Assembly (NCBI GenBank): GCA_051002235.1
Contig: JBPCMN010000069.1
Span: 670-64,669 of the forward strand
Length of the DNA stretch: 64,000 nucleotides
Reading direction: 5' to 3'
DNA from: Acidimicrobiia bacterium
GTDB lineage: Bacteria; Actinomycetota; Acidimicrobiia; IMCC26256; JACDBD01
Part shown: positions 1 to 64,000 of the stretch, piece by piece
Layout: the number at the start of each line of letters is the position of its first letter
Numbering within the stretch: the first letter of the stretch is position 1
Notes under the pieces: generated by a model
The model's database searches: none
The model's input: only the letters and a program-made list of their open reading frames with translations
What the model was told of the DNA's origin: nothing
Translations under genes and position numbers: made by a program

Positions 1-1
1 C

Positions 2-2101
2 ACGAGCGACAACCTCCCCGGGGTCCCCGGCATCGGCGAGAAGACCGCATCCAAGCTCATCTCGACCTACGGCAACCTCGAGGGGGTCTTCGAGCACCTC
101 GACGATCTCCCACCCAAGCAGCGTCAGAACCTGGGCGAGATGCGCGACCGCGTGCTCAAGAACCGCGCGATGTCGGTGCTGCGCCGCGACCTTGACCTCG
201 ACGTCAAGGTCGACGAGTTGCAGCAGGGTGGCTGGGACCGCGAGCAGGTCCGGGTCCTGTTCGACCAGCTCGAGTTCCGCACACTGCTGCCGCGGCTGTT
301 CGAGGCGGTAGGCGAGTCGGCGGCGGAGGAGACGGTCGCGGACGCGTTCGAAGCCGACGTCAGCGTGCTCCGCGACGCCGACGCGGCCGTGCAACGGCTC
401 AAGGCGATCAGCGCTGCCGACGACCCGTACGTGCTCGAAGCCCGGTGGGCGGCCGTTCCGGGACGCAGCGACCTGCTCGGCCTGGGCGTGGCCGACCGCG
501 ACGACGAGGCCGTGTACCTCGACGCCGCGCTGCTCGGCGAGCCGTCCGTCCAGGACGCGCTGCGGGAGCTGCTCGGGCGGGACGGGCCACCGCTGGTCGC
601 GCACCGGGCCAAGGACCTCATGCACGGCCTCCACGTCGATGTCCGGTCCCTGCACCAGGACACCGCGGTGATGGCGTACCTGCTCGACCCGGCCGAGGGG
701 AACTACCGCCTCGACGACCTCGCACTCCGGTACCTGTCGCTCGAGGTGCGCTCGCCCGACGCGCCCGAGGAGTCAGGAATGCTCGACCTCGACGGTGAGT
801 CGGGTGCCGACGACACGGGCCGGCGGGCGCTCGCCGTCCGGCGGCTGGCGGGGGTGCTGGCCGAGGCGCTCGAAGCTCGCGAGCTCACCGACCTCTATGA
901 GCGGTTCGAACGGCCGCTCGTACGGGTGCTCGCGCGCATGGAAGAGGCGGGGGTCCGGATCGATCGCCGTTTCCTGGACGAGCTGCGCGGGGAGCTGAGC
1001 AAGAGCTGCGAAGACCTGATCGGGCGCATCCACGCCCACGGCGGGGAGGAGTTCAACGTCAACTCGACGCCGCAGCTGCGGCGGATCCTGTTCGAGAAGC
1101 TCGGGCTCGTGCCGGTCAAGAAGACCAAGACAGGCCCGTCCACCGACGCCGACTCCCTCCAGAAGATGGCGGCCGAGCACCCGATCGTCGAGGACCTGCT
1201 CCGGTACCGGGAGGTCGAGAAGCTTCGCAGCACGTATGCCGACGCGCTCCCGCCGCTGATCGGAGACGACGGCCGGATCCACGCCACCTTCAAGCAGACC
1301 GATACGACCACCGGGCGGATCTCCAGCGAGGCCCCCAACCTCCAGAACGTGCCGGTACGCACCGCCGACGGTCGGGAGATGCGCCGGGCGTTCGTCGCCG
1401 ACGACGGTTGCGGTCTGCTCACCGCCGACTACTCGCAGATCGAGCTGCGGGTGCTCGCGCACCTGACCGACGACCCCGGGCTCGTCGACGCGTTCTCCCG
1501 CCGGGCCGACATCCACACGACGACCGCGGCCCGGGTGTTCGGGGTCGAGGAGTCGGACGTCGACGAGTTCCAGCGCCGGTTCGCCAAGGTCGTGAACTTC
1601 GGGCTCGCGTACGGGATGGAGGCCTACGGCCTCGGACAGCGTCTCGACATCCCCACCGACCAGGCGAAGGAGATCCTCGACAGCTACTTCGAGAGCTTCC
1701 CCAACGTGAAGGTGTTCATGGACGAGACGGTCCGGGAGGCCAAGCAGCGCGGCTACACGACCACCATCTTCGGCCGGCGGCGCCAGATCACCGAGCTGTC
1801 GTCCGACAACTTCCGCATCCGCCAGATGGGTGAGCGCATGGCCCAGAACGCGCCGGTGCAGGGGTCGGCCGCCGACATCTTCAAGCTCGCCATGATCGAG
1901 CTCGACCGTGCCCTGGAGGACGCCGGTCTCCGCTCGAGGATGGTCCTCACCGTGCACGACGAGCTCGTCCTCGAAGTGCCGCTCGAGGAACGCGAACGGG
2001 TGGAGGCGATCGTGCGCGAGGTCATGGAGTCGGTCTGCGAGTTGAAGGTCCCGCTCGAGGTCGACCTCGGCTTCGGCCCCAACTGGGCCGAGGCGAAGTA
2101 A
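2..2101 (+). CDS. polA: DNA polymerase I, C-terminal ~700 aa (5' end lies upstream of the window)
   Basis: Reading frame is open from the window edge (frame of nt 2): TSDNLPGVPGIGEKTASKLI is the H3TH of the 5'-3' exonuclease. Pol I motifs follow: DYSQIELRVLAH, QGSAADI, LTVHDELVLE. Stop at 2099-2101. Confidence 0.95.
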   Translation, partial: TSDNLPGVPGIGEKTASKLISTYGNLEGVFEHLDDLPPKQRQNLGEMRDRVLKNRAMSVLRRDLDLDVKVDELQQGGWDREQVRVLFDQLEFRTLLPRLFEAVGESAAEETVADAFEADVSVLRDADAAVQRLKAISAADDPYVLEARWAAVPGRSDLLGLGVADRDDEAVYLDAALLGEPSVQDALRELLGRDGPPLVAHRAKDLMHGLHVDVRSLHQDTAVMAYLLDPAEGNYRLDDLALRYLSLEVRSPDAPEESGMLDLDGESGADDTGRRALAVRRLAGVLAEALEARELTDLYERFERPLVRVLARMEEAGVRIDRRFLDELRGELSKSCEDLIGRIHAHGGEEFNVNSTPQLRRILFEKLGLVPVKKTKTGPSTDADSLQKMAAEHPIVEDLLRYREVEKLRSTYADALPPLIGDDGRIHATFKQTDTTTGRISSEAPNLQNVPVRTADGREMRRAFVADDGCGLLTADYSQIELRVLAHLTDDPGLVDAFSRRADIHTTTAARVFGVEESDVDEFQRRFAKVVNFGLAYGMEAYGLGQRLDIPTDQAKEILDSYFESFPNVKVFMDETVREAKQRGYTTTIFGRRRQITELSSDNFRIRQMGERMAQNAPVQGSAADIFKLAMIELDRALEDAGLRSRMVLTVHDELVLEVPLEERERVEAIVREVMESVCELKVPLEVDLGFGPNWAEAK

Positions 2102-2143
2102 TTCGACGTCCTTGCGTCACCTATCCCGGATAGTTGTGGGTAC

Positions 2144-2878
2144 GTGACGCCGAAACCCCCTCGACCGGACTGGTTCAACCCGATCGCCGCATTCCTCGGG
2201 GCCGCCTACCTGCGCAACGCCTTCACCAAGGGCACCGAGCAGGAGGTCGAGTTCCTGGTCCACGCGCTCGGCCTCGAGCCCGGCCAGCGGGTGCTCGACG
2301 TCGGCTGCGGCCCGGGACGGCACGCGCTCGCCCTCGCCCGGCGCGGGATGGAGGTGGTCGGCGTCGACCTCTCTCCCGACTTCGTGAAGCTCGCCCGGGA
2401 GGTCGCGACCGCCGAGGGGCTCCCCGCCGCGTTCGCGGTGCTCGACGTGCGTGACCTCGCCTACGACGGCGCGTTCGACGCCGCCATCTGCCTGTGCCAG
2501 GGCGGGTTCGGGCTCCTCGGCGGAGCCGACGACGCCGCCGTGATCGAGCGGATCGTGCGGGCGGCCGAACCGAACGGGGGTGTGGCGATCACCGCCTTCT
2601 CCTCCTACTTCGCGGTCCGGGGCCTCGAGGACCGCGAGGACTTCGACCCGGGAACGGGTGTCCTGCGCGAGGTGGCGACGGTTCGAGACGAAGCGGGCGA
2701 GGAGCGCGACTTCGACGCCTGGACGACCTGCTTCACCGCCCGCGAGCTCACCCTGCTCGGTGAGACTGCCGGCCTCCGCGTCGACGCCGTCCACGGCGTC
2801 ACCCCCGGGCGGTACCGGGTCGCGCCGCCGGCGCTCGACCAGCCAGAACTGCTGCTCCTCGGCCGCCGCCGGGCCTAG
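2144..2878 (+). CDS. class I SAM-dependent methyltransferase
   Basis: 244-aa ORF with SAM-binding motif [29 protein letters not shown]. Confidence 0.8.
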
Positions 2879-3306
2879 GGATCGAGGACGACGACCGGGA
2901 TCTCCCGGTCGGTCTTCGTCTGGTAGTCGTCGTACGGCGGCCACACCTCAGCGGCGCGCGCCCACCACTCGTCCCGCTCGTCGCCGGTCACGACCCGGGC
3001 GCGCCGGTCGCTGACCGCGTCGCCGTCCTGGAGCGTGACCTCGGGGTCGGCGAGGAGGTTGAGGTACCAGACCGGATGCTTGGGTGCGCCGCCCAAGGAC
3101 GCCACGACCGCATAGGCGCCGTCGTGCTCCACCCGCATCAGCGCGCTCTTGCGGAGCTTGCCGGTGCGGCGACCACGGGTGGTCAGGATCACGCACGGCT
3201 TGCCCTCGAGCGTGCCACCTTCGCGGCCCCCGGTCTCCTCGTACTGGCGGACGTGCTCGGCGACGAAGTCCCAGGGGCTGGGTTCGTACTCGCCCTCGAT
3301 CGGCAT
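2875..3306 (-). CDS. deazaflavin (F420H2)-dependent nitroreductase-family oxidoreductase (DDN-like)
   Basis: Family-typical sequence: [51 protein letters not shown] chose the internal ATG at 3306 (MPIEGEYEP), preceded by a GGAGGAG RBS, over the ORF-track start at 3429. Confidence 0.8.
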
Positions 3307-3433
3307 CAGTTGCTCCTCCCGTCCTCGGACAGTCCCTACTACCACGCGGCGCCGTTCGACCTGTACGCTGGTTGACCGGCCTACGCGCGAGGTGCGCGCG
3401 AGGTCGAGGTCTGGTTCCCGAGGAGTCAATCAG

Positions 3434-4933
3434 TTGTCCGAGCAGGAAGCGGCGGAGGCGGTCGACAGCGCCACTGCCCCCGAGTCGAGTGAAGCAGCGC
3501 CGGCAGCAGCGGCTGCCACCGCCTTGAGTGGCGAGAGCGGCGCCCAGGACGGCACCGTCGTCCTCGACGACCTCGGCAGCCAATCGTTCTCTGATGCGGT
3601 TGACGAGACCATCGTCGCGTTCGACGACGGCGACATCGTCAAGGGCACGGTCGTCAAGATCGACAGCGACGAGGTTCTGCTCGACATCGGCTACAAGTCC
3701 GAGGGCGTCATCCCGTCGCGCGAGCTCTCGATCCGCAACGACGTCGACCCCGGCGAGATCGTCCAGCTCGACCAGGAGCTCGAGGCCCTCGTCCTCACGA
3801 AGGAGGACAAGGACGGCCGGCTCATCCTCTCCAAGAAGCGGGCTCAGTACGAGCGGGCCTGGGGCACGATCGAGGAGATCAAGGAGAAGGAAGGCGTCGT
3901 CGAGGGCCCGGTAATCGAGGTGGTCAAGGGCGGGCTCATTCTCGACATCGGGCTGCGGGGCTTCCTCCCCGCGTCGCTCGTCGACCTCCGTCGGGTGCGC
4001 GACCTGCACCCGTTCGTCGGCCGCACGCTCGAGTGCAAGATCATCGAGCTCGACAAGAACCGCAACAACGTCGTCCTCTCGCGCCGGGCCTACCTCGAGG
4101 AGACCCAGCGGGAGCAGCGCGACGAGTTCCTCACCAACCTCAAGCCGGGCGAGATCCGCAAGGGCGTGGTCTCCTCGGTCGTCAACTTCGGCGCCTTCGT
4201 CGACCTCGGCGGCATGGACGGGCTCGTCCACGTCTCCGAGCTGAGCTGGAAGCACGTCGACCACCCCAGCTCGGTGGTCCAGGTCGGCGACGAGGTCGAG
4301 GTCCAGGTCCTCGACGTCGATCTGAGCCGCGAGCGCATCTCGCTCTCGCTCAAGGCGACCCAGCAGGACCCGTGGCAGGAGTTCGCCAACTCCCACGAGG
4401 TCGGCGAGCTCGTCTACGGACGGGTCACCAAGCTGGTGCCGTTCGGAGCCTTCGTGCAGGTAGGTGACGGCATCGAGGGGCTCGTCCACATCTCGGAGAT
4501 GGCGGCCCACCACGTCGAGGCGCCCGAGCAGGTCGTCACCCCGGGCGAGGAGCTCTGGGTGAAGATCATCGACATCGACCTCGACCGCCGTCGCATCTCG
4601 CTGTCGGTCAAGCAGGCGGCGGAAGGTGGGGTGGTCGCGGCCGAGTACCAGGAGCAGTTCGGCGAACACGCCTACGACGATCAGGGCAACTACATCGGCC
4701 CCGACTACACCGAGGGCGCGGCCGCACCGCCCGCGCCCGGGAACGTGCCGACGACCGACGAGGAGATCATCGTGGGCAGCGCCGCGGTGGCGGGGACCGT
4801 GGCAGCCGCGCCCGAGGTCGACGCCGCACCCGAGATCGAGCCCGCACCCGAGGTCGAGGCCGCGTCCGAGGTCGAGGCCGCGTCCGAGGTCGAGGCCGCG
4901 CCTCCGCCCGAGCCTGACGTCCCCGACGCCTGA
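3434..4933 (+). CDS. rpsA: 30S ribosomal protein S1
   Basis: Four or more S1 OB-fold repeats (GDIVKGTVVKIDSDEVLLDIGYKSEGVIP, GEIRKGVVSSVVNFGAFVDLGGMDGLVHVSE, GELVYGRVTKLVPFGAFVQV). Proposed TTG start at 3434 after GAGGAG. The ORF-track N-terminal extension from 3149 overlaps the divergent gene. Confidence 0.9.
   Translation: MSEQEAAEAVDSATAPESSEAAPAAAAATALSGESGAQDGTVVLDDLGSQSFSDAVDETIVAFDDGDIVKGTVVKIDSDEVLLDIGYKSEGVIPSRELSIRNDVDPGEIVQLDQELEALVLTKEDKDGRLILSKKRAQYERAWGTIEEIKEKEGVVEGPVIEVVKGGLILDIGLRGFLPASLVDLRRVRDLHPFVGRTLECKIIELDKNRNNVVLSRRAYLEETQREQRDEFLTNLKPGEIRKGVVSSVVNFGAFVDLGGMDGLVHVSELSWKHVDHPSSVVQVGDEVEVQVLDVDLSRERISLSLKATQQDPWQEFANSHEVGELVYGRVTKLVPFGAFVQVGDGIEGLVHISEMAAHHVEAPEQVVTPGEELWVKIIDIDLDRRRISLSVKQAAEGGVVAAEYQEQFGEHAYDDQGNYIGPDYTEGAAAPPAPGNVPTTDEEIIVGSAAVAGTVAAAPEVDAAPEIEPAPEVEAASEVEAASEVEAAPPPEPDVPDA
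4808..4897 (+). repeat. five tandem 18-bp units (6-aa A-P/S-E-V/I-E/D-A) in the 3' end of rpsA
   Basis: Direct reading gives gcgcccgaggtcgacgcc / gcacccgagatcgagccc / gcacccgaggtcgaggcc / gcgtccgaggtcgaggcc / gcgtccgaggtcgaggcc. Confidence 0.9.
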
Positions 4934-4946
4934 GGCGATACGTAGC

Positions 4947-5555
4947 TTGCTCCTCGTCGGGCTGACCGGCGGGATCGGCGCCGGGAAGTCGACGGTCGCG
5001 GAACTGCTGACGGCCAAGGGCGCGGTCGTCGTCGACGCCGACGAGGTGGCCCGTGCCGTCGCCGAGCCGGGGCAGCCCGCGTTCGACGCGATCGTCGAGC
5101 GGTTCGGGCCGGAGGTCGTTACCGCCGACGGCACGATCGATCGTGCCGCCCTCGCCCGGGTGGCGTTCGCCGACGACCAGTCGCGTCAGGATCTCGAGGG
5201 CATCACCCACCCCGCGATCAATACCGAGTTCACCCGCCGAGTGGCCGAATCGCCCACCGATCGGGTCGTCGTGCTCGACGTTCCCCTCCTGGTGGAGTCG
5301 TCGAAGGCGCGGGAGCGGCCGTACGAGGCGGTGATCGTGGTCGAAGCTCCTCGCGATGTCCGTCTCGCCCGGCTGGAGGCCCGAGGCGTGCCCCGAGCGG
5401 ATGCCGAGCGGCGCATGGCCGCCCAGGCCAGCGACGAGGACCGGCGGGCGGTCGCCACGCTCGTCGTGGACAACTCGGGCGACCGCGACGACCTCGCCCG
5501 CCAGGTCGACGAGGTGTGGGCCGAGCTCGAGCGAATACACCGCGAGAAGGGTTGA
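4947..5555 (+). CDS. coaE: dephospho-CoA kinase
   Basis: P-loop LVGLTGGIGAGKSTVAELL near the N-terminus and a single-domain length of about 200 aa. The start (TTG 4947) is uncertain. Sits in the conserved rpsA-coaE-uvrB position. Confidence 0.85.
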   Translation: MLLVGLTGGIGAGKSTVAELLTAKGAVVVDADEVARAVAEPGQPAFDAIVERFGPEVVTADGTIDRAALARVAFADDQSRQDLEGITHPAINTEFTRRVAESPTDRVVVLDVPLLVESSKARERPYEAVIVVEAPRDVRLARLEARGVPRADAERRMAAQASDEDRRAVATLVVDNSGDRDDLARQVDEVWAELERIHREKG

Positions 5556-5613
5556 CCGCGCCTACTCGCGAGTAGGGTTCCGCCTTCGTCCGCGTAGAAC
5601 CAGGAGCCCGCCC

Positions 5614-6075
5614 ATGCGGCGTGCCAGCACGCTCACCACCACCGCCCTGCTGACTCTCGGACTCGCAACTGCCGCCTTCGCTGGTGTCGCCGCTGCCGGC
5701 GAGCTCAGCAAGAAGGAGTACAAGGCCGAGATCAACGATGTTTGCGTGAGCGCAAACGAGGACCTCGGCGTGGTCTTCGAGGAGGTCTTCGCCGACCTCG
5801 AGGAGGACGAGGAACCGTCGCCGGAGCAGCAGCAGGCCGCCGCCGACGACGCCCTCCCGATCTTCCGGCAGATGCTCGACGACATCGAGGACCTCGACGG
5901 CCCGAAGGCGCTGAAGAAGAAGGTCGACAAGCTCGTGGACGGGTACCGGGACGTCGCCGACGAGATCGAGGATGATCCCGAGATCGTCTTCAGCGCGGAC
6001 GCCGAGGACCCATTCGTCAAGCTCGACAAGCAGGCGGCGAAGCTCGGCCTCGACGACTGCGTCCAGAGCGGCTGA
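5614..6075 (+). CDS. hypothetical secreted protein
   Basis: ATG at 5614 after a CAGGAG RBS. N-terminal signal-like segment [29 protein letters not shown], followed by an acidic helical region. No family recognised. Confidence 0.6.
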
Positions 6076-6133
6076 TCTCCGGGGGGTCGGCACCGGGCGT
6101 AACCGTCACACCCCGCCGGTACGATCGGGGGCG

Positions 6134-8161
6134 GTGCCGCCCCTCGAGCTCGTTACCGAACTGGAGCCTGCCGGCGACCAGCCGGCGGCCATCGAAGCGC
6201 TCGCGCGCGGGCTCGAACGGGGTGACCGTTACCAGACCCTGCTGGGCATCACCGGGTCGGGCAAATCGTTCACGATCGCGGGGGTGATCGCCCGGGCGCA
6301 GCGGCCGACGCTGCTGCTCGCGCCCAACAAGAGCCTGGCGGCCCAGCTCGCCAGCGAGTTGCGTGAGCTCTTCCCGAAGAACCGGGTCGAGTACTTCGTC
6401 TCGTACTACGACTACTACCAGCCCGAGGCGTACCTCCCCACGACCGACACGTACATCGAGAAGGACTCGTCGATCAACGACGAGATCGACCGCCTCCGCC
6501 ACTCGGCCACGAGCGCGCTCATGTCCCGGCGGGACGTCGTGATCGTGGCGTCGGTGTCCTGCATCTACGGGCTCGGCGGTCCCGAGGAGTACGCCCGCCA
6601 GGGCCTGATCCTCGACGTGGGGGAGGAGCGCGACCAGCGCTCGATCCTGGGCCGGCTCGTCGACCTCCAGTACGAGCGCAACGACTTCGACTTCGCCCGC
6701 AACAAGTTCCGGGTCCGAGGCGACACCATCGAGGTGTTCCCGGCGTACGAGGAACGGGCGGTGCGCATCTCGCTGTTCGGCGACGAGGTCGAGCGCATCG
6801 CATCGGTCGACCCGATGACCGGCGAGGTGGTCGAGGAGCTCGAGCGGCTGGTGCTCTTCCCGGCCTCCCACTACGTCACCTCCGAGGCCGGCATGAAGCG
6901 GGCTATCGCCCAGATCGAAATGGAGCTGAAGGACCGGCTGGCCTGGCTCGAAGAGCACGGCAAGCTGCTCGAGGCGCAACGGCTGCGGATGCGCACCACC
7001 TACGACCTCGAGATGCTGCGCGAGATCGGTGTGTGCTCCGGCATCGAGAACTACTCCCGTCACCTCGACGGGCGCGCCCCCGGCGAGATGCCCTACACGC
7101 TCCTCGACTACTTCCCCGACGACTACCTCGTCGTGCTGGACGAGTCCCACGTCTCCGTGCCGCAGCTGCACGGTCAGTACGAGGGCGACCGGTCCCGCAA
7201 GGAGACCCTGGTCGAGCACGGGTTCCGGCTCCCGTCGGCGATGGACAACCGGCCGCTCCGCTTCGACGAGTTCACCGAGAAGGTCAACCAGCTCGTCTTC
7301 CTCTCGGCCACGCCGAGTCCCTACGAGATCGAGGTGTCGAACCAGGTCGTAGAGCAGATCGTGCGACCCACCGGCCTGGTCGACCCCGAGATCGTGGTGA
7401 AGCCGACCAAGGGCCAGATCGACGACCTCGTCGCCGAGATCAACGTCCGTGCCGAGCAGGACCAGCGAATCCTCGTGACCACCCTCACCAAGAAGATGGC
7501 CGAGGACCTCACCGACTACCTGATCGAGCTGGGCATGCGGGTCCGGTATCTGCACAGCGAGGTCGACACACTGGAGCGGATCGCGATCCTGCGCGACCTG
7601 CGGCTCGGTGAGTTCGACGTGCTCGTCGGCATCAACCTCCTGCGCGAGGGCCTCGACCTGCCCGAGGTCTCGCTGGTCGCGATCCTCGACGCCGACAAGG
7701 AAGGGTTCCTACGGTCGGAGACGTCGCTCATCCAGATGACGGGGCGCGCCGCCCGTAACGTCGACGGGTCGGTGATCATGTACGCCGACCAGGTCACCGA
7801 TTCGATGCGGCGGGCGATCTCCGAGACCGGGCGGCGACGCAAGAAGCAGCTCGAGCACAACGCCGAGCAGGGCATCGACCCCCAGACCATCCGCAAGAAG
7901 GTCACCGACATCCTCGAGATGGTGCGCGCCCGTGAGGGCGAGGAGGTCACCGTCGGCGGGGGCGGTGGGCGCCGAGGCCGGGGCCGGGCCCGCCGTCAGG
8001 TCTCCGACTTCGCCGAGCTTCCCCGCGACGAGCTGGGCCGGCTCATCCAGAGCCTCCAGGAGGAGATGCACGAGGCGGCCAAGGAGCTGCGCTTCGAGGA
8101 GGCCGCCCGCCTGCGGGACGAGATCAACGATCTCAAGCGCGAGCTGCGCGAGGTGTCCTGA
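6134..8161 (+). CDS. uvrB: excinuclease ABC subunit B
   Basis: Walker [10 protein letters not shown], helicase motifs and the C-terminal UVR domain [23 protein letters not shown] start at 6134 chosen. The ORF-track start at 5972 overlaps the upstream gene. Confidence 0.95.
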
Positions 8162-8260
8162 GGCGCGTTCGGGGTACGACCGCGGGGCAGCCGCCCGGAG
8201 AAGCCGAGCACTTCGTCGAACATCCGTTCGATCCGGGCCCGCGCCCGGTAGGATGAGCGC

Positions 8261-11134
8261 GTGGCGGAGACGCTCACAGTCCGCGGGGCGCGGGAGCACA
8301 ACCTCAAGAACGTCGACCTGGAGCTGCCGCGCGACCGGCTGATCGTCTTCACCGGGATCTCGGGCTCGGGAAAGTCGTCGCTGGCGTTCGACACCATCTA
8401 CGCCGAGGGCCAGCGCCGGTACGTCGAGTCGTTGTCGGCCTACGCGCGCCAGTTCCTCGGTCAGATGGACAAGCCCGACGTCGACTTCATCGAGGGCCTG
8501 TCGCCGGCGATCTCTATCGACCAGAAGTCGGCGTCGCGGAACCCGCGCTCGACCGTCGGGACCATCACCGAGGTGTACGACTACCTCCGCCTCCTCTACG
8601 CGCGCATCGGCATCCCGCACTGCCCGAACTGCGGCCGGGTGATCACGCGCCAGACGCCTCAGCAGATCGTCGACCGCGTCCTCCAGCTCCCCGACGACAC
8701 CCGGTTCCAGGTGCTGGCCCCGGTCGTGCGGGGTCGCAAGGGGGAGTACGAGGGGCTGATGTCGGAGCTCGCCGGTCAGGGGTTCACCCGCGCCCGTATC
8801 GACGGCGAGGTCGTCGAGCTCGCCGACGTGGTCGGATCGGGGGCGGGCAAGTCCCGCCTGGCGCGCTACGAGCAGCACACGATCGAGGTCGTCGTCGACC
8901 GGCTCGTGCGCCGCTCGGGGATCGAGCGGCGCCTCACCGACTCGCTCGAGACCGCGCTGCGTCTGGCCGAGGGCGTCGCCGAGGTCGAGATCGTGCCGCG
9001 CCAAGAGGACCGCAAGACCGACGACGAGCCCGAGATCCTCACGTTCTCCGAGCATCTCGCCTGCACGCACTGTGGGCTGTCGTTCGAGGAGCTCGCCCCC
9101 CGCAACTTCTCGTTCAACTCGCCCTACGGCGCCTGCGACCGCTGCGACGGCCTCGGCACCCGCTTCGAGGTCGATCCCGAGCTCGTGGTCAACGACGACG
9201 ACCTGAGCCTGGCCGAGGGCGCGATCGCGCCGTGGTCCGGCTTCCGGAGCCAGTACTTCGACCGCGTGCTCTCGTCCCTGGCCGAGCAGTTCGGCTTCTC
9301 GGTCGACACCCCGTGGCGGAAGCTGCGCAAGCGCGACAAGCAGGCGGTGCTGTACGGGTCGGGCACCAAGGAGGTGCAGGTCTCGTACAAGAACCGGTAC
9401 GGGCGGCGTCGTTCGTACAAGACCCGGTTCGAAGGTGTGATCCCGTGGCTCGAGCGACGCCACTCCGACAGCGAGAGCGACCGGGCGCGCGAGCAGATCG
9501 AGGGCTATATGCGCGAGGTGCCCTGCCCGGCGTGTGACGGCGCCCGCCTCCGCCCCGCGTCGCTGGCCGTCACCATCAACGACAAGAACATCTTCGAGGT
9601 CGGCGAGCTCTCGATCGCCAGGGCGGCGGTGTTCCTGGGCGGACTGGAGCTGTCCGAGCGCGACCGGATCATCGCCGAGCAGGTGGTGAAGGAGGTCAAC
9701 GAGCGCCTGCGGTTCCTCCTCGATGTCGGCCTCGACTACCTCACGCTCAACCGGGCGTCGGGGACGCTCGCCGGAGGAGAGGCCCAACGCATCCGGCTGG
9801 CGTCCCAGATCGGGAGCGGGCTCGTCGGCGTGCTCTACGTGCTGGACGAGCCGTCGATCGGCCTCCACCAGCGCGACAACCGCCGGCTACTCGACACGAT
9901 GGTGCGACTGCGCGACCTCGGCAACACCGTCATCGTGGTCGAGCACGACGAGGAGACGATCCGAAGCGCCGACCGTGTCGTGGACATCGGGCCGGGGGCG
10001 GGGGAGCACGGCGGCGAGATTGTCGTGGCGGGGAGCCTCGACGACGTTCTAGGCGAGCCCCGGTCGATCACCGGCCAGTACCTGAGCGGCGAGCGCGAGA
10101 TCCCCATCCCCGAGATGCGGCGCCAGCCCGGTGAGGCGTGGTTGACGGTGCGGGGTGCCCGGGAGCACAACCTCCAGGACATCGACGTCGAGTTCCCGCT
10201 CGGGTGCTTCGTCGCCATCACCGGCGTCAGTGGCAGCGGCAAGTCGACGCTGGTCAACGACATCCTGTTCCACGCCCTGATGCAGAAGGTGTACCGGTCG
10301 CGCACGGTGCCGGGAAGGCACAAGACGATCGAGGGCGCCGAGCTCCTCGACAAGGTGATCAACATCGACCAGTCGCCGATCGGGCGGACGCCCCGGTCCA
10401 ACCCCGCGACCTATACGGGCGTGTTCGACAAGATCCGGGCGCTGTTCGCCTCGACCCAGGAGGCGAAGATCCGGGGCTACCAGCAGGGCCGGTTCTCGTT
10501 CAACGTCAAGGGCGGGCGGTGCGAGGCGTGCGCCGGCGACGGGACGATCAAGATCGAGATGCACTTCCTGCCCGACGTGTACGTGCCCTGCGAGGTGTGC
10601 AAGGGCGCCCGCTACAACCGCGACACGCTCGACATCACGTTCAAGAACAAGAACATCGCCGAGGTGCTCGACCTCTCGATCGAGGAGGCGCTCGAGTTCT
10701 TCGCCAACCAGCCGACGATCGCCCGCCAGCTCCAGTGCCTGTTCGACGTCGGGCTGGGCTACGTGCGGCTGGGCCAGCCGGCTCCGACGCTCTCGGGCGG
10801 TGAGGCCCAGCGGGTGAAGCTGGCCTCGGAGCTGGGGAAGCGCGCGACCGGCCGGACCGTCTACATCCTCGACGAGCCGACGACCGGGCTGCACTTCGAG
10901 GACGTGCGCCGGCTCCTCGGGGTGCTGATGCGGCTGGTCGAGACCGGCAACACCGTGCTCGTGATCGAGCACAACCTCGACGTGGTGAAATCGGCCGACT
11001 GGATCATCGACCTCGGCCCCGAGGGCGGCGACGCCGGCGGCCGGGTGATCGCCGAGGGCTCACCCGAGCAGGTGGCCAAGACACCCGAGAGCCACACCGG
11101 CCGGTTCCTCGCCCCGATCCTCGGCATCGACTGA
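8261..11134 (+). CDS. uvrA: excinuclease ABC subunit A
   Basis: 957 aa with two ABC modules ([23 protein letters not shown]; [15 protein letters not shown]), two LSGGEAQR signatures and CxxC zinc modules. Confidence 0.97.
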
Positions 11135-11155
11135 CTCTGTCTCTGGCGACGACAC

Positions 11156-12346
11156 CTAGCCGCCGATGGCGTGGGTGGCCATGCGCTCGTACAGGCCGAT
11201 GACCTTGCCGGCGTAGCCGGGGTCGGTGGCCCACTTCCCCTTGCCCATCATCTCCCAGATGGGGGCCCAGCCCTTGGCGTAGAAGGTGTCGAAGTTCCGC
11301 GCCGCGGTCGCGGGGTCGGAGCCGTACCAGTACGGCGACGGGGGATTGGTCAGCGCCGCCGCGGTGGACTGCTCGTCGGCGTAGTTGCGCAGGTGCTGGA
11401 TCTGGGCCCGCACGCCGTCGCGCGCGGTCGGGAACTGCCGCCCGGTCGAGCACGAGTCGCACGCTCCCAGCCCGGCGAAGTTGTCGTCGTCCGCGCTTAC
11501 CTGGCCGTGGCCGGGGAAGGCGAAGCCACCGGTCTCGAGGTACGCCTGCGCGAACGCGACGTCACCCCGCACGCTCTCGGCGGCACCTTCCTCGATGAAG
11601 AGCGTGGCGAGTCCGTCGATGGTCAGGCCGTTGGCTAGGTGGGGCTTGGCGCTCGTCGTGCGGTACCAACCGGCGAGGTCGGCGGCGGTGAGCACCGACT
11701 GACCGAGGACCGGCGTCCCGCTGGCGAGGACCGCGCCGAGGGCTTCGGCCTTCTCGAGCGCGGCGTCGGCGGCGGCCACCGTGGCCTCGAACTCGGCCTT
11801 CTCGCCGTCGAGGCGGACGATGAGGGCATCGAGCTCGACCCGCTTCTGCTCGAGCTGGGTGCGTTGAGTGTCGAGCTCGGTGTGCTTGGCCTCCAACTGG
11901 CCGGTCGTCTGGGCCAGCTCCTCGGCGTTGGCGAGGTCGGCCTCGATCGCCGACTCGCCGAGCTTGCGCCGCCGGCCCGCGGTCCTGCTGTCCTCGAGCG
12001 CCCCGAGGACGTCGGACGGGTCGCCGCTCCGGTACAGCTCGGCCGCGCGCTCGTTCACGAGCTCCTTGAGCGCCGCCCGCCGCGCCTTCAGCAGCGTGAT
12101 GCCATCCTTGACCGTCACGATCTCCTGCTCGAGCCGGGCGACCTCCTGCTGGGTGGCGTCCCGCTCCGACAGCGTGCCCTCGTAGCGATCGGCCGCCGCG
12201 GCCGCGGCGCTCTGAGCCTCTTCGAGGCGGGCCCGGGCATCCGCGACCGGATCACCGGCGGCGACGGGTGGACCCGTGAGCGCGAAGGATCCCAACCCGG
12301 TGACGACGGTTGCGATCGCCGCGAACCAGCCCTGGCGGCGAGGCAT
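11156..12346 (-). CDS. secreted coiled-coil protein with a C-terminal glucosaminidase-like peptidoglycan hydrolase domain
   Basis: Signal/TM segment (FAAIATVVTGLGSFALTG) and a long heptad-like Ala/Glu/Leu region. The C-terminus contains AQAYLETGGFAF...DDNFAGLGA...KWATDPGYAGKV, which resembles the mannosyl-glycoprotein endo-beta-N-acetylglucosaminidase family. Confidence 0.65.
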   Translation of the reverse strand: MPRRQGWFAAIATVVTGLGSFALTGPPVAAGDPVADARARLEEAQSAAAAAADRYEGTLSERDATQQEVARLEQEIVTVKDGITLLKARRAALKELVNERAAELYRSGDPSDVLGALEDSRTAGRRRKLGESAIEADLANAEELAQTTGQLEAKHTELDTQRTQLEQKRVELDALIVRLDGEKAEFEATVAAADAALEKAEALGAVLASGTPVLGQSVLTAADLAGWYRTTSAKPHLANGLTIDGLATLFIEEGAAESVRGDVAFAQAYLETGGFAFPGHGQVSADDDNFAGLGACDSCSTGRQFPTARDGVRAQIQHLRNYADEQSTAAALTNPPSPYWYGSDPATAARNFDTFYAKGWAPIWEMMGKGKWATDPGYAGKVIGLYERMATHAIGG

Positions 12347-12393
12347 GGCGCACCAGTCTAGGTGGGGGCCGAGACTCGTGTTGCTGGTGAGGG

Positions 12394-13281
12394 CTATGTG
12401 GTCAGGATGTCGCCGACGCCCATGCCGAGCAGGACCAGGCCGAGTACCGCCACGGCCCCGAGCAGCAGCTGTCCGCCCCGCTGGACGCCAATCGATTGCC
12501 AGCGCGAGGCGAGCCCACGGAGCCGGGGCAGGTACATCGCGACGACGGCGCCCAGCGCGACGGTGAGGGCGAAGGGGGGCGCGAGCACAAAGAGAAGAAG
12601 CGGAGCGTGAGCCGCGATCGGGCCGGGTCGCGCCGCCAGCGTGGGGTAGGAGCGGTCAAGACGTTCGATGAGGGCGGCCAAGACGATCCCGTACAGCGGC
12701 GGCAGGATCACGAACAAGAGCACGGCCAGCCAGCGGGGGCTCAGTATCTCGAAGTCGACGTTGTCGGGGTCGAGAGCGGCCGCCCGTCCGAGGACGGCCA
12801 GTCCCAACACGCCCAGGACGAGGCCGGCGCACCAGGCCGGTCCGCGTAGCCACCGCCGGATAGCGATGTACAGGAGACCTCCCGTCAAACCGCCGAACAG
12901 TCCGACGAAGATCACGAGCCCGATCGTTCCGCCGAGCGTGATCTCGCCGACGGTCTCCTCGGCTTCGGTGAGCGCACCCTGGACCCGATCGTCCGACGTG
13001 GCGGCCGTGATCCTCATGGCCAACCGTCCGCCGAACCCGAGCACCAGTGGCCCGGCGATCGCGCCACCGACGAACGCCAGCGCCGCGGCTCGGAGATAGC
13101 GGAGGAGCGCTTCACGCTTCGATGGTGCCGGGTCGGCCGACAGGAACGGTTGTGGATCCACTGGAAGCCGGCCCCAGCGGAGCGCGAACAGCGCGGCGAG
13201 GCCGAGTGCGGCAACGCACACGACCGTGAGGATCACGAGACCCACGAGTCTCCCTTCGCCCTGCGTCGGTTCGGGACACAC
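12394..13281 (-). CDS. integral membrane protein, unknown function
   Basis: 295 aa with about 8 hydrophobic segments rich in Gly/Leu/Ala/Val. No motif recognised. Confidence 0.6.
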   Translation of the reverse strand: MCPEPTQGEGRLVGLVILTVVCVAALGLAALFALRWGRLPVDPQPFLSADPAPSKREALLRYLRAAALAFVGGAIAGPLVLGFGGRLAMRITAATSDDRVQGALTEAEETVGEITLGGTIGLVIFVGLFGGLTGGLLYIAIRRWLRGPAWCAGLVLGVLGLAVLGRAAALDPDNVDFEILSPRWLAVLLFVILPPLYGIVLAALIERLDRSYPTLAARPGPIAAHAPLLLFVLAPPFALTVALGAVVAMYLPRLRGLASRWQSIGVQRGGQLLLGAVAVLGLVLLGMGVGDILTT

Positions 13282-13289
13282 TACGGCTG

Positions 13290-14024
13290 GTGACGACCGA
13301 TCCGCTCGATCCCTGGGAGCGCCACGCCGGCTGGTGGCAACGAGAGTTCACCGACGGCGCCGACCCCGAGTACGAGGAGCAGATCCTCCCGCTCGTCGAT
13401 CGCCATCTCGTCGACGCCGGGCGCGTGCTCGACGTCGGCTGCGGCGAGGGTCAAGTAGCCCGGCGAGTGGCGACGCTGGGCGCGTCCGCCGTTATCGGGA
13501 TCGATCCGACGGACGCACAGCTGGTGGTTGCGCGTCAGCGCGCCGGTGGACCGCTCTACACGGGCGGTAGGTCCGAGGACCTTCCGTACCGGGACGGGTC
13601 GTTCGACAGCGTCGTCGTCTGCCTCGTGCTCGAGCACGTCGACCCGTTCGAACCCGCCATCGCCGAGATCGCGCGGGTCCTCGCGCCGAACGGGCGGCTG
13701 GTGCTGTTCCTCAATCACCCGCTGCTCCAGGCACCCGGCAGCGGCTTAGTCGACGACCATGTGCTGGAGGAGCAGTACTGGCGGATCGGCCCCTACCTGC
13801 CCGATGACCGGGCCATGGAGGAGGTCGCGCCCGGCGTCGACCTGCCGTTCCTGCACCGACCGCTCCACCGGTACGTCAACTGCATGGCCGAGCACGGCCT
13901 CCTGGTGGAGCACATGGACGAGCCCGCGCCCCCGACCGGCTTTCTGTCGCGCGCTCCCGAGTACGAGGAAGCGGCGCTGATCCCGCGCCTGCTGGTGCTG
14001 GTCACGCGCAACCAGGCGGCGTGA
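13290..14024 (+). CDS. class I SAM-dependent methyltransferase
   Basis: Motif I VLDVGCGEGQVARR and post-I/II regions (SFDSVVVCLVLEHV, LAPNGRLVL). Confidence 0.8.
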   Translation: MTTDPLDPWERHAGWWQREFTDGADPEYEEQILPLVDRHLVDAGRVLDVGCGEGQVARRVATLGASAVIGIDPTDAQLVVARQRAGGPLYTGGRSEDLPYRDGSFDSVVVCLVLEHVDPFEPAIAEIARVLAPNGRLVLFLNHPLLQAPGSGLVDDHVLEEQYWRIGPYLPDDRAMEEVAPGVDLPFLHRPLHRYVNCMAEHGLLVEHMDEPAPPTGFLSRAPEYEEAALIPRLLVLVTRNQAA

Positions 14025-14028
14025 CGGG

Positions 14029-15147
14029 CTAGTCACCGTCCTTGGGCGAGCCTCCGGGCAGATCGAGCATGCGCTGCAGCGCGACGCGCGCCCATTCGGT
14101 GGTGTGCTCGTCGACGGTGATCTGGTTGACGATCTCACCCCGGGCGAGGGCCTCCAGGCACCACGCCAGGTGGGGCCCGTCGATGCGGAACATGGTCGAG
14201 CACGGGCAGATCAGCGGGTCGAGGGAGACCACCGTCTTGTCGGCGTGCTCCCTGTCCATCCGCTGGACCATGTGGATCTCGGTGCCGATCCCGAGCACCG
14301 TGCCCGGGGGCGCGCCGTCGACCCATTCGAGGATCCGTTCGGTCGATCCGGCCTTGTCGGCCAGCTCGACGACCTCGTGGGAGCACTCGGGGTGCACGAT
14401 CACTTCACCGTCGGGGTACTCGGCCCGGAATGCGGCGATGTGCTCGACGGTGAACCGCTGGTGGACCGAACAGTGGCCCTTCCACAGCAGGAGCGTCGCC
14501 TCCTTGACGTCGCGCTCCTCGAGGCCGCCGAGGTCGAAGCGCGGGTTCCAGACCCGCATGTCGGCTTCGCCGAAGCCCATGTCGTGGCCGGTGTTGCGGC
14601 CGAGGTGCTGGTCGGGGAAGAACAGCACCTTGTCGCCACGGGCCAGTGCCCAGTCGAGGATCGCCCGGGCGTTCGACGACGTGCAGACGGCACCGCCGTG
14701 CTCGCCCACGAACGCCTTGAGGGCGGCCGACGAGTTCATGTAGGTGACCGGCACGATGCGCTCGACCGCGGTGACGGCGCCGAGCTCCTCCCACGCTTCC
14801 TCGACCTGGTCGATGTCGGCCATGTCGGCCATGGAGCAGCCGGCGTTGAGGTCGGGGAGCACGACCCGCTGGTGGGGGCCGGTCAGCACGTCGGCCGACT
14901 CGGCCATGAAATGCACGCCGCAGAACACGATGTCGGTGGCCTGGTGGTTGTCCGCGGCGAACCGGGCCAGCTTGAACGAGTCGCCGCGAGCGTCGGCCCA
15001 TTTGATGACCTCGTCGCGCTGGTAGTGGTGTCCGAGGATCAGGAGCTTGTCGCCCAATGCCGCCTTGGCGGCGGCGATCCACTCGTCGAGCTCCTCGGGC
15101 GTCGCGAGGGTGTAACGGTCCGGAAGCGGAGCCTGAAGTCGCAACAT
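14029..15147 (-). CDS. nadA: quinolinate synthase
   Basis: NadA-typical sequence: LLILGHHYQRDEVIKWAD, VFCGVHFMAESADVL, LNAGCSMADMA, conserved Cys positions (CTSSNA, PECSHEV, CPCSTM). ATG at 15147 (MLRLQAPLP) preferred over the ORF-track start at 15267. Confidence 0.9.
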   Translation of the reverse strand: MLRLQAPLPDRYTLATPEELDEWIAAAKAALGDKLLILGHHYQRDEVIKWADARGDSFKLARFAADNHQATDIVFCGVHFMAESADVLTGPHQRVVLPDLNAGCSMADMADIDQVEEAWEELGAVTAVERIVPVTYMNSSAALKAFVGEHGGAVCTSSNARAILDWALARGDKVLFFPDQHLGRNTGHDMGFGEADMRVWNPRFDLGGLEERDVKEATLLLWKGHCSVHQRFTVEHIAAFRAEYPDGEVIVHPECSHEVVELADKAGSTERILEWVDGAPPGTVLGIGTEIHMVQRMDREHADKTVVSLDPLICPCSTMFRIDGPHLAWCLEALARGEIVNQITVDEHTTEWARVALQRMLDLPGGSPKDGD

Positions 15148-15291
15148 GAGAACGCCCCTAACGGGTGCGGGCTCCGGTCTTGGCCGGCGGGGACAGCCTG
15201 GTCGCCTCACCGCGGGGTTGTCGGCCCCGGAGCCGATATGTGGCCGGAAATCCAGGCCGGCCTTCATTCAGCATAACGCCGGAAGTGGCGT

Positions 15292-17205
15292 GTGAGCTTC
15301 CCGGTTCGCGGGACAATGGGGGTCGTGCTCGCCCGTCCCGAAACCGGCTCCATCCCCACCGGGCCCGGGGCCTACCTGTTCCGGGACGCCCACGGCCGGG
15401 TCCTGTACGTCGGGAAGGCGAAGAGCCTCCGCAGCCGGCTCTCCAACTACTTCGCCCCACCGGCGTCGCTGCCGGAGCGGACCCTCCAGATGGTGGCCGC
15501 CGCCGACGCGGTCGAGTGGATCGAGGTCCGCAACGAGGTCGAGGCGGTGTTCCTCGAATACAACCTCATCCAGCGGCACAAGCCCCGCTTCAACATCCGG
15601 CTCAAGGACGACAAGTCCTACCCGTTCCTCTCGGTGACGCTCGACGAGGAGTGGCCCCGGGCGATGGTGATGCGGGGATCGAAGCGCAAGGGTGTCCGCT
15701 ACTTCGGGCCCTACGCCCACGCCTACGCGATTCGCGAGACGCTCGACCTGCTGCTGCGCACGTTCCCGATCCGGACCTGCACCAAGAACAAGTTCGAGCG
15801 GCACCAGCGGCTGGGCCGCCCGTGCCTCTACGCCCACATCGAGAAGTGCGCGGCGCCGTGCGTCGGGGCGATCGAGCGGGACGACTACGACCGCCTCGTC
15901 GCCGAGCTGCTCGAGTTCCTCGACGGCGATACCGCTCCGGTGCTCGACCGCCTCGACAAGCAGATGCACCAATCGGCCGACGCCCTCGAGTTCGAGCGCG
16001 CCGCCCGGCTGCGCGACCAGATCAACTCGGTGCGCAAGGTGATCGAGCGCCAGCAGATGGTGGCGCCCAAGGAGGAGGACCTCGACGTCGTCGGACTCGT
16101 CGAGGACCCGCTCGAAGCCCAGGTCGAGGTGTTCTTCGTCCGCCGGGGTCGTGTTGTCGGCCGGAGGGGGCTGGTGGTCGACAAGGTCGAGGACGTGCAG
16201 ACGTCGGCGCTCGTCGGCAGGGTGATCGAGCAGCTCTACGCGGCCGCGCCGGCCGAGGACGTGCCCCGCGAGGTGCTCGTCCCGGTGGCGCCCGACGACC
16301 TCGGGCTGTACGAGGAGTTCCTGACCGAGGCGCGCGGGTCGCGCGTGGGGGTACGCGTTCCGCAACGGGGCGCGAAGCGCGAGCTGCTCGGCACGGTGAC
16401 GCATAACGCCCAGGAGGCGTTCGCCCGCCACAAGCTCAAGCGGGCGTCCGACCACAACGCTCGCGCCCGGGCCCTGACCGCGCTGCAAAACGCCCTCGGG
16501 CTCCACGAGGCCCCGCTGCGCATCGAGTGCTTCGACATCTCCCACATTCAGGGCAGCGAGATCGTCGGGTCGATGGTCGTGATGGAGGACGGGCTGGCCA
16601 AGCGGTCCGACTACCGCCGGTTCAAGGTGCGGCGCCAGGAAGGACAGGACGACCTGGCGGCGATGGAAGAGGTGCTGACGCGGCGCTTCCGCAAGTACCT
16701 CGACGAGCGCGACGAGGGCGCCCGCAAGGGCCGGCGCTTCGCCTATCCGCCCAACCTGCTGCTGGTCGACGGGGGCAAGGGGCAACTCGGGGTCGCGACG
16801 CGCGTGCTCGAGGAGCTCGGGCTCGAGGAGATCGACGTGGCCTCCCTCGCCAAGCGCTTCGAGGAGGTGTACGTGCCCGGGCGGTCGGAGCCGGTGCAGG
16901 TGCCCCGCGACTCGGAGGCCCTCTACCTGCTCCAGCAGGTGCGCGACGAGGCCCACCGGTTTGCGATCACCTATCACCGCCAGCTCCGGGACAAGAAGAT
17001 GACCCGCTCGGTCCTGGACGACGTCCCCGGGTTGGGGCCCGGTCGGCGGGCGCGGCTGCTCAAGCAGTTCGGCTCGGTGAAGCGGCTCCGCGAGCTCGAG
17101 GAGTCGGAGTTGGTCGAGCTGCCCTGGCTTCCCGGCAAGGTGGGGCACGCGCTCTACGATCATCTCCACGGGAGAGCCGGAGGCGGGGGAAGAGCCGATG
17201 CCTGA
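15292..17205 (+). CDS. uvrC: excinuclease ABC subunit C
   Basis: GIY-YIG (GAYLFRDAHGRVLYVGKAKSLRSRLSNY), UVR domain (LEFERAARLRDQINSV), and endonuclease and HhH regions at the C-terminus. The start could also be ATG 15316. Confidence 0.95.
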   Translation: MSFPVRGTMGVVLARPETGSIPTGPGAYLFRDAHGRVLYVGKAKSLRSRLSNYFAPPASLPERTLQMVAAADAVEWIEVRNEVEAVFLEYNLIQRHKPRFNIRLKDDKSYPFLSVTLDEEWPRAMVMRGSKRKGVRYFGPYAHAYAIRETLDLLLRTFPIRTCTKNKFERHQRLGRPCLYAHIEKCAAPCVGAIERDDYDRLVAELLEFLDGDTAPVLDRLDKQMHQSADALEFERAARLRDQINSVRKVIERQQMVAPKEEDLDVVGLVEDPLEAQVEVFFVRRGRVVGRRGLVVDKVEDVQTSALVGRVIEQLYAAAPAEDVPREVLVPVAPDDLGLYEEFLTEARGSRVGVRVPQRGAKRELLGTVTHNAQEAFARHKLKRASDHNARARALTALQNALGLHEAPLRIECFDISHIQGSEIVGSMVVMEDGLAKRSDYRRFKVRRQEGQDDLAAMEEVLTRRFRKYLDERDEGARKGRRFAYPPNLLLVDGGKGQLGVATRVLEELGLEEIDVASLAKRFEEVYVPGRSEPVQVPRDSEALYLLQQVRDEAHRFAITYHRQLRDKKMTRSVLDDVPGLGPGRRARLLKQFGSVKRLRELEESELVELPWLPGKVGHALYDHLHGRAGGGGRADA

Positions 17206-18085
17206 CGACCCGGCTCCCCAGGCTGAGCTCGACGTCACCATCATCACCGGAATGTCCGGCGCGGGCCGGTCTGCCGCCGCCGACGTGCTCGAGGACCTCG
17301 GCTTCTTCGTCATCGACAACCTGCCGCCGGCGCTGATCGCCAAGGTCGCCGAGCTGGGGCGGGCGAAGGACGGCGGCGGTCGCTTCGCGCTCGTCGTCGA
17401 CACCCGGTCAGGGGACTTCATGATCGAGCTCGAGCTCGCCCTGGCCGAGCTGCGTGACAGCGGGGCGCGCACCCGTATCCTCTTCCTCGACGCGTCCGAC
17501 GACGTGCTCGTGCGCCGATTCGACGCCACCCGGCGCCGTCACCCGCTCGGGGAGACCGACCGGGTGTCGGACGGGATCATCCGGGAACGCGCGCTGCTCG
17601 AGGAGCTCAAGGGCCAGGCCGACCTCGTGCTCGACACCTCCGACCTCAACGTGCACGAGCTGCGCGACCGGCTCCACGAGCTGTTCGGCGAGCACGACAG
17701 CGGGCAGGGGACGCTCCAGGCCAGCATCGTGTCGTTCGGCTACAAGCACGGGCTCCCGCTCGACGTCGACGTGGTCTTCGACTGCCGCTTCCTCCCCAAC
17801 CCGCACTGGGTCGAGACGCTGCGACCGTTGCCCGGCACCGATCCCAAGGTCCGCCGCTACGTCATGAAGCAACCCGAGACCAAAGACTTCCTCGCCGAGC
17901 TCGAGCGGCTGTTCGCGCTGCTGCTGCCCGCGTACGTACGTGAGGGCAAGGCGTACCTGTCGATCGGCGTCGGCTGCACCGGCGGGCACCACCGCAGCGT
18001 GGTGATCGCCGAGGAGCTGGCCAAGGTGTTCAAGCGGCTGGGCTTCGAGTCGCGCGTGCACCACCGCGACGTGGAACGCGGCTGA
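17198..18085 (+). CDS. rapZ: RNase adapter / nucleotide-binding protein RapZ
   Basis: P-loop ITGMSGAGRSAAADVLEDLGFFVIDNLPP and C-terminal GVGCTGGHHRSV motif. Overlaps the uvrC stop by 8 nt. Confidence 0.9.
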   Translation: MPDDPAPQAELDVTIITGMSGAGRSAAADVLEDLGFFVIDNLPPALIAKVAELGRAKDGGGRFALVVDTRSGDFMIELELALAELRDSGARTRILFLDASDDVLVRRFDATRRRHPLGETDRVSDGIIRERALLEELKGQADLVLDTSDLNVHELRDRLHELFGEHDSGQGTLQASIVSFGYKHGLPLDVDVVFDCRFLPNPHWVETLRPLPGTDPKVRRYVMKQPETKDFLAELERLFALLLPAYVREGKAYLSIGVGCTGGHHRSVVIAEELAKVFKRLGFESRVHHRDVERG

Positions 18086-18975
18086 TGGACCCGCGCTCGG
18101 GACCGGCGGTCGTCGCGCTGGGCGGGGGGCACGGTCTCGCGGTCGCGCTGCGCGCCGCCCGCGAGTACGCCGGGTCGGTGACCGCCGTCGTCAGCGTCGC
18201 CGACGACGGCGGGTCGTCGGGTCGGCTGCGCCGCGACTTCGGCGTCCCCGCTCCCGGTGACCTGCGCAAGTGCCTGGTTGCGCTGGCCGGCGGCGACACC
18301 CGTTGGCGGGAGGCGTTCGAGTACCGCTTCGAGGTCGGCGATCTCGGTGGGCACGCGTTGGGCAACCTCGTCATCGTGGGACTCGCGGAGGCGTTCGGTG
18401 ACTTCGGGGCGGCGGTCGAGGAGGCGGGCCGGCTGCTGCACGCGGTGGGCTCGGTCGTGCCGGCCACGACCGACGGTGTCGTGCTGAAGGCCGACGTCGA
18501 AGGCGAGCCCGTCGAGGGCCAGGTCGCGGTGGAGAACAGCCCCGGCCGCATCCGTCGGGTCGGGCTCGTGCCCGACGACGCCGACGCCAGCCCCGCCGCG
18601 GTCGCGGCGATCGCGGCCGCCGACCAGGTCGTCCTCGCCCCCGGCTCGCTGTACACGAGCCTGTTGCCGGTGCTGTGCGTCCACCAGCTGTGCGACGCGG
18701 TGGCGGCGGCGACGGGGAGCGTCGTCCAGGTCTCGAACCTGCGCCCGCAGCCGCCCGAAACCGACGGGCTCGACGCCACCGACCACCTGCGGGCCGTGCG
18801 CGAGCACGGCGGCCGCGTCGACACGTTCCTCTACCAGGTGGATGGTGCACTCGCGGCCGACGACAACGCCATCCGCGAGTGGGGGATCGAGCCGGTCGCG
18901 GCCGACGTCGCTCGGGCCGACGGCCGGGTGCACGACCCATCGAGATTGGCGACGGCCCTGCGGGCTCTGCTGTAG
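18085..18975 (+). CDS. yvcK: YvcK/CofD-like (UPF0052) gluconeogenesis/cell-shape factor
   Basis: LGGGHGLAVALRA...VVSVADDGGSSGRLRRDFGVPAPGDLRKCL...GSLYTSLLPVL. TGATG overlap with rapZ. Confidence 0.85.
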   Translation: MDPRSGPAVVALGGGHGLAVALRAAREYAGSVTAVVSVADDGGSSGRLRRDFGVPAPGDLRKCLVALAGGDTRWREAFEYRFEVGDLGGHALGNLVIVGLAEAFGDFGAAVEEAGRLLHAVGSVVPATTDGVVLKADVEGEPVEGQVAVENSPGRIRRVGLVPDDADASPAAVAAIAAADQVVLAPGSLYTSLLPVLCVHQLCDAVAAATGSVVQVSNLRPQPPETDGLDATDHLRAVREHGGRVDTFLYQVDGALAADDNAIREWGIEPVAADVARADGRVHDPSRLATALRALL

Positions 18976-19005
18976 TCCGATGTCGTGCGACGAGGAGGCA
19001 ACCAG

Positions 19006-20037
19006 ATGACCGTACGAGTCGGGATCAACGGGTTCGGGCGGATCGGCCGGTCCTTCTACCGGGCCCAGCTCGACCGGGGGGCCGGCGCCGGCGTCGAGCT
19101 CGTCGCGGTCAACGACCCCTTCGGGGACAGCGCCACCATGGCCTTCCTGCTCAAGCACGACTCCGTGGGCGGCACCCTCCGCAACGAGGTCAAGGCGACC
19201 GATGACGGCTTCTCCGTAGACGGTCACGAGGTGAAGAAGCTCGACGTGAAGGAGCCGGCCGAGATCCCGTGGGAGGACCACGGAGTGGAGGTCGTGATCG
19301 AGTCCACCGGTCTGTTCACCGCTCGCGAGAAGGCGGCCGCCCACCTCGAGGGCGGCGCCAAGCGAGTGATCATCTCCGCCCCCAGCGGCGATGCCGACGC
19401 CACCATCTGCATGGGCGTCAACGACAGCGTGTACGACCCGGCCGCGCACACGGTCCTGTCGAACGCGTCGTGCACGACCAACTGCCTGGCGCCCCTAGCC
19501 AAGGTGCTCGACGACCGGTTCGGAATCGACCACGGGCTCATCACGACGGTGCACGCGTACACCAGCGACCAGCAGCTCCAGGACCTCGCCACCCCGTCGC
19601 GATCGGGGAAGCCCGACCTGCGGCGGATGCGTGCCGCTGCCCTCTCGATCGTGCCCAACACCACCGGCGCGGCCCGGGCGATCGGGCTCGTGCTGCCGCA
19701 ACTCAAGGGCCGCCTCGACGGCATGGCGCTGCGTGTGCCCACGCCGACCGGCTCGATCACCGACTTCGTCGCGAACCTGTCGAAGGACACCTCGGTCGAT
19801 GAGGTGAACGCCGCGTTCGCCGAGGCCGCCAACGACGCCGGCTACCGGGGTGTCCTCGAGTACACCGAGGAGCCGCTGGTATCAGCCGACATCATCGGCA
19901 ACCCGGCGTCGTGCGTCTTCTCCGCGATCGACACCATGGCCAACGGCGACACGGTCAAGGTGTTGGGCTGGTACGATAACGAGTGGGGCTACTCGAACCG
20001 GCTCATCGACCTGGTCGAGTTCGTCGGTACGAAGTAA
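19006..20037 (+). CDS. gap: type I glyceraldehyde-3-phosphate dehydrogenase
   Basis: GINGFGRIGR Rossmann motif and SNASCTTNCLAP active site. ATG 19006 is preceded by a GAGGAGG RBS. Confidence 0.95.
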   Translation: MTVRVGINGFGRIGRSFYRAQLDRGAGAGVELVAVNDPFGDSATMAFLLKHDSVGGTLRNEVKATDDGFSVDGHEVKKLDVKEPAEIPWEDHGVEVVIESTGLFTAREKAAAHLEGGAKRVIISAPSGDADATICMGVNDSVYDPAAHTVLSNASCTTNCLAPLAKVLDDRFGIDHGLITTVHAYTSDQQLQDLATPSRSGKPDLRRMRAAALSIVPNTTGAARAIGLVLPQLKGRLDGMALRVPTPTGSITDFVANLSKDTSVDEVNAAFAEAANDAGYRGVLEYTEEPLVSADIIGNPASCVFSAIDTMANGDTVKVLGWYDNEWGYSNRLIDLVEFVGTK

Positions 20038-20041
20038 CCGG

Positions 20042-21229
20042 GTGACGCAGCCGCTGCCGCGTCTGGAGGACCTTCCCCTCGCGCGCGGGACACGAGTGCT
20101 GATGCGGGCGGACTTCAACGTGCCCCTGCGGGACGGCACGGTCGAGGACGATCTCCGCATCGCGACGGTGCTGGACACCGTGCGGTGGCTGCGAGAGCAC
20201 CACGCCGCGGTGGTGGCCTGCGGCCACCTCGGCCGGCCGAAGGGGAAGCCAGATCCGCAGTTCTCGATGGCGCCGGTAGCGGAACGGCTCGGCGAGCTGC
20301 TCGGCACGCAGGTCCCGCTCGCGCCGGCGACGATCGTCGGGCCGAAGGTGCATCCGCTGGCCGCGACCCTGGCGCCTGGCGAGGTGCTCATGCTCGAGAA
20401 CCTGCGGTTCCACCCGGGCGAGACCGACAACGACCCCGCGTTCGCGGTGAACCTGTCGGAGCTCGGCGACGTGTACGTGAACGAGGCGTTCGGCGCGTCG
20501 CACCGAGCCCACGCGTCGATCGTCGGCCCGCCCCGGGTGCTGCCGAGCGCCGGCGGGCGCCTGCTCTTCCGCGAGGTCGAGGTCCTGTCACAGTTGCTCA
20601 CCGAGCCCGCCCACCCGTCCGTGGCGGTGCTGGGCGGAGCGAAGGTCAGCGACAAGCTCGGGGTGATCGACGCCCTGCTCGACCGGTGCGACACCATCCT
20701 GGTGGGGGGCGCGATGGCGTTCACGTTCCTCGTCGCCCGGGGCGGTGACGTCGGCGACTCGCTCGTCGAGCCGGACATGGTGGGGGAGTGCAAACGGCTC
20801 CTCGAGACCGATCGGGTCCGCATCCCCGTCGACGTCGTCATCGCCCAGGACGTGACCGACGACGCCGAGACCCGCATCGTGTCCGCCGGCGCGATCCCCG
20901 CCGGGTGGAAGGGCCTCGACATCGGGCCCGAGACCGCGGCGATCTTCGCCGACGAGATCGGCGCGGCCGCCACTGTGCTGTGGAACGGGCCCATGGGCGT
21001 CTTCGAGGTCGCGCCGTTCGCCGCCGGGACGCATACGGTTGCCGAGGCTGTAGCGGATGCGGGTGCCTTCACGGTGGTCGGTGGGGGCGACAGCGCCGCC
21101 GCCGTACGCCAGATGGGAGTGGCTGATCAGATCGGGCACGTGAGCACCGGTGGCGGTGCGACGCTCGAGTTCATCGAGCGCGGCGACCTCCCCGGTCTCG
21201 CCGCGCTCCGGGAGGGGAGGAAGCGCTGA
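20042..21229 (+). CDS. pgk: phosphoglycerate kinase
   Basis: VLMRADFNVPL, FGASHRAHAS, WNGPMGVFE, GGGDSAAA motifs. GTG start at 20042 just after the gap stop. Confidence 0.95.
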   Translation: MTQPLPRLEDLPLARGTRVLMRADFNVPLRDGTVEDDLRIATVLDTVRWLREHHAAVVACGHLGRPKGKPDPQFSMAPVAERLGELLGTQVPLAPATIVGPKVHPLAATLAPGEVLMLENLRFHPGETDNDPAFAVNLSELGDVYVNEAFGASHRAHASIVGPPRVLPSAGGRLLFREVEVLSQLLTEPAHPSVAVLGGAKVSDKLGVIDALLDRCDTILVGGAMAFTFLVARGGDVGDSLVEPDMVGECKRLLETDRVRIPVDVVIAQDVTDDAETRIVSAGAIPAGWKGLDIGPETAAIFADEIGAAATVLWNGPMGVFEVAPFAAGTHTVAEAVADAGAFTVVGGGDSAAAVRQMGVADQIGHVSTGGGATLEFIERGDLPGLAALREGRKR

Positions 21230-21999
21230 TGCCCGAGCGGCAGCCGATCATGGCGGGCAACTGGAAGATGCACCACACGCACCTGGAGGCGATCCAGGTC
21301 GTCCAGAAGCTCTCGTACCAGCTCGACGAGAAGGACTACGACGGCTGCGAGGTCGTCGTCTGCCCGGCGTTCACCGCGCTGCGCTCGGTCCAGACGGTGC
21401 TCGAGGCCGACCGCATCCCCATCGCGCTCGGCGCCCAGGACGTGCACTGGAAGGAGCAGGGCGCGTTCACCGGCGAGGTCAGCCCGGTCATGCTGGCCAA
21501 GCTCAACGTGTCGTACGTCATCGTGGGGCACTCGGAGCGGCGCGAGCTCTTCGGTGAGACCGACGAGACCGTGAGCCTGAAGCTCAAGGCCGTGCTCAAG
21601 CACGGCATGTCGCCCATCGTCTGCGTCGGCGAGACGCTCGACGAGCGCGAGGCCGGGCGCACCGACACCAAGGTGAGCGGCCAGATCCGGGCCGGCTTCG
21701 CCGGGGTCAGGGGCGAGGACCCGCTCCGGTGCGTCGTCGCCTACGAGCCCATCTGGGCCATCGGGACCGGGCGCAACGCGACGCCCGAGGACGCCAGCGC
21801 GACGATCGCGGTGATCCGCCAGACGCTTCGGGAGCTCTACAAGGGCGACGCCGACGAGATCCGCATCCAGTACGGCGGCAGCGTGAAGCCCGGGAACATC
21901 GCCGACCTGATGGCGATGCCCGAGATCGACGGCGCCCTCGTGGGCGGCGCGTCGCTCGACCCGGTCGATTTCTCCCGGCTCATCAAGTACCGGGCCTGA
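21229..21999 (+). CDS. tpiA: triosephosphate isomerase
   Basis: AGNWKMH, VGHSERR, AYEPIWAIGTG, GGASL motifs. TGATG overlap with pgk. Confidence 0.95.
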   Translation: MPERQPIMAGNWKMHHTHLEAIQVVQKLSYQLDEKDYDGCEVVVCPAFTALRSVQTVLEADRIPIALGAQDVHWKEQGAFTGEVSPVMLAKLNVSYVIVGHSERRELFGETDETVSLKLKAVLKHGMSPIVCVGETLDEREAGRTDTKVSGQIRAGFAGVRGEDPLRCVVAYEPIWAIGTGRNATPEDASATIAVIRQTLRELYKGDADEIRIQYGGSVKPGNIADLMAMPEIDGALVGGASLDPVDFSRLIKYRA

Positions 22000-22017
22000 G
22001 CGGTAGGATCTCGGGCC

Positions 22018-22251
22018 GTGATCAACGTCATCCTCATCGGGTTCCAGATCCTGACGTCGTCGCTGCTGATCCTGTTCATCCTGCTCCACGCCGGGCGGGG
22101 CGGCGGCCTCTCCGACATGTTCGGCGGCCAGATGGGCGGCTCCATGGCCGGCTCGACCGTCGTCGAGCGCAACCTCGATCGCCTCACGATCATCACCGCG
22201 GTCGTATTCACGTTCGCGACCGTGCTCCTCGCGCTCCGCCTCAACAGCTGA
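22018..22251 (+). CDS. secG: preprotein translocase subunit SecG
   Basis: 77 aa with two TM segments and the central GGGLSDMFGG motif. Sits in the conserved tpiA-secG position. Confidence 0.85.
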   Translation: MINVILIGFQILTSSLLILFILLHAGRGGGLSDMFGGQMGGSMAGSTVVERNLDRLTIITAVVFTFATVLLALRLNS

Positions 22252-22262
22252 CGCGCTTCCTC

Positions 22263-22290
22263 TTCGGGCGCGCAGGCGCGGCGGTACAAT
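22263..22290 (+). promoter_or_regulatory. possible promoter for tRNA-Leu (TTCGGG - 16 nt - TACAAT)
   Basis: TACAAT at 22285-22290 lies 9 nt upstream of the tRNA 5' end, and a weak -35-like hexamer lies 16 nt upstream of it. Pattern match only. Confidence 0.3.
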
Positions 22291-22299
22291 CTCTTCCTC

Positions 22300-22385
22300 G
22301 TCGGAGTGGCGGAATCGGCAGACGCGCTAGCTTGAGGGGCTAGTGCCCGCAAGGGCGTGGGGGTTCAAGTCCCCCCTCCGACACC
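22300..22385 (+). tRNA. tRNA-Leu (anticodon GAG), class II with long variable arm
   Basis: Acceptor GTCGGAG pairs with CTCCGAC. Anticodon stem CTAGC/GCTAG encloses loop TTGAGGG, giving anticodon GAG. Variable arm TGCCCGCAAGGGCGT, T-arm GGGGG-TTCAAGT-CCCCC, discriminator A, then CC (no encoded terminal A). Confidence 0.9.
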
Positions 22386-22420
22386 GATCGTGTACAACGG
22401 GGCAGCCCTCACCGGCACGA

Positions 22421-23389
22421 TCAGACGACAAGAGTGGGCGCATTGCTGAGAATGCTTTCCGCCTCGGACTCGAGCATCCGCACGATGTCGGCGGCGGGCA
22501 GTAGCTCGCCGATGAGCCCAGCGCTCTGGCCTCCGACTACGACGAGCTCTTCCAGCTTGCCCTCGGTCGCGGCGGTCGCGAGTTCGGTCAGCGCCGGGGT
22601 TGGATCAGCACTGATCTCGTCCCGGCGCTGCTGCCAGGCGTCGGTGAACGCTGTACGCAGGGCGCGCACCCGCGTGCCGTAGCCCAGTGCCCCCGGATTC
22701 GGCCTGAGGTCGTTGAAGAAGTCGAGCTGCACCCATGTTTCGGAGGCCGAAGTGAGGATCGCCCGCTTCCAGATGTGCCCGACGGGCGATTCCTCCGAGG
22801 CGAGGAAGCGGGTCCCGAGGTTGACGCCCGCTGCTCCGAGAACGAGCGCAGCGGCGACGCCACGACCGTCGGCGATTCCGCCGGCTGCGAGGACCGGCAC
22901 CGGGCGGACGGCATCAACGACCTGAGGGACCAGGGCGAGCGTGGCGACGCTCCCGCCGTAGCCTCCGGCCTCTGCTCCTTGGGCGACGATGATGTCGGCG
23001 CCGTGATCGACGGCAACCTCAGCCTGCTGGACCGTGGTGACCTGTTGCATGACCAGACTGCCCACATCGTGGGCCTTCTTCATGAGTTCGCCGGCGTCAT
23101 CCAGCGCGAACGACACAACCGCGGGAGCAGCTTCGAGCGTGAGTTCGAACCCGATGTAGTCGAGATCGGGTACAACGTGGTTCAGCGCGAACGGCTGCTC
23201 GGTCGAGTCGCTGAGTTCTGCGACGTCGCGGCGTAGCTGTTCCACCGGTCGCTGCCAGGCACCGAGGCTGCCGAGGCCACCGGCGTTGGACACGGCTGCG
23301 GCGAGGGCCGGTGAAGTGAAGATGCTCATCCCGGCCTGGACCACAGGCACGTCGATGCCCACCAGGTCACACAGTGCCGTGTGCAGCAT
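22421..23389 (-). CDS. nitronate monooxygenase / 2-nitropropane dioxygenase-like FMN oxidoreductase
   Basis: MLHTALCDLVGIDVPVVQAGMSIFTSPALAAAVSNAGGLGSLGA, AQGAEAGGYGG and LAAGGIADGRG are typical of the NMO/FabK-like TIM-barrel family. Confidence 0.85.
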   Translation of the reverse strand: MLHTALCDLVGIDVPVVQAGMSIFTSPALAAAVSNAGGLGSLGAWQRPVEQLRRDVAELSDSTEQPFALNHVVPDLDYIGFELTLEAAPAVVSFALDDAGELMKKAHDVGSLVMQQVTTVQQAEVAVDHGADIIVAQGAEAGGYGGSVATLALVPQVVDAVRPVPVLAAGGIADGRGVAAALVLGAAGVNLGTRFLASEESPVGHIWKRAILTSASETWVQLDFFNDLRPNPGALGYGTRVRALRTAFTDAWQQRRDEISADPTPALTELATAATEGKLEELVVVGGQSAGLIGELLPAADIVRMLESEAESILSNAPTLVV

Positions 23390-23582
23390 GGATCCCTCGC
23401 CAGAGTGGAGCTCGGCTCGCGCTCGGCGAATCTAGTCATGCTCGGAGACGTCGGCCGGCCGTTCCCGCGGCGGCCGCGTGCGCTTTCGGTCTCGTAGCTC
23501 GAGAGGCGAACGCGCAGACGGCGTGGACCTGACGTGATAGCTGAAGGTTTCCTCGACGAACCTTCGCACGAAAACGCGACCA

Positions 23583-23621
23583 CCCCACCCGTCACCGGTT
23601 CTCTGCCGATGACGGGTGGGG
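23583..23621 (-). terminator. 12-bp perfect stem hairpin downstream of the small secreted-protein gene (copy A)
   Basis: CCCCACCCGTCA - 15 nt - TGACGGGTGGGG. On the minus strand it is followed by CGCGTTTTCG. The same hairpin is conserved at 39969-40007 behind the paralogous gene. Confidence 0.45.
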
Positions 23622-23647
23622 CGAGCGAACTCCGACGTAGGGCTCCG

Positions 23648-24175
23648 TTAGAGCGGGCTGTCGAATCTGTGACAGCCGTAGTACTCGAAGGGGACACCGA
23701 TGTCAGGAAGGTACGTGTACTGCCGACTCGGCGGGTCGGTGGGACAAGGCTGACCCTGGAACAGGTCGGCTCTGATGTTGAACTCCGTTCCAAGGAACGG
23801 CGCGTCGGTAGATGCCGGGTCCGTCGTGTCGAAGACGAGGACGGTGAACGTCTCCGCGTCGCCGGAGGTGACGCTCGCGAGCACCCCGGGGCCTGCGCAG
23901 TGCACAGCGTGTACCACGTATAGGCAGTCCCAACCCACGGCGTCGAGGGCTGCGGGACTGACGCCATTCGCGGCCCAGGGGTTGACCGAAGGCGACTCGG
24001 TGCCGGCGGCTGCTCCCCGTCCGTTTACGGCCGAGGCAACTGTCGGTTTGGTCGGATTGGTCGCGTTGGCGCTCCTTGGGCTGACGGTCGTGAACAGCGC
24101 CAGGATCCCGAGAGCGAGCACGACGACCACGGTCAGCGCCGCGAGTCGGTGTCGATGCAGAGAGATGAGGTGCAT
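23648..24175 (-). CDS. small secreted/membrane-anchored protein with four conserved Cys (paralog A)
   Basis: ATG at 24175 (MHLISLHRHRLAALTVVVVLALGILALF) with an AAGGAAAGG RBS. The C-terminal ~110 aa are close to those of 40038-40532 (GWDCLYVVHAVHC...QGQPCPTDPP...FEYYGCH.FDSPL). Confidence 0.65.
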   Translation of the reverse strand: MHLISLHRHRLAALTVVVVLALGILALFTTVSPRSANATNPTKPTVASAVNGRGAAAGTESPSVNPWAANGVSPAALDAVGWDCLYVVHAVHCAGPGVLASVTSGDAETFTVLVFDTTDPASTDAPFLGTEFNIRADLFQGQPCPTDPPSRQYTYLPDIGVPFEYYGCHRFDSPL

Positions 24176-24444
24176 GGCGTACGCCTTTCCTTGGGTGGAA
24201 GTTCGGGTGAGTACCCGGACTTCGGTCTTCGTGTGACGCGATCGTGCGCTGAGGGGCTCTCGCGTCACTCCCGCGTGATCTGTTTCGACAAGCGAGGAAC
24301 GGGGATGTCCGATCCGGTTCCCGCGCATGCGCTGCCGACTCTGGAGCAGCGGATGGATGACGTTCGGGCGGTGCTCGACGCGGTCGGTTCGGAGCAGGTG
24401 AGCATCCCCCCTTTCTGTGGAGGCATCACCTATGAGGAGATGTC

Positions 24445-24732
24445 ATGACGGAGAGACGGAGGTTCGATCCGGAGTTCCGTGAGGGTGCGGTCCGGATCGT
24501 GAGGGAGACGGGCAAGCCGATCGCGGTGGTCGCTCGGGATCTCGGGATCGGGGCGGGCACGCTTGGGAACTGGGTCAAGAACGATCGCGTCGAACGCGGT
24601 GAGGCCGAGGGGCTGACGTTCGATGATCGTGGCGAGTTGACGCGGCTGCGCAAGCGGGTCGCGGAGCTCGAGATGGAGCGTGATGTCCTCAAACGATCGG
24701 TGGTCCTGTGGGTCAAGGAGGCGACGCGATGA
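24445..24732 (+). CDS. IS3-family transposase OrfA (HTH)
   Basis: [45 protein letters not shown]...[18 protein letters not shown] is a typical IS3 OrfA with a leucine-zipper end. Confidence 0.85.
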
Positions 24733-25622
24733 GCGTGGCGTCGCATATCGCCTCCCAGAGGACCGAGCACGGTGTTCCCCATGCGGTCGCGTGTCGGGCC
24801 CTGGGGGTGAGCGAGTCCTGGTTCTACAAGTGGCACCACCGGCCCCCGACGCCACGCCAACGACGACGGGTCGCGCTGGTCGAGGCGATCACCGAGGCGT
24901 TCGAGGCGTCGGGGCGGACCTATGGCTCCCCGCGGGTCCACGTCGAGCTGCGGGACCAGGGCTGGACGGTCAACGAGAAGACGGTGGCTCGGCTCATGGC
25001 CACCGAGGGCCTGGTCGCCCGAGCCAAGAAGCGCCGGCGCAGTCTGACCCGCCCCGACACGCGCGCAGTGCCGTTTGCGGACCTGGTCCGGCGGGACTTC
25101 TCGGCCCCGGCCCCCGATGTGACCTGGTGCGGGGATCTCAAGGTCATCGACACGCTCGAGGGACCGTTGTATCTGGGGACGGTCGAGGACCTGTTCTCCC
25201 GGCGGCTGTTGGGCTTCGCGATGAGCGAACATCCCGACGCGGCCCTGGCCCGTGACGCGATCCACATGGCCGTCGCGGTGCGCGGCGGGGACGTCGCCGG
25301 CGTGATCTTCCATTCGGATCGCGGGTCGACCTACACCGCGGACCTGTTCACCAGCGCGTGCACCAAGCTGAAGATCCGCCAGTCCATGGGCCGGGTCGGC
25401 TCCGCGCTCGACAACGCGGCGGCCGAGTCGTTCTTCTCGACGCTCGAACACGAGCGGCTGACCCGACGAACGTACGCGACGCGAGCCGAAGCCCGTCGAG
25501 ATGTCGCCCGCTGGATCGACGAGTTCTACAACCCGCGTCGACGACACAGCACCTGCGGCATGCTCTCGCCCGTCGCGTACGAGCACGCTCACGCAGCGCA
25601 ACTCGCACGGACCGCCGCGTGA
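24708..25622 (+). CDS. IS3-family transposase OrfB (DDE/rve integrase core)
   Basis: The HTH_21-like N-terminus ([10 protein letters not shown]) and rve core (WCGDLKVI...[10 protein letters not shown]...[15 protein letters not shown]) are both present. It lies in the -1 frame relative to OrfA, with an ATGA overlap at 24729-24732, so it is expressed either as a fusion by frameshift or from ATG 24729. Confidence 0.9.
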
Positions 25623-26936
25623 ACGTCAAACCGAGCGCGCGTGCGACGCTGTGTTGCGATCTCAGCCACGTTGACGAACGCGCTGGCACCAGACACCCGG
25701 CCGCGCGATCGTTCACCCAACCCAACACAACCCTCCACGATCAGGGGGGAAGCTCACAGGCGGCCGTGGTCGGGGTGTCCGAAGGAGGTCAGATGGCGGC
25801 TCTCTTCGCCGCCACGTACCCGGAGCGTACCCGGGCACTCGTCCTGTACGGCACACCTACGCCCGCATCAAAAGCGACCCGGACTACCCGCCGGGCGTGT
25901 CAGACGACGTTCTGGAGGCGCTCATCGGTGAGATCGAGGCCCACTGGGGCGAGGTAACGGAGCCCTTGGCCGCGTTTGCGATCAGCGCAGTAGGCGACCC
26001 ACGGTTCAAAGACTGGCTGGGTCGCTACGCACAGAACTCGGCCAGCCCGGGGACAGCGGTGACCCTGCTGCGCATGAACAACGACATCGACGTGCGCCCC
26101 GCACTGCCGGCCATCCCGGTCCCGGTCCTCGTACTGCACCGAGTCGACGATCCACTCATCAGGGCCGAGCACGGCCGGTACCTCGCCGAGCACATTCCGC
26201 GAGCGAAGTACGTCGAGCTCCCCGGCGACGACCATCTCGTCTTCGCGGGGGATGTGGACGGCCTCGTGGACGAGATCGAGCACTTCCTGACCGGGGCCCA
26301 CCGAGTAACCGAACCAGACCGGGTGCTGGCGACATTGCTCTTCACAGAGATCGTGGACCCCACCTCGCGAGCAGCTGAGCTGGGAGAGCAGCAATGGAGC
26401 GAATTACTCGATCGTCACCGCGAGATCATGCGGCGCGAGCTCGAGCGATTCCGCGGCCGGGAGGTGACAGCAACCGGTGACGTATGCCTCGCCGCATTCG
26501 ATGGTCCAGCCCGGGCCGTACAGTGTGGCCTGGCCGCAATCGAAGCGGTCCGGTGCCTCGGTATCGAGTTGCGCGTCGGCATCCACACCGGCGAATGCGA
26601 ACAGCGCGGCGACCAGCTCGGCGGCATCGCACTGCACGTCCCGGCCCGGATCGCTGCACTCGCGCAACCCGGCCAAGTGCTCGTCTCGCGCACCGTCACC
26701 GATCTCGTCGTCGGTTCCAGCCTCGAATTCACCGACCGCGGCGAGCACGAACTCAACGACGTACCGGGGAGCTGGCGGCTCTTCGCCGTCGAGCCGCCTG
26801 ATCGGGTGGGGTCGTAGGGTTCCTGTCGCCCCGCCCCGTGGCCGCAACGTCCTAACGCTCGGCCCGCGGTACGAGCCCTTCTGTTCAGGCCCCGATCGGA
26901 GCCGTGCGGATGAGCCGCGCCCGTGGGGTCAAGGCG

Positions 26937-26955
26937 CAAGTCCCCCCTCCGACAC
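26937..26955 (+). repeat. 19-bp copy of the tRNA-Leu 3' end (att-like core)
   Basis: CAAGTCCCCCCTCCGACAC is identical to 22366-22384. It is preceded by a ~120-bp block that is also conserved upstream of the copy at 43082-43100. Confidence 0.85.
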
Positions 26956-27410
26956 GCCTGGTCGCGAGCGAAACCGCTGGTCAGCGCCACTGTTACGAGC
27001 GCACGAACCGGCCTGAGGAGCCCCGCGATCACAGAATGATCACAGGGGAGGTGACTCGTGGGCTGGCGCCCGCTCAGCCAAAGGAGCGACGCCGATTCCG
27101 CCAGGAGTGGCCAATCACTCGCGCGGACATCTTCGCCGCCGACGAGGAGTGGATACCGCCATCCTTCCCGCAGGAGACGCCACTCCATCCGCCGATCGGC
27201 GCGTGGTGAGGCTTACGGAAGCGCCAGCGTTCCACGGATCAGGTGTGTGCTTTCGGGCGCCAACGCCTCACCGAGCGGCGGCGCCGGTGGCGGCGGTGAG
27301 TGACGACGACCGCGCATCCCAACGGGGGACCCCTATCGGAGCCCGAGCTGTCCGCGTATAGTCCCCAGAGGGGATATATGACCGATTTGGTCATTGTGGG
27401 GTAGGCGCGC

Positions 27411-28082
27411 ATGACGGTGGGGTGGTATCCCGACCCGACTGGTCGGCGGGAACAGCGGTATTGGGACGGGTCCGCCTGGACTGAACACGTGAGCGCAGGC
27501 GGGCAGCAATCGACGGACGAGATCACCGGGGATTACGCGGCTCCTCGCACACAGGCGACCCAGACGACCTCGACGCAGGCTCCCGTGGCAGTTGCACCCA
27601 GGAAACGTCCACCGACGAACCTGGGGCCGCTGCTCGTCACGCTGGGCGGTGGCGGGCTGATCGCCGGGGCGCTCATGCCGTGGGTGAGCGCGACCGCTCC
27701 GTTCATCGGGCAGGTGTCCTACGCCGGCACGAAGGGTGACGGCCAGCTGACCCTCGTCGGTGGTGCGATCATCGCAGTGCTCGGCCTGGTGCTGTTCAGC
27801 AACCCGGCGAACCGTGCCGCCGCGGTCTTCGCGCTGCTCGTCGCGATCGGCGCGGCGGTGGTGTGCTTCTACGACATCAGCAACGTCTCCGAAGCTGTCG
27901 ACGAAGCCAAGGACCTCGAAGTCGGGGTTGACGCGGAAGTCGGCTCGGGTTTGTACGTCTCGGTCGTCAGCGCCGTTGGCGCCGGCGTCGGAGCGATCAT
28001 TGCCGTGAACACGAAGACCTCAACGCCCCGCGCTGGACGCGAAGAAGCCCCCCGCCCGGAGGCGGGGGGCGTTGACACGTAA
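27411..28082 (+). CDS. DUF2510-like membrane protein
   Basis: N-terminal GWYPDPTGRREQRYWDGSAWTEHV (DUF2510 signature) followed by about four TM segments. A TATAGT -10-like hexamer lies about 50 nt upstream. Confidence 0.7.
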   Translation: MTVGWYPDPTGRREQRYWDGSAWTEHVSAGGQQSTDEITGDYAAPRTQATQTTSTQAPVAVAPRKRPPTNLGPLLVTLGGGGLIAGALMPWVSATAPFIGQVSYAGTKGDGQLTLVGGAIIAVLGLVLFSNPANRAAAVFALLVAIGAAVVCFYDISNVSEAVDEAKDLEVGVDAEVGSGLYVSVVSAVGAGVGAIIAVNTKTSTPRAGREEAPRPEAGGVDT

Positions 28083-28911
28083 GCAGCACGCGATGCTACG
28101 ACCCGCTCAGAGGCAGAGGCCAAGCAGCTGGGAGAGAGCGGCGTTCTGTCGGCTCTCCGTCGCAATCACGGTGGTCGTGGTCGCCGCCGCTCCCGCGTTC
28201 GCCAGCGTGGGGCGTCAGAGTGCTTTACCGGTGGTCATCAGCGGCGAGGAAGCTGCGCCGGCTGACCAATCATTGGTGGGGACAGCCGACACCGCAACCA
28301 TCCCGAAGGGCCGGAATCGGAAGCTCGTCGTTGTAGCGAACGGCCCCTCGCAAGACGGCAGTGTCCCAGTTGTCGTTCGCAACAACAAGAAGCGACGGGT
28401 CACCAACATCGAGGTACAGGGCACCGCGCGGGATGCCGCGGGGACCGTGATCGGGAGCGGCTCGTCCCAGGGCATCGAACCAGCTGCCCTGCCTCCCGGC
28501 GGCATCGGAATCGGTTACGTGTACTTCGGGTTCGACGATGAGCAGCGACTCGCGGACGCCACCTTCAAGTTCACGGTCAGTGCGGAGAAATCGAGTGACG
28601 CGGAGCGCGACTACTTCGTCTCCGTCGAGGTCACCGAGCACAACAAGGTTGAGAGCCTCGAGTTCGACTTTCTGCAGGGCGAGATCGTCGGCATCGTCCG
28701 GAACCCGCTCGACATAGAGGTGACGGGTCCAATCGGAGTCCTCGCGGCGTGTTTCGACGAGAGCGGTGCGCCAGTGCTGTCATCCAGGGGCTACACAGAG
28801 GTCGAAGACCTTCAGCCAGGCGCCGAATCACCGTTTTCGGTCGACTACTTCGAAACGCCGTGTCCCACCTACCTAGTTGGCGCGAGCGGCTTCAATGAGA
28901 GCGCGCTCTAG
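28072..28911 (+). CDS. hypothetical secreted protein
   Basis: 279-aa ORF with an N-terminal hydrophobic segment (LSVAITVVVVAAAPAFASV). No family recognised and the start is uncertain. Confidence 0.5.
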   Translation: MTRKQHAMLRPAQRQRPSSWERAAFCRLSVAITVVVVAAAPAFASVGRQSALPVVISGEEAAPADQSLVGTADTATIPKGRNRKLVVVANGPSQDGSVPVVVRNNKKRRVTNIEVQGTARDAAGTVIGSGSSQGIEPAALPPGGIGIGYVYFGFDDEQRLADATFKFTVSAEKSSDAERDYFVSVEVTEHNKVESLEFDFLQGEIVGIVRNPLDIEVTGPIGVLAACFDESGAPVLSSRGYTEVEDLQPGAESPFSVDYFETPCPTYLVGASGFNESAL

Positions 28912-29091
28912 GTTGATCCATGCAGATGATGCGACGGGAACCCAATCTCGAACGTCTCCACGCGGACCGCGCCATTCCACTCGATCATCTGAGCTGTCGG
29001 CCGCGACTTTGAGGTCAACGGCCTGCTGCGTGAACGCCTGAAATCAGTGCAACCTGTAGCGTCTACTACGGCATAGGGGCGGGGCGGCTCG

Positions 29092-29979
29092 ATGCCGTTT
29101 TCCGCGGTTTCGCGACGTCGTGCAGTGGGAGGCACCCAGCTCGTCGAGAACCGCCGCCAGATCCACGCCTGGGAGCGTGCTGCGCTCGCCGAGCTGCGAA
29201 CCGGCGATCCCGAGACGGCTTTTGACATCTATCGAGACCGCGGGCGCGTCTATCACGCCCAAGACTCCGAGCGGGTGCGGGAGCAACTCGTCGACGACTG
29301 GTGGACCGCCCGCGCCCGCAAGCCGGACAGCATCATGATCGCCAGCCGGCGCGCCGACGTCGACGACCTCAACCACCGCGCCCGCCACCGCCTCGCCACC
29401 GCCAAGCGACTCGGGCCGGACGAACTCATCGCCTGCGGGCGCGCCTTCGCCGTCGGCGACGAGGTCCTCGCTGCCCGCAACGACTACCAACTCGGCATCC
29501 TCAACGGCACCCGCGCCACCATCACCCGAATCGACCATGCCACGGAAACAATCCACGCCCGTCGCGGCTGTGCCAGCCACGAGATCGTCTTCCCACGCGG
29601 CTATGCCGGGGGCGGTTACCTCACCCATGCCTACGCGATGACGTTCCATAAGGCCCAGGGCATGACCGCGACGGAGAGTTTCGTCCTAGGTGACGACACC
29701 CTCGATCGCCAACGTGCCTACACCGGCCTCTCGAGAGGCACACATCGAAACGCGCTCTACATCGAGTCATCCGGCCAAACGAACGAGGAACAGCACGCGC
29801 CGTCAGCCGTGAACGATGCCGTCGCTCGCGCTCGCCTGGCCCTCGCGCGCACGCTCGCCAAGTCCATGGCGACCGACCAAGTCGAGCCCAGCCGCGGCCC
29901 CGCGACCGCGCCCACTCGTGGTGCGCCGTCGCGCCCACCTCCCGCCCCGCCGGACCTCGGACCCGACCTGGGCCTCTGA
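29092..29979 (+). pseudogene. 5'-truncated conjugative relaxase/helicase (MobF TraA/TrwC-like) fragment, C-terminal helicase part only
   Basis: WERAALAELRTGDPETAFDIYRDRGRVY, IMIASRRADVDDLNHRAR, GDEVLAARNDYQLGILNGTRATI, THAYAMTFHKAQGMTA and RQRAYTGLSRGTHRN match the C-terminal RecD-like region of MobF relaxases. No relaxase (HUH) or Walker A region lies upstream. Confidence 0.7.
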
Positions 29980-30211
29980 CGCGCGCCGGCTGAGGGCTTC
30001 GGCCGTTCTCGCATCCTGCGAGATACTCAGGCGTGAAGTGCGCAAAGTATCGCTCACCTCGCCGGCGGGGAACGCGCCATCGGCGAGAACCTCCCTACGT
30101 GGAACGGCTGCAGTAGGTGGGAGCGCAGCGACTTCTCGTACCCGCGCTGATGCCCGGTGCTTGGAGCAGCCGTGCGGGTTACTCTCGCAATCGGCGTTCG
30201 CTGGAACGGGG

Positions 30212-32893
30212 GTGGACGACGTGCCGGCCCATGGCACGACGGTCCTGGTCGACCGCGATTTCGAGCTCCAGGTGCTTTCCGGTGCCGCCGCGGAGGTTGT
30301 CTCGGGTTGGCCTCGACTGGTCGTCGTCACCGGAGAGGCCGGCGCCGGCAAGACCCGGCTGTGGATCGAGTTCGTCGACACGCTTCCCGACGGCTGGTCG
30401 ACCGTCCAGACGTCGGTTCATGGGAGGTCCGGTTCATTTGCGCCGCCGTTCGATGATCTCGTCGGCGGGTTCGAGCCGTCGCTCGACGATCCTGCCGCCG
30501 CACTCGGCCGTGCGCTCGCCGATCGTCTTCGCAACGATGCTGCGCGTCAGCCGGTCGCGTTCTGTGTCGAGGATCTCCATGCTCTCGACCCCGTCGCCGC
30601 CGGCGCGCTGAGCGAGACACTGGATGCCCTGGACGGTGCCTGCGTTTTGCTGGTCGCCACGTCACGCGTCGGCAGCGGCGCCATCGGCGATGCACGTGCG
30701 CGCGCGATCGCGGCGGCGCTCGAGCATCCTGGAGCCACCGAGCTTCGGCTGGGGCCACTCAGCCGCCTGGGCGTGGCGGCGGTGCTGCAGGATCTCACCG
30801 GGCGCCAAGATCCCGGCCGCGTGGATGAGCTCTTGTGGCGCTCGGGCGGCAACCCGCTCTTCCTCGAGGAGCTCGCGATGACCCGTCGCGACGCCGTTCC
30901 GGCCACGGTCCACGAAGCTGTCCACGCGCGACTCGCCGAAGTGGACCGAAGCGCGGCCGACCTAGCCGAGCTCGTTGCCGTCGCGGACACGCCGGTTCCC
31001 GAATCGCTCCTCGGCGAGCTGGCTGACGGGACATCCCGAGCGCTCGCACAATTGCTCGACAACGGGATTGCGATTCGAGTCGGTCACGGCCAGATCGCCC
31101 TTCGGCACGCCGTCGTCGGAGAAGCCCTTGTCGCGGCGATGGCACCGCCTCACCGAGCGCTGCTCCACCGCCAGCTCGCACAGTTGTTGGAGCACAGCCC
31201 GGAAGTGAAGCCCGAAGACCTCGCCCGTCACTGGTCGGCGGCCGGCGAAAATGAGCGCGCCGCGCCTCATGCGCTCGCGGCCGCCGATCGCTGCCATCTG
31301 GTTGGTGCCCACGCGACCGCAAGCGAGTTCTTCGAGATCGGACTACGACACCCGCCGGGCGGTCATGTTGAGCTTCTCCGATATCTAGAGCGAGCGGCCG
31401 TGTCGGCCACCCTGGCCGGCGACGATGCCCGTGCCGCTACCTGTCTGGCCCAGGTCCGAGACTTGCGGGACGAGGACGACCGGGTCCGGTTGGCACATCC
31501 TTGGCTGAACCTCGCCGTCTTGCAGCTTGCCGACCGAGATCAGAGGCGGGCGTATCGAACAATAGCGGGTTCTCCCACGGATCTGCTCGCGACGGCCATG
31601 GGGGCGATCGAACGGGGGGAGTTCGACCGTGCGCGTCGGTTCGCGGCGAGGGCAGCTGATGCCGCATCCACCGCATCAGAGCTGACGTCGTGGGCCACGG
31701 CGGGACTGACGCTGTTCTATGCCGGCGACGTACGCGGTGCGCACACTGCGCTGGGGCGGCTCTCCGACATTGCTCTGGAGACCGGTGACATCTCCATAGC
31801 CGCTCGCGCGTTCGGTCACCGGGCGCGGGTCGGCTGGGGCGCGGGTGAGGTCGAGCTGGCAACGTCGCTCGCTCGCGAGGCGTTGTCGATAGCACTGCGC
31901 GAGCCGCACAGCGGAGTCTGGCCGCACATGCAAGTCGGTCTGATCTCGGCGCTGTCAGCGCGCGCCGACCTGGTCGAAGCGAAGTCGCTCGCTTCCGAGA
32001 TCGTTCGGCTCGAAGATCCGCTCTTGGCGACGATGGTCGAATTCCCGCTCGCGCTGATCGATCTCGAGGAAGGCGAACTCGACAGCGCGCGGTCACGACT
32101 CGAGCCGCTGGCGACGGTGGTCCGGGCCGTTGCCAACGACTACCTCACCGCGCCGGTGATCCTTGCCCTGGCTCGGCTCGAGCTGCTGTCGGACCGCCCG
32201 CGCGAGGGACTCGATCTTCTGGAGGAGGCACACGGGTTGATCCGCTCGCCCTTCCACGACTACGCGTGCGAGCTCCAACATCTGAGTGCGCGCGCCGCCG
32301 TGGCGTGTGGGGACGCGGCGCGGCTGGCCCGTGTGGATGCGGACGCCGCCATGCTCGCTCGTCACCTCAGGGGTCCCGACGTGCAAGCGACAGCGACGTC
32401 CGTCGCCGCCTGGGGAGCGCGGGCCGCCGGACGCCACGAGGAAGCGACGTCGAGGTTCGAGACGGCCGCGACGATTTGGGAGCATGCGCCCCGATGGGGT
32501 CGAGCCGCCGAAGCGTGGCTCGATGCGGCCGAGGCGGCGCGGACGGCCGGGCTCGACCATCGCACGGCTATCGACCGAGGAACGGCGCTCGCTGAGGAGC
32601 ACGGGCTGGGCTGGCAGTCGCGACGGGCGCGCGCGCTCTCGGCGGCGGCCAGCGCCGCGGTGGTGACACCGAGCGACGGCGTCGCCCGCCGGCTCACGCC
32701 GCGGGAGCGCGAGCTCTTGTGCCTGGTCGCGGCGGGGCGGACCAATCGCGAGATCGCCACTGCGCTCTTTCTCTCGCAGCACACGGTGCGCAACTATCTC
32801 GCAGCGTTGTTCGCCAAGCTCGGCGTCGCTCGCCGCGCCGAGGCGGCCGCGCTGGCGGCCCGCTCGCAACTGGCACCGGAACCTCGGGAATAG
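30212..32893 (+). CDS. large ATP-binding LuxR-family (LAL/MalT-like) transcriptional regulator
   Basis: N-terminal P-loop VVVTGEAGAGKTRLWIEF, a long helical/TPR-like middle, and a C-terminal LuxR HTH LTPRERELLCLVAAGRTNREIATALFLSQHTVRNYLAALFAKLGV. GTG 30212 chosen. The ORF-track start at 29816 overlaps the relaxase fragment. Confidence 0.8.
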   Translation: MDDVPAHGTTVLVDRDFELQVLSGAAAEVVSGWPRLVVVTGEAGAGKTRLWIEFVDTLPDGWSTVQTSVHGRSGSFAPPFDDLVGGFEPSLDDPAAALGRALADRLRNDAARQPVAFCVEDLHALDPVAAGALSETLDALDGACVLLVATSRVGSGAIGDARARAIAAALEHPGATELRLGPLSRLGVAAVLQDLTGRQDPGRVDELLWRSGGNPLFLEELAMTRRDAVPATVHEAVHARLAEVDRSAADLAELVAVADTPVPESLLGELADGTSRALAQLLDNGIAIRVGHGQIALRHAVVGEALVAAMAPPHRALLHRQLAQLLEHSPEVKPEDLARHWSAAGENERAAPHALAAADRCHLVGAHATASEFFEIGLRHPPGGHVELLRYLERAAVSATLAGDDARAATCLAQVRDLRDEDDRVRLAHPWLNLAVLQLADRDQRRAYRTIAGSPTDLLATAMGAIERGEFDRARRFAARAADAASTASELTSWATAGLTLFYAGDVRGAHTALGRLSDIALETGDISIAARAFGHRARVGWGAGEVELATSLAREALSIALREPHSGVWPHMQVGLISALSARADLVEAKSLASEIVRLEDPLLATMVEFPLALIDLEEGELDSARSRLEPLATVVRAVANDYLTAPVILALARLELLSDRPREGLDLLEEAHGLIRSPFHDYACELQHLSARAAVACGDAARLARVDADAAMLARHLRGPDVQATATSVAAWGARAAGRHEEATSRFETAATIWEHAPRWGRAAEAWLDAAEAARTAGLDHRTAIDRGTALAEEHGLGWQSRRARALSAAASAAVVTPSDGVARRLTPRERELLCLVAAGRTNREIATALFLSQHTVRNYLAALFAKLGVARRAEAAALAARSQLAPEPRE

Positions 32894-32908
32894 GTACGTC
32901 TGTACCTA
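32891..32908 (+). promoter_or_regulatory. 7-4-7 inverted repeat TAGGTAC-GTCT-GTACCTA between the LuxR gene and the first downstream gene
   Basis: Read directly from the sequence. It is relatively AT-rich for its context and lies 34 nt upstream of ATG 32942. Candidate operator or small hairpin; function is inferred only. Confidence 0.3.
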
Positions 32909-32941
32909 CCGCGGCGAGGGAGAAGCGGTGATGCTGGGTTC

Positions 32942-34762
32942 ATGGCCCAGACGCTGCCCGACGCGCTTGCCTCTGGGCTGCTCACGGGGCTCGTCACTCC
33001 CGTGCTCGACGGTGTGTTGCGTACCGCCCGCATCACACCTCGTCCGGACCCGACCGGGCTCGGTTTGGTCACGCTGGCCGTCGAGCCCGGCCAAACGGTC
33101 GCCGCCCTGACCCAGCGCGTCGACCTTCCGGCCCTCACGGAGGCGGGCGCGGACGCCCTCACGGCGGCCGGTCTTCCCGTCGACCTCGCCGCGCTCAATG
33201 TCCATGTCGACGTCCCCGAGGTCGCCGAGACGTTCGAGCTGAGCCGCCGACTCACCGGCGTCCTCGACGGCACGCTCGAGCTGCCGGCATCCGACGCAGT
33301 CACCGGCACGCTCGACGGCACGGTCGAACTGTCGGCGACCCAACCAGCCGTCGGGACCCTCGACGGCACGGTCCAACTCCCGGAGGTGGGCTCACTCACC
33401 GGGGCGCTCGACGGCACCGTCGAGATTCCGGGGAGCGATGCAGTTGCGGCCCCGCTGGGAGGCACGCTGGACCTCCCCGCCGTCGGCCCAACCACGGGCA
33501 CGCTCGATGGCGCGTTCGGTGCCGTCGATGATCTGAGCCTCGAGGTGCGCCAGCCGACGCAGGCGATCGATGTGTCAGGCTCGCCCGCTCGGCTCGAGCT
33601 GCCCGTGCGCAACTTGCCGCTCCAGACCCTGGCGGAACTCATCGGTGTCGAGCTCAGTTCCGTCTGGTCGGCCGAGCCCGCCGCGCTGTTGGGCCGGACG
33701 GCACAGGCCGCGACGCCCGCTCCGGACGTGCACGTTCCCGCGGTGCCACCGATTCGCGACGATCTTCCCGGCCTCAATCCTGATCGGCCGGCACCAGGCG
33801 ATACGATCGGTCCCCGGCCGGTCGGCGTGAGTGACGGAGCGCTCGTGCCGATCTCGCTCGCGCCCCTCGGCCTGGTGCCGGCCGACGGCCTGCCAGGCCT
33901 TCTGGCGTCATTCCTGCCCGTGCCGCCGGTGACGACGGCGCCGGCGGAGTGGCGCGCCACGGTCAAGGCCCGACTCGGTGTGGAGCGCATCACGGGCCAA
34001 GTCGCCGCCACGCCGATCGCTGACCTGATCGACGTCGCTCAGCTCCTTCCCGACGCTGTCGTGCAGCAGCTCTCGCTCGCGTTCCCAACCATTCCGGTGC
34101 CGCCGATCCTCGCTCTGTTCGTCGGCCGCCGCTATGGCAATCCGGTGCTCATCCTCACCCCGCTGGACATCATGGGCCACTCCCCCGACGCGCTCGTCGC
34201 CCATTGCTCGAGCGTGCTCCAGCAGATCGAGCGCGTCCTTCGGCTGATCCCACACAACCTGCTCGACGACCTCGCCGGTCCGGTCGCGCAGTACACGCGC
34301 GTGGCGACTGCGCTACGGGCCATCCTCCGAGTGCTCGGGGGACCGAACGTGCGGGTCTTGGTCTCGCGCCAGGAGCCGAACCTCAACCTGTTCGACCTCC
34401 AGCTCCGCCGGCTGAACGACACCGAAGCGGACAATGTGTTCTCGTCGTTCGCGTATTTCGGGTTACCCGGGACGAGTGTCGACCTGCACCTCAAGCAGGA
34501 GTTCAGCGGCGCACGCCTGAGGGTCGGGATCAGTGACGGGATGGCCACGGAGGGCCGCCTCGTCACCGCCCACCCGCTGCTCTCTGACGTGAAGCGAGCC
34601 AACCCAGCCGGGGGAGTGCTCGAGGTCGAGCCAGGCATCGGGCGGGACGATGTCGTCGAGTTCGGCTTCGGAAACCGAATCTCGTCGTTCCGCTTCAACG
34701 GCATCCTGGAGTCGCCGCTGGACCGAGAGGTCCAGAGATTGTCGGCGGCTCTCGGCATCTAG
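32942..34762 (+). CDS. hypothetical 606-aa protein with six 16-aa tandem repeats (consensus ..xxxxTGTLDGTVEL)
   Basis: Long ORF with third-position GC bias consistent with neighbouring genes. Repeats occupy aa ~101-194. No signal peptide and no recognisable family. Sits immediately upstream of the lipoprotein/YcaO genes. Confidence 0.6.
   Translation: MAQTLPDALASGLLTGLVTPVLDGVLRTARITPRPDPTGLGLVTLAVEPGQTVAALTQRVDLPALTEAGADALTAAGLPVDLAALNVHVDVPEVAETFELSRRLTGVLDGTLELPASDAVTGTLDGTVELSATQPAVGTLDGTVQLPEVGSLTGALDGTVEIPGSDAVAAPLGGTLDLPAVGPTTGTLDGAFGAVDDLSLEVRQPTQAIDVSGSPARLELPVRNLPLQTLAELIGVELSSVWSAEPAALLGRTAQAATPAPDVHVPAVPPIRDDLPGLNPDRPAPGDTIGPRPVGVSDGALVPISLAPLGLVPADGLPGLLASFLPVPPVTTAPAEWRATVKARLGVERITGQVAATPIADLIDVAQLLPDAVVQQLSLAFPTIPVPPILALFVGRRYGNPVLILTPLDIMGHSPDALVAHCSSVLQQIERVLRLIPHNLLDDLAGPVAQYTRVATALRAILRVLGGPNVRVLVSRQEPNLNLFDLQLRRLNDTEADNVFSSFAYFGLPGTSVDLHLKQEFSGARLRVGISDGMATEGRLVTAHPLLSDVKRANPAGGVLEVEPGIGRDDVVEFGFGNRISSFRFNGILESPLDREVQRLSAALGI
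33242..33523 (+). repeat. about six tandem 48-bp units encoding the TG(T/A)LDGT(V/L)(E/Q)L repeats
   Basis: SRRLTGVLDGTLEL / PASDAVTGTLDGTVEL / SATQPAVGTLDGTVQL / PEVGSLTGALDGTVEI / PGSDAVAAPLGGTLDL / PAVGPTTGTLDGAFGA. The DNA core ctcgacggcac(g/c)(c/g)tcga recurs every 48 nt. Confidence 0.85.
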
Positions 34763-34782
34763 CGCACAAAGAGGAGCACCCC

Positions 34783-35484
34783 ATGTCACCCGAGTACTGG
34801 CGAAGCCCAGACGGTCAAAAGGTCGCGGCGGGTACCGTCGCCTTGCTGGCGGTGTTCGGCCTCGCCGCCTGCGGAGGCGGCGACGGCGCGGACAAAACCG
34901 CGAAGGAACAAGGCACCGCAACCGCGTCCAGGGGCGAGATCGACCCCGTGGTGCAGGTCGACGAAGTCGTCCGAGAGTTCGCCGGCGCCGTCCCGGGAAC
35001 GAACATCTACGCCGCCCTCGTGACCACTGAAGCGGACGACGCCGACGGCACCGGCGGTGAGGACGCCTTCGTCTACCTCTGCGACGGCGCCGCAATCGCC
35101 CAGCGGTTCTTCCAGGTCGAGGGGAACAAGACGCGGTTCGAAAACTTCAACGGGGGAACGGTGAGCGTCAAGGTCGCCGACGGCCAGGCGACAATCACCG
35201 GAAAGCTCAACGACGGCACCCAAGTCGACTTCACGATCCCCGAGGTCGACCCGGACGGACAGCCGGGCCTGTACTTCGCAGGCGACCAGGAGCTCGGTGC
35301 CGAGCCCGGCGACTACGCGGGTTGGATCGTGCTCGCTGACGGCTCCCAGCGGGGCAACGCCGTCATCGGCGGCACCGTGCAGCAGGCCGGCACGCTCGAC
35401 CCGGGCTCGCTCACGGTCACGGGGTCGCCGCTCGTGCAGGTCCGACCGAAGCTGCAGGGCTTTTTCATCATAACCTTCCCTTGA
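34783..35484 (+). CDS. hypothetical lipoprotein
   Basis: GAGGAG RBS and a lipobox in ...GTVALLAVFGLAACGGGDGA (L-A-A-C). The mature part has no recognised family. Confidence 0.65.
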   Translation: MSPEYWRSPDGQKVAAGTVALLAVFGLAACGGGDGADKTAKEQGTATASRGEIDPVVQVDEVVREFAGAVPGTNIYAALVTTEADDADGTGGEDAFVYLCDGAAIAQRFFQVEGNKTRFENFNGGTVSVKVADGQATITGKLNDGTQVDFTIPEVDPDGQPGLYFAGDQELGAEPGDYAGWIVLADGSQRGNAVIGGTVQQAGTLDPGSLTVTGSPLVQVRPKLQGFFIITFP

Positions 35485-35542
35485 TTGTACAGGCGGTGCG
35501 TCTCTCGACGTCGTTGACGAGCTCGTCACCCACCGGCTCGTC

Positions 35543-38023
35543 ATGCGGGACGGTGCTCTGCTCGGAGCGCTCGCTCTTCCAGTCGTGACCGCGCGACAGG
35601 CATCACACCGACGCAACTTCCGCACGCGCGCGATGAACCCCTCGGAGGTCGCATGGGACCTCGATGACCGACTTGCGCCGACCAGTCGCTGGCGGGTTCC
35701 GGACAAGGTCCTGACGCGGGGCACGCACCGCACTCGATCTCTGGAGGAGACCCTGGCATTGATCCTCCCGCACCTCGAGCGGTTCGGGATCACCCGCGTC
35801 GCCGACATCACGGGACTCGACCACGTCGGCATTCCCGTCGTCCATGTCGTGCAACCGATCGCCAAGACGCTCTCGGTCGCCTCCGGCAAGGGGCTCGACC
35901 TGGACGCCGCGCGCGTCTCTGGAATCATGGAGGCAATCGAGGTCGCCTGCGTGGAGACCGCTCCCGAGGTCGTCGTGTGGGGGGCTGGTGAGGGCGTCGC
36001 TCGGGAAGCTGCCGTGCTGCACGCTTGGGGTCTCCCCGTGGCTGCGGGGAGTCGATACAGGCGCGACGTCGACATTCCCTGGGTCCTCGGCACCGACCTT
36101 GCCTCCGGCGATCCCCTGTACGTCCCCGCCGAAGCGGTGCATCTCGACTTCGTCGTGTCGAAGCGCTCTGTCGGCTCCTCCTCCCCGTTTCGGCAGACGA
36201 CGAACGGCCTGGCATCCGGCAATACCCTCGACGAGGCGCTCCTCCATGGACTCTGTGAGCTGGTGGAGCGCGACTGTGGGGGCCGCGCTCAGCGACTCGC
36301 AGGGCACAGGGACCGCCGGCGGCGCCTCGATCTCGAGTCGGTGCACGATGACGCCGCGGCCGGCCTGCTCTCTCGATTGCAGGACGCCCGAATGGCGGTT
36401 GTCGTCTGGGACATCACCGGACCGTCCGGCCTTCCCTGCTTCAGCTGCAAGATCGCCGACCCGAACGACGTGCCGGGGCGCTTCCAGTTTCCCGTCGCCG
36501 AGGGAGAGGGATGCCATCCCGACCGCTCCGTCGCGCTGTGTCGGGCGCTCACGGAAGCGGCCCAGAGCCGGGCCGCCGCGATCTCGGGCGCGCGCGAAGA
36601 CACCGAGGCCATCCGTTCGGGTCGGCCGGATACCCCTGGCCTGTACGAGAGCGTTCTTCGAGCGGCGCGAGAGGGTGGACGCCGTGACTATCGGTCGATC
36701 ACGAGCGTCAGCTCGGGCTCAGTGGGGGAGGACCTCATGCTCGCAGTGCAACGGGTCCAGAGCAGTGGCGTTTCCCAGCTCGCCTTCGTCGATCTCTCAC
36801 CACCCGATGTCCCCATCAGCGTGGCGCGAGTGCTCGCTCCCGGCCTCCTGCTCGCCGGCCACCGCCGGCGCACGAGCCGGACGCGCACCGGTGGGGTGAA
36901 CGCGCGCCCAAGAGGCGGGCGGGCCCGGCCGCCCGTCGTCTTCCTCGGGCCCACGCTTCCGCGCGAGGAGGCGCGCCAGATCCTGGCTGCCGACTACCGG
37001 CCGCCGGTGCAAGCGGGCGACGTGCTGTACGCGCTCGAAGAAGGCCCACCGCCGGCGATCGGCATCATCGATGGACGCCTCGGCGATGTGCCGTCGGTCT
37101 GGCACAAGGAGATCCTCCTCGCGCTCGAGCACGGTGTTCCGGTGCTGGGGGCCGCCAGCATGGGTGCGTTGCGGGCGGCCGAGTTGCACACCCTCGGAAT
37201 GATCGGCATCGGCCGGATCTTCGAGCTGTACCGGGACGGAACGCTCACCAGCGACGACGAGGTCACGGTGACTCACGCCGACTCCGAGCACGGTTTCGCT
37301 CCGCGCTCGGAGGCATTGGTGGACATGCGCGACGACTGCGAGTCAGCGGTGGAGCACGGCGTCATCCCAGCCTCGAGCGCCGAGCTGTTCCTGGAATGCG
37401 CGAAAGGCCTCTACTTCCCCGACCGAACATGGCCCCTCGTGCTTCGCCTCGGGAGAGAAGCAGGAGTCTGCGTCGAGGCTCTCCAGGCGATGGCCACCTT
37501 CACCGCCGGCCGCGGCCCGGGCCTCAAACAGCGCGACGCCGTCACACTGCTGCGGCGGCTCGCACGGGGCGACTTCGAAGCGCCGGGTACCGCGACCTCG
37601 GTGCCGCGGACCGCGTACCTCGAGCGCGCGCGCCACGAAGCCCGGCTCTCAATCGCCGCCGCGCGTCATCCGAGCGGCACAGCGCGAGAGGAAGTCCTCG
37701 ACGCCGCCGAAGAGCAGGCGCTCCTTCGCGTGCTCGCCCGACGCGTCGCCGCCAACCTCGACCTGCAACCGACCGCCTACGATCTCGCGCTCGCCCGGCG
37801 CCAGTTGCTCGCTGAACATGCAATCGACGGAGCCGAGCGTGCCACCGGCCGAGCGCAGCCTGGCGTCTGCGCAGAGGTCGTCGAGGAACTGGTCCGCGAT
37901 GCGGCGCTGCTCGCCCTCCTCCGCACGCGTCTCGAGCTCGAGATCGCGGCCGTCCTTCCTGACGAGCTCGGCCTCGGGGCCGACCCGACGGCGGTCCGAG
38001 GCTGCCGAACGGCGGAAGCATGA
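35543..38023 (+). CDS. YcaO-domain protein fused to a TfuA-like domain (826 aa)
   Basis: The YcaO region shows RTRSLEETLALILPHLERFGITRVADITGLDHVGIPVVHVVQP, SGKGLDLDAARVSGIMEAIE and TNGLASGNTLDEALLHGLCELVERD. A basic linker follows, then the TfuA region with VVFLGPTLPREEARQILAADYRPPVQAGDVLYAL, AIGIIDGRLGDVPSVWHKEILLALEHGVPVLGAASMGALRAAEL and DDEVTVTHA, plus a ~180-aa helical C-terminal extension. It is a single uninterrupted ORF. Confidence 0.85.
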   Translation: MRDGALLGALALPVVTARQASHRRNFRTRAMNPSEVAWDLDDRLAPTSRWRVPDKVLTRGTHRTRSLEETLALILPHLERFGITRVADITGLDHVGIPVVHVVQPIAKTLSVASGKGLDLDAARVSGIMEAIEVACVETAPEVVVWGAGEGVAREAAVLHAWGLPVAAGSRYRRDVDIPWVLGTDLASGDPLYVPAEAVHLDFVVSKRSVGSSSPFRQTTNGLASGNTLDEALLHGLCELVERDCGGRAQRLAGHRDRRRRLDLESVHDDAAAGLLSRLQDARMAVVVWDITGPSGLPCFSCKIADPNDVPGRFQFPVAEGEGCHPDRSVALCRALTEAAQSRAAAISGAREDTEAIRSGRPDTPGLYESVLRAAREGGRRDYRSITSVSSGSVGEDLMLAVQRVQSSGVSQLAFVDLSPPDVPISVARVLAPGLLLAGHRRRTSRTRTGGVNARPRGGRARPPVVFLGPTLPREEARQILAADYRPPVQAGDVLYALEEGPPPAIGIIDGRLGDVPSVWHKEILLALEHGVPVLGAASMGALRAAELHTLGMIGIGRIFELYRDGTLTSDDEVTVTHADSEHGFAPRSEALVDMRDDCESAVEHGVIPASSAELFLECAKGLYFPDRTWPLVLRLGREAGVCVEALQAMATFTAGRGPGLKQRDAVTLLRRLARGDFEAPGTATSVPRTAYLERARHEARLSIAAARHPSGTAREEVLDAAEEQALLRVLARRVAANLDLQPTAYDLALARRQLLAEHAIDGAERATGRAQPGVCAEVVEELVRDAALLALLRTRLELEIAAVLPDELGLGADPTAVRGCRTAEA

Positions 38024-39408
38024 CGCCCGGGCCCGAGCGGGACGTAGAAGGTCGCCCGCCCCTCTACTTCCTCCACATTCCCAAGACGGCGGGGAACACC
38101 GTTTCCTGTTACCTCGCCGCTGGCTTCCGGGCCGACGAGGTCTGTCCCGCGACCGATTGGGCCGCCTTCCTTCGCCTGCCACCGCGGCAACTCGAGCATT
38201 ACCGACTGTTCCACGGCCACTTCGGTGCAATGCTCCCGGCGCTGCTGCCGAGCCGTCCGACCATCGTGAGCATGGTGCGCGATCCGGTCGATCGTGCCGT
38301 CTCTCACTGGCGATACATCCAACGCCACGCCGACCACCGCCTTCATCGAGACGTCATGCAGCAAGGTCCCAGACTCGCTGCGTACTTGCGCAGTCGCATC
38401 CCGAACGCACAGGTACGTCAGCTCGGCGTCGACCGGATCCCAGCCGAGCTCGTGCACCGTTTTCGCACGAGGCCCGAGTGCCATCCGCACGAAGCGAGCC
38501 TCGCGTTCGACCGGTGGACGTCGGGCCATGCAGACCTACTCGAGCGAGCCGTATCTCGCCTGGAAGAGTGCTTTGCCTTCGGGGTCGTGGAGCGACTCGA
38601 CCAGTCCCTCGCCCTCCTTGCGCATGCCCTCGGATGGGCACCTCCGTCGGGGGTCGCGTCGCTGAACGTGAGGCCTCCGAACGAGCCGACCTATGAGCCG
38701 ACTTCCGAGGAGATCGAAATCATTCACGAGCGGGACGCACTCGACGTGGCGCTCTACCACGAAGCCGTCCGGATGTTTGACGAGCGTTGGGAAGCTCTGC
38801 GCCCTGCCGACGCGAGACGGGCCTACGAAGGGCGCGTGGCTCGGCGCTCTCAGCCACTGGAGGCGCCGCTGACGGTCGACATGTCCGAGCGGATCGCGGG
38901 GACAGGCTGGCTTCCGCCAGAGGAAACGATCTCCGGATGGGCGCGCTGGATGGGGCCGGCTGGCCCGGCTTCCATCGACCTCCCCGTGGTGTTGCCGGCT
39001 GGTACTCGGGTCGAGGTCATGTGTACGGCCGCCATGAGCACGGAGCTCCTAGCGGAGTTGACACTGGAGCTCAACGGAACTCCGGTGCCACTGACGTGCG
39101 AGCCGTGCGGTCGAGGCGTGCGGTACGTCGGGATCGTTCCTGAGCAGTCTCAACACCGACCACCGTTCTCGCGCTTCGTCTTCCGCACCCCGAGGACGAT
39201 TACGTGGCGGCTCGAATCGGGGAGCAACGGGGACGCGCTCGACCTTGCCGTGGCGATCTCGTGGATGAGGCTCGTTCCACGCGAGTCGCTCGAGTGGCGG
39301 TCCCCGCCCCAGCGGGTCGCTTCCGGACGTGAGCACGGAACGCAAGTGCTTCCCGTGAGAGCCATGCGGGCCTCGAAGGTCGTGCGAGCTCGCCGCCAGC
39401 GGTCGTGA
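38020..39408 (+). CDS. PAPS-type sulfotransferase-family protein with a ~200-aa C-terminal domain of unknown function
   Basis: 5'-PSB-like motif LYFLHIPKTAGNTV and 3'-PB-like motif IVSMVRDPVDRAVSHWRY. ATGA overlap with the YcaO::TfuA stop suggests translational coupling. Confidence 0.75.
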   Translation: MTPGPERDVEGRPPLYFLHIPKTAGNTVSCYLAAGFRADEVCPATDWAAFLRLPPRQLEHYRLFHGHFGAMLPALLPSRPTIVSMVRDPVDRAVSHWRYIQRHADHRLHRDVMQQGPRLAAYLRSRIPNAQVRQLGVDRIPAELVHRFRTRPECHPHEASLAFDRWTSGHADLLERAVSRLEECFAFGVVERLDQSLALLAHALGWAPPSGVASLNVRPPNEPTYEPTSEEIEIIHERDALDVALYHEAVRMFDERWEALRPADARRAYEGRVARRSQPLEAPLTVDMSERIAGTGWLPPEETISGWARWMGPAGPASIDLPVVLPAGTRVEVMCTAAMSTELLAELTLELNGTPVPLTCEPCGRGVRYVGIVPEQSQHRPPFSRFVFRTPRTITWRLESGSNGDALDLAVAISWMRLVPRESLEWRSPPQRVASGREHGTQVLPVRAMRASKVVRARRQRS

Positions 39409-39809
39409 CAGCGGTCTGCCCGCCCCGTGTCCATCCCGGAGCTGTGTTGGACACCTGTCGACTACCAAGTTGAGGTTTCGCTTCGGGTCTCGCGGAACAG
39501 CAAGCTTCCCGACGTCGCTCCCGACGCGCGACCCAGCGACTGACTGACGCGGCGGGACGTGCCGTCCCGACGCCGCCCGGGCAACGGCGTCGCTGACCGA
39601 CTCGGGACGGAGCCATCCGACTGATGAGCCGACGAGCTGCGCCACGCCTCGCTAGGCGGTAACGGTCGTCGAGGGCCGAGGCGCCGCGTCTAACGCGCGT
39701 CTAACGAACGGGTCGCAAGGGCGTGGTACGGGCCGGCATCACGACGGCTGCGCACCGCACGTGACCTGCTAAAACGCGACGCGCTGACACGCGCTGAACG
39801 TGCCCGAGA

Positions 39810-39864
39810 TGCTTGAGGGGCTAGTGCCCGCAAGGGCGTGGGGGTTCAAGTCCCCCCTCCGACA
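39810..39864 (+). repeat. 55-bp exact copy of the 3' half of tRNA-Leu (anticodon loop to discriminator+C), att-like
   Basis: GCTTGAGGGGCTAGTGCCCGCAAGGGCGTGGGGGTTCAAGTCCCCCCTCCGACAC is identical to 22330-22384. No matching 5' half is present. Confidence 0.9.
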
Positions 39865-39968
39865 CGGAGGTCGAGCGTGGGGGCGGGGGCGACCGAGTCA
39901 TCGTTATCCCAACAGCCTGCAGCTGATCAGCTGACCTTCGCACGCACCTTCGCACGAAGCGTGACCAG

Positions 39969-40007
39969 CCCCACCCGTCACCGGTTCTCCGCCGATGACG
40001 GGTGGGG
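39969..40007 (-). terminator. 12-bp perfect stem hairpin downstream of the small secreted-protein gene (copy B)
   Basis: CCCCACCCGTCA - 15 nt - TGACGGGTGGGG, the same hairpin as at 23583-23621. Confidence 0.4.
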
Positions 40008-40037
40008 CGGGCCAACCCGAAGGAAGTAGGACTCCCG

Positions 40038-40532
40038 TTAGAGCGGGCTGTCGAACTTGTGACAGCCGTAGTACTCGAACGGGACACCGATGTCGGGGAG
40101 GTACGTGTACTCTCGCGTGGGCGGGTCGGTCGGACATGGCTGACCCTGGAAGAGGTCGGCTCTGATGTTGACCTCCTTCCCGAGGAACGGCGCGTCGCTG
40201 GATTCCGGGTCCATCGTGTCGAACACGAGGACGGTGAACTTCTCCGCCGTGCCGGACGTGATGGTCGCGAGCGCGCCGGGTTCTGCGCAGTGCACCGCGT
40301 GCACCACGTAGAGGCAGTCCCAGCCCTCGGCGTGGAGGGCGGCGGGACTCGACTGGGTGCGGACGTCTGCTTCCTGACGGTTCCCTCCGGCTTCAGTGGC
40401 CGGTTTCGCCGGATTGGTCGCATTGGCCCTCCACGGATTCAGGCTCGTGAAGAGCGCCGCGACCCCGAGAGCGATGACGACGACCACTGCCAGCGCTGCG
40501 AGTCGGTATCGACGCAAATTGGTGAGAAGCAT
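40038..40532 (-). CDS. small secreted/membrane-anchored protein with four conserved Cys (paralog B)
   Basis: ATG 40532 (MLLTNLRRYRLAALAVVVVIALGVAALF) after an AAGGAAGG RBS. The C-terminal domain is shared with 23648-24175. The long ORF-track extension to 41654 is antisense to the cyclase gene and was rejected. Confidence 0.7.
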   Translation of the reverse strand: MLLTNLRRYRLAALAVVVVIALGVAALFTSLNPWRANATNPAKPATEAGGNRQEADVRTQSSPAALHAEGWDCLYVVHAVHCAEPGALATITSGTAEKFTVLVFDTMDPESSDAPFLGKEVNIRADLFQGQPCPTDPPTREYTYLPDIGVPFEYYGCHKFDSPL

Positions 40533-40754
40533 GGGATTGCCCTTCCTTTGGTGGAAGTTTCGGGGTGAGGACCTCGAGACTTCGGTCTTCGTGTGCCGAG
40601 ATGGTGCGGGGAGGGCCTCTCGTGTCGGTCTCGGCCGACTCTCAGCTCGCTTTCGTCGGATCGGGACGTCCGCGCGCGCGTCGTAGGCTGGGTGTCGACG
40701 CGGCTCGGAGCCGCATTCACGGCTACCGGCGGGACGCGCGAAACGGGGGGCCGC

Positions 40755-42962
40755 GTGCAGTTTTCGGTGCTCGGCCCGCTCGAGGTCTTCGACGGGGGAT
40801 CTCCGGTCCCCCTGGGCAGTGCCAAGCAGCGTGTGTTGCTTGCGGCGTTGTTGGTGCAGGCCAACACGGTGGTGTCCGTCGATCGGCTCGCCGACATCCT
40901 CTGGGGTGACGAGCCGCCGCGGCACGCGGCCGCGACCCTGCAGAACTACGTGTCCCGCCTCCGCGCCGCGCTGGAGCCGGGTCGGGCCGGTGGACGCGCG
41001 GGCACGGTGTTGCTCACTCGGTCGCCGGGTTACCTGCTCCGCGTCCAGGAGGACGAGGTGGACGCCAGCCGCTTCGAGCAGCTCGTCGCCGAGGGACGCG
41101 TAGCTCTCCGCCAAGGGGAACGGGCCGGCGCAGCGAAGCGGTTGGACGACGCACTGGGGTTGTGGCGAGGTCCAGCGCTTGCGGAGTTTGCCGATGAGCC
41201 ATTCGCCCAGGCCGAAGCGGCTCGCCTCCATGAGCTGCGAGTGAGCGCGTTGGAGGACCGGATCGAGGCTGAGTTGGAGTTGGGTCGCCATACCGAAATG
41301 ATCGGTGACTTGGAAGCGGCGGCCCGCGACAACCCGTTGCGCGAACGACTGTGGGCCCGGTGGATGCTGGCGTTGTACCGCTGCGGCCGTCAGGCCGAGG
41401 CGCTGGGCGCCTACCAGGAGTTGCGCGCCCGTCTGGGCGAGGAGTTGGGGATCACGCCGAGCCCGGAGCTGGTGGCCCTGGAAGAGGCAATCGTGCTGCA
41501 AAAGCCCGAACTCGACTGGGCTCCACCCACACCGCAGCTGATGGGGGAGGAGGCTGCCCCCCGAGAGAGCGCGACGCACCGAGACCCACTCGGCCCCGCC
41601 CCGATGGTGGTGATGCCCAGGACTCGCTACGCCCAGGCCAGCGACGGTGTCCACATCGCCTACCAGGTCGTCGGCGACGGGCCGTTCGACCTGGTGGTGG
41701 TGGGCGGTCTCGTCTCACATTTGGAGTTCGCCTGGGAGGGGCCGGAGTACGCCCACTACCTCCGGCGACTCGCCGGCTTCGCTCGGCTGATCTGCTTCGA
41801 CAAACGAGGAACCGGCATGTCCGACCCGGTCTCCGTGCACGCGCTCCCGACCCTGGAGCAACGCATGGATGACTTCCGCGCGGTGCTGGACGCCGTCGGT
41901 TCCGAGCAAGCCGCCCTCTTCGGGGAGTCGGAAGGAGGCCAGATGGCGGGGCTGTTCGCGGCCAGCTACCCCGAGCGCACCCGGGCGCTCGTCACCTACG
42001 GGAGCTATGCGCGGCTCCGGAGCGCCCCCGACTACCCGCAGGGCCAGTCCGCCGACGACTTCGAGGCCTTCGTGACCGAAATGGAGGCCACCTGGGGTCA
42101 GGTAGCCGAGGGATCGGTGTGGGCAGTCAACGCGACGCGCGACCCGCGATTCAGGGACTGGCTTGGCCGCTGGGTGCGGAACGCGGCGAGCCCGGGGGCC
42201 GCCGGCACCCTGCTGCGCATGGACTACGACGTCGACGTTCGCCAGGTGCTGCCAACTATCCGGGTCCCGACCCTCGTGCTGCACCGCGTCGACGATCCGC
42301 TCGTTCCGGTAGCCCACGGCCGGTACTTCGCCGCGCACATCCCCGGGGCCAAGTTCGTCGAGCTTCCCGGCGATGACCGTCTCGTCTTCGCCGGGGATGT
42401 GGACCGCCTCGTCGACGAGATCGAGGAGTTCTTGACGGGTTCGCTCGTAATGCCCGAGCGCGACCGGGTGCTAGCGACGGTGTTGTTCACCGACGTCGTC
42501 GATTCCACCCGACGTGCGTCCGAGCTCGGTGACCAGCGTTGGCGTGAAGTGCTCGACCACTACGACGAGTGCCTGCGCCTCGAGTTCGGGCGGTTCCGCG
42601 GCCGGGAGGTGACCAAAGCCGGCGACGGATTCCTCGCCGCGTTCGATGGTCCTGCCCGAGCTGTGCAATGCGCCCTAGCGGCGACCGACGCTGGCCGACG
42701 CCTCGGTCTCGAGGTACGCGCCGGAGTCCATACCGGCGAATGCGAACAGCGCGGCGACGACCTCGGCGGTACCGCCGTTCACATCGGGGCCCAGATCGCG
42801 GCACTCGCGCAACCCGGTCAAGTGCTCGTCTCGCGCACCGTGACCGACCTCGTCGCGGGCTCTGGCCTCGAGTTCACCGGCTGGGGTGACCACGAGCTCG
42901 AGGGCGTACCGGGGATGTGGCAGCTCTTCGCCGTCAAGCCGCCTGATCCGGTGGGGTCGTAG
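40755..42962 (+). CDS. SARP (OmpR-type wHTH + BTAD) :: alpha/beta-hydrolase :: class III adenylate/guanylate cyclase tri-domain protein
   Basis: The N-terminal SARP region reads VQFSVLGPLEVFDGGSPVPLGSAKQRVLLAALL...LWRGPALAEFADEPFAQAEAARLHELR...YRCGRQAEALGAYQELRARL. The hydrolase region has FDLVVVGGLVSHLE, FDKRGTGMSDP, GESEGGQMA and LVLHRVDDPLVP. The cyclase region reads RVLATVLFTDVVDSTRRASELGD...KAGDGFLAAFDGPARAVQCA...VRAGVHTGECE...GTAVHIGAQIAALA. GTG start at 40755. Confidence 0.85.
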   Translation: MQFSVLGPLEVFDGGSPVPLGSAKQRVLLAALLVQANTVVSVDRLADILWGDEPPRHAAATLQNYVSRLRAALEPGRAGGRAGTVLLTRSPGYLLRVQEDEVDASRFEQLVAEGRVALRQGERAGAAKRLDDALGLWRGPALAEFADEPFAQAEAARLHELRVSALEDRIEAELELGRHTEMIGDLEAAARDNPLRERLWARWMLALYRCGRQAEALGAYQELRARLGEELGITPSPELVALEEAIVLQKPELDWAPPTPQLMGEEAAPRESATHRDPLGPAPMVVMPRTRYAQASDGVHIAYQVVGDGPFDLVVVGGLVSHLEFAWEGPEYAHYLRRLAGFARLICFDKRGTGMSDPVSVHALPTLEQRMDDFRAVLDAVGSEQAALFGESEGGQMAGLFAASYPERTRALVTYGSYARLRSAPDYPQGQSADDFEAFVTEMEATWGQVAEGSVWAVNATRDPRFRDWLGRWVRNAASPGAAGTLLRMDYDVDVRQVLPTIRVPTLVLHRVDDPLVPVAHGRYFAAHIPGAKFVELPGDDRLVFAGDVDRLVDEIEEFLTGSLVMPERDRVLATVLFTDVVDSTRRASELGDQRWREVLDHYDECLRLEFGRFRGREVTKAGDGFLAAFDGPARAVQCALAATDAGRRLGLEVRAGVHTGECEQRGDDLGGTAVHIGAQIAALAQPGQVLVSRTVTDLVAGSGLEFTGWGDHELEGVPGMWQLFAVKPPDPVGS

Positions 42963-43081
42963 GTTCCGCTCGCCCGGCCCGTGGCCGCATCGTCCTAACG
43001 TTCGGCGTCGACGGTGCGAGCCCTTCTGTGCAGGCCCCGATCGGCGCCGTCCGGGACAACCGCGCCCGTGGGGTCGAGCCG

Positions 43082-43100
43082 CAAGTCCCCCCTCCGACAC
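43082..43100 (+). repeat. 19-bp copy of the tRNA-Leu 3' end (att-like core)
   Basis: CAAGTCCCCCCTCCGACAC is identical to 22366-22384, in the same context as 26937-26955 (about 120 nt after the cyclase stop). Confidence 0.85.
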
Positions 43101-43225
43101 GTGGGGTTTCAAGTCGGGTTGTGGACAACCCACTTCTCCGCACGCGCTCGTCGCTCGAAGGGTCGCGGGAGTCGCGCCGCGTGGCGTTGTTGGCCCGAGC
43201 GAACCAGATTCCGTCGAGGCGCCGT

Positions 43226-43734
43226 CTATCGCGCGCTCCCGTCCGCCTCAGTCATTGAAGGGGGAGGCACGGAGCGGAGGTAGCTGGTCAGAGCGTCTGC
43301 CTGGTTCGCCAGATTCCGTGCGAACAAGCGGGCTGTCAGGGCGACGAGTGGACGGGTGATGATGCTGACTTCGCGAAACGTGATCGACCACGTGTAGTTC
43401 GTTCCACCATCCGCGCGTGGCTCGAAGCGGTGCTGAGCAATCATCTGAGCCGGCCACGTCACAATGCTCCGAAACTCCGCGAGCAGGGGTGGCTCCCATC
43501 GCACGGTCTCGCTGGTGCCCCGAATAGGCAGCACGCCGAGACGTCCACGGATCGAGAAGCGCGTGCCCACCCCGATCGGTTCTGCATCGGGCGCCACTCC
43601 CGCACGCCCGGATCGATCAGTGGCGCCGTGTCGGGCGACATCACCGCCGCGAAGACCACGTCTGGGGGGCTCGGGATCACCGTGGTCCTGTCGACGACCG
43701 TCGTCCGTTCCACCATCGGCGGAGATCCTTCCAC
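43226..43734 (-). pseudogene. SRPBCC (polyketide cyclase/dehydrase-like) protein, frameshifted
   Basis: The N-terminal part MVERTTVVDRTTVIPSPPDVVFAAVMSPDTAPLIDPGVREWRP is in one frame. The rest, DAEPIGVGTRFSIRGRLGVLPIRGTSETVRWEPP...YTWSITFRE..., is in another. The junction at about 43588-43593 is consistent with a 1-nt deletion. Confidence 0.7.
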
Positions 43735-43828
43735 GTCGAGTCGTGGTCGCGGCTCGCCGTAGCTGAGCGTTGGTCATGCTGCGAGATGGATCACCCGCGT
43801 CAGCTGAACCGCGTGGCGCTGAACGTCA

Positions 43829-43849
43829 AAGTCCCCCCTCCGACACCGA
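43829..43849 (+). repeat. 21-bp copy of the tRNA-Leu 3' end plus 3 nt of its downstream flank
   Basis: AAGTCCCCCCTCCGACACCGA is identical to 22367-22387. Confidence 0.8.
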
Positions 43850-43896
43850 GCGGGTCAGCCGTGCGGCCCGCCGCTCGAGGATCGCCACGAGCCCGC

Positions 43897-45204
43897 CTAG
43901 CTCGGTGACGGCGGCCTCGACTCGGGGCGGGGGCGCCGCGCGCGGGTGGCACCGACTTCCTCAGCGACGTTGCGGTAGAGCACCAGCAATAAGACGTCGT
44001 ACGTGACCTTCACCACGCCGGCGATCACGAGTGGCCAGCCGAAGGTCGTCCGCGCGAGCAGTGCCCCCGCGAGGAGAGGCGTTGCCGCCGCGGCGAGGCT
44101 GCGCGGGACGTTGGTGACACTCGCGGCGGCGGCCCGTTCCTCGGGTGGGACGACTGCCATCACGAACGACTGGCGCGCGGGCACGTCCATCTGCGAGAGG
44201 AACGCGCGTCCGAGGAGCAGCGCGATCGCGACGCCACCGTTCGGCGCGAACGCAGCGAGGAGTAGCAGCACGTTGGCAGGGATGTGGGTGAACGCCATCG
44301 TCCGCACGAGCCCCAGCCGGCGCGCGAGCCGGGGCGCGAGCAGTTGGGAGAACCCGGACAGGACGCCGGCAGCGAAGAACACCACTGCGGTGGTTCCCGC
44401 CGACAGATCGAAGCGCAGATGCAGCCACAACACGAGCAGGGAGGTCACGACGAACCCGCCGCCCGCGGCGTCGAGGCTGAACAGGCCAGTGAGCTCGAGC
44501 ACCGTCCGTCGCGACGTGTCGAGCACGCGACGCCTCTCGCGGCGCGAGACCGCCGGCAGCACCTCGTGATGGCGCGTCAGGCGGCGGTACACAAGGAAGA
44601 TCGCGACGCCTGCGAGCGCGTACAGCAGGAAGCTCGCCTGCTGAGTCTCGGTCACGTCCCAGTCCTGCGCGTGCGCTAGGCCCTCGGGGATGCTGGACGC
44701 GAGCGCGCCCACTGCGCCGGCGAAGATCGCGCCGAGGTTATAGATCGCGAACGTCCACGGCCGGCGCGGCGCGTCGACGCGGGATGACACCAGCGCCTGC
44801 TCGGTGGGGAGGAACACGCTCACGTCGCCCGACGACGGATTGAGGGTACCGACCACCGCGATGACGAGGAGCGGCCAGAACGCGGTGATGCTCGCGAACC
44901 CGAGGCCGGTCGCGACCATGATCCCGGTCGCCGCGAGCAGCAGTCCCCGCAGGGTGAACCGGTGGCTGGTGAGGCCGAACGTCAGGGTCAGCACCGCCGA
45001 GCCGAGCAGGGTGCCGGTGACGATCGCGCCGACCTCGACCGGGGAGAAGCCGAGCCCGGTGAGGTACTGCGCGAGAAGCACGCTCACGAACCCGTCGGCG
45101 AAGCCCCGGATCGCGCGACCGGTGACCACGCGCCGGACGTCGGGCGGCATGCCGTGCAACCTACGGCGGTCGACAGTTCGGAGCGGGCGGATTCTCGGCT
45201 GCAT
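43897..45204 (-). CDS. MFS transporter
   Basis: 435 aa with about 12 TM segments and the MFS loop motif region GRAIRGFADGFVSVLL. Confidence 0.8.
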   Translation of the reverse strand: MQPRIRPLRTVDRRRLHGMPPDVRRVVTGRAIRGFADGFVSVLLAQYLTGLGFSPVEVGAIVTGTLLGSAVLTLTFGLTSHRFTLRGLLLAATGIMVATGLGFASITAFWPLLVIAVVGTLNPSSGDVSVFLPTEQALVSSRVDAPRRPWTFAIYNLGAIFAGAVGALASSIPEGLAHAQDWDVTETQQASFLLYALAGVAIFLVYRRLTRHHEVLPAVSRRERRRVLDTSRRTVLELTGLFSLDAAGGGFVVTSLLVLWLHLRFDLSAGTTAVVFFAAGVLSGFSQLLAPRLARRLGLVRTMAFTHIPANVLLLLAAFAPNGGVAIALLLGRAFLSQMDVPARQSFVMAVVPPEERAAAASVTNVPRSLAAAATPLLAGALLARTTFGWPLVIAGVVKVTYDVLLLVLYRNVAEEVGATRARRPRPESRPPSPS

Positions 45205-45363
45205 GCCCGCGTACGACCTCGGTCATTCGCCTTCGGTCACGGGCGTGTGCCGAGCGCCCGGCGATGGAACAGCCTGCGGAGGGGCAGCCCGAGGGTGTGA
45301 TCTCAGTGGTTGTCAGGCCAGAGACAGGGGTCGGATTGGCCGCATCCGTGGGGTCAAGCCGCG

Positions 45364-45383
45364 AGTCGCCCCTCCGACACCGA
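45364..45383 (+). repeat. degenerate copy (19/20) of the tRNA-Leu 3' end
   Basis: AGTCGCCCCTCCGACACCGA versus tRNA AGTCCCCCCTCCGACACCGA. It is preceded by CCGTGGGGTCAAGCCGCG, matching the blocks before 26937 and 43082. Confidence 0.7.
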
Positions 45384-45767
45384 CTGCTGCGAAGCCCGAA
45401 GAACGCTCGGCTCAACCGTCGGGAAGCGTCGGCTCCCGGTCATCGCACCCTCGGCGCACTCAACGTCGGGCTGTGACGAGCCAGGCGCCATTCTCGTTCA
45501 TCACGACACCCTCTGGGCGTGCATACGGCTCGAGCGCCTTTCGCGCCGCGTCAATTGCGGCGGCTGCCTTGTCGGCGGGCGCGGCTGCGAGGAGGTCCCG
45601 AACGAGTGGCAGTGAGCGTGTGAAGAAGGTCTCGACGTCGTCGAGATCGTCACCGATGCGCATTGGCCGGGTCAGCTCTTCCTGCGGGCGAGCTGACCGC
45701 GGTTCTAGCGTCGCCCGCTTGGATCAGCCCCATGTCAAGCGACGCCAAAACGGGAGTCAGTTCCCCT

Positions 45768-45822
45768 ACCAGGGATGCGGCAGCTCTTCGCCGCCAATCT
45801 GCCTGATCGGGTGGGGTCGTAG
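45768..45822 (+). pseudogene. remnant of a third cyclase-gene 3' end
   Basis: ...PLPGMRQLFAANLPDRVGS* with DNA gcagctcttcgccgccaatctgcctgatcgggtggggtcgtag matches the last ~55 nt of 26817- and 42962-terminated genes (ctcttcgccgtc.agccgcctgatc.ggtggggtcgtag). Confidence 0.6.
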
Positions 45823-45860
45823 GGTCCCGAGCTAGGCGCGCACCACCGCAGTGCAGCAGC

Positions 45861-46259
45861 TCAGCCGGGCGGGGCGAAGAACTCGAGCGCGATGCCGTCC
45901 GGATCCCGGAAGCTCACGCCCGAGCCGTACGGCGCGTCCTTGATCCCGCCGTGTTCGATGCCGAGCTCGTCGAGTCGGCGTGCCCTGTTCTCGAGCTCTG
46001 CGCGGTCCGCGCAGCCGAAGCTGACATGGTCGAGGCCGACCCTGAACTCGCTGAACTTCTCATCGGGCGCAGGTGTCTCGTGCTGGTGCAACCCGATGAG
46101 CGTGCTGTTGCCGATCATGTACACGGTGTGGTGGAAGGCTGGGTCGGTGTCCTCGTCGAGCACGGGCGTTGTATCGAACAGCGCTTCGTACCAGGGAACG
46201 CTGACCGAAAGATCGCGGACGGTGAGCGCCACGTGGGTGAGCGGTGGAAACTCTGCCAT
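45861..46259 (-). CDS. VOC-family (glyoxalase/bleomycin-resistance/dioxygenase fold) protein
   Basis: 132 aa; LTHVALTVRDLSVSVPWYEALF...GLDHVSFGC...GSGVSFRDPDGIALEFF. Confidence 0.8.
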   Translation of the reverse strand: MAEFPPLTHVALTVRDLSVSVPWYEALFDTTPVLDEDTDPAFHHTVYMIGNSTLIGLHQHETPAPDEKFSEFRVGLDHVSFGCADRAELENRARRLDELGIEHGGIKDAPYGSGVSFRDPDGIALEFFAPPG

Positions 46260-46315
46260 GCGTTATCCCCCTTTTGGAGCTGGATCCTATTCCGGGCCAG
46301 AAGAATTGAGCCCGT

Positions 46316-47488
46316 TCATCGCGAGCCAGGCGACGAGGGCCCGCCGGTCGTGGGTTCCCAGGAGTCGGCGACGAGTCCGTCGTACGCGAGTCCCCACGGG
46401 GGTCGGAGGAACCCGAGGGCCCGTACGTCCTCGAACCAGTGGCCGAACGGTGAGTGTCGGGCGAACGTCCCGCCGCCGAGCACGCGGCAGATCCGCAGCA
46501 GGCACGACTCCGCGAGCTGGGCCGCGATCGTCTTGCCGCGCAGCGCAGCGCCCCGGGCGGGATTCCCTGACTCGATCGCACGGAGCATGCCTTCGTAGGC
46601 CTGCTCGGCGGTCCACGCCTCGAGCTCCGCCTGGGCCCATTCCACCTGCTCGTAGGGTCGGAGCGATTCTGCCTTCGGTGCCAGCTGTGCCCGCGCGGCC
46701 GCGGTGGCGGTCTCGAGGATGCCGAGGACCACGGCGGTGAAGAGCGTGCCGATGAACGGGGCGGCGGCGTCGATCAGGTCGTCGAGGTGTCCGGGCCAGG
46801 CGAAGCGTTCGACCGGGCAGTCAGCGAACGCGAGCGCGTGGCTCTGAGTCGCCCGCATTCCGTGACCATCCCATGGAGCCATGAGTGTGATGCCCGCGGA
46901 TCCGTCGAAAGGATTGCCCTCGACAGGGACGTAGAACCAGTCGGCATCTTCCTCGCCGTCGGGCACGGCGGTGGTCACCATGTAGGAGGTGATCCCCGAC
47001 CCGCTCCCGAAGTGCTTCTGTCCGCTCAGCCGCCATGCGTCGGCGTCACGCCGAGCGACGGCTCTCGATCGGTGGACGTCACCGCCGCTCCCCGGCTCCG
47101 AGGTGATCGTGCCCCACCACGCGCCCTGCTCCACACTGTCGAACACCGCGGTGCGCTGACCGCTCCAGTCGCCGGTGTCGAGCTCGGGGACGTGCGGTGT
47201 GGCGAGCCAGAACGAGAGGACGGCGGGATGCATGGCGCAAACGAGTGCGACTGACGAGTCGCCGTGGGCGAGTATCCGGTAGATCTCGCAGATCGATCGT
47301 GTCGACTCCGGAAGGCTGTGCCAGAGACCATCCCGCTCGGCGGGAAGCCCGGCCGTCTGCAGCCCGGCTTCGGCCAGGAGACCGAAGTCCTCCCGGGCGA
47401 GCGTGGTGCGCATCTGGCGTTCGCTCCGGTCGGCCGCGAAGCTCTCGGCCAGCTTCTCCACCGCACGACGGACACTCTCCGCGCTCAT
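46316..47488 (-). CDS. acyl-CoA dehydrogenase-family flavoprotein
   Basis: ATG 47488 (MSAESVRRAVEKLAESF). ACAD-like middle and C-terminal regions (WWGTITSEPGSGGD, RLSGQKHFGSGSGITSY). The ORF-track N-terminal extension to 47848 was rejected. Confidence 0.75.
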   Translation of the reverse strand: MSAESVRRAVEKLAESFAADRSERQMRTTLAREDFGLLAEAGLQTAGLPAERDGLWHSLPESTRSICEIYRILAHGDSSVALVCAMHPAVLSFWLATPHVPELDTGDWSGQRTAVFDSVEQGAWWGTITSEPGSGGDVHRSRAVARRDADAWRLSGQKHFGSGSGITSYMVTTAVPDGEEDADWFYVPVEGNPFDGSAGITLMAPWDGHGMRATQSHALAFADCPVERFAWPGHLDDLIDAAAPFIGTLFTAVVLGILETATAAARAQLAPKAESLRPYEQVEWAQAELEAWTAEQAYEGMLRAIESGNPARGAALRGKTIAAQLAESCLLRICRVLGGGTFARHSPFGHWFEDVRALGFLRPPWGLAYDGLVADSWEPTTGGPSSPGSR

Positions 47489-47546
47489 GGCACCCCCTCT
47501 GCGCCGGTGGGAAGGGTACAAGGTCGTCCCGACTTCATTTTCTTCT

Positions 47547-48470
47547 TCACCGGTCAACGTCGCGATCCGCTTCGGCCAGTTCCCTGAACTCATCGGGGAC
47601 GCCCCGCGCTTCACGGAACACGACGGCCGCGTAGCCGACCGCATCCCGGCCGAACCGGGCACGTACCTCGTCGACGGCCCGGTCCAACGCCCAGCGAGCC
47701 GAGGCAGCCGCCGTGCCCGGGCGGTGCGGTTCGTCGCCGAGGCCGAGAGGCAACTCGAGCTGGAGTGTGGATTCTGCAACCAGGTTGGAGACCGAGATCG
47801 CAAGGAGGGTGATCTCGCGCTCACCGGGATGGTCGGCGAGCGCCGCATTCGCGAGATCGACGCTCAGCTCGGCGAGCGCGAGCGTCGTCGAAACCGCCCA
47901 CGGCAGCGTCACCGACCGCGTGACCGAGCGGAGGCCCGTGAACCGAACCCGGACGGTGATGGTCCGTCCGGCGCGTTCGTTGGCCCGCAGCCTCGTCGCC
48001 ACGCGGTCGGCGAGAAACCCGAGCGCCGCCCGTAGCAGCTGGTCGGTGGCGACGCGACGCCCAAGGGCGGACTGGGCACCCACTGACCGGGTGCGCCGAC
48101 TCGTCTGGATCCGGCGAGGATCAGCGTTGGCCGCGAGTGACCCGAGCTTCGCTCCTGCCGCCTCACCGAGCAGCCGCGGCAATGTTGACGGCGAGATCGA
48201 GGCCAGCTCGCCGATGGTACGGATACCCGTCGCCGCGAGCCGCGCTCCTTGTGACCGGCCCGACGCCCCACAGCAGTTCGACCGGCAACTGTTCCGGTCG
48301 AGACGGAGGTCGAGGCGGGTGACCTCGTCGTGCGCACCGTTGCGGGGCCCCACAGCTACGTCGTCGAGCGCGCCTGACGGCGGGCGCCCAGGACCGCGGG
48401 TAGCGTCACCGGCGAGCGGGAGGGATGCCTTCGGGCGCCTTCGAGCGGAGCAGCGCAAGACAGCGCGATG
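47547..48470 (-). pseudogene. Y-family DNA polymerase (DinB-like), 5'-truncated and frameshifted
   Basis: The HhH and little-finger part is intact in one frame (ARLAATGIRTIGELA...RSVGAQSALG...RTITVRVRFTGLRSVTRSVTL...ITLLAISVSNL). The immediately preceding hallmark LPVELLWGVGPVT is in a different frame, with the shift near 48240-48252. No catalytic N-terminal domain is found in any frame upstream, where the RT gene begins instead. Confidence 0.7.
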
Positions 48471-49796
48471 GTCACATCGATCCCTGGAGGCGGATGCTTG
48501 CGTACCTCCGAGTGCGGCGATGCCGCTTCAAAGCGACCTCCCTCCCGCTCCCTTCTCGATGACGTCGTCACCGATGCACCATGGGTCGCGGTCGTCGACG
48601 GGTTCCGAACCCGACAGCCCCGCCGGCGCGATCGCATCGCCGAGTACGAGGGGCTCCTCGATCGGGGCGAGCATCTCCGGGTCGGCGCCGAGGTTCTCGC
48701 CGGGTGCTACCAGCCGAACCCACCGGCAGAGGGTTGGCTGAACAAGGCTGATGGCCGCAAGAAGCGGCTCTTCCAGTACCAGCCGGTCGACGAGCTGCTC
48801 TTTAGGGTGGTCAACCGTCTGATGCAGCCGGCCGCGGTGGAGAAGGCCTCACCGTGGTGCCGGTCGTTTCTTCCCGGCGGCGGCGCGAGGGCCGCGTTCC
48901 GCAGCGTGCTCGCCGACCCGGATACCGAGCCCAAGGCCGCGCTGCGCCTCGACGTGCGCGACTACTTCAACTCGATCGACGTGCGAGATCTCCTCAGCCG
49001 GCTCCCCGAACCGTTCGCCGAAGGTCCAGTGGGCAGGCTCCTGACCACCGCACTGCTGGACCCGCGGGTGGTGCGATCGGGGCGCATCGTCGACGGCGGC
49101 CGCAAAGGCGTCATGGCCGGAACGCCCATCGCGCCGATGCTCGCCACCCTCTACCTGCGTGACCTCGACCGCGAGATCGCCGCGACCGGTGCAACGTACG
49201 CGCGCTACAGCGACGATATTCTCGTGCTCGCGCCACCCGGTGAGCTCCCGACGGTGGAGCGACTCGTTCGCGATCGCCTCGCGGAGCGCGGCCTGGACGT
49301 CAACGAAGAGAAGTCGGCGTCGACCGCGCCGGGCGAGGCCTGGGACTTCCTCGGCTTCCGTTACGAGGGGGGCGCGATCGGGCTCGCTCCCATCACCGAG
49401 CGGAAACTCAAGGCGAAGACCACCCGCCTCGCCCGCAGCCTGCTCCGCTGGCGGGAACGGAAGGGCGCGTCGTCGACCCGGACGGTTGGCGCGTTCGTCC
49501 GTCGCAGCAACCGGCGCCTCTACGGCGTGCCGGCCGAGCGCGCCGACTTCTCGTGGGCCACGTGGTTCCTCCCGATGCTCGACCTGCCGCAGGGCCTCGA
49601 GGGGCTCGACCACCACCTGCAACGCGAGGCCCGCTACGCCGCGACCGGGCAACGGACGGCCCGCAGCCGCCGGCTCGTGCCGTACTCGGCGTTGATCGAC
49701 GCCGGTTACCTGCCGCTGGTGTCGGCCTTCTGGGCGATGCAGCAAGGGACCGGGGCCTACGACGAACTCGTCTCCCGTCGCACCGGTCTGATCTGA
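48468..49796 (+). CDS. stand-alone reverse transcriptase (RVT_1-type), class undetermined
   Basis: RT motifs appear in order: KADGRKKRLF (1), LRLDVRDYFNSID (3), GVMAGTPIAPMLATLYL (4), YARYSDDILVL (5, YxDD), GLDVNEEKS (6), FLGFRY (7). A ~150-aa C-terminal region follows with no maturase or endonuclease motifs that I recognise. Confidence 0.85.
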   Translation: MVTSIPGGGCLRTSECGDAASKRPPSRSLLDDVVTDAPWVAVVDGFRTRQPRRRDRIAEYEGLLDRGEHLRVGAEVLAGCYQPNPPAEGWLNKADGRKKRLFQYQPVDELLFRVVNRLMQPAAVEKASPWCRSFLPGGGARAAFRSVLADPDTEPKAALRLDVRDYFNSIDVRDLLSRLPEPFAEGPVGRLLTTALLDPRVVRSGRIVDGGRKGVMAGTPIAPMLATLYLRDLDREIAATGATYARYSDDILVLAPPGELPTVERLVRDRLAERGLDVNEEKSASTAPGEAWDFLGFRYEGGAIGLAPITERKLKAKTTRLARSLLRWRERKGASSTRTVGAFVRRSNRRLYGVPAERADFSWATWFLPMLDLPQGLEGLDHHLQREARYAATGQRTARSRRLVPYSALIDAGYLPLVSAFWAMQQGTGAYDELVSRRTGLI

Positions 49797-49814
49797 CGTC
49801 GCGCTGGCAGCCGA

Positions 49815-50372
49815 TCAGCGTCCGAGATGCTCGGCGACGGTGCGGGCGAGACTCGTCTGTTCCCCAGCCTCGAGGCCGGTGATCTCCAGCACAACCCGCG
49901 ACTCGTTGGCGCCGAGGAACACGAGCGACCGTCCGTCGGGGAGCGTGGCGGTGGAGCCACCCGCGACATCGGTCGACGGTGTCGTGCCGCCCGGGGGCTC
50001 CCACGCCTGGTGCTCGGGATACAACTGGTAGAAGAGCGCAGCCGAACGCCCCGCCGTGGCCCACCGTCGCCCCATACCGAAGGGCTCCTCCACGACTTCG
50101 CTCTTGGTGCTACGCGGCACACCGGCGCGGTCCCGCTCGTCGATGGGGAGCACGGCCGCAGGGTCGACGAGACCGCGCTCGCGCCACCCAGGACGCCCGA
50201 GCATGCCGGGCACATACGGCGTGCCGAACCGGGAATCGGTCGACGCCGCGGAGGGTCCGGAGGCTCCGCCCGCAGCTCCTCGCTTCGCCTGCACGTCGGC
50301 CACCGCGTCCCCGGCCAACTCCTTGGCCTGCTCGGCCACTTTCTTGGCCCGATCGAGGAATCCCACGACCAA
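49815..50372 (-). CDS. hypothetical protein
   Basis: 185-aa ORF convergent with the RT gene, with coding-like composition. No family recognised. Confidence 0.45.
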   Translation of the reverse strand: MVVGFLDRAKKVAEQAKELAGDAVADVQAKRGAAGGASGPSAASTDSRFGTPYVPGMLGRPGWRERGLVDPAAVLPIDERDRAGVPRSTKSEVVEEPFGMGRRWATAGRSAALFYQLYPEHQAWEPPGGTTPSTDVAGGSTATLPDGRSLVFLGANESRVVLEITGLEAGEQTSLARTVAEHLGR

Positions 50373-50380
50373 GACGGTAC

Positions 50381-51499
50381 TCAGTCGAGCGGGACCATTC
50401 GAATGTCGTGGGAGTCGGCGTCGGCGGCGAGGAACCGGAGCACGCGCCGGCCCTCGGCGGCGACCGCCGAGGTCGCCCGCTTGGTGAGGCGGCCGAGGCG
50501 GGTCACGACCAGGGTGGCGGCATCCGTGGTCTTGACCCGGTCGATCCGCCAGACGGCGCGCAGCGTGCCGTCGACCAGCACCGACCCGTGGAAGGGGTCA
50601 CCCGTCCCGTAGAGCCGGGGTTGATCGGCATCGAGAAACCGGGACCGGTCGGCGTGCGAGAGCAGCGCGTTGTCGAACTCGGGCAGGAAGCGTGGCGGGG
50701 CCGGCACGTCGGGCTCGGGTCGGGGGGCGTCGGGAAGGTCGACGAGCTCACGACCGGCCTCGTCGTGAAAGACGCGGACGCGAGGTCGGAGGCGCTCCAC
50801 CACCTCCCGCAGGCCGGTGAGGCGTGACCATGTCGTCATGTCGGCCACCGACGCGGGCCCGAACGCGCCGAGGTAGCGCAGCAGCACCTCATCGATCGGC
50901 GGATCCGCCATAGGTCGCCCCAGCCACGACTCGGCGGTCGCCAACGTCACCGGGCCGGCGCGACCCCAGATCCCGCGCGGGGGCACCTGAACGAGCGCGA
51001 GGTGGTTCCGGCAGGCGAATGCCAGCGCGGCGGCGTCGTGCTCGGCGAACCGCTCGGCCAGGGCCGCTCGGAGCTGGGGCGCGGTATGAGGCTGGCGGAG
51101 AATCTCGCGAGCGACGGTCAACACCTCGCCGAGGTCGATGCGCTCGAGGACGGGCGCGTGGTCGCGATGGCGGCGCAGTTCGGCGTCGAGCACCGGCTGC
51201 ACGAGCCGGGGCAGCACCAGGGCATCGTCGGCGGTGACCAGATGGATCGTCCCCCGCATGACGACGGTGCGCACGACCTTTCGATCGAGGATGAGCTCCG
51301 CCAGGTCGTCCGGCCGGAACCGCTCCAGCCGGGACCACAGCCCGAGGTAAGGGTTGAGCGGCACCTGGGCCTGCATGCCGACGAGATGGTGCACGGTGTC
51401 GAGCACGGGCGCGTCGGCACGGCGCAGTAAGAGCTGGCGCTCGAGGGTCGCCCGGTTGAGGGCCCGCCGGCTCAGGACGTCGGTGCTCACGGCGGTCAT
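50381..51499 (-). CDS. winged-helix DNA-binding domain protein (YcaQ/AlkZ-like DNA glycosylase family)
   Basis: LSRRALNRATLERQLLLRR...VHHLVGMQAQVPLNPYLGLWSRLERF...VRTVVMRGTIHLV is typical of the DUF1006/YcaQ family. Confidence 0.75.
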   Translation of the reverse strand: MTAVSTDVLSRRALNRATLERQLLLRRADAPVLDTVHHLVGMQAQVPLNPYLGLWSRLERFRPDDLAELILDRKVVRTVVMRGTIHLVTADDALVLPRLVQPVLDAELRRHRDHAPVLERIDLGEVLTVAREILRQPHTAPQLRAALAERFAEHDAAALAFACRNHLALVQVPPRGIWGRAGPVTLATAESWLGRPMADPPIDEVLLRYLGAFGPASVADMTTWSRLTGLREVVERLRPRVRVFHDEAGRELVDLPDAPRPEPDVPAPPRFLPEFDNALLSHADRSRFLDADQPRLYGTGDPFHGSVLVDGTLRAVWRIDRVKTTDAATLVVTRLGRLTKRATSAVAAEGRRVLRFLAADADSHDIRMVPLD

Positions 51500-51519
51500 G
51501 ATCGTCCTACGCTGGCCGC

Positions 51520-54019
<2,500 letters not shown>

Positions 54020-54027
<8 letters not shown>

Positions 54028-54829
54028 CGACCTCGCGCAGACGTTCGAAGGCGTGGTCGTGCCCGAGGCGACCCCCAGCCCCCGCACGATCCGATTCGCC
54101 ACCCCGACGCTGCACGCCGGGCCCGGGCGCTCGTACGAGTCGGCTGCCGACGCGTCGGCCGATGCCCGGGTGGCCCGTATCTTCGGCGACTTCGAGGAGG
54201 TGACGAACGTCCTCCTCGGCCCCGACTTCGTGGCGGTCACGATCTCGCGTCCGGACCGGTGGGAGACGCTGCTCGCGCCGATCCTGGGCGTCGTCGCGGA
54301 GGAGTTCACCGGCGAAGACGCCGAGGCCGAAGCCGAGCGCGAGCCGCCGGTGACGATGACGCTGACCGTCGGAACCGAGGAAGGTGACGTCCGCGCCCCG
54401 CGCCGGCTCGAGCGGGCCTGGACCGAGCTCGGCGCCCTGCGAGCGGACCGGCCCGAGCACCTCGACCGGGTCCTCGGCGCGACGCGCGACGCCGAACCGG
54501 CGCGACGCCAGGTTGCCGCCGCCCTCCTCACCGACGCGCCGCCGGACGCGGCGGCGCGGGCGTGGGACCGCCTCCTCGGCGACGACAGCCGGGCGGTGCG
54601 GCGCAGCGTCGTCGATGCGATGGCCGGCACCGGGCGGGAGGGGTTGCGACCGCTCCTCGACCGGGCCCTGGATGACGCCGACGCGTGGGTGCGATGGAAG
54701 GCGTTGCGGGGGATCGCCGAGCTCGGGGTGGAACCGAGCCGACCCGTGGTCGAGGAACGAACCGCGGACCCCGACTTCCGCGTGCGCCTCGAAGCTGCCC
54801 GCGTGCTGGCGCGTCACTCGCCCGTGTAG
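54020..54829 (+). CDS. NifU/Nfu N-terminal-like domain protein with C-terminal HEAT-like repeats
   Basis: The N-terminus (PSPRTIRFATP...VARIFGDFEEVTNVLLGPDFVAVTISRPDRWETLLAPI) resembles the Nfu_N scaffold domain. The C-terminus has DADAWVRWKALRGIAELG and DPDFRVRLEAARVLA, which are HEAT-like. Confidence 0.55.
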
Positions 54830-56196
54830 CGGGCCTTCGTGAGCCGACGGCGAACGTCCTCGCCGGCGGCAACCTTCCCCGCGAACTCGTCGAGCCAGGC
54901 GTGGAAGCCGTCGGCGCCGTCGCGGTCGGCGATCGAACGGGGAATGGCGGGGAACTCGTAGTCGGGCGGCATCAGCGGCGGATGATCGTCGGGCGGCTTG
55001 CGGGCGAGCACCGCGTCGATCACGGGCTCGAGCCGCTTCGCCTTCTCGCGGCTCGCCTGCTCGTCGCGCTCCAGGAACTCCGGCAGCACCTCGCGTCCGA
55101 ACAGCTCGAGGCTCTCCATGACGTGCTCGTGGCGGTTCTTGCCCGCCTGGCAGGTGAGGATGACCTGGTCGACGCCGTAGGCCTCGTACCGGCGGAGGTA
55201 GTCGCGCACCTGGTCGGGCGTACCGATCGCGCCGCGCAGCCCTTCGACGCCGCCCTCCACCGCCTTGGCGCCCAGCCGATCGGCGTTGGCGGCCGCGGCC
55301 TGGACCGCGGCGGGGTCGTAGCCGGCCTCGGCGCGCCGGCGCTGGTACTCGCTCCACAGGTCGGTGCGGCCGGGCTGGTGGCGCCCGAAGATGTAGTAGT
55401 GCGCGAGCGAGTAGCCGAAGAAGTTCGCGCCCTCGACGCCGCGCCGCAGCGCCTCGTCCTCGTCGGGATGGCACAGGAAGGTGGTCACGCAGGCGATGTT
55501 GGCGTTCACGGCGTCGCCGATCGGCACGCCCTCGGCGGCCAGGGTCTCGTAGTAGTCGGCGACCCACTGCCGCGCTTCCTCGGGGTCGAGGAAGGCGAAC
55601 GTGAGCGCGCCGATGCCCTTCTGCGCCGCGAGGTGGATGGTGTCGCGGCGGCTGCACGCCACCCACACCGGCGGGTGCGGGCGCTGGTGCGGCTTGGGCA
55701 CGACGTTGCGGGGCGGCATCGTCAAGTACTCGCCCGCGTGCCCGGTGAACGGCTCCTCCGTCATGCACCGCAACGCGACCCGCAGCCCCTCCTCCCACAT
55801 CGCCCGCTTCACCGCGGGCTCGATGCCGAACCCGCCGAGCTCGGCCTCCGACGACGACTCGCCGGTGCCGAACTCGACGCGGCCGTCCGAGAGCAGATCG
55901 AGGGTCGCGATGCGCTCGGCGATCCGGGCGGGGTGGTTGAACGGCGGCGGCATCTGCACGATCCCGTGTCCCAGCCGCAGCCGGGGGCAGCGCTGCGACA
56001 CCGCCGCCAGGAACACCTCGGGGGCGCTGGAGTGGCTGTACTCCTCGAGGAAGTGGTGCTCGACCTCCCAGCAGTACTGGATGCCGAGCGAGTCGGCGAG
56101 CTCGCACTGCTCGAGCGCCTGGTGGAGCACGGCCCGCTCGGCACCGTCCTCCCAGGGTCGGGGAAGCTGGTGCTCGAAGAACAGACCGATCTTCAT
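54814..56196 (-). CDS. LLM-class (luciferase-like) flavin/F420-dependent oxidoreductase
   Basis: ATG 56196 (MKIGLFFEHQLPRPW...). WEVEHHFLEEYSHSSAPEVFLAA and LSDGRVEFGTGES are typical of the LLM family. The ORF-track start at 56655 was rejected. Confidence 0.8.
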   Translation of the reverse strand: MKIGLFFEHQLPRPWEDGAERAVLHQALEQCELADSLGIQYCWEVEHHFLEEYSHSSAPEVFLAAVSQRCPRLRLGHGIVQMPPPFNHPARIAERIATLDLLSDGRVEFGTGESSSEAELGGFGIEPAVKRAMWEEGLRVALRCMTEEPFTGHAGEYLTMPPRNVVPKPHQRPHPPVWVACSRRDTIHLAAQKGIGALTFAFLDPEEARQWVADYYETLAAEGVPIGDAVNANIACVTTFLCHPDEDEALRRGVEGANFFGYSLAHYYIFGRHQPGRTDLWSEYQRRRAEAGYDPAAVQAAAANADRLGAKAVEGGVEGLRGAIGTPDQVRDYLRRYEAYGVDQVILTCQAGKNRHEHVMESLELFGREVLPEFLERDEQASREKAKRLEPVIDAVLARKPPDDHPPLMPPDYEFPAIPRSIADRDGADGFHAWLDEFAGKVAAGEDVRRRLTKARYTGE

Positions 56197-56242
56197 GGTG
56201 ACGCCAAGATACGCATCCCAGCCCCCTACCGCGGAAGAGGTC

Positions 56243-57241
56243 GTGCCGCAGATCCACTTCGTCCCTGACGAACAGTCTGTCGACGTCCGGGGCGAGACCA
56301 CCGTACTGAGGGCGGCCATCGCCGCCGGGCTGCCCCACGCGCACGCCTGCGGGGGCAACGCCCGCTGTTCGACGTGCCGGGTTCTCGTGGTCGAGGGGCT
56401 CGAGCACTGCAGCGATCGCAACGCCCGCGAGACCGCGATCGCCGACCGTCTCCAGTGCGGGCCCGAGATCCGGCTCGCCTGCCAGACCAAGGTCTCCGGC
56501 GACGTCGCGGTGCGGCGGCTCGTCCTCGATCCCGAGGACATCGAGTTGACCGACCTCCGCAAGCGCACCGGCCCGCGCCAGGTGGGCGAGGAACAGGCGG
56601 TGGCGGTGCTGTTCGCCGACATCCGGGGGTTCACGGCGTTCGCCGAGACCCACATGGCCTACGACGTGATCCACATCCTTCGCCGTTTGTTCCGGGACAT
56701 GTCTGAGGTGGTCAGGGCGCACGGCGGGATCGTTACCACCTTCATGGGCGACGGCTTCATGGCGCTCTTCGGGATCGACCATCGGCACGGCGCGGCGGAG
56801 CACGCGGTGCGGGCCGGGCTGGGCATCCTCGCGGTGGCCGACGAGGCGGAATCCTGGCTCGAGGAGCTCGTCGGGCGCGCGCTCGAGATCAACGTGGGCA
56901 TCCACTACGGCGAGGCGGTCGTGGGATCGATCCGCGACACGCCGACGCACGACGTCGTGACCGCCATCGGCGACACGGTGAACCTGGCGAGCCGGATCGA
57001 GGCGGCCAACAAGGTGACCGGGACCCGCCTCCTCGTCTCGGAGACCGCCCTCACTGAACTCGGCGATCAGGCCGAGGTTGGCGGGTCGTTCCGCGTCCCG
57101 CTGCCGGGGAAGGCCGGGCACTACGTCCTCACCGAGGTGACGAGCTGGCGCGGTCCAGCGGCCGGCGACGTGGCTCCGGCACCACCTCTGCGGCGGCCGC
57201 GGGCCCGTCGAGCCCGGTGGCGATTCTTCGGGCGACGATGA
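56243..57241 (+). CDS. 2Fe-2S ferredoxin domain :: class III adenylate/guanylate cyclase fusion
   Basis: GTG 56243 after GGAAGAGG. The plant-type ferredoxin Cys pattern (ACGGNARCSTCRV...LACQT) is followed by the cyclase domain (VAVLFADIRGFTAFAE...FMGDGFMALFG...VGIHYGEAVVG...GDTVNLASRIE). Confidence 0.8.
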   Translation: MPQIHFVPDEQSVDVRGETTVLRAAIAAGLPHAHACGGNARCSTCRVLVVEGLEHCSDRNARETAIADRLQCGPEIRLACQTKVSGDVAVRRLVLDPEDIELTDLRKRTGPRQVGEEQAVAVLFADIRGFTAFAETHMAYDVIHILRRLFRDMSEVVRAHGGIVTTFMGDGFMALFGIDHRHGAAEHAVRAGLGILAVADEAESWLEELVGRALEINVGIHYGEAVVGSIRDTPTHDVVTAIGDTVNLASRIEAANKVTGTRLLVSETALTELGDQAEVGGSFRVPLPGKAGHYVLTEVTSWRGPAAGDVAPAPPLRRPRARRARWRFFGRR

Positions 57242-58344
57242 CTGCCGCGTCCCCCGGCGTCGACGCCACCGGGCTCTTGGCCGGTGTCCGGGTGGTCGAC
57301 CTGAGCATCTGGCGCCCGGGGCCGTACGCGACGCAGCTCCTCGTCGAGATGGGTGCCGACGTCGTGAAGATCGAGCCCCCCGGCGGCGATCCGATGCGGG
57401 TCTTCCCGACGTTGTTCGCGGTGCTCAACGCCGGGAAGCGCAGCGCGGCCGTTGATCTCAAGGACATCACCGGTCGCGACGCGGTGCTCGACCTCGCGCG
57501 GGGAACCGACGTCGTCGTCGAGGGGTTTCGCCCCGGCGTCGTCCGGCGCCTCGGCGTCGACCATGAGGCGATCGCGCGCGTCAACCCGACGGTCATCTAC
57601 TGCTCGATCTCCGGATACGGCCAGGATGGACCGCTCTCGGAGGTGCCCGGGCACGATCTGAACTACCAGGCGTGGGCCGGGACCCTGGAACCGCGCCCGG
57701 GAGCGGACGAGCCCATCGTGCCCCGCCCGCCCATCGCCGACCTCGCCGGCGGTGCCTACGCGGCGATGGCGATCTGCGCCGCGCTGGTGAAGCGGGCCAA
57801 TACCGGGGACGGTGAGACGATCGACGCCTCCATGACCGACGTCCTGGCGAGCTGGACCGGCGCGGTGCCGCCGCTCACCCTGCCCGACGGGCAGAAGGTC
57901 GGAGGGGGAGTGCCGGGCTACGGGACGTTCCGTACCGCCGACGGCGGGTGGGTGGCGCTCGGCGTGATCAGCGAGGACCACCTGTGGGAGCGACTCACGA
58001 CTGCGCTGGGCCTGACCGACGCCGCGTCACTCACGTTCCCCGAACGGCTCGCCCTCACCGGGTCGCTCAACGACCGGCTCGCCGACGCCATCGCCGCCCG
58101 GGAACGCGACGAGCTCGTGGCCGACCTCGCGGCGGCGGGTGTGCCCGCGTCGCCGGTCCTGTCGCAGTCCGAGATGCTGGCGGCGGAGCATTTCCGGCAG
58201 CGGGGAATGGTCGCGCACGACGGGCAGGGTCAGCCGTTCATGCACCATCCGCTGCGCTATGAGCGCCATCCCGCCCGGGTGGCGCCGGAGGTCCCGCCCC
58301 TGGTCGAGGGGCCCCGCCGTCTCCCCGAGTGGACGGCCCGCTGA
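57238..58344 (+). CDS. CaiB/BaiF family (class III) CoA-transferase
   Basis: LAGVRVVDLSIWRPGPYATQLLVEMGADVVKIEPPGGDPMR and DLNYQAWAG. ATGA overlap with the upstream stop. Confidence 0.85.
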   Translation: MTAASPGVDATGLLAGVRVVDLSIWRPGPYATQLLVEMGADVVKIEPPGGDPMRVFPTLFAVLNAGKRSAAVDLKDITGRDAVLDLARGTDVVVEGFRPGVVRRLGVDHEAIARVNPTVIYCSISGYGQDGPLSEVPGHDLNYQAWAGTLEPRPGADEPIVPRPPIADLAGGAYAAMAICAALVKRANTGDGETIDASMTDVLASWTGAVPPLTLPDGQKVGGGVPGYGTFRTADGGWVALGVISEDHLWERLTTALGLTDAASLTFPERLALTGSLNDRLADAIAARERDELVADLAAAGVPASPVLSQSEMLAAEHFRQRGMVAHDGQGQPFMHHPLRYERHPARVAPEVPPLVEGPRRLPEWTAR

Positions 58345-58439
58345 CCTGCCCTTTCGGCCCGGCCTGATGATGCCGAGGCCCGGCCCCGGGGGTTGTACGA
58401 TGGTGATCAACCCACGTTTCCGACCTTGGACGCGCGCGC

Positions 58440-58655
58440 ATGAGTGGCAAGCGACAGCGGACGACCTTCGCCAAGACCCAGCGGGAGAGAGCCCGCATGG
58501 ACAAGGCCGCCGAGAAGCGAGCGCGGCGTCTGGCTCGAAAGCGGGGGGAGCTTGAGGAAGACGGCGCCGCCGATCCTGACGGCGATCTTCCGGTCGACTC
58601 GACCGAACAGCCGAATGAGCAAGCACAGCAAACACAAACAAAGGAAACAGCGTGA
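58440..58655 (+). CDS. possible small basic/acidic protein upstream of the cold-shock gene
   Basis: 71-aa ORF ([42 protein letters not shown]...). Its stop overlaps the GTG start of the cold-shock gene (GTGA). No family recognised, so this could instead be a 5' leader. Confidence 0.35.
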
Positions 58656-58852
58656 CCAGAGGTACCGTGAAATTCTTCAACGCCGAGAAGGGCTATGGCT
58701 TCATCTCGCGCGATGACGGCGACGACGTCTTCGTCCACTTCTCCCAGATCGTGGGAGAGGGGTACAAGACCCTCGAAGACGGCCAGTCGGTCGAGTTCGA
58801 CGTAGCCCCCGGCCGCAAGGGCGAGGAAGCTCAGAACGTCCGTCCCGTCTAG
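58652..58852 (+). CDS. cspA: cold-shock protein (CspA family)
   Basis: [28 protein letters not shown] contains the RNP1/RNP2 motifs. 66 aa, with an AAGGAAA RBS upstream. Confidence 0.9.
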
Positions 58853-59680
58853 CTAGCTGCGGACGGGTTCCCGCTCGCGGTACGCGACTGCGAGCGCCAA
58901 CCGAGTCGACACGCCGATCTTGGCGTAGATGCTGCGCAGGTGGGCTTCCACCGTGCGTCGGCTGATCCCCAGTCGCTCCGCGACCTGGGGATTCGACCGT
59001 CCCCCACAGACCTCCTCGACCACCTCGTGCTCGGTCGGGGTCAACGCCTCCCATCCCGTGACCGCGCGTCGCGGGGCCGGGCGGCGTTCCCCCGAGGGTG
59101 ACAGGCGGGCCAGCCGGGCGCGGACGCGGTCGGCCTCGAAGGTCGCGCCGATGTCGTCGTAGTCGGACAGCGACCGCTCGAACAGGCCGGTTGCCTCGGC
59201 GGTGTCGCCCTGGGCGAGGAGCAACTCGGCCCGCTCGGCTCGTGCCACTGCGGCTTCGAAGCGGTGCCCGAGCTGCTCGAAGACGCCCGCGGCTTCCTCG
59301 AGCGCGTCGGCGTCACGGTCGACGAGGCCCCGGGCCCGCCGCTCGCGCCCACGCACGACGAGGTCCTCGGGTGATCGTTTGACTAGCGACGCGAGCTCGG
59401 ACGCGACCTGTGCTCCGCCCTCTTCGTCGCCCGACTCGACCGCCAGGCGGGCGAGGTCGCCGCCGACGAGGACGAGCGACGCCGACGCCTGGAGGCCGGC
59501 GGCGGCCTCCCACACCAGCCGGAGCAGGTCGAGGCCTTCGGGCCGCCGCCCCTGGGCGTCGAGGAGCAAGGCCCGCGCCAGCACGATCCAGTCCACTCCG
59601 AACTGGGCGCCACGCTCGGCGACGAGCTTGTCGCCGTCGTCGAGAAGTCGTGTCGCCTGGTCGAGCTCACCGCGGTGCAC
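58853..59680 (-). CDS. LuxR-family HTH protein, apparently the C-terminal third of a LAL-type regulator (likely 5'-truncated)
   Basis: C-terminal HTH LTPTEHEVVEEVCGGRSNPQVAERLGISRRTVEAHLRSIYAKIGV, preceded by TPR-like helices. No ATPase region is present. The frame stays open upstream into an unrelated gene fragment with no plausible start other than GTG 59680. Confidence 0.6.
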   Translation of the reverse strand: MHRGELDQATRLLDDGDKLVAERGAQFGVDWIVLARALLLDAQGRRPEGLDLLRLVWEAAAGLQASASLVLVGGDLARLAVESGDEEGGAQVASELASLVKRSPEDLVVRGRERRARGLVDRDADALEEAAGVFEQLGHRFEAAVARAERAELLLAQGDTAEATGLFERSLSDYDDIGATFEADRVRARLARLSPSGERRPAPRRAVTGWEALTPTEHEVVEEVCGGRSNPQVAERLGISRRTVEAHLRSIYAKIGVSTRLALAVAYREREPVRS

Positions 59681-59754
59681 GTGGACGCGTCCGGCGACGC
59701 CGTACGCCCACGCCTGTCCGATCGAGAACGCCCGCTCCTCGCTGTGGCTCCGAT

Positions 59755-59939
59755 CCGAACACGACGAGGCGGCTGCCGTCCTGGCGCTACGCCACCGGGT
59801 TGACGTGCTCCTTGCCCGACTTGGCTCCGGTGGTGTGCAGCAGGAGCAGCGGGGCCCCCTCGAACGGGCCGCCGACCTTGCCGGCGTTGGCCCGGAACTC
59901 GTCGATGATCTGCTGGTTGAAGTCGTTCACGTCGGTCAT
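59755..59939 (-). pseudogene. fragment of a deazaflavin-dependent nitroreductase-family gene with an in-frame stop
   Basis: The fragment reads MTDVNDFNQQIIDEFRANAGKVGGPFEGAPLLLLHTTGAKSGKEHVNPVA*RQDGSRLVVF. TAG at 59787-59789 occupies a position where I expect Tyr from my recollection of family members, not from an alignment. Similarity to the family ends after VVF. Confidence 0.6.
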
Positions 59940-60059
59940 GCCACTGGCAACGCCCGGCGTTGCCGGATCTAGTCCCGTGCACGAACGAGAAGCGGGTGGC
60001 GGCCGGGGGAGCCGCCACCCGCCCTCAGGTGGTTCGGTTGCGTTGCTGCTTCGGTGTTG

Positions 60060-60395
60060 CTACCGGTCGTCGCCGGGACCCTCGTCCTCGCCGGCGCCGT
60101 CCGACTCGCTGCCGACGACGTTGAAGTTCTCGTCGAGCTGCACGTCGACCTGGGTGCCGTCGTCGAGGGTGACCTCGACCTCGTAGAGGCTCTCCTCGTC
60201 GCCGACCTCGGTCTCGGTGACGGTGCCGCCGCCGGTCTCCGCGAGCGCGGCCGCCTTGGCCTGCTCGAGGGCACCGCCGGTGATCGGGGCCTCGTTGTCG
60301 TCGCCGCCGCCACCGGCGATGGCGATTCCGGTCCCCGTACCGAGGGCCACCACTGCGGCAGCCCCGGCGATGAGGATCTTCGTTCGACCTTGCAT
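60060..60395 (-). CDS. PepSY-domain secreted/membrane-anchored protein
   Basis: ATG 60395 after AGGAGGA. It has a TM anchor (KILIAGAAAVVALGTG) and a PepSY-like segment (ALEQAKAAALAETGGGTVTETEVGDEESLYEVEVTLDDGTQVDVQLDENFNVV). It is divergent from a two-component system. Confidence 0.7.
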   Translation of the reverse strand: MQGRTKILIAGAAAVVALGTGTGIAIAGGGGDDNEAPITGGALEQAKAAALAETGGGTVTETEVGDEESLYEVEVTLDDGTQVDVQLDENFNVVGSESDGAGEDEGPGDDR

Positions 60396-60533
60396 CGGTC
60401 CTCCTGCTGGATTCGTCGTTTCTTCGGTCTTCGTGAGCATGCCGGACCGGCGCTGAACCCACCCTGAACGTTCGCTATTTCAGCCTGCGTTCAGGTACCA
60501 ATGACGAGTGTAATGGGGGAGGAGCCCGGGCTG

Positions 60534-61211
60534 ATGCGAGTACTGGTGGTCGAGGACGAGCCCAAAGTGGCCGCCGCGGTCAAGCGCGGGCTCGAAGGGG
60601 AAGGCCTCGCGGTCGACGTGGCCGGCGACGGCGTCGACGGGCTCTGGATGGCCACCGAGCACGAGTACGACGCGATCGTGCTGGACATCATGTTGCCGGG
60701 GAAGAACGGCTTCGACGTGTGCGCGGCGCTCCGGGAGGCAGGGAACTGGACGCCGGTCCTGATGCTGACGGCCAAGGACGGCGACCTCGACGAGGCCGAG
60801 GCGCTCGACACCGGCGCCGACGACTACCTCACCAAGCCGTTCTCCTTCGTTGTGCTGGTCGCCCACGTCCGCGCCCTGCTCCGGCGGGCCAACCGCAGCG
60901 CGCCTGCACCGATCGAGGCCGGTGACCTGCGCGTCGACCCCGCCCGGCACCGCTGCTGGCGCGGTGACGCGGAGATCACGTTGACGGCGCGCGAGTTCGC
61001 GGTGCTGGAGTTCCTCATTCGCCGGGCGGGGGAGGTCATCCCGAAGTTGCGCCTCCTCGAGGGCGTGTGGGACTACGAATTCGACGGCGACCCGAACATC
61101 GTGGAGGTCTACATCCGGCATCTCCGCCGCAAGATCGACGAGCCGTTCGGCCGCAAGGCCATCGAGACCGTCCGAGGCGCCGGGTACCGCCTCGCTGCTG
61201 ATGGCGGCTAA
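60534..61211 (+). CDS. OmpR-family response regulator
   Basis: MRVLVVEDEPKVA...DAIVLDIMLPGKNGFDV...LMLTAKD...DDYLTKPF receiver domain plus a winged-helix output domain (LTAREFAVLEFLIRRAGEV...VRGAGYRL). Confidence 0.9.
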   Translation: MRVLVVEDEPKVAAAVKRGLEGEGLAVDVAGDGVDGLWMATEHEYDAIVLDIMLPGKNGFDVCAALREAGNWTPVLMLTAKDGDLDEAEALDTGADDYLTKPFSFVVLVAHVRALLRRANRSAPAPIEAGDLRVDPARHRCWRGDAEITLTAREFAVLEFLIRRAGEVIPKLRLLEGVWDYEFDGDPNIVEVYIRHLRRKIDEPFGRKAIETVRGAGYRLAADGG

Positions 61212-62493
61212 CGCGGGCAGGCGCCGCCTGCGCCGGGTGTTCGGGAGCGTCCGGTTCCGCATCACCGCGGTTGCGACGGGTGTCGTGGCGCTCGTGCTGG
61301 TCGGCACCGCGGTGTGGTCGGTGGGGACCCAGCGTCGGGCGCTGACCAACGTCATCGACGACCGGGTGGAGCAGCGGGCCGACGACATCACCGCGCTGGT
61401 CTCGGGAGGCACGATCGAGGAGCCACTGGCGCGGGAGTACGACGACGACGGCCTCGCTCAGCTCGTGGCGGCCGGCGGCGACGTGGTGGCTGCCAGCCCC
61501 AACATCGCCGGCGACCCCGCGGTGGCGGAGCCGCCCCCGCCCGGCCGGCGAGCGCGCGTCACGACAGTCGACAACCTCCCGCTCGGGGATCCGGGTGCCG
61601 AGTTCCGGCTCCTGGCCCGCCGGATCGAGGGACCGGCTGGTCGCTACGTGCTCTACGTCGCCGGTGAACTCGATGACGCCAACGAGAGTGTTGCCGTCCT
61701 CAGGCGCAATCTCTCGGTCGCGTTCCCGGGAGTCCTCGTCGTTGTCGCCGCGATCATCTGGTTCGTGGTCGATCGCTCGCTCCGCCGGGTGGAGGCGGCA
61801 CACCAACGGCAGCAGCGCTTCGTCGCCGACGCGTCTCACGAGTTGCGCACGCCGCTCACGAGCATCCGGTCGGAGCTCGAGGTGGATCTCGCTCATCCCG
61901 AGCAGCGCGACCTCGGCGCGACGCAGCGAAGCGTGCTCGAGGAGACCGTGCGGCTCCAGCGATTGGTGGACGACCTGCTGTACCTGGCGCGCAGCGACGC
62001 CGGCGCCGCCGGGTTGCGGCACGATTCGGTGGACCTCGATGAGGTCGTGCTGGAGGAAGCTCGCACCGTGCGCGCCCGCCGGGATCTCGAGGTGGACACC
62101 GCGGCGGTGTCAGGCGCCCAGGTGATCGGCGACGGCGATCAGCTCGGGCGAGTAGTGCGCAACTTGCTGGACAATGCCGAGCGTCACGCCCGCTCACGCG
62201 TGACCATCACGCTGGGGGAAGACGGTGCCGGGGTCGTGTTCGTGGTTGCCGACGACGGTCCTGGCATCCCCGCCGACCAGGCGGCCGGGATCTTCGAGCG
62301 GTTCGCGCGCGTGGACGAAGCTCGGGGGCGCGCCGAGGGCGGCAGCGGACTCGGACTCGCCATCACCCGCGACATCGTGAGCCGCCACGGCGGGACCATC
62401 ACCGTCGGCCCGAACCATGGCACCGGCGCCCGCTTCGTCGTTCGCCTCCCGCTCGGCCACGGGTCAGAATCACCACCCGACCCCCCGGAGTGA
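61201..62493 (+). CDS. sensor histidine kinase (HAMP-HisKA-HATPase_c)
   Basis: Two TM segments, H-box FVADASHELRTPLTSI, N-box RNLLDNAERHA, and G-boxes DDGPGIP and GGSGLGLAI. Overlaps the regulator gene by 11 nt. Confidence 0.9.
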   Translation: MAANAGRRRLRRVFGSVRFRITAVATGVVALVLVGTAVWSVGTQRRALTNVIDDRVEQRADDITALVSGGTIEEPLAREYDDDGLAQLVAAGGDVVAASPNIAGDPAVAEPPPPGRRARVTTVDNLPLGDPGAEFRLLARRIEGPAGRYVLYVAGELDDANESVAVLRRNLSVAFPGVLVVVAAIIWFVVDRSLRRVEAAHQRQQRFVADASHELRTPLTSIRSELEVDLAHPEQRDLGATQRSVLEETVRLQRLVDDLLYLARSDAGAAGLRHDSVDLDEVVLEEARTVRARRDLEVDTAAVSGAQVIGDGDQLGRVVRNLLDNAERHARSRVTITLGEDGAGVVFVVADDGPGIPADQAAGIFERFARVDEARGRAEGGSGLGLAITRDIVSRHGGTITVGPNHGTGARFVVRLPLGHGSESPPDPPE

Positions 62494-62503
62494 AGGAGCG
62501 CCC

Positions 62504-62974
62504 ATGAGTCCGGTCAAGCCCATCCCCGACGGCTACCCCCAGGTCAGCCCGTACCTCGTCGTCGACGACGGCGCCAAGGCCATCGACTTCTACACGAACG
62601 TCCTCGGCGCCAAGGAGCGCATGCGCATGCCCGCGCCGGGTGGCAAGGTCGGGCACGCCGAGCTTCAGCTCGGCGACTCCGTGATCATGCTGGCGGACGC
62701 CTTCCCCGACATGGGCCACGAGAGCCCCACGAAGATCGGTGGCACCCCCGTGACCATCAGCGTGTTCGTCGACGACGTCGACAAGACCTTCGCCACCGCG
62801 CTGAAGGCGGGCGCGAAGGAGCTGCGTGCTCCCGAGAATCAGTTCTACGGCGACCGGTCGGGTCAGTTCGAGGACCCGTTCGGGCACCGTTGGAGCGTGT
62901 CAACGCATGTCGAGGACGTACCTCCCGAGGAGATGAGCAAGCGCGCCGCTGCGATGGCGGAAGCCGGAGGCTGA
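62504..62974 (+). CDS. VOC-family protein (PhnB-like)
   Basis: ATG 62504 after GAAGGAG. PYLVVDDGAKAIDFYTNVLGAKE...GKVGHAELQLGDSVIMLAD...DPFGHRWSV. Confidence 0.8.
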   Translation: MSPVKPIPDGYPQVSPYLVVDDGAKAIDFYTNVLGAKERMRMPAPGGKVGHAELQLGDSVIMLADAFPDMGHESPTKIGGTPVTISVFVDDVDKTFATALKAGAKELRAPENQFYGDRSGQFEDPFGHRWSVSTHVEDVPPEEMSKRAAAMAEAGG

Positions 62975-62981
62975 CCGCGGG

Positions 62982-63410
62982 ATGGTCAACGCCAAGGATG
63001 TCGCCGCCAAGGTCGTGACCGGTTTGCACGAGGCGATCTTCCGCGCGAGCAAGGGGCGGCTGGCCAACAAGGGCTTCGGCATGCCGGTCGTGATGCTCAC
63101 CACGACCGGGCGGAAGAGCGGGAAGCCGCGCACCACCATGCTGACCTCGCCCGTCCAGGACGGCGAGCGGGTCGTGCTGGTCGCGTCCTGGGGCGGCGAC
63201 GACCGCCATCCGACCTGGTACCTCAACCTGCGCGACCAGCCCGCGGTCGAGCTCACCATGGAGGGGAAGACCCAGCCGATGCGGGCCCGGATCGCATCCA
63301 CAGAGGAGAAGGCCGAGCTCTGGCCGCGCGTGGTCGACGCCTATAAGGGCTACGCGCAGTACCAGAAGCGCACCGACCGCGACATCCCGCTCGTCATCCT
63401 CGAGCCGTAG
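62982..63410 (+). CDS. deazaflavin (F420H2)-dependent nitroreductase-family oxidoreductase (DDN-like)
   Basis: MPVVMLTTTGRKSGKPRTTML, GGDDRHPTWYLNL, YKGYAQYQKRTDRDIPLVILEP. Confidence 0.85.
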   Translation: MVNAKDVAAKVVTGLHEAIFRASKGRLANKGFGMPVVMLTTTGRKSGKPRTTMLTSPVQDGERVVLVASWGGDDRHPTWYLNLRDQPAVELTMEGKTQPMRARIASTEEKAELWPRVVDAYKGYAQYQKRTDRDIPLVILEP

Positions 63411-63418
63411 CGATCCAC

Positions 63419-64000
63419 TCAGCGCCCGAGCCGAACCGGCAGTGCCTTCAATGCGTTGTTGAGGTTCGAGCGGGTGCGACGAGGCTCGCCGGTGAGCTCG
63501 ATGGTCGCGAACGTGTCGAGCAGCTCCTCGAAGAAGATCCGCCCTTCGAGGCGGGCCAGGTGTACGCCGAGGCAGAAGTGCTCGCCGATGCCGAACGACA
63601 GGTGCGGGTTTGGGTCGCGGTGGATGTCGAAGCGGTGCGGGTTCTCGAACACGTCTTCGTCGCGGTTCGCCGACGTGTACACCATCGCCAGCTTCTGCCC
63701 GGCGGCGACCCGTACGCCCCGGATCTCGGTGGGGGCGGTGGCGGTCCGCCGGAAATAGTGCAGGGGGTTCGCCCAGCGCAGGATCTCCTCCACCGCGCCG
63801 GGGACGAAGCTGCGGTCAGTGCGGAGCTCGGCGAGCTGGTCGGGATGCTCGAGCAGCGCCAGCAGCCCCGCCGACAGCATGGTCTTCGTCGTGTCGTTGC
63901 CGGCGGTGACCAGCTGTACGAAGAAGCTCCCGAAGTCGATGTCGGTCATCGGGGCGCCGTCGAACTCCGATGCGAGGATGAGCGACGTCAGGTCCTCGCC
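63419..64000 (-). CDS. cytochrome P450, C-terminal part (5' end beyond the window)
   Basis: Heme-ligand motif FGIGEHFCLGVHLA, ExxR region (VEEILRW) and the I-helix motif VTAGNDTT. The frame is open to the window edge. Confidence 0.85.
   Translation of the reverse strand, partial: GEDLTSLILASEFDGAPMTDIDFGSFFVQLVTAGNDTTKTMLSAGLLALLEHPDQLAELRTDRSFVPGAVEEILRWANPLHYFRRTATAPTEIRGVRVAAGQKLAMVYTSANRDEDVFENPHRFDIHRDPNPHLSFGIGEHFCLGVHLARLEGRIFFEELLDTFATIELTGEPRRTRSNLNNALKALPVRLGR

Follow-up and report, generated by a model that had tools for sequence, protein, structure and literature searches.

The tRNA-Leu(GAG) gene and the modules behind it

In the window (the whole stretch of 64,000 nucleotides that was analysed), a single tRNA-Leu(GAG) gene was called by both ARAGORN and Rfam, and Pfam assignments on the flanking genes placed gap-pgk-tpiA-secG immediately upstream of it. 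The features of the region are collected in Table 1. Nearest to the tRNA, module A is interrupted by an IS3-family element, which is delimited by inverted repeats GTGAGC(A/T)TCCCCCC with CAGG duplicated on its flanks and breaks the alignment of modules A and B at 41907/41908 of module B. The two modules (23556-26956 and 39942-43101) are 77-78% identical in nucleotides and 67-69% in amino acids (blastn/tblastn), and their alignment contains a 1.16-kb internal deletion. Beyond module A, the YcaO-TfuA cluster of the window sits inside a conjugative-element remnant, and the truncated relaxase predicted there proved to be a TraA-type relaxase of which the C-terminal part is present. GC3 is lower in the array region (0.75-0.87) than in the core genes around it (about 0.93), which marks the region as foreign. 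At the right end of the array (45381-46311) no terminal core marking the original chromosomal flank was found.

Table 1. Positions of the tRNA-Leu(GAG) gene, the downstream modules and their genes
Feature	Positions	Strand	Evidence
tRNA-Leu(GAG), intact, array anchor	22300-22385	+	ARAGORN; Rfam tRNA, 52.9 bits
Cassette 1, 4.57 kb (nitronate monooxygenase and module A)	22386-26955	+	Pfam; blastn/tblastn vs module B
Nitronate monooxygenase	22421-23389	-	Pfam
Module A hairpin	23583-23630
orfX-A	23648-24175	-
SARP/alpha-beta-hydrolase/cyclase gene remnants, module A	24257-24397 and 25757-26817
IS3-family insertion sequence within module-A cyclase gene	24398-25757	+	Domains, inverted repeats, duplication
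IS3 orfA	24445-24732		HTH_Tnp_1/rve domains found in the IS
IS3 orfB	24729-25622		HTH_Tnp_1/rve domains found in the IS
Unit A	26884-26955	+	nhmmer E=1.7e-17; alignment; exact 19-mer
Integrative (conjugative) element remnant, anticodon-loop type	26956-39810	+	Pfam; NCBIfam
DUF2510 protein	27411-28082		Pfam
FxLYD-domain protein	28171-28911		Pfam
TraA relaxase C-terminal fragment	29125-29979		NCBIfam TraA_Ti, positions 503-722 of 751
AAA-LuxR regulator	30161-32893		Pfam
606-aa repeat protein	32942-34762
213-aa protein	34843-35484
YcaO-TfuA fusion	35585-38023		Pfam and NCBIfam YcaO/TfuA thioamidation models
Sulfotransferase-like protein	38020-39408		Pfam
Displaced tRNA fragment (attR) of 12.9-kb element	39811-39865	+	Exact 55 bp, anticodon loop to discriminator base
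Cassette B, 3.2 kb	39866-43100	+	Pfam; 98.1% identical to L106rc 7297-10504; nhmmer
Cassette B hairpin	39969-40016
orfX-B	40038-40487	-
Intact SARP/alpha-beta-hydrolase/class-3 cyclase gene, cassette B	40593-42962		Pfam; database gene call (P0001), 735 aa
Unit B	43031-43100	+	nhmmer
746-nt cassette, ends in diverged unit	43101-43846	+
SRPBCC (Polyketide_cyc2) gene	43226-43777	-	Pfam
Diverged unit	43774-43846	+	Full-length nhmmer match E=1.4e-3; tRNA 21-bp exact match 43829-43849
1.5-kb cassette, ends in unit C	43847-45380	+
MFS transporter gene	43897-45204	-	Pfam
Unit C	45316-45380	+	nhmmer E=3e-15
Eroded array tail	45381-46311	+	Repeat-family search; blastn; Pfam
Third cyclase-gene 3' end, 61-nt fragment	45767-45827		Repeat families D6/D9
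Glyoxalase gene	45861-46259	-	Pfam

Two kinds of tRNA 3'-end copies

An exact-match scan found five copies of the tRNA 3' end downstream of the gene, all on the + strand: a 55-bp exact copy corresponding to tRNA positions 22330-22384, 19-bp exact copies at 26937-26955 and 43082-43100, a 21-bp exact copy at 43829-43849 that includes three flank bases (CGA), and a 19/20 copy at 45364-45383. The tRNA 19-mer, allowing up to two mismatches, had six matches in the window versus none in 100 dinucleotide-preserving shuffles. The predicted array of copies in one orientation was thereby confirmed; the 55-bp copy had been placed 1 nt too low. Window positions 41655-45899 recur with 100% identity in an independent assembly (Logan SRR33880241), so that the succession of three copies is confirmed. 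A 13-bp match to the variable arm (39714-39726), also proposed as a tRNA remnant, was rejected as being at chance level: housekeeping DNA contains matches of the same or greater length to this part of the tRNA, and matches of 14 bp (4156-4169) and 12 bp (16720-16731) were recorded.

The copies fall into two kinds. The first is the 55-bp copy, a classic displaced tRNA fragment closing the 12.9-kb conjugative-element remnant. Elsewhere, in the comparison contigs, a 52-55-nt block starts within 3 nt of the position at which this copy starts; in the IMG/VR contigs L108 and L107 its neighbour is a tyrosine integrase and a large serine recombinase, respectively, and in L110 it forms the end of an island that bears an integrase. 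The 55-nt block starting at the anticodon loop was seen at five independent junctions, two of them beside recombinase genes in viral contigs. It had been proposed that the 55-bp pair brackets 22385-39864 and may mark the most recent acquisition. However, this interval is split at 26955 by the end of another repeat, the unit described below, so that the 4.6-kb cassette next to the tRNA probably arrived later than the 12.9-kb YcaO-carrying element.

The second kind comprises the other four copies (ending at 26955, 43100, 43846 and 45380). The original prediction took all copies for simple displaced tRNA ends, but these four form the end of a directional, conserved unit of about 70 nt which it had missed and which terminates in the tRNA acceptor strand. 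Two of the units close the diverged 3.2-kb duplicated modules A and B, and in unit A the tRNA sequence from the T-loop to the 3' end makes up the final 19 nt. Three strong copies and one weak copy were recovered in the window by nhmmer, and 19 more lie in the 13 metagenome contigs that a pattern scan brought up, with none expected by chance. In the alignment, which covers only about 20 units from short contigs, the last 11 nt or so (CCTCCGACAC) are invariant and identical to the tRNA 3' acceptor strand. A hairpin within the unit scored no better than shuffled sequence (mean z -0.5), and RNAalifold returned for the units just a 6-pair T-arm-like stem without covariation. No shared motif was found at the left ends of the 12 cassettes compared, although one would be expected of classical two-armed attP elements or of CIMEs.

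Recombinases and variation between strains

As predicted, no tyrosine or serine recombinase was detected in the region: Pfam models PF00589, PF00239 and PF07508 gave no match among called genes and long ORFs at 22.4-46 kb, nor did tblastn with four integrases from the same att sequences elsewhere detect integrase remnants in that interval. The statement that no integrase is present thus holds, although it overlooked the DDE transposase of the IS3 element (24445-25622), which is irrelevant to recombination at the tRNA site. Beside the same sequences in other contigs, integrases do occur. One of the flanks found in same-species contigs (L003, a sister strain) carries a tyrosine integrase, with a Phage_integrase C-terminus (E=1.8e-16) 91 nt past the tRNA; homologues adjoin a core in L110 and L099, and truncated integrase pieces lie beside cores elsewhere (L099, plus many 88-136-aa matches). 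The L003/L110 integrase family is associated with the anticodon-type block of 55 bp, whereas an association with the unit could not be demonstrated. An intact integrase beside a unit was seen in 0 of the 13 unit-bearing contigs, and neither these contigs nor the window yielded a candidate recombinase acting on the unit.

Strain comparisons, which rest on metagenome contigs, were made at the same tRNA. Eight same-species contigs are 98.4-99.8% identical to window positions 12017-22384, and in all eight the similarity to the window breaks off precisely behind ...CTCCGACAC, at 22384/22385. They show three further flanks, which with the window's own makes four, so that the DNA behind the tRNA is polymorphic in presence and absence with its breakpoint at the att core. 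This agrees with the predicted integration hot spot with a tandem array at the tRNA 3' end.

Could the array have formed by segmental duplication or homologous recombination inside one genome, without site-specific integration? Modules A and B are indeed paralogs across 3.2 kb, and there is a third fragment. Yet A and B are just 77-78% identical while their cores are 100% identical, and their homology ends exactly at the core end; the strain breakpoints fall on the same tRNA base with unrelated DNA past it, and the same sequences are flanked by integrases elsewhere. We regard this origin as very improbable.

Individual cassettes were found in other surroundings. Cassette B recurs in sister-strain L106 with homology that begins and ends at the core and with different neighbours on both sides; L106 has four cassettes of ordinary accessory genes and no recombinase, and its homology with the window resumes at 46312. 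The ODP cassette, 100% identical over 429 nt, is the first after the tRNA in L004 and occupies the third position in L106. The MFS gene has a 92% identical counterpart in L099 with the same variant core (GTCGCCCC) and other neighbours. Since the variant core bases travel with this cassette, the crossover would lie in the invariant CCTCCGACAC.

These observations bear on the possibility that the modules are separately decayed stumps of integrase-bearing islands or prophages, that nothing moves, and that the differences between strains are old. Erosion is plain (the relaxase fragment, a cyclase gene both truncated and IS-interrupted, the 61-nt gene scrap), the window is without a recombinase, and truncated integrase fragments accompany cores elsewhere. 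However, cassettes that are 98-100% identical shift position and neighbours among strains that share more than 98% identity in their core DNA, so that the rearrangements are recent; moreover, random decay would not yield modules of 0.75-3.2 kb whose genes are intact, whose start invariably coincides exactly with a core and in which the unit of about 70 nt is invariably complete. Passive decay therefore seems unlikely. The islands had also been thought immobilised, but the same cassettes hold other positions in near-identical strains and the L003 integrase adjoins the tRNA. Judged from sequence comparison, the locus is dynamic and not immobilised.

A putative cassette system anchored on a tRNA gene

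The explanation that we favour, with moderate confidence, is tandem accretion at the tRNA-Leu(GAG) 3'-end hot spot, in which integrase-less cassettes are moved by recombinases acting in trans. The tRNA 3' end would be the landing pad of site-specific recombination, and the following 24 kb would consist of two classes of modules. In the first, one element would have recombined in the anticodon loop, left the 55-bp fragment at its far end and later lost its integrase, to persist as the 12.9-kb remnant with its relaxase fragment, regulator and YcaO-TfuA genes. The second comprises small cassettes, four or more in number, of 0.75-4.6 kb and with 1-3 genes, which lack a recombinase and have the unit at their tRNA-distal end. 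Newcomers would enter at the tRNA and shove older modules outward, while recombination between cores might delete or re-order them. The recombinases may come from integrase-bearing elements at the same site in sister strains or from elsewhere in the genome, and the crossover would take place within the last 11 nt or so of the unit.

Such an arrangement resembles several known systems in part. Islands in tRNA genes are described by the Islander framework (Williams 2002; Hudson et al. 2015, PMC4383910). This framework recognizes anticodon-loop, T-loop and junction subsites and displaced tRNA fragments, and its tandems need an integrase per member, arrays of three or more making up only 4 of 3919 islands (Hudson et al. 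2015, PMC4383910). As in Islander tandems, the intact tRNA (22300-22385) is followed by fragments in the same orientation that mark island ends, namely the distal fragment at 39811-39865 and four shorter copies, and two crossover sublocations are seen, one in the anticodon loop for the 55-bp block and one at the T-loop/acceptor junction (up to 19 nt). Unlike them, the array has five or six members of which none has an integrase (22.4-46 kb), and four of its "fragments" end a conserved unit and are not plain tRNA pieces. Accretion and CIMEs, for example those of ICESt1/ICESt3 of Streptococcus thermophilus (reviewed in PMC5704250), likewise involve integrase-less, att-bounded modules stacked at a target gene and potentially mobilised by the integrase of a related element; in the present array, cores flank each recombinase-free cassette. 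In CIMEs, however, the attL and attR arms of the parental ICE can still be recognised, whereas only the tRNA-distal end is conserved here and the inner left ends have no conserved arm (12 compared). The present cassettes are also much smaller, with unrelated cargo, and their putative mobilisation is pointed to indirectly by re-positioned identical cassettes and by the integrase at the same tRNA in L003; among the contigs compared, no parental unit-carrying element was found. Finally, the tRNA islands of Prochlorococcus that tycheposons have remodelled contain partial tRNAs, and older elements are pushed inward there by newcomers (bioRxiv 10.1101/2020.12.28.424599). The two share a tRNA-anchored flexible island, scattered partial tRNAs, fragmented integrases, strain heterogeneity and, on the favoured reading, the displacement of older elements by newcomers. 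They differ in phylum (Acidimicrobiia here) and in the cassette-end unit of about 70 nt, which the part of the preprint considered here does not describe, and the hallmarks of tycheposons (a tyrosine or large serine recombinase with a primase/helicase/polymerase replication module) were absent from the window's array by Pfam and NCBIfam.

The likeness to integrons is of another kind: a one-directional array of small cassettes, each closed by a family-type recombination site, with unconserved starts and re-ordering between strains. The unit might then correspond to attC and the tRNA 3' end to attI, with a dedicated recombinase encoded elsewhere that excises cassettes through recombination between units and uses the tRNA or any of the units as the point of insertion; we consider this improbable. 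Equally doubtful to us is the further proposal that in Acidimicrobiia a unit resembling the tRNA 3' half would suffice alone, without a second arm, for excision and insertion by a recombinase encoded elsewhere in the genome, and that ordinary chromosomal gene pairs such as orfX + SARP-cyclase would repeatedly be turned into mobile cassettes. The integron-like reading is in keeping with right ends that are conserved and left ends that are not in 12 cassettes, with the small size of the cassettes (1-3 intact accessory genes), with arrays of 4-5 cassettes lacking a recombinase in two strains (the window and L106) and with the retention by one cassette of its own unit across arrays; the chromosomal orfX + SARP-cyclase pair is unit-free in relatives and was captured at least four times here. 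However, no candidate recombinase was found; where integrons have IntI at attI with promoter Pc, tpiA and secG lie upstream of the tRNA, and the window has no recombinase. Nor is the unit an attC: it has no R''-L''/L'-R' imperfect palindrome to be folded as a single strand, and with hairpins no better than shuffled (mean z -0.5) a folded-strand substrate is unsupported. Gene orientation is mixed, with several genes in some cassettes, and the analysis draws on only about 20 units.

tRNA-anchored islands are a main source of strain-level variation in gene content, and the usual model of such islands needs an integrase for each element. In this uncultured soil actinobacterium (Acidimicrobiia), small, intact, recombinase-free cassettes ending in the unit are re-ordered among strains more than 98% identical. 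If the cassettes do move in trans, one enzyme could run a cassette economy comparable to that of integrons and anchored on a tRNA, and the flexible genes of metagenome-assembled genomes would have to be sought by the unit, not by an integrase. A "partial tRNA" match may turn out to be the end of a member of a repeat family.

Partial copies of tRNA-Leu(GAG) and the ~70-nt unit

According to both ARAGORN and Rfam, tRNA-Leu(GAG), directly preceded by gap-pgk-tpiA-secG, is the sole tRNA in the window, and no other structured RNA in the window passes the Rfam gathering thresholds. The original prediction described several partial copies of the tRNA 3' end, all in the same orientation. An exact-match scan recovered them in that orientation, except that the 55-bp copy had been placed 1 nt too low. 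With up to two mismatches allowed, the tRNA 19-mer occurs six times in the window, whose GC content is high (about 70%), and not once in 100 shuffles. A further 13-bp "scrap" was discarded because it is no better than the 12-14 bp matches that the same scan finds within housekeeping genes. An independent assembly (SRR33880241) is identical to the window over 41655-45899.

Positions of the tRNA, its 3'-end copies and the genes of the region
Feature	Position	Strand	Basis
tRNA-Leu(GAG)	22300-22385		ARAGORN + Rfam
nitronate monooxygenase	22421-23389	-	Pfam/NCBIfam
IS3 transposase pair	24445-25622	+	Pfam/NCBIfam
truncated alpha/beta-hydrolase-cyclase	25897-26817	+	Pfam/NCBIfam
tRNA 3'-end copies, 19 bp	26937-26955 and 43082-43100	+	exact-match scan
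DUF2510 protein	27411-28082	+	Pfam/NCBIfam
FxLYD-domain protein	28171-28911	+	Pfam/NCBIfam
TraA relaxase, C-terminal third	29125-29979	+	Pfam/NCBIfam
AAA-LuxR regulator	30161-32893	+	Pfam/NCBIfam
two proteins without assigned family	32942-35484	+	Pfam/NCBIfam
YcaO-TfuA fusion	35585-38023	+	Pfam/NCBIfam
sulfotransferase-like protein	38020-39408	+	Pfam/NCBIfam
tRNA 3'-end copy, 55 bp	39811-39865	+	exact-match scan
intact SARP/hydrolase/cyclase protein	40593-42962	+	Pfam/NCBIfam
SRPBCC protein	43226-43777	-	Pfam/NCBIfam
tRNA 3'-end copy, 21 bp	43829-43849	+	exact-match scan
MFS transporter	43897-45204	-	Pfam/NCBIfam
tRNA 3'-end copy, 19/20	45364-45383	+	exact-match scan
glyoxalase	45861-46259	-	Pfam/NCBIfam

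The copies ending at 26955, 43100 and 45380 share about 50 nt more upstream, a stretch which the tRNA does not have. The pattern of this extension has three matches in the window (0 expected), is found on 13 JGI metagenome contigs and has no match in the viruses of IMG/VR. Alignment of 20 copies defined a unit of ~70 nt with the consensus G.TCA.GC.GCCA.CGGCACCGT.CGG...AGCCGCACCCGTGGGGTCAAGCCGCAAGTCCCCCCTCCGACAC, the final ~11 nt being the same in all copies. A unit HMM gave strong matches at 26884-26955, 43031-43100 and 45316-45380, a weak yet full-length match at 43774-43846, and none past 45.4 kb of the window. Therefore, four of the five tRNA copies are the ends of units, a family overlooked in the original prediction, and only the 55-bp copy stands as a plain tRNA 3' end. 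RNAalifold found only a 6-pair invariant stem in the 20 units, and a variable-arm-like hairpin was rejected since it did not stand out from shuffles (mean z -0.5). The idea that the unit is a 3' UTR belonging to the SARP-cyclase gene was also rejected, for none of five homologous loci carries a downstream unit or core (the terminal tRNA bases that the copies share).

A second, unrelated unit type of ~108 nt also finishes with the tRNA acceptor strand (...GGGTCGCGTGTACTTAGGGTGTGTGTCGCACCTCCGACAC). It lies on the minus strand of two comparison contigs (L110, 10662-10739; L094, 3022-3130), is 84% conserved between them, and in L110 directly adjoins an integrase. Given this same ending, several unit families seem to share their last ~10 nt.

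The 55-bp copy begins in the anticodon loop. Blocks of this type, starting within 3 nt of the same position, occur on three IMG/VR contigs and in L110, with a different upstream arm at each occurrence; all three IMG/VR matches to a 26-nt pattern of the tRNA T-arm and acceptor are of this anticodon-loop type. On the viral contig L108 a tyrosine integrase begins 133 nt after the block, and on another, L107, a large serine recombinase adjoins it. Crossover subsites in the anticodon loop and at the T-loop/junction have been described for tRNA islands (PMC4383910), and the two classes of copy in the window correspond to these two subsites.

Variation at the tRNA and re-assortment of cassettes

The exact SecG sequence was found on eight other contigs, 98.4-99.8% identical to window 12017-22384. 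In all eight, homology is lost at 22384/22385, at the end of ...CTCCGACAC, and four unrelated flanks, the window's own included, lie past the tRNA, which bears out the proposal that tRNA-Leu(GAG) is an integration hot spot. The nearest GTDB relatives could not serve for an empty-site comparison because their TpiA is only 71% identical and tRNA-Leu(GAG) lies 6.5-8.5 kb from tpiA. Contig L001 was considered as the empty site of a 1.2-kb insertion in L105 but dropped, since the two share no more than 124 nt (91.6%) past the core.

In one sister strain (L003) a tyrosine integrase is the first gene after the tRNA, with only its C-terminal 85 aa on the contig (PF00589, E=1.8e-16). A homologue in L110 is frameshifted, otherwise complete, and stands beside the second unit type; the other end of this island, 9.5 kb away, is a 55-bp anticodon-type block. 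In L099, a further homologue, itself truncated, comes after a unit. Database homologues of the L003 C-terminus number 24 (P0121-P0144), and every one is short, at 71-136 aa. Many of these stand at contig ends; at least one, P0127 (126 aa), lies inside a contig of 5.9 kb. Arrays of this kind may repeatedly give rise to such C-terminal integrase stumps next to tRNA-type cores.

The contig L106, which starts inside the tRNA, matches the window over 39847-43100 at 98.1% identity and over 46312-49270 at 98.8%. It carries four cassettes with units between them, namely a two-component system with PepSY, SnoaL with a truncated hydrolase-cyclase, ODP with a methyltransferase and PadR, and finally cassette B (39866-43100 in the window), and none of the four contains a recombinase gene. 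Cassette B follows a unit in L106, whereas in the window it follows the 55-bp block; the DNA beyond it also differs, and the homology is bounded by a core at both ends. Over 429 nt the ODP cassette is a perfect match (100% identity) to the sequence that immediately follows the tRNA in L004, and the MFS cassette recurs in L099 (92% identity), where its variant core is retained but its neighbours are different. Therefore, the array is being re-assorted at cores among close relatives, and the islands are not immobilised as had been supposed. Exact-protein look-ups for the glyoxalase and the SRPBCC protein found no other arrangements.

Gene content and the duplicated cyclase module

GC3 is about 0.93 in the core genes on either side and drops to 0.75-0.87 from 22.4 to about 51 kb. 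No gene or long ORF of the region, assigned with Pfam and NCBIfam, has a tyrosine or serine recombinase domain, and tblastn with the recombinases of L003, L110, L108 and L107, which adjoin the same att sequences on those contigs, found no credible remnant in the window. The prediction that no integrase is present is therefore correct, and the relaxase is indeed truncated.

Repeat search and blastn identified 23556-26956 (A) and 39942-43101 (B) as diverged copies of one module (77-78% nucleotide identity), ordered as hairpin, small minus-strand ORF (orfX) and SARP-cyclase gene. This duplication had escaped the original prediction. Copy A has lost 1.16 kb and contains an IS3 element (24398-25757) with inverted repeats and target duplication. 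Homology between the copies stops exactly at the final base of the 19-bp tRNA copies. The five homologous cyclase loci show 77-83% amino acid identity, several with a small upstream gene at the orfX position.

The hairpin, with a perfect 12-bp stem (CCCCACCCGTCA...TGACGGGTGGGG), lies just downstream of orfX at 23583-23630 and 39969-40016. It is 94% conserved between the modules, against only 77-78% identity in the DNA around it, and is probably under selection as a terminator or protein-binding site. The orfX product (40038-40487 / 23648-24175) is small and secreted-looking, and its gene is divergent to the SARP/hydrolase/cyclase gene, whose family has thousands of members. Small minus-strand genes in four related Acidimicrobiia contigs (L092, L093, L113, L114) match orfX in their upstream position.

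Within the conjugative-element remnant, 30161-39408 is a possible thioamide-type RiPP locus, comprising the AAA-LuxR regulator, a 606-aa repeat protein, a 213-aa protein, the YcaO-TfuA fusion (812 aa) and the sulfotransferase-like protein. The 606-aa protein, which may be a multi-core precursor, has five tandem ~16-aa repeats (GTLDGTVELP...), seen in the DNA at 33269-33518 as repeats with a period of 48. Just outside the array, a reverse transcriptase (48498-49796) is a full-length match to PADLOC RT_UG26 (E=2.6e-82), and the window yielded no group II intron RNA. In the stretch 47547-50372 it stands between a truncated Y-family polymerase fragment (IMS_C, 47547-48083) and a 185-aa gene, with an AlkZ glycosylase beside, and this may be a defence-type RT locus.

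Proposed order of events at the tRNA

The simplest account of the array is site-specific accretion at a tRNA hot spot. Its behaviour matches that described for accretion and CIMEs (PMC5704250), and it fits tycheposon islands in its partial tRNAs and in older elements being pushed inside (bioRxiv 10.1101/2020.12.28.424599). A minority reading holds that the array's logic resembles integrons. The right-end unit is conserved while the twelve cassette left ends have no general motif (CTTGACC/CTGACC in a few), the cassettes are small with intact genes, and the orfX/SARP-cyclase pair, unit-free in five related loci, occurs here in at least four unit-terminated cassettes. None of these three features fits the classical picture. 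However, the analysis found no candidate recombinase for an integron-like system, the genes point in both directions, and the unit has no significant fold.

Under accretion, an anticodon-loop element, probably conjugative because a TraA fragment is present, would first have integrated beside cassette B, displacing the 55-bp fragment. A unit-type cassette (22386-26955) would later have been inserted at the tRNA, so that its unit-core abuts the left end of the element. The 55-bp pair, originally suggested as a possible mark of the most recent acquisition, does not bracket a single one. Crossover of such cassettes probably falls within the invariant CCTCCGACAC, because the variant core bases of the T-stem stay with their cassette. 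From the sister-strain integrase at the same tRNA and the recent re-assortment, we infer recombinases acting in trans. The SRPBCC and MFS cassettes, together with a remnant of a third cyclase module, would be older and lie farther out, and IS insertion, deletions and integrase loss would have come last. The predicted erosion is evident in the IS insertion, the 1.16-kb module loss and a relaxase reduced to its C-terminal third.

Follow-up and report, generated by a model that had tools for sequence, protein, structure and literature searches.

A YcaO::TfuA fusion and a sulfotransferase adjoin a probably envelope-related gene module on a tRNA-Leu-associated island of an Acidimicrobiia bacterium

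The window analyzed here, a 64,000-nucleotide stretch of DNA from an Acidimicrobiia bacterium, carries five closely spaced genes that we consider, with somewhat more confidence than doubt, to be a patchwork of two unrelated modules on a mobile island and not one co-evolved operon. Module A consists of a LAL regulator, a 606-aa family protein, and a lipoprotein, and module B of a YcaO::TfuA fusion and a sulfotransferase. The comparisons behind this reading are all at 25 to 52% identity, and they include no close relative of the whole locus from which the age of the juxtaposition could be read. The features are as follows.

22300..22385, + strand: tRNA-Leu(GAG) (ARAGORN; Rfam tRNA, 52.9 bits)
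22330-22384, + strand: left direct-repeat copy (attL-like), the 3' 55 nt of the tRNA-Leu (regex search and MAFFT alignment)
30212..32893, + strand: LAL-type regulator: AAA_16 STAND ATPase, then helical repeats, with a GerE/LuxR HTH at the C terminus (Pfam)
32942..34762, + strand: 606-aa protein, from an unnamed family whose members measure ~350-460 aa (exhaustive phmmer, alignment)
33251..33538, + strand: six tandem 16-residue units (residues 104-199 of the 606-aa protein), consensus xTGtLDGTvElPxxxx
34783..35484, + strand: 233-aa predicted lipoprotein (lipobox LAAC, Cys30)
35522..35593, + strand: relic of a TIGR03975-type RiPP radical-SAM C-methyltransferase gene, corresponding to its very 3' end (tblastn)
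35633..38023, + strand: YcaO::TfuA fusion; 796 aa with Met31 as the start, or 826 aa with the start at 35543 (Pfam, NCBIfam, and PDB matches)
~35882-36847, + strand: YcaO domain (Pfam, 230.5 bits, 4.3e-68)
~36932-37561, + strand: TfuA domain (Pfam, 140.6 bits, 2.5e-41)
38020..39408, + strand: 462-aa PAPS-type sulfotransferase (AlphaFold, Foldseek, homologues)
39811..39865, + strand: right direct-repeat copy (attR-like), 55 nt identical to the 3' part of the tRNA-Leu (regex search, MAFFT)

Results

Island and gene layout

A first-pass annotation had placed these genes in a tRNA-Leu-associated accessory segment, and the 55-nt direct repeats bear this out, enclosing an island of ~17.5 kb that holds all five genes, with the attR-like copy ~400 nt past the sulfotransferase stop. 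The island content also includes an IS3 transposase and a truncated helicase/relaxase, and there is a fragment paralogue at 25897-26817 in a mobile-element-rich context with truncated genes. In the patchwork explanation this island is a degenerate integrative element that entered at tRNA-Leu, a view we hold with the same modest confidence as the explanation as a whole.

All five ORFs (29816/30212-32893, 32942-34762, 34783-35484, 35543-38023, and 38020-39408) lie on the + strand and show the GC pattern across codon positions that genuine genes have (position 2, 0.48-0.56). The intergenic gaps of 48, 20, and 58 nt and the 4-nt ATGA overlap are as first described if the fusion starts at 35543. 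Its start is probably Met31 (35633), in agreement with NCBI's 796-aa call, so that the gap between the lipoprotein and YcaO genes becomes 148 nt and contains the gene relic. No terminator is predicted between the five genes, and together with the tight co-directional packing this leaves room for a shared transcript; from the ATGA overlap, co-translation of the fusion and the sulfotransferase seems likely. These points weigh against the patchwork reading, as does the intactness of all the ORFs, which speaks against simple decay.

The YcaO::TfuA fusion

YcaO and TfuA domains are present in one continuous reading frame, as initially proposed, and TfuA is followed by a C-terminal extension of ~150 aa. 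Profile searches support both domains, the ATP/Mg-binding motifs of YcaO are intact, and the fusion keeps the conserved SGIMEAIE, ELVERD, and GAASMGALRA motifs. PDB matches include MJ1094 (4.5e-25) and TfuA 6XP8 (6e-38), and the NCBIfam McrA-type equivalog cut-offs are missed (196 versus 365, and 199.5 versus 235). The fusion resembles the McrA thioglycine synthase YcaO-TfuA of methanogens (MJ1094, PDB 6PEU; TfuA 6XP8) and the thioamitide and thiovarsolin pairs in having a YcaO ATP-grasp-like domain with conserved Mg/ATP motifs and a TfuA, and in lacking an E1/ThiF-like cyclodehydratase partner; among solved structures, those of the methanogen enzymes are closest. It differs from all of these in being a single chain with a C-terminal tail, and from the McrA system in that this bacterium is without MCR and no precursor or target is recognizable in the window.

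The fusion coupled to a sulfotransferase had been described as a combination not recognized from any characterized RiPP class; the fusion as such is already documented. Fused YcaO-TfuA proteins are known in Actinobacteria, three of them having been set aside in the RiPPER study (PMC6511847), and in Burkholderia, where B. thailandensis codes for a fused tfuA-ycaO with two radical-SAM genes (PMC8120280). These are likewise uncharacterized single-ORF fusions in putative RiPP contexts, and the window differs from them in having a sulfotransferase and an unrelated, probably envelope-related module as neighbors. We find further fusions in ~26 metagenomic proteins and at 5 of 80 genome loci; the nearest is only 38-41% identical (P0002, 38%) and has a different neighborhood.

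The regulator, 606-aa protein, and lipoprotein

The regulator ORF is open from 29816, with a GTG at 30212 as a plausible start, and Pfam supports its GerE domain (55.9 bits, 3.2e-15), with AAA_16 slightly under the family cut-off (28.9 bits, 1.9e-6). An exhaustive phmmer search with the 606-aa protein returned P0100 (5e-73) and 15 further matches, whose alignment gives the family-wide motifs P.D.TGLGL at the N terminus and NLN.FDL..ND.EAE..FSS..Y.GLPG...FGN..SS.RF in the C-terminal domain. This domain (AlphaFold pLDDT ~75-90) may be beta-gamma-crystallin-like, the crystallin matches being weak (E = 0.35). One family member sits between sahH and tmk-mtrA.

At two related loci (L091/L092) a LAL gene of the same architecture lies 44 nt upstream of the 606-family gene P0106, and genes for two membrane proteins come next, ahead of those for a lipoprotein and a paralogue; there is no YcaO, and homology to the window's 606-aa protein is at E = 2e-24. 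The window's lipoprotein is homologous to theirs (33-34% identity, ~205-218 aa; tblastn E = 4e-18 and 5e-16). By these comparisons module A recurs elsewhere without YcaO and is separately conserved, mainly on the basis of one genome type (L091/L092), and its role is probably envelope related.

The first-pass annotation read the five genes as one operon that also encodes the candidate substrate, and both this separate conservation and the radical-SAM relic at the seam speak against it, as does the linkage comparison set beforehand. Relatives of the 606-aa protein, the lipoprotein, or the sulfotransferase are present at none of the 80 YcaO/TfuA loci; YcaO, TfuA, and sulfotransferase genes are absent from the 13 loci of the 606-aa family; and none of the eight sulfotransferase loci adjoins a YcaO.

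The sulfotransferase and the radical-SAM relic

The identity of the sulfotransferase stands at the level of fold and falls short in Pfam, where matches are under the cut-off (19.3 versus 22). Its AlphaFold model (pLDDT 86, pTM 0.85) confirmed the predicted fold through Foldseek matches to heparan-sulfate 6-O (3e-7) and 2-O sulfotransferases and the bacterial sulfotransferase 3rnl, and the sequence carries the PKTAGNT and RDPVDRAVS motifs. The sulfotransferase region (residues ~10-275) is followed by a beta-sandwich (residues ~284-419) with Foldseek matches to CBM35/6/15. The NCBI annotation covers just the C-terminal 273 aa; we favor the full 462-aa ORF because of full-length homologues and the structure model.

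The closest homologues (P0072 and P0073, 48-52% identical) come from metagenomic cassettes (L082/L083) and are flanked by a TIGR03975 RiPP radical-SAM or JmjC enzyme and by VioC/GntD-like hydroxylases, in the order C-methyltransferase, sulfotransferase, and Fe/2OG beta-hydroxylase. As in the window, the sulfotransferase start overlaps the upstream gene. The relic spans the ATG at 35543, the annotated YcaO start, and 16 of its 24 residues are identical to the C terminus of the L083 radical-SAM protein preceding the sulfotransferase homologue (2.2e-70 against TIGR03975); the tblastn match has an E value of 0.002 against the whole window, and its score was reached by none of 5,000 shuffles. The window differs from the cassette in that the methyltransferase is reduced to these 24 codons, the hydroxylase is absent, and YcaO::TfuA lies between relic and sulfotransferase. 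We take the relic to mark a recombination seam between modules A and B.

The relic also fits a decayed RiPP cluster, in which module B would be a nonfunctional leftover that has lost its precursor, methyltransferase, and hydroxylase and makes no product. The mobile-element-rich surroundings, with truncated genes, the IS3 element, and the fragment paralogue, point the same way, as does the failure to find a precursor gene, a downstream hydroxylase, a protease, or an exporter. We nonetheless regard this as unlikely, since both module B genes are full length with catalytic motifs, codon-position GC pattern, and translational-coupling overlap retained.

Similarly improbable is that the two enzymes are unrelated neighbors, the fusion thioamidating a protein encoded elsewhere (such as McrA or ribosomal protein uL16) and the sulfotransferase acting on a glycan or glycolipid. 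Protein-targeting YcaOs do act without a substrate in cis (PMC5589413, PMC13063428), the top structural matches of the sulfotransferase are carbohydrate sulfotransferases, its C-terminal domain is like carbohydrate-binding modules, and its distant relatives neighbor other sulfotransferases, glycosyltransferases, and MMPL transporters. However, fold-level similarity does not fix the acceptor, the closest relatives are within RiPP-type cassettes, and the sulfotransferase gene overlaps that of the fusion.

Repeats and candidate substrates

As first reported, the locus has no short precursor, protease, or exporter in cis; we detected no precursor-like small ORFs, no RGADG, NHLP, or Nif11 leader motifs, and no hydroxylase downstream of the sulfotransferase. 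The repeat protein and the lipoprotein had been proposed as the candidate substrates, and the lipobox and the repeats themselves are upheld. The LDGT anchors fall at residues 108, 124, ..., 188, and the period score was reached by none of 300 shuffles. The units are diverged (on average 6.7 of 16 residues identical) and occupy a ~140-residue insertion that is absent from every family relative and predicted to be disordered (pLDDT <50). They are like structural repeats of adhesin type, resembling the 16-residue repeats of giant proteins and the LTGLADGTL...DAVTG motif of trimeric autotransporters.

Tandem-repeat substrates show a strong association with related YcaO/TfuA genes, with 32 repeat ORFs near them versus 2 in the far flanks. 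In the closest clade the repeat precursors are of several kinds: peptides that have an RGADGxLY leader and 1 to ~22 cores, proteins of ~200 aa whose tails are repetitive, and a fourfold AEIIGTPHEEEDGG in an actinomycete MAG. Solely by analogy with such precursors, the 606-aa protein could be a large multi-core precursor, which we think doubtful. More broadly, the five genes would be one system in which YcaO::TfuA installs thioamides in the disordered array, whose Thr/Ser residues might also be O-sulfated, the product serving as a giant precursor or a modified envelope protein. In keeping with this, the genes share a strand and are closely spaced, the insertion is Thr-rich and its predicted disorder would leave it accessible, and the thiovarsolin VarA precursors are likewise tandem-repeat proteins beside YcaO/TfuA without a dedicated protease (PMC6511847). 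Just one 606-family member carries a repeat insertion, and just that member neighbors a YcaO, which the patchwork reading must call coincidence.

Nonetheless, this single example is poorly matched to known repeat precursors, in which cores are near identical; its units look like adhesin structural repeats within an independently conserved family, neither leader nor core motifs link them to repeat precursors already known or newly observed here, the family and its LAL and lipoprotein partners occur without YcaO, and the seam falls between candidate substrate and enzyme, so that we judge a single system quite unlikely.

Discussion

Under the favored patchwork explanation, the module A copy on the island would have gained the six adhesin-like repeats in its 606-aa protein, and module B would be a reshuffled RiPP-tailoring piece for thioamidation and sulfation. 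Its sulfotransferase would descend from a radical-SAM C-methyltransferase, sulfotransferase, and beta-hydroxylase arrangement, with YcaO::TfuA now in the place of the methyltransferase and 24 of its codons left behind.

The domain identities, intact motifs, module boundaries, relic, and island repeats come directly from the data, and from them we infer the chemistry, a functional link between the two enzymes, and where the substrate is encoded. The substrate is not recognizably in cis; most likely its gene lies at another place in the genome or was lost in rearrangement. As in the characterized families, the YcaO domain would catalyze ATP-dependent O-phosphorylation of a backbone amide in a peptide or protein, and the fused TfuA would hydrolyze a ThiS-type thiocarboxylate to release the sulfide for thioamide formation. 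For the sulfotransferase, PAPS would be the sulfate donor and a hydroxyl group the acceptor.

The locus and its tRNA-Leu island

Five same-strand genes are closely packed between positions 30212 and 39408, coding for a LAL regulator (30212-32893), a 606-aa protein (32942-34762), a lipoprotein (34783-35484), a YcaO::TfuA protein (35543/35633-38023), and a sulfotransferase (38020-39408), with intergenic gaps of 48, 20, and 58 nt and an ATGA overlap, as described in the first-pass annotation. Most of the ORFs listed in this ~69% GC DNA are shadows; in all five genes, GC varies with codon position as it does in real genes. P0001 and P0070 from the databases match proteins of the window at 100% identity. 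Scans for promoters and for terminators gave no useful information, the former predicting none and the latter only two weak minus-strand terminators, fewer than expected from shuffled sequence. A tRNA is the sole Rfam match, and PADLOC assigns no defense system.

The location of these genes within an island is confirmed by a 55-nt repeat: the end of tRNA-Leu(GAG) (22330-22384) recurs as an identical copy at 39811-39865, ~400 nt past the sulfotransferase stop. The enclosed ~17.5 kb includes an IS3 transposase, a truncated helicase/relaxase, and a fragmentary paralogue of a regulator coded downstream. Pfam identifies no tyrosine or serine recombinase, no intact integrase is present, and from its gene content the element looks degenerate; mosaic cargo is expected for an island of this type. 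Features in and around the island are as follows.

Features in and flanking the tRNA-Leu island (coordinates, strand, description)
24445-25622, + strand, IS3-family orfA/orfB transposase, inside the island
25897-26817, + strand, fragment repeating the hydrolase and cyclase part of the 789-aa gene, inside the island and adjoining IS3
40038-40535, - strand, 165-aa ORF with an N-terminal membrane anchor, four Cys, and a coding-like frame pattern
40593-42962, + strand, 789-aa gene with SARP (Trans_reg_C and BTAD), alpha/beta-hydrolase, and guanylate-cyclase domains, directly outside the island
48468-49796, + strand, reverse transcriptase (RVT_1), possibly of a group II intron, beyond the island

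We note that the 165-aa ORF, to which Pfam, NCBIfam, and PADLOC assign no family, lies directly beyond the island repeat and is convergent with the sulfotransferase gene. Cyclase-domain regulators also accompany YcaO/TfuA in proteobacterial operons, a parallel to the 789-aa gene. There are also four shorter copies (18 to 35 nt) of the tRNA-Leu acceptor/T-arm end (GCAAGTCCCCCCTCCGACAC) at 26939, 43084, 43826, and 45364, with those at 26939 and 43084 sharing ~60 further upstream bases that are not shared with the tRNA. Serial integrations may have left these as att remnants, or they may be 3' halves of another tRNA-like sequence.

The YcaO::TfuA fusion enzyme

The assignment of YcaO and TfuA domains to a single ORF is strongly supported by Pfam (4.3e-68 and 2.5e-41, respectively), and NCBIfam agrees. 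The YcaO domain scores above the curated threshold of PF02624 (230.5 bits versus a cut-off of 25.7) and that of TIGR00702 (170 versus 75.65 bits), and the TfuA domain (140.6 bits) matches PDB 6XP8 at 6e-38. Both ATP/Mg2+-binding motifs (S-x3-E-x2-E and E-x2-E-R) are intact, with SGIMEAIE and ELVERD aligning with SACMEAIE and EIIERD of MJ1094, the thioamide-forming YcaO of M. jannaschii, and GCH...ALCRALTEAAQSRA is conserved in the same alignment. Pfam and NCBIfam identify neither an E1/Ocin-ThiF cyclodehydratase partner nor any further domain in the ORF. Scores for the McrA-glycine thioamidation equivalogs TIGR03266 (196.2 versus 365) and NF033432 (199.5 versus 235.2) miss their cut-offs, and by these profile scores the protein appears to be a thioamidation-type YcaO/TfuA enzyme and not an orthologue of the methanogen enzyme. 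Thioamidation is a rare backbone modification with few known substrates, which include McrA, the ribosomal protein uL16, thioamitides, thiovarsolins, and some thiopeptides.

The fusion itself is already on record. Fused YcaO-TfuA proteins of Actinobacteria were put aside in a RiPPER survey (PMC6511847), another is recorded in Burkholderia thailandensis (PMC8120280), and searches with the window enzyme recover ~26 metagenomic proteins with both domains. Among 80 genome loci with YcaO/TfuA relatives, five have single-ORF fusions and 74 have adjacent separate genes, with reading frames checked. The nearest relative of the window protein is only 38 to 41% identical, and the closest fusion relative has a different neighborhood.

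Two modules with probably separate histories

Three independent neighborhood tests argue against the proposal that the five genes form one thioamidation system. Relatives of the 606-aa protein, lipoprotein, or sulfotransferase are absent from all 80 YcaO/TfuA loci (±10 kb searched); YcaO or TfuA is coded at none of the eight loci of sulfotransferase relatives; and none of the 13 loci of the 606-aa family has YcaO, TfuA, or a sulfotransferase. The linkage of homologues to the repeat protein or sulfotransferase in other genomes, on which the proposal was to be judged, is thus not observed. The observational part of that annotation (ORFs, domains, and island) stands, and its interpretation is partly supported; the five-gene context of YcaO::TfuA is unprecedented but probably accidental.

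The first three genes have relatives of their own. The regulator (~900 aa) has the AAA_16-type ATPase and GerE HTH architecture of the LAL type as proposed, with the C-terminal GerE domain over its cut-off (55.9 bits) and the N-terminal ATPase slightly under (28.9 versus 32.6 bits) with a visible Walker-type GEAGAGKT. About 25 YcaO/TfuA loci match its ATPase region, through adenylate-cyclase-AAA-TPR proteins that have only the generic STAND core in common with the regulator, and thus provide no evidence for a conserved LAL-YcaO link. The 606-aa protein appeared to be an orphan in a word-indexed search, which was overturned by an exhaustive HMMER search that places it in a family of ~350- to 460-aa proteins (e.g., P0100; 47% identity, 5e-73) sharing its N-terminal P.D.TGLGL motif and C-terminal domain; one member is located between sahH and tmk-mtrA. 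At loci L091 and L092, an AAA_16 and GerE regulator is followed after a 44-nt gap by a 606-family member; next come two membrane proteins, then a homologue of the window lipoprotein (E 4e-18) and a paralogue. This arrangement indicates that the regulator, 606-aa protein, and lipoprotein constitute a separate conserved module.

The sulfotransferase has a different background. Its fold and motifs are those of a PAPS-type enzyme, as first suggested; its Pfam scores are below the gathering threshold (PF03567, 19.3 versus 22; PF00685, 16.6 versus 22), and it represents a divergent clade. An AlphaFold model built with 25 homologues is confident (pLDDT 86, pTM 0.85), and Foldseek matches it to HS 6-O and 2-O sulfotransferases with a probability of 1.00 and also to a bacterial sulfotransferase; a C-terminal beta-sandwich resembles carbohydrate-binding modules. 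The PAPS-binding motifs, 5'-PSB PKTAGNT (PKxxGT) and 3'-PB RDPVDRAVS (RDPxxRxxS), are conserved in the family, in which K22, T23, G25, R87, and S95 vary little or not at all. We note that the NCBI record (P0071) is of the C-terminal 273 aa alone (residues 190-462), omitting the PAPS-binding half; the full ORF at 38020-39408 is intact in the window.

The origin of the sulfotransferase gene is suggested by the seam between the two modules. A stretch made up of the ~17 codons that open the 826-aa YcaO::TfuA ORF and the eight codons 5' of its ATG matches the C-terminal extremity of the gene preceding the sulfotransferase homologue at locus L083 (16 of 24 residues identical; E 0.002 in a tblastn search of the whole window), a score reached by none of 5,000 shuffles. 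That gene codes for a TIGR03975 RiPP-maturation radical-SAM C-methyltransferase (2.2e-70), and the genes 3' of the sulfotransferase homologues code for VioC/GntD-like beta-hydroxylases. Together these matches and neighbors indicate that the sulfotransferase stems from a RiPP-tailoring cassette, with a relic of its former neighbor at 35522-35593. The likeliest start of the YcaO gene is Met31 (35633), matching the NCBI annotation. The possibility that ORFs 5' of the sulfotransferase homologues are YcaO ends was checked and ruled out.

In this sulfotransferase clade (loci L082 and L083, and the window), the start codon overlaps a different upstream tailoring enzyme gene in each genome, coding for a JmjC hydroxylase (20 nt), the radical-SAM C-methyltransferase (4 nt), and YcaO::TfuA (4 nt), which suggests that the sulfotransferase is a portable tailoring gene that is re-coupled again and again.

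Candidate substrates at the locus

The absence of a precursor, protease, or exporter in cis is borne out, with no small ORF in the window having coding statistics or conservation; those examined, including a 38-aa ORF at 39427-39543, are not conserved among 102 loci. No RGADG, NHLP, or Nif11 leader or core motif is present in any frame of the window. A self-contained thioamidated RiPP cluster is therefore disfavored, there being neither a precursor in cis nor co-occurrence of the cluster genes in related genomes.

The 606-aa protein contains six 16-residue units of exact period, in an insertion that is predicted to be disordered and is absent from all of its relatives. Giant proteins have 16-residue repeats of a similar kind (WTGTVEAP...), and the units are also like the trimeric-autotransporter motif LTGLADGTL...DAVTG, which favors a structural role; a fold search with the protein model returned only nonsignificant beta-gamma-crystallin matches. 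Because the related YcaO/TfuA clade is strongly tied to tandem-repeat ORFs, we also consider that a conserved envelope-family protein gained the six-unit array and that YcaO::TfuA might thioamidate it in situ, with the coupled sulfotransferase possibly O-sulfating it, and we regard this as unlikely. The occurrence of the insertion in the sole family copy beside YcaO::TfuA is nonetheless a coincidence worth testing. If the array were a substrate, a large bacterial protein would be thioamidated on its backbone, or would act as a giant multi-core precursor, beyond the MCR and ribosome paradigms, and thioamide and sulfate marks would be combined for the first time. More generally, if YcaO::TfuA and the sulfotransferase share one substrate, thioamide-plus-sulfate chemistry would be new among characterized RiPPs.

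Probable tandem-repeat precursors of related loci

In the clade closest to the window YcaO/TfuA, 32 tandem-repeat ORFs lie near the genes, versus two in comparable far-flank sequence. These are of three kinds (~200-aa repeat-tail proteins, RGADGxLY-leader peptides, and an ORF with four AEIIGTPHEEEDGG copies), and the motifs of all three are absent from the window. The first is coded in a conserved operon of many Proteobacteria and a single Rokubacteria MAG, in the order adenylate-cyclase-AAA_16-TPR ATPase, YcaO, TfuA, a ~440-aa HExxH protein, and the ~200-aa protein, the last at about +3.9 to +4.9 kb relative to the start of YcaO (loci L005, L008, L010, L013, L017, L019, L024, L025, L028-L030, L032, L036, L039, L045, L050, L059, L061, L062, L066, L067, L069-L071, L075, L076, and L078-L080). 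In the ~200-aa protein, a conserved N-domain (ARIYGF..VFLVHGDG..W.YDK) is combined with a C-terminal tail in which near-identical repeats of 5 to 6 residues (SGAKV, YSGGKA, SRADLT, or SRAALT) occur five to eight times. Neither it nor the HExxH protein has a Pfam or NCBIfam match, and no description of the operon was found in the literature searched; these loci probably represent a family of thioamidated RiPPs with multi-core precursors. Profile comparison of these precursors (alignment A1) with the 606-aa protein and lipoprotein gave a probability of about 0.1%, and kinship was rejected.

The second kind is coded directly 5' of YcaO (about -1100 to -100 nt from its start), with a (L/M/V)(I/V)RGADGxLY leader and from one to ~22 tandem cores resembling D-x-x-A-G-R-x-A-I-x-P-G. 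There is a single core at L046, L047, L063, L057, L002, and L004, and from five to ~22 at L052, L065, L038, and L054 (e.g., DHASSRLAIDPG 19 times in L038 and DADAGRWAI(S/T)P 22 times in L054). The third is a 63-aa ORF in an Actinomycetes MAG (L026), located -319 to -128 from the YcaO start and consisting almost entirely of four perfect AEIIGTPHEEEDGG copies; the YcaO directly 3' of it is 42% identical to that in the window.

The locus as it stands illustrates how the appearance of an operon can arise from tight codirectional packing on a mobile island, and how the tailoring genes of RiPP pathways are reshuffled in small cassettes, with the sulfotransferase joined to rSAM, JmjC, or YcaO genes in different genomes. 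The repeat precursors of the YcaO/TfuA clade, undescribed in the literature searched, may be a better lead to thioamidated peptides than the window itself.

Follow-up and report, generated by a model that had tools for sequence, protein, structure and literature searches.

The gene at 38020..39408 of the window, by which we mean the whole stretch of 64,000 nucleotides analysed, is best read as encoding a tailoring O-sulfotransferase of a peptide-modifying operon, a reading to which we assign a probability of about 0.42. The protein would be a cytoplasmic PAPS-dependent O-sulfotransferase whose acceptor is held by a CBM-like β-sandwich, and it would act in the pathway of the YcaO::TfuA protein encoded directly upstream. 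YcaO::TfuA is expected to thioamidate a backbone amide of a peptide or protein substrate, while the sulfotransferase would move sulfate from PAPS to a hydroxyl on the YcaO::TfuA product. We infer that the two proteins are co-translated and have a substrate in common. The gene and the elements of its catalytic part are as follows.

38020..39408, + strand: sulfotransferase ORF of 462 aa plus stop codon, ATG start (ORF list and translation)
38020..38023, + strand: ATGA start/stop overlap with the YcaO::TfuA gene (sequence ...gaagcATGAcgccc)
38056..38844, + strand: predicted PAPS-dependent sulfotransferase catalytic domain, HS2ST/HS6ST-like, aa ~13-275 (profile, Foldseek and AF2)
38074..38100, + strand: predicted 5'-phosphosulfate-binding loop HIPKTAGNT, aa 19-27, with Lys22 (family alignment)
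38212..38220, + strand: His65-Gly-His67, candidate catalytic base (alignment to 4ndz)
38278..38310, + strand: predicted 3'-phosphate-binding motif RDPVDRAVSHW, aa 87-97, with P89xxR92xxS95 (family alignment)

The ATG of the sulfotransferase (38020-38022) and the TGA of YcaO::TfuA (38021-38023) overlap in the letters ATGA, confirming in the sequence what the earlier note had reported. No other start is available, since the conserved PAPS loop is already reached at aa 14 and the stretch between the upstream in-frame stop and this motif has no further ATG, GTG or TTG. The two halves of the ORF have similar codon-position GC (0.73/0.49/0.75 and 0.70/0.55/0.77) and are both spanned by the full-length homologues P0002 (52% identity) and P0003 (48%), and the exact 462-aa product is also recorded in Logan; the annotation in the NCBI record MGI8797206.1 is limited to the last 273 aa. 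Judged from the sequence, the sulfotransferase is intact, having a full-length ORF, uniform codon-position GC and all key residues.

A family-profile search against the PDB returned the heparan sulfate (HS) 6-O-sulfotransferase 5t03 (E 1.2e-27) and 4ndz (E 2.6e-3), and the HS 2-O and 6-O sulfotransferases 4ndz and 5t03 were also the best Foldseek matches (E about 2e-6, probability 1.0); the AF2 model of the catalytic domain showed pLDDT values mostly of 85-95. The Pfam Sulfotransfer_2 match was below threshold (19.3 bits against a gathering score of 22, E 1.3e-3), and the family assignment therefore depends on the profile and fold evidence. In the family alignment H19, P21, K22, T23, G25, H67 and P89 are nearly invariant columns, and R87 and S95 are invariant. 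The HIPKTAGNT loop corresponds in the alignment to the HS6ST3 loop FLHIQKTGGTT, the HGH region ('lfrGHf') to FYHGHVSY of the HS 2-O-sulfotransferase 4ndz and RDPVDRAVSHW to TMLRDPVSRYLSEW of 5t03. The His pair of 2OST has a catalytic role. The PF03567 consensus includes PxxRxxS (PMC11625862). Profile and model thus identify a PAPS-type sulfotransferase of the HS 2-O/6-O (Sulfotransfer_2) lineage, presumably using PAPS. The sulfotransferase identity proposed earlier is borne out by these matches and by the conserved PSB lysine, PxxRxxS and HGH triad, and both PAPS motifs named then are present, whereas the catalytic domain reaches about aa 275 instead of the ~250 aa first estimated.

The rest of the protein is predicted to consist of two parts.

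38851..39288, + strand: predicted β-sandwich domain, aa ~278-423, with a conserved GxGW...RW(M/T)GP motif (AF2 and Foldseek)
39289..39405, + strand: predicted disordered, Arg/Lys-rich C-terminal tail, aa 424-462 (AF2 and alignment)

The earlier note had described an unrecognised C-terminal domain of ~200 aa. According to the pLDDT values the folded part covers about 145 aa (278-423) and is followed by the disordered tail of roughly 40 aa (pLDDT <50, 29-35), which is unconserved among homologues. When modelled alone by AF2 the domain was all-β with a pLDDT of 91, and the fold search suggested in the note, performed with Foldseek, matched it to MiXBM 7ehg (E 4e-4), CBM35 (2w1w/2w47) and CBM6 (8j3x) with TM about 0.5. 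No Pfam family matched it even at E <= 1, in keeping with the earlier description, but its fold is CBM35/CBM6-like and it is not peculiar to this protein, being present in at least 292 representative protein clusters. About half of the domain representatives (74 of 146) show the sulfotransferase plus β-sandwich architecture, 2-5 tandem copies occur in 40 of the 146, and the other fusion partners are FkbM methyltransferase, PhyH, GT (GT1), Wzy_C and PMT_2. On the strength of the models, we confidently regard the domain as a CBM35/CBM6-like β-sandwich outside the Pfam families. Most likely it docks the acceptor, and the substrate-recognition role envisaged earlier seems reasonable.

A run of genes on one strand begins with the LAL regulator, continues with the 606-aa repeat protein, the lipoprotein and YcaO::TfuA and closes with the sulfotransferase; its upstream genes are separated by short same-strand gaps, and it lies within an island bounded by tRNA-Leu sequences.

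22300..22385, + strand: tRNA-Leu(GAG), left boundary of the island (ARAGORN, Rfam)
26937..26956, + strand: 20-nt copy of the 3' end of tRNA-Leu, with no difference from the right-hand repeat (repeat search and alignment)
29816..32893, + strand: large AAA+/LuxR (LAL-type) regulator, head of the run (Pfam GerE E 3e-15)
32942..34762, + strand: 606-aa repeat protein with about six 16-aa repeats, TGxLDGTxELP (translation)
34783..35484, + strand: 233-aa predicted lipoprotein, lipobox LAAC (translation)
35522..35593, + strand: C-terminal remnant of a RiPP radical-SAM C-methyltransferase of TIGR03975 type, in the frame of the YcaO ORF
35633..38023, + strand: YcaO::TfuA fusion, 796 aa when read from the NCBI start, in an ORF open from 35543
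39811..39868, + strand: 58-nt direct repeat of the tRNA-Leu 3' half, right boundary (98% identical to 22330-22387)

The regulator also gave sub-threshold Pfam matches to AAA_16 (28.9 against 32.6 bits) and AAA_22 (25.0 against 27 bits). The gene of the 606-aa protein contains 48-nt repeats at 33252-33443, and its product found no match in Pfam, NCBIfam, PHROG or the PDB. The lipoprotein has a homologue at L003:9288-9995 (34% identity, E 2e-22), directly 5' of the ST-CTD-PhyH fusion P0004, and P0297 is its only other known homologue. The right-boundary repeat starts 400 nt past the sulfotransferase stop, and the 20-nt copy is, from its sequence, the apparent junction of two tandem island segments. 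No integrase, no glycosyltransferase, sugar-nucleotide or polysaccharide-export gene and no NRPS, PKS or amino-acid pathway scaffold gene was found in the island, the intergenic spaces yielded no precursor peptide, and the 25 commonest Pfam families listed for the flanking core genes include no glycan family. The island also carries a fragment of a helicase and a gene interrupted by IS3.

The YcaO::TfuA ORF matched the Pfam families YcaO (E 4e-68) and TfuA (E 2.5e-41), and the NCBIfam equivalog models for thioamidation YcaO/TfuA below their cut-offs. P0176 is 100% identical to it over 796 aa; the nearest relatives reach at most 42% identity and have no adjoining sulfotransferase, none being seen beside YcaO::TfuA relatives at 3 loci. 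The 24-aa radical-SAM remnant, whose similarity begins 5' of the first start codon of the YcaO ORF, is identical at 16 of 24 positions to the final portion of the radical-SAM protein encoded in L002 (tblastn E 1e-3), which itself matches TIGR03975 at E 2e-70. Its Smith-Waterman score of 68 compares with 27.1 +/- 4.4 (maximum 53) for 5000 shuffles. The occurrence of this remnant upstream of YcaO::TfuA suggests a common ancestry of the window operon and the L002 cluster, where the orthologue of the sulfotransferase is joined to the radical-SAM gene by the ATGA also seen at the YcaO::TfuA junction. As the radical-SAM gene survives only as a remnant, the cluster may be decaying.

Oxidative and peptide-modifying partners recur among the closest relatives of the sulfotransferase. 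P0003 is preceded by an ATGA-coupled TIGR03975 RiPP radical-SAM C-methyltransferase and overlaps a TauD-type oxygenase on its 3' side, P0002 has JmjC_2 upstream and TauD downstream, and P0030 (47.5%) is extended at its C-terminus by a segment that has an HxD...H signature and matches 2OG oxygenases below threshold. At 30-37% identity, PhyH fusions occur (P0035, P0048, P0089 and P0004), and genes for an SDR and an FAD oxidoreductase are found in the L003 neighbourhood. The repeated pairing with hydroxylases suggests that the acceptor hydroxyl must first be made. The co-occurrence of sulfotransferase homologues with YcaO genes, which the earlier note had proposed to examine, came out negative, with neither YcaO nor TfuA found at any of the 102 loci where a sulfotransferase relative occurs.

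Assignment to a peptide-modifying operon is favoured by the conserved K22, H65-G-H67, R87 and P89xxR92xxS95 in an intact ORF, by the ATGA junction and the short upstream gaps, and by the partners of the nearest full-length relatives, which are of peptide or oxidation type and not glycan genes. The radical-SAM remnant shared with the L002 cluster, the lipoprotein homologue adjoining P0004 and an island in which no glycosyltransferase or polysaccharide-export gene was seen point the same way, as do the precedents of a sulfated thioamide RiPP (PMC3621798) and of a mycobacterial neighbourhood (PMC6511847). The assignment is weakened by the missing precursor, by a YcaO-sulfotransferase pairing seen in no other examined locus, by the absence here of the relatives' oxygenase partner and by the reduction of the radical-SAM gene. 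Further points against it are that all solved relatives of the catalytic domain sulfate sugars, that the CBM-like domain accompanies glycan-modifying enzymes and that L087 and L089 are glycan-linked.

These last points belong to the main competing explanation, rather unlikely in our judgement, that the protein is a glycan or glycoconjugate O-sulfotransferase acting on a sugar hydroxyl. The acceptor gripped by its CBM-like domain, whether a polysaccharide, a lipid-linked oligosaccharide or the glycan of a glycoprotein, would be produced by genes located elsewhere in the genome. Its place behind YcaO::TfuA would then have arisen by chance as the island was assembled, or reflect an island-borne surface-glycan modification. 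Besides the solved relatives, solely HS 6-O and 2-O sulfotransferases, the CBM35, CBM6 and MiXBM fold of the C-terminal domain, its tandem copies and its fusions to FkbM methyltransferases, GT1, Wzy_C and PMT_2 are consistent with this role. Distant relatives (25-35% identity) belong to ordinary polysaccharide loci, in the company of FkbM, GT4 and ABC-2 exporters; among 89 neighbours counted across 24 genome loci, the commonest families are GT1/GT4, ABC-2 exporters, FkbM and other sulfotransferases, and an operon of the Pannonibacter plasmid NZ_CP032313 has the order GT1-GT4-ABC-FkbM-ST-ST. Within the ~50%-identity clade, the sulfotransferase of L087 is fused to GT2 and L089 lies downstream of a WbsX glycosyltransferase, and PF03567 sulfotransferases occur in EPS clusters of cyanobacteria (PMC8205485) and Actinoplanes (PMC13390465). 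Membership in a polysaccharide sulfotransferase family, which the earlier note had set against its own proposal, therefore applies at 25-35% identity but not in the nearest clade, where the three closest domain-bearing relatives (P0002, P0003 and P0030) have radical-SAM or oxygenase partners. Glycan sulfation is further opposed by the lack of glycan genes in the island and among the commonest flanking families, by the tight ATGA link to a peptide-modifying enzyme and by the hydroxylase pairing, as prior formation of a hydroxyl would be unneeded for sugars.

It is improbable that the decay of a biosynthetic cluster on a degenerate island has left this gene stranded, its product being an intact enzyme that, through loss of the radical-SAM methyltransferase, oxygenase and precursor, would have no dedicated substrate or no expression. 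The radical-SAM gene is down to about 24 codons, no TauD/PhyH partner is present, the sulfotransferase abuts the right island repeat, neither precursor nor integrase was found, and the island carries the broken genes described above; however, neither YcaO::TfuA nor the sulfotransferase is truncated or lacks a key residue, and the overlap junction and normal codon-position GC throughout the ORF are retained. Sulfation of a hydroxylated amino acid or other small metabolite, with YcaO::TfuA acting on another target, is less probable still. Hydroxylase-plus-sulfotransferase steps exist in some natural-product pathways, relatives are repeatedly fused or adjacent to TauD, clavaminate-synthase-like or PhyH oxygenases, and SDR and FAD oxidoreductase genes occur near the relative in L003, but the island lacks NRPS, PKS and amino-acid pathway genes and a 145-aa β-sandwich docking domain would be atypical for small-molecule sulfotransferases.

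Compared with known systems, the window enzyme has the PAPS-binding fold of the HS 6-O- and 2-O-sulfotransferases (5t03, 4ndz; PF03567 and relatives), the 3'-PB motif LRDPVxRxxS and the HGH triad of 2OST, with FLHIPKTAG in place of FLHIQKTGG in the 5'-PSB loop. Unlike the animal HS enzymes, to which it is about 20% identical, it is bacterial, predicted to be cytoplasmic and without membrane anchor, and carries the extra β-sandwich domain. The 'sulfotransferase family 2' proteins of polysaccharide loci such as that of Pannonibacter share its two-domain architecture at 24-35% full-length identity; they adjoin glycosyltransferases and ABC-2 exporters, whereas the window enzyme adjoins YcaO::TfuA and its nearest relatives adjoin radical-SAM or 2OG-oxygenase genes. 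The literature searched contained no biochemically characterised bacterial homologue of the two-domain family. With the CBM35/CBM6 modules and the xylan-binding MiXBM the C-terminal domain has in common the β-sandwich fold (Foldseek E 4e-4 to 1e-2, probability about 1) and, with CBM35/CBM6-type modules, the modular and tandem-array occurrence; it differs in its 9-15% identity, the lack of a Pfam CBM match, its own GxGW...RW motif and its attachment to transferases instead of glycoside hydrolases.

YcaO and TfuA domains, fused here, are common to the thioamidation systems of thioviridamide/thioamitides, thiovarsolins and McrA thioglycine, unlike which the window locus yielded no precursor gene. 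RaxST, the RaxX tyrosine sulfotransferase, is a peptide-sulfating enzyme of a RiPP pathway; like MbnS it performs PAPS-dependent sulfation of a ribosomal peptide, and both are devoid of the β-sandwich domain. Methanobactins combine a thioamide and MbnS sulfation in one product (PMC3621798), but their thioamide is made without YcaO and MbnS belongs to PF00685, whereas the window sulfotransferase is of the HS2ST/HS6ST lineage. A YcaO-TfuA/type III PKS/sulfotransferase neighbourhood has been reported in mycobacteria and resembles the window in having a sulfotransferase nearby, the family of which is not stated there (PMC6511847). Given the mycobacterial and methanobactin examples, the earlier description of sulfation and YcaO chemistry as an unusual tailoring pair was overstated.

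The ORF at 38020-39408 (+) encodes a product of 462 aa and begins in an ATGA, the ATG being its own start and the TGA the stop of the YcaO::TfuA ORF upstream. Translation of the ORF and the sequence itself thus bore out the reading frame and the overlap described in the earlier note. Since short start/stop overlaps like this one recur elsewhere in the window at several gene pairs, for example at 51795/51798, this overlap represents an ordinary operon junction with nothing exceptional about it. No other start is possible, as the conserved PAPS loop already opens at residue 14. The codon-position GC pattern is equal in both halves of the ORF. The NCBI record MGI8797206.1 ("hypothetical protein", locus tag ACR2IR_11605) starts from an internal GTG and covers 38587-39408; as only these last 273 aa are annotated, the catalytic half of the gene is hidden in that public record, and the complete product of 462 aa is known from the calls of a different gene caller. 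An exact look-up of the 273-aa version among gene calls, aimed at those of the source contig, returned no entry. The idea behind the NCBI version, in which the C-terminal half stands as a gene of its own, was rejected because homologues of 475-489 aa are collinear with both halves; a full-length AF2 model (pTM 0.82), confident across both halves, also counters this idea.

The N-terminal half carries the features of a PAPS-type sulfotransferase. The strand-loop-helix that binds the 5'-phosphosulfate, with its conserved lysine (PKTxGT), and the PxxRxxS motif that binds the 3'-phosphate have both been described (PMC11625862). The former is present as HIPKTAGNT, which aligns to the loop of HS6ST3 and whose K22 is nearly invariant across 14 homologues. 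The latter is present as P89-V-D-R92-A-V-S95; this segment aligns to LRDPVSRYLS of 5t03, and R87 and S95 are invariant in the homologue alignment, in which H67 is nearly invariant as well. The triad H65-G-H67 aligns to the HGH of HS2ST (2OST) and, given the role of the latter, is a candidate for the catalytic base in the acceptor site. The protein scored 19.3 bits against PF03567 (Sulfotransfer_2), below the gathering threshold of 22, and gave no match in an NCBIfam scan. A profile of the 14 homologues searched against the PDB retrieved the zebrafish heparan sulfate 6-O-sulfotransferase 5t03 (E 1.2e-27) and the heparan sulfate 2-O-sulfotransferase 4ndz (E 2.6e-3). The AF2 model showed a sulfotransferase α/β fold (pLDDT 81.8, pTM 0.82), for which Foldseek returned 4ndz and 5t03 first (E about 2e-6, probability 1.0). 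Given these conserved family features and the lack of any signal peptide or membrane segment in the protein, we conclude that it is an intact cytoplasmic sulfotransferase of the carbohydrate-type lineage, with PAPS as its most likely cofactor. To our knowledge, bacterial sulfotransferases of this HS2ST/HS6ST-like lineage are almost entirely uncharacterised.

The C-terminal half was modelled as an all-β fold from about residue 284 to 419, followed by a disordered, basic tail (residues 424-462); the domain modelled alone reached a pLDDT of 91. Its best PDB match in Foldseek was the xylan-binding module 7ehg (E 4e-4), with further matches to CBM35 (2w1w, 2w47) and CBM6 (8j3x), these four at a probability of about 1 and TM scores of 0.46-0.56. 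Glycoside hydrolases were also matched, through their accessory β-sandwiches; overall the TM score was about 0.5 and the identity 9-15%. The predicted fold is therefore a β-sandwich (jelly-roll) of the CBM6/CBM35 type. By sequence, the domain falls into no described CBM family, and alone it gave no Pfam match at E <= 1. Residues 525-560 of the homologue P0045, within its β-sandwich domain, showed a weak match to Pfam DUF7024 (E 0.022), a lead to a distant family relationship. The earlier note had seen in this half a domain without a recognisable motif, which held as far as Pfam is concerned; the domain nevertheless proved to be a widespread module with a CBM-like fold, as a domain-only search of 1.84 billion cluster representatives returned 292 matches at E <= 1e-3. 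Among the best 146 of these 292, a sulfotransferase domain precedes the β-sandwich in 74 and is absent in 72, and 40 of the 146 carry two to five tandem copies. An FkbM methyltransferase is the partner in 11 of 80 proteins scanned; other partners are PhyH dioxygenases, class I methyltransferases, GT1, Wzy_C, PMT_2 and one radical-SAM/SPASM protein. Conservation peaks at the Gly-Trp and the Trp of a GxGW...RW motif, with conserved aromatics. These GW/RW aromatics and the mostly glycan-modifying fusion partners would indirectly support carbohydrate binding by the predicted CBM-like domain, which appears to behave like a portable binding module of glycan-decorating enzymes. The domain is uncatalogued but widespread; its partners include sulfo-, methyl- and glycosyltransferases, and as it comprises no fewer than 292 clusters when grouped at 50% identity, the family is sizeable and deserves a definition of its own. 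The predicted chemistry, PAPS-dependent O-sulfation by an enzyme equipped with a putative binding module, is well supported.

Exact protein matches assign the window to an Acidimicrobiia MAG. The gene lies on a tRNA-linked island. The core genes upstream end with gap-pgk-tpi, followed by tRNA-Leu(GAG) at 22300-22385. The 3' 58 nt of this tRNA recur at 39811-39868 (98%), 400 nt after the sulfotransferase stop, and a 20-nt copy of its 3' end occurs at 26937-26956. Two tandem segments bounded by these 20-nt and 58-nt direct repeats thus follow the tRNA (22300-22387), and the position of the two repeats places the sulfotransferase at the right end of the 12.9-kb second segment (26957-39868) of a 17.5-kb island. 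Third-position GC is 0.75-0.86 in island genes vs 0.90-0.98 in core genes, and overall GC is 0.66-0.68 in the island vs about 0.70 in the flanks (window about 0.69). Neither segment yielded an integrase or recombinase in Pfam and PHROG scans; the sole finds of this kind were a transposase of IS3 type (24708-25622) and a fragment of a helicase, the latter resembling mobile-element debris. The first segment contains an 87%-identical copy of the region bordering the island on its right (23583-24273 vs 39969-40633; the feature also takes in 24445-25622 and 25897-26817). The copy comprises a small secreted protein gene and the first part of the BTAD-hydrolase-cyclase regulator gene 40593-42962, and an IS3-family transposase interrupts this regulator copy. 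The second segment contains, in order:

DUF2510 protein
unknown ORF
29092-29979, Dda/RecD-like helicase fragment (SH3_13 and UvrD_C_2 only), overlapping the start of the next gene
large AAA+/LuxR (LAL) regulator
32942-34762, 606-aa repeat protein
34783-35484, predicted lipoprotein, lipobox LAAC
35522-35593 (+), 72 nt (24 codons) after the lipoprotein gene and before the annotated start of YcaO::TfuA, sharing the frame of the YcaO ORF
ending at 38023, YcaO::TfuA
38020-39408 (+), sulfotransferase

YcaO (Pfam E 4e-68) and TfuA (E 2.5e-41) are adjacent in one ORF, and matches to the NCBIfam thioamidation-type YcaO and TfuA models fell below the equivalog cut-offs. The TfuA domain is followed by some 170 further aa (37523-38020, residues about 631-796) that matched no Pfam family. 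No plausible short ORF for a precursor peptide was found in any intergenic region of the island, the short ORFs there all resembling non-coding junk, and a promoter/terminator scan of the operon was uninformative. The 606-aa protein, encoded directly upstream of the lipoprotein and YcaO::TfuA genes, has no detectable family. A 16-aa unit (TGxLDGTxELP) occurs about six times close to the N-terminus, at 33252-33443, and the protein is a candidate substrate. Neither it nor the lipoprotein matched PDB, PHROGs or NCBIfam entries. A homologue of the lipoprotein (34% identity, E 2e-22) is encoded at 9288-9995 of L003, directly upstream of the gene for the sulfotransferase relative P0004, and a collection of 5.8 billion proteins held just one further homologue, on a 2.4-kb contig.

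Of the 24 residues encoded at 35522-35593, 16 are identical to the C-terminal end of a TIGR03975 radical-SAM protein of L002, the locus of the relative P0003 (tblastn E 1e-3; Smith-Waterman score 68 vs 27 +/- 4.4 for shuffled sequences, maximum 53 in 5000). As the similarity starts before the first possible start codon, this stretch resembles the stump of a deleted gene. It links the cluster in the window to that of L002 beyond the sulfotransferase alone, and suggests partial decay of the former.

Within the nearest clade of the sulfotransferase, at about 50% mutual identity, the partner genes are mixed. The gene for P0003 (48%; JGI 3300078400) follows, through an ATGA junction, that of a "RiPP maturation radical SAM C-methyltransferase" (TIGR03975, E 2e-70 for the half present in the contig), so that an orthologue is associated with another RiPP-class enzyme, of the family whose remnant lies in the window; it also overlaps a downstream TauD-type oxygenase gene. 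P0002 (52%; SRR33230376) is flanked by a JmjC_2 oxygenase and a TauD/clavaminate-synthase-like oxygenase. The third-closest relative, the metagenomic P0030 (767 aa), is 47.5% identical over both domains. Its 340-aa C-terminal extension (residues ~430-767) bears an HxD...H signature, gave only sub-threshold Pfam matches to 2OG-FeII_Oxy_5 and PhyH and matched no PDB sequence; it may be a fused oxygenase domain of a divergent family. P0035, P0048, P0089 and P0004 (30-37%) are fusions of sulfotransferase, β-sandwich domain and PhyH. This recurring link to hydroxylases suggests that, in the nearest branch, the hydroxyl to be sulfated is often introduced beforehand, which would point away from sugars. 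In the window, tblastn found no remnants of the TauD, JmjC, PhyH or FAD partners, the radical-SAM C-terminus being the only match, and among 105 loci (L001-L105) these partners of the relatives occurred in their own loci only.

We tentatively favour, at a probability of about 0.4, a role of the enzyme in tailoring the product, a peptide or a protein, that the YcaO::TfuA operon makes. This reading was placed first because the two genes are tightly joined, because the three closest relatives with the β-sandwich have RiPP-type and oxygenase partners, because a stump of the radical-SAM gene persists, and because none of the genes examined is a glycan gene.

Sulfation of a glycan, a somewhat unlikely alternative, would agree with the CBM-like fold of the C-terminal domain and with the glycosyltransferase-linked members of the nearest clade: at L087 the sulfotransferase is fused to a GT2 glycosyltransferase and has no β-sandwich, and at L089 it comes after a WbsX glycosyltransferase and two methyltransferases. 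It is also favoured by the context of the whole family. More distant relatives, with 24-35% full-length identity, occur in Cyanobacteria, Planctomycetota, Chloroflexota, Nitrosopumilales and others. Their loci were searched with a three-sequence alignment. When the two neighbouring ORFs per side were surveyed at 24 genome loci, GT1/GT4 glycosyltransferases, ABC-2 exporter pairs, methyltransferases (FkbM among them) and additional sulfotransferases came up most often, and GDP-mannose dehydratase and epimerase once each. A plasmid search yielded distant relatives only, with no match to the Synechocystis xss sulfotransferases; an annotated Pannonibacter plasmid operon reads GT1-GT4-ABC permease-ATPase-FkbM-ST-ST. 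This survey and the operon agree with the PF03567 sulfotransferases reported in EPS clusters of cyanobacteria (PMC8205485) and Actinoplanes (PMC13390465). No glycosyltransferase was found in the island around the present gene.

That the cluster as a whole is a relic, a reading to which the radical-SAM stump is relevant, is distinctly unlikely; the sulfotransferase itself is intact. A small-molecule acceptor, in place of an operon peptide or a glycan, is improbable.

The earlier note had suggested that sulfation and YcaO chemistry would make an unusual tailoring pair. Its interpretation is borne out in part: the sulfotransferase and the junction stand, but the pairing recurs in no sampled locus: YcaO or TfuA was found within 10 kb at none of 102 loci of sulfotransferase relatives (8 contig look-ups, 75 genome and 19 metagenome loci), and no sulfotransferase lies beside the YcaO::TfuA relatives (at most 42% identity) at three loci. 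In L010, where a gene of 454 aa overlaps the YcaO::TfuA relative at its end, that gene is not a sulfotransferase. The protein thus belongs to a known enzyme class and carries an accessory domain that is uncatalogued, and its gene context is absent from every other sampled locus.

Ribosomal peptides are rarely tailored by sulfation. Were the enzyme to act together with YcaO::TfuA, it would represent a sulfating module new to RiPP pathways, and its β-sandwich a new kind of domain for docking substrates. More speculatively, and rather doubtfully at present, the HS2ST/HS6ST-like clade with the β-sandwich might have been recruited as a portable RiPP tailoring module beside Fe(II)/2OG hydroxylases, TIGR03975 radical-SAM enzymes and, here, YcaO::TfuA. 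YcaO::TfuA would then be a thioamide synthetase, the product a peptide both sulfated and thioamidated, and the β-sandwich a new peptide-recognition domain distinct from an RRE. If the acceptor is a glycan, the enzyme would add to recent hints of sulfated surface polymers in Actinomycetota, beyond cyanobacteria, and such a function would be moving on a tRNA-linked island.

Among known systems, a mycobacterial YcaO-TfuA has been reported near a sulfotransferase whose family is not stated (PMC6511847). Sulfate and thioamide occur together in the peptide methanobactin, which is sulfated by MbnS (PMC3621798); however, MbnS is a PF00685 enzyme, whereas the sulfotransferase described here belongs to the HS2ST/HS6ST lineage.
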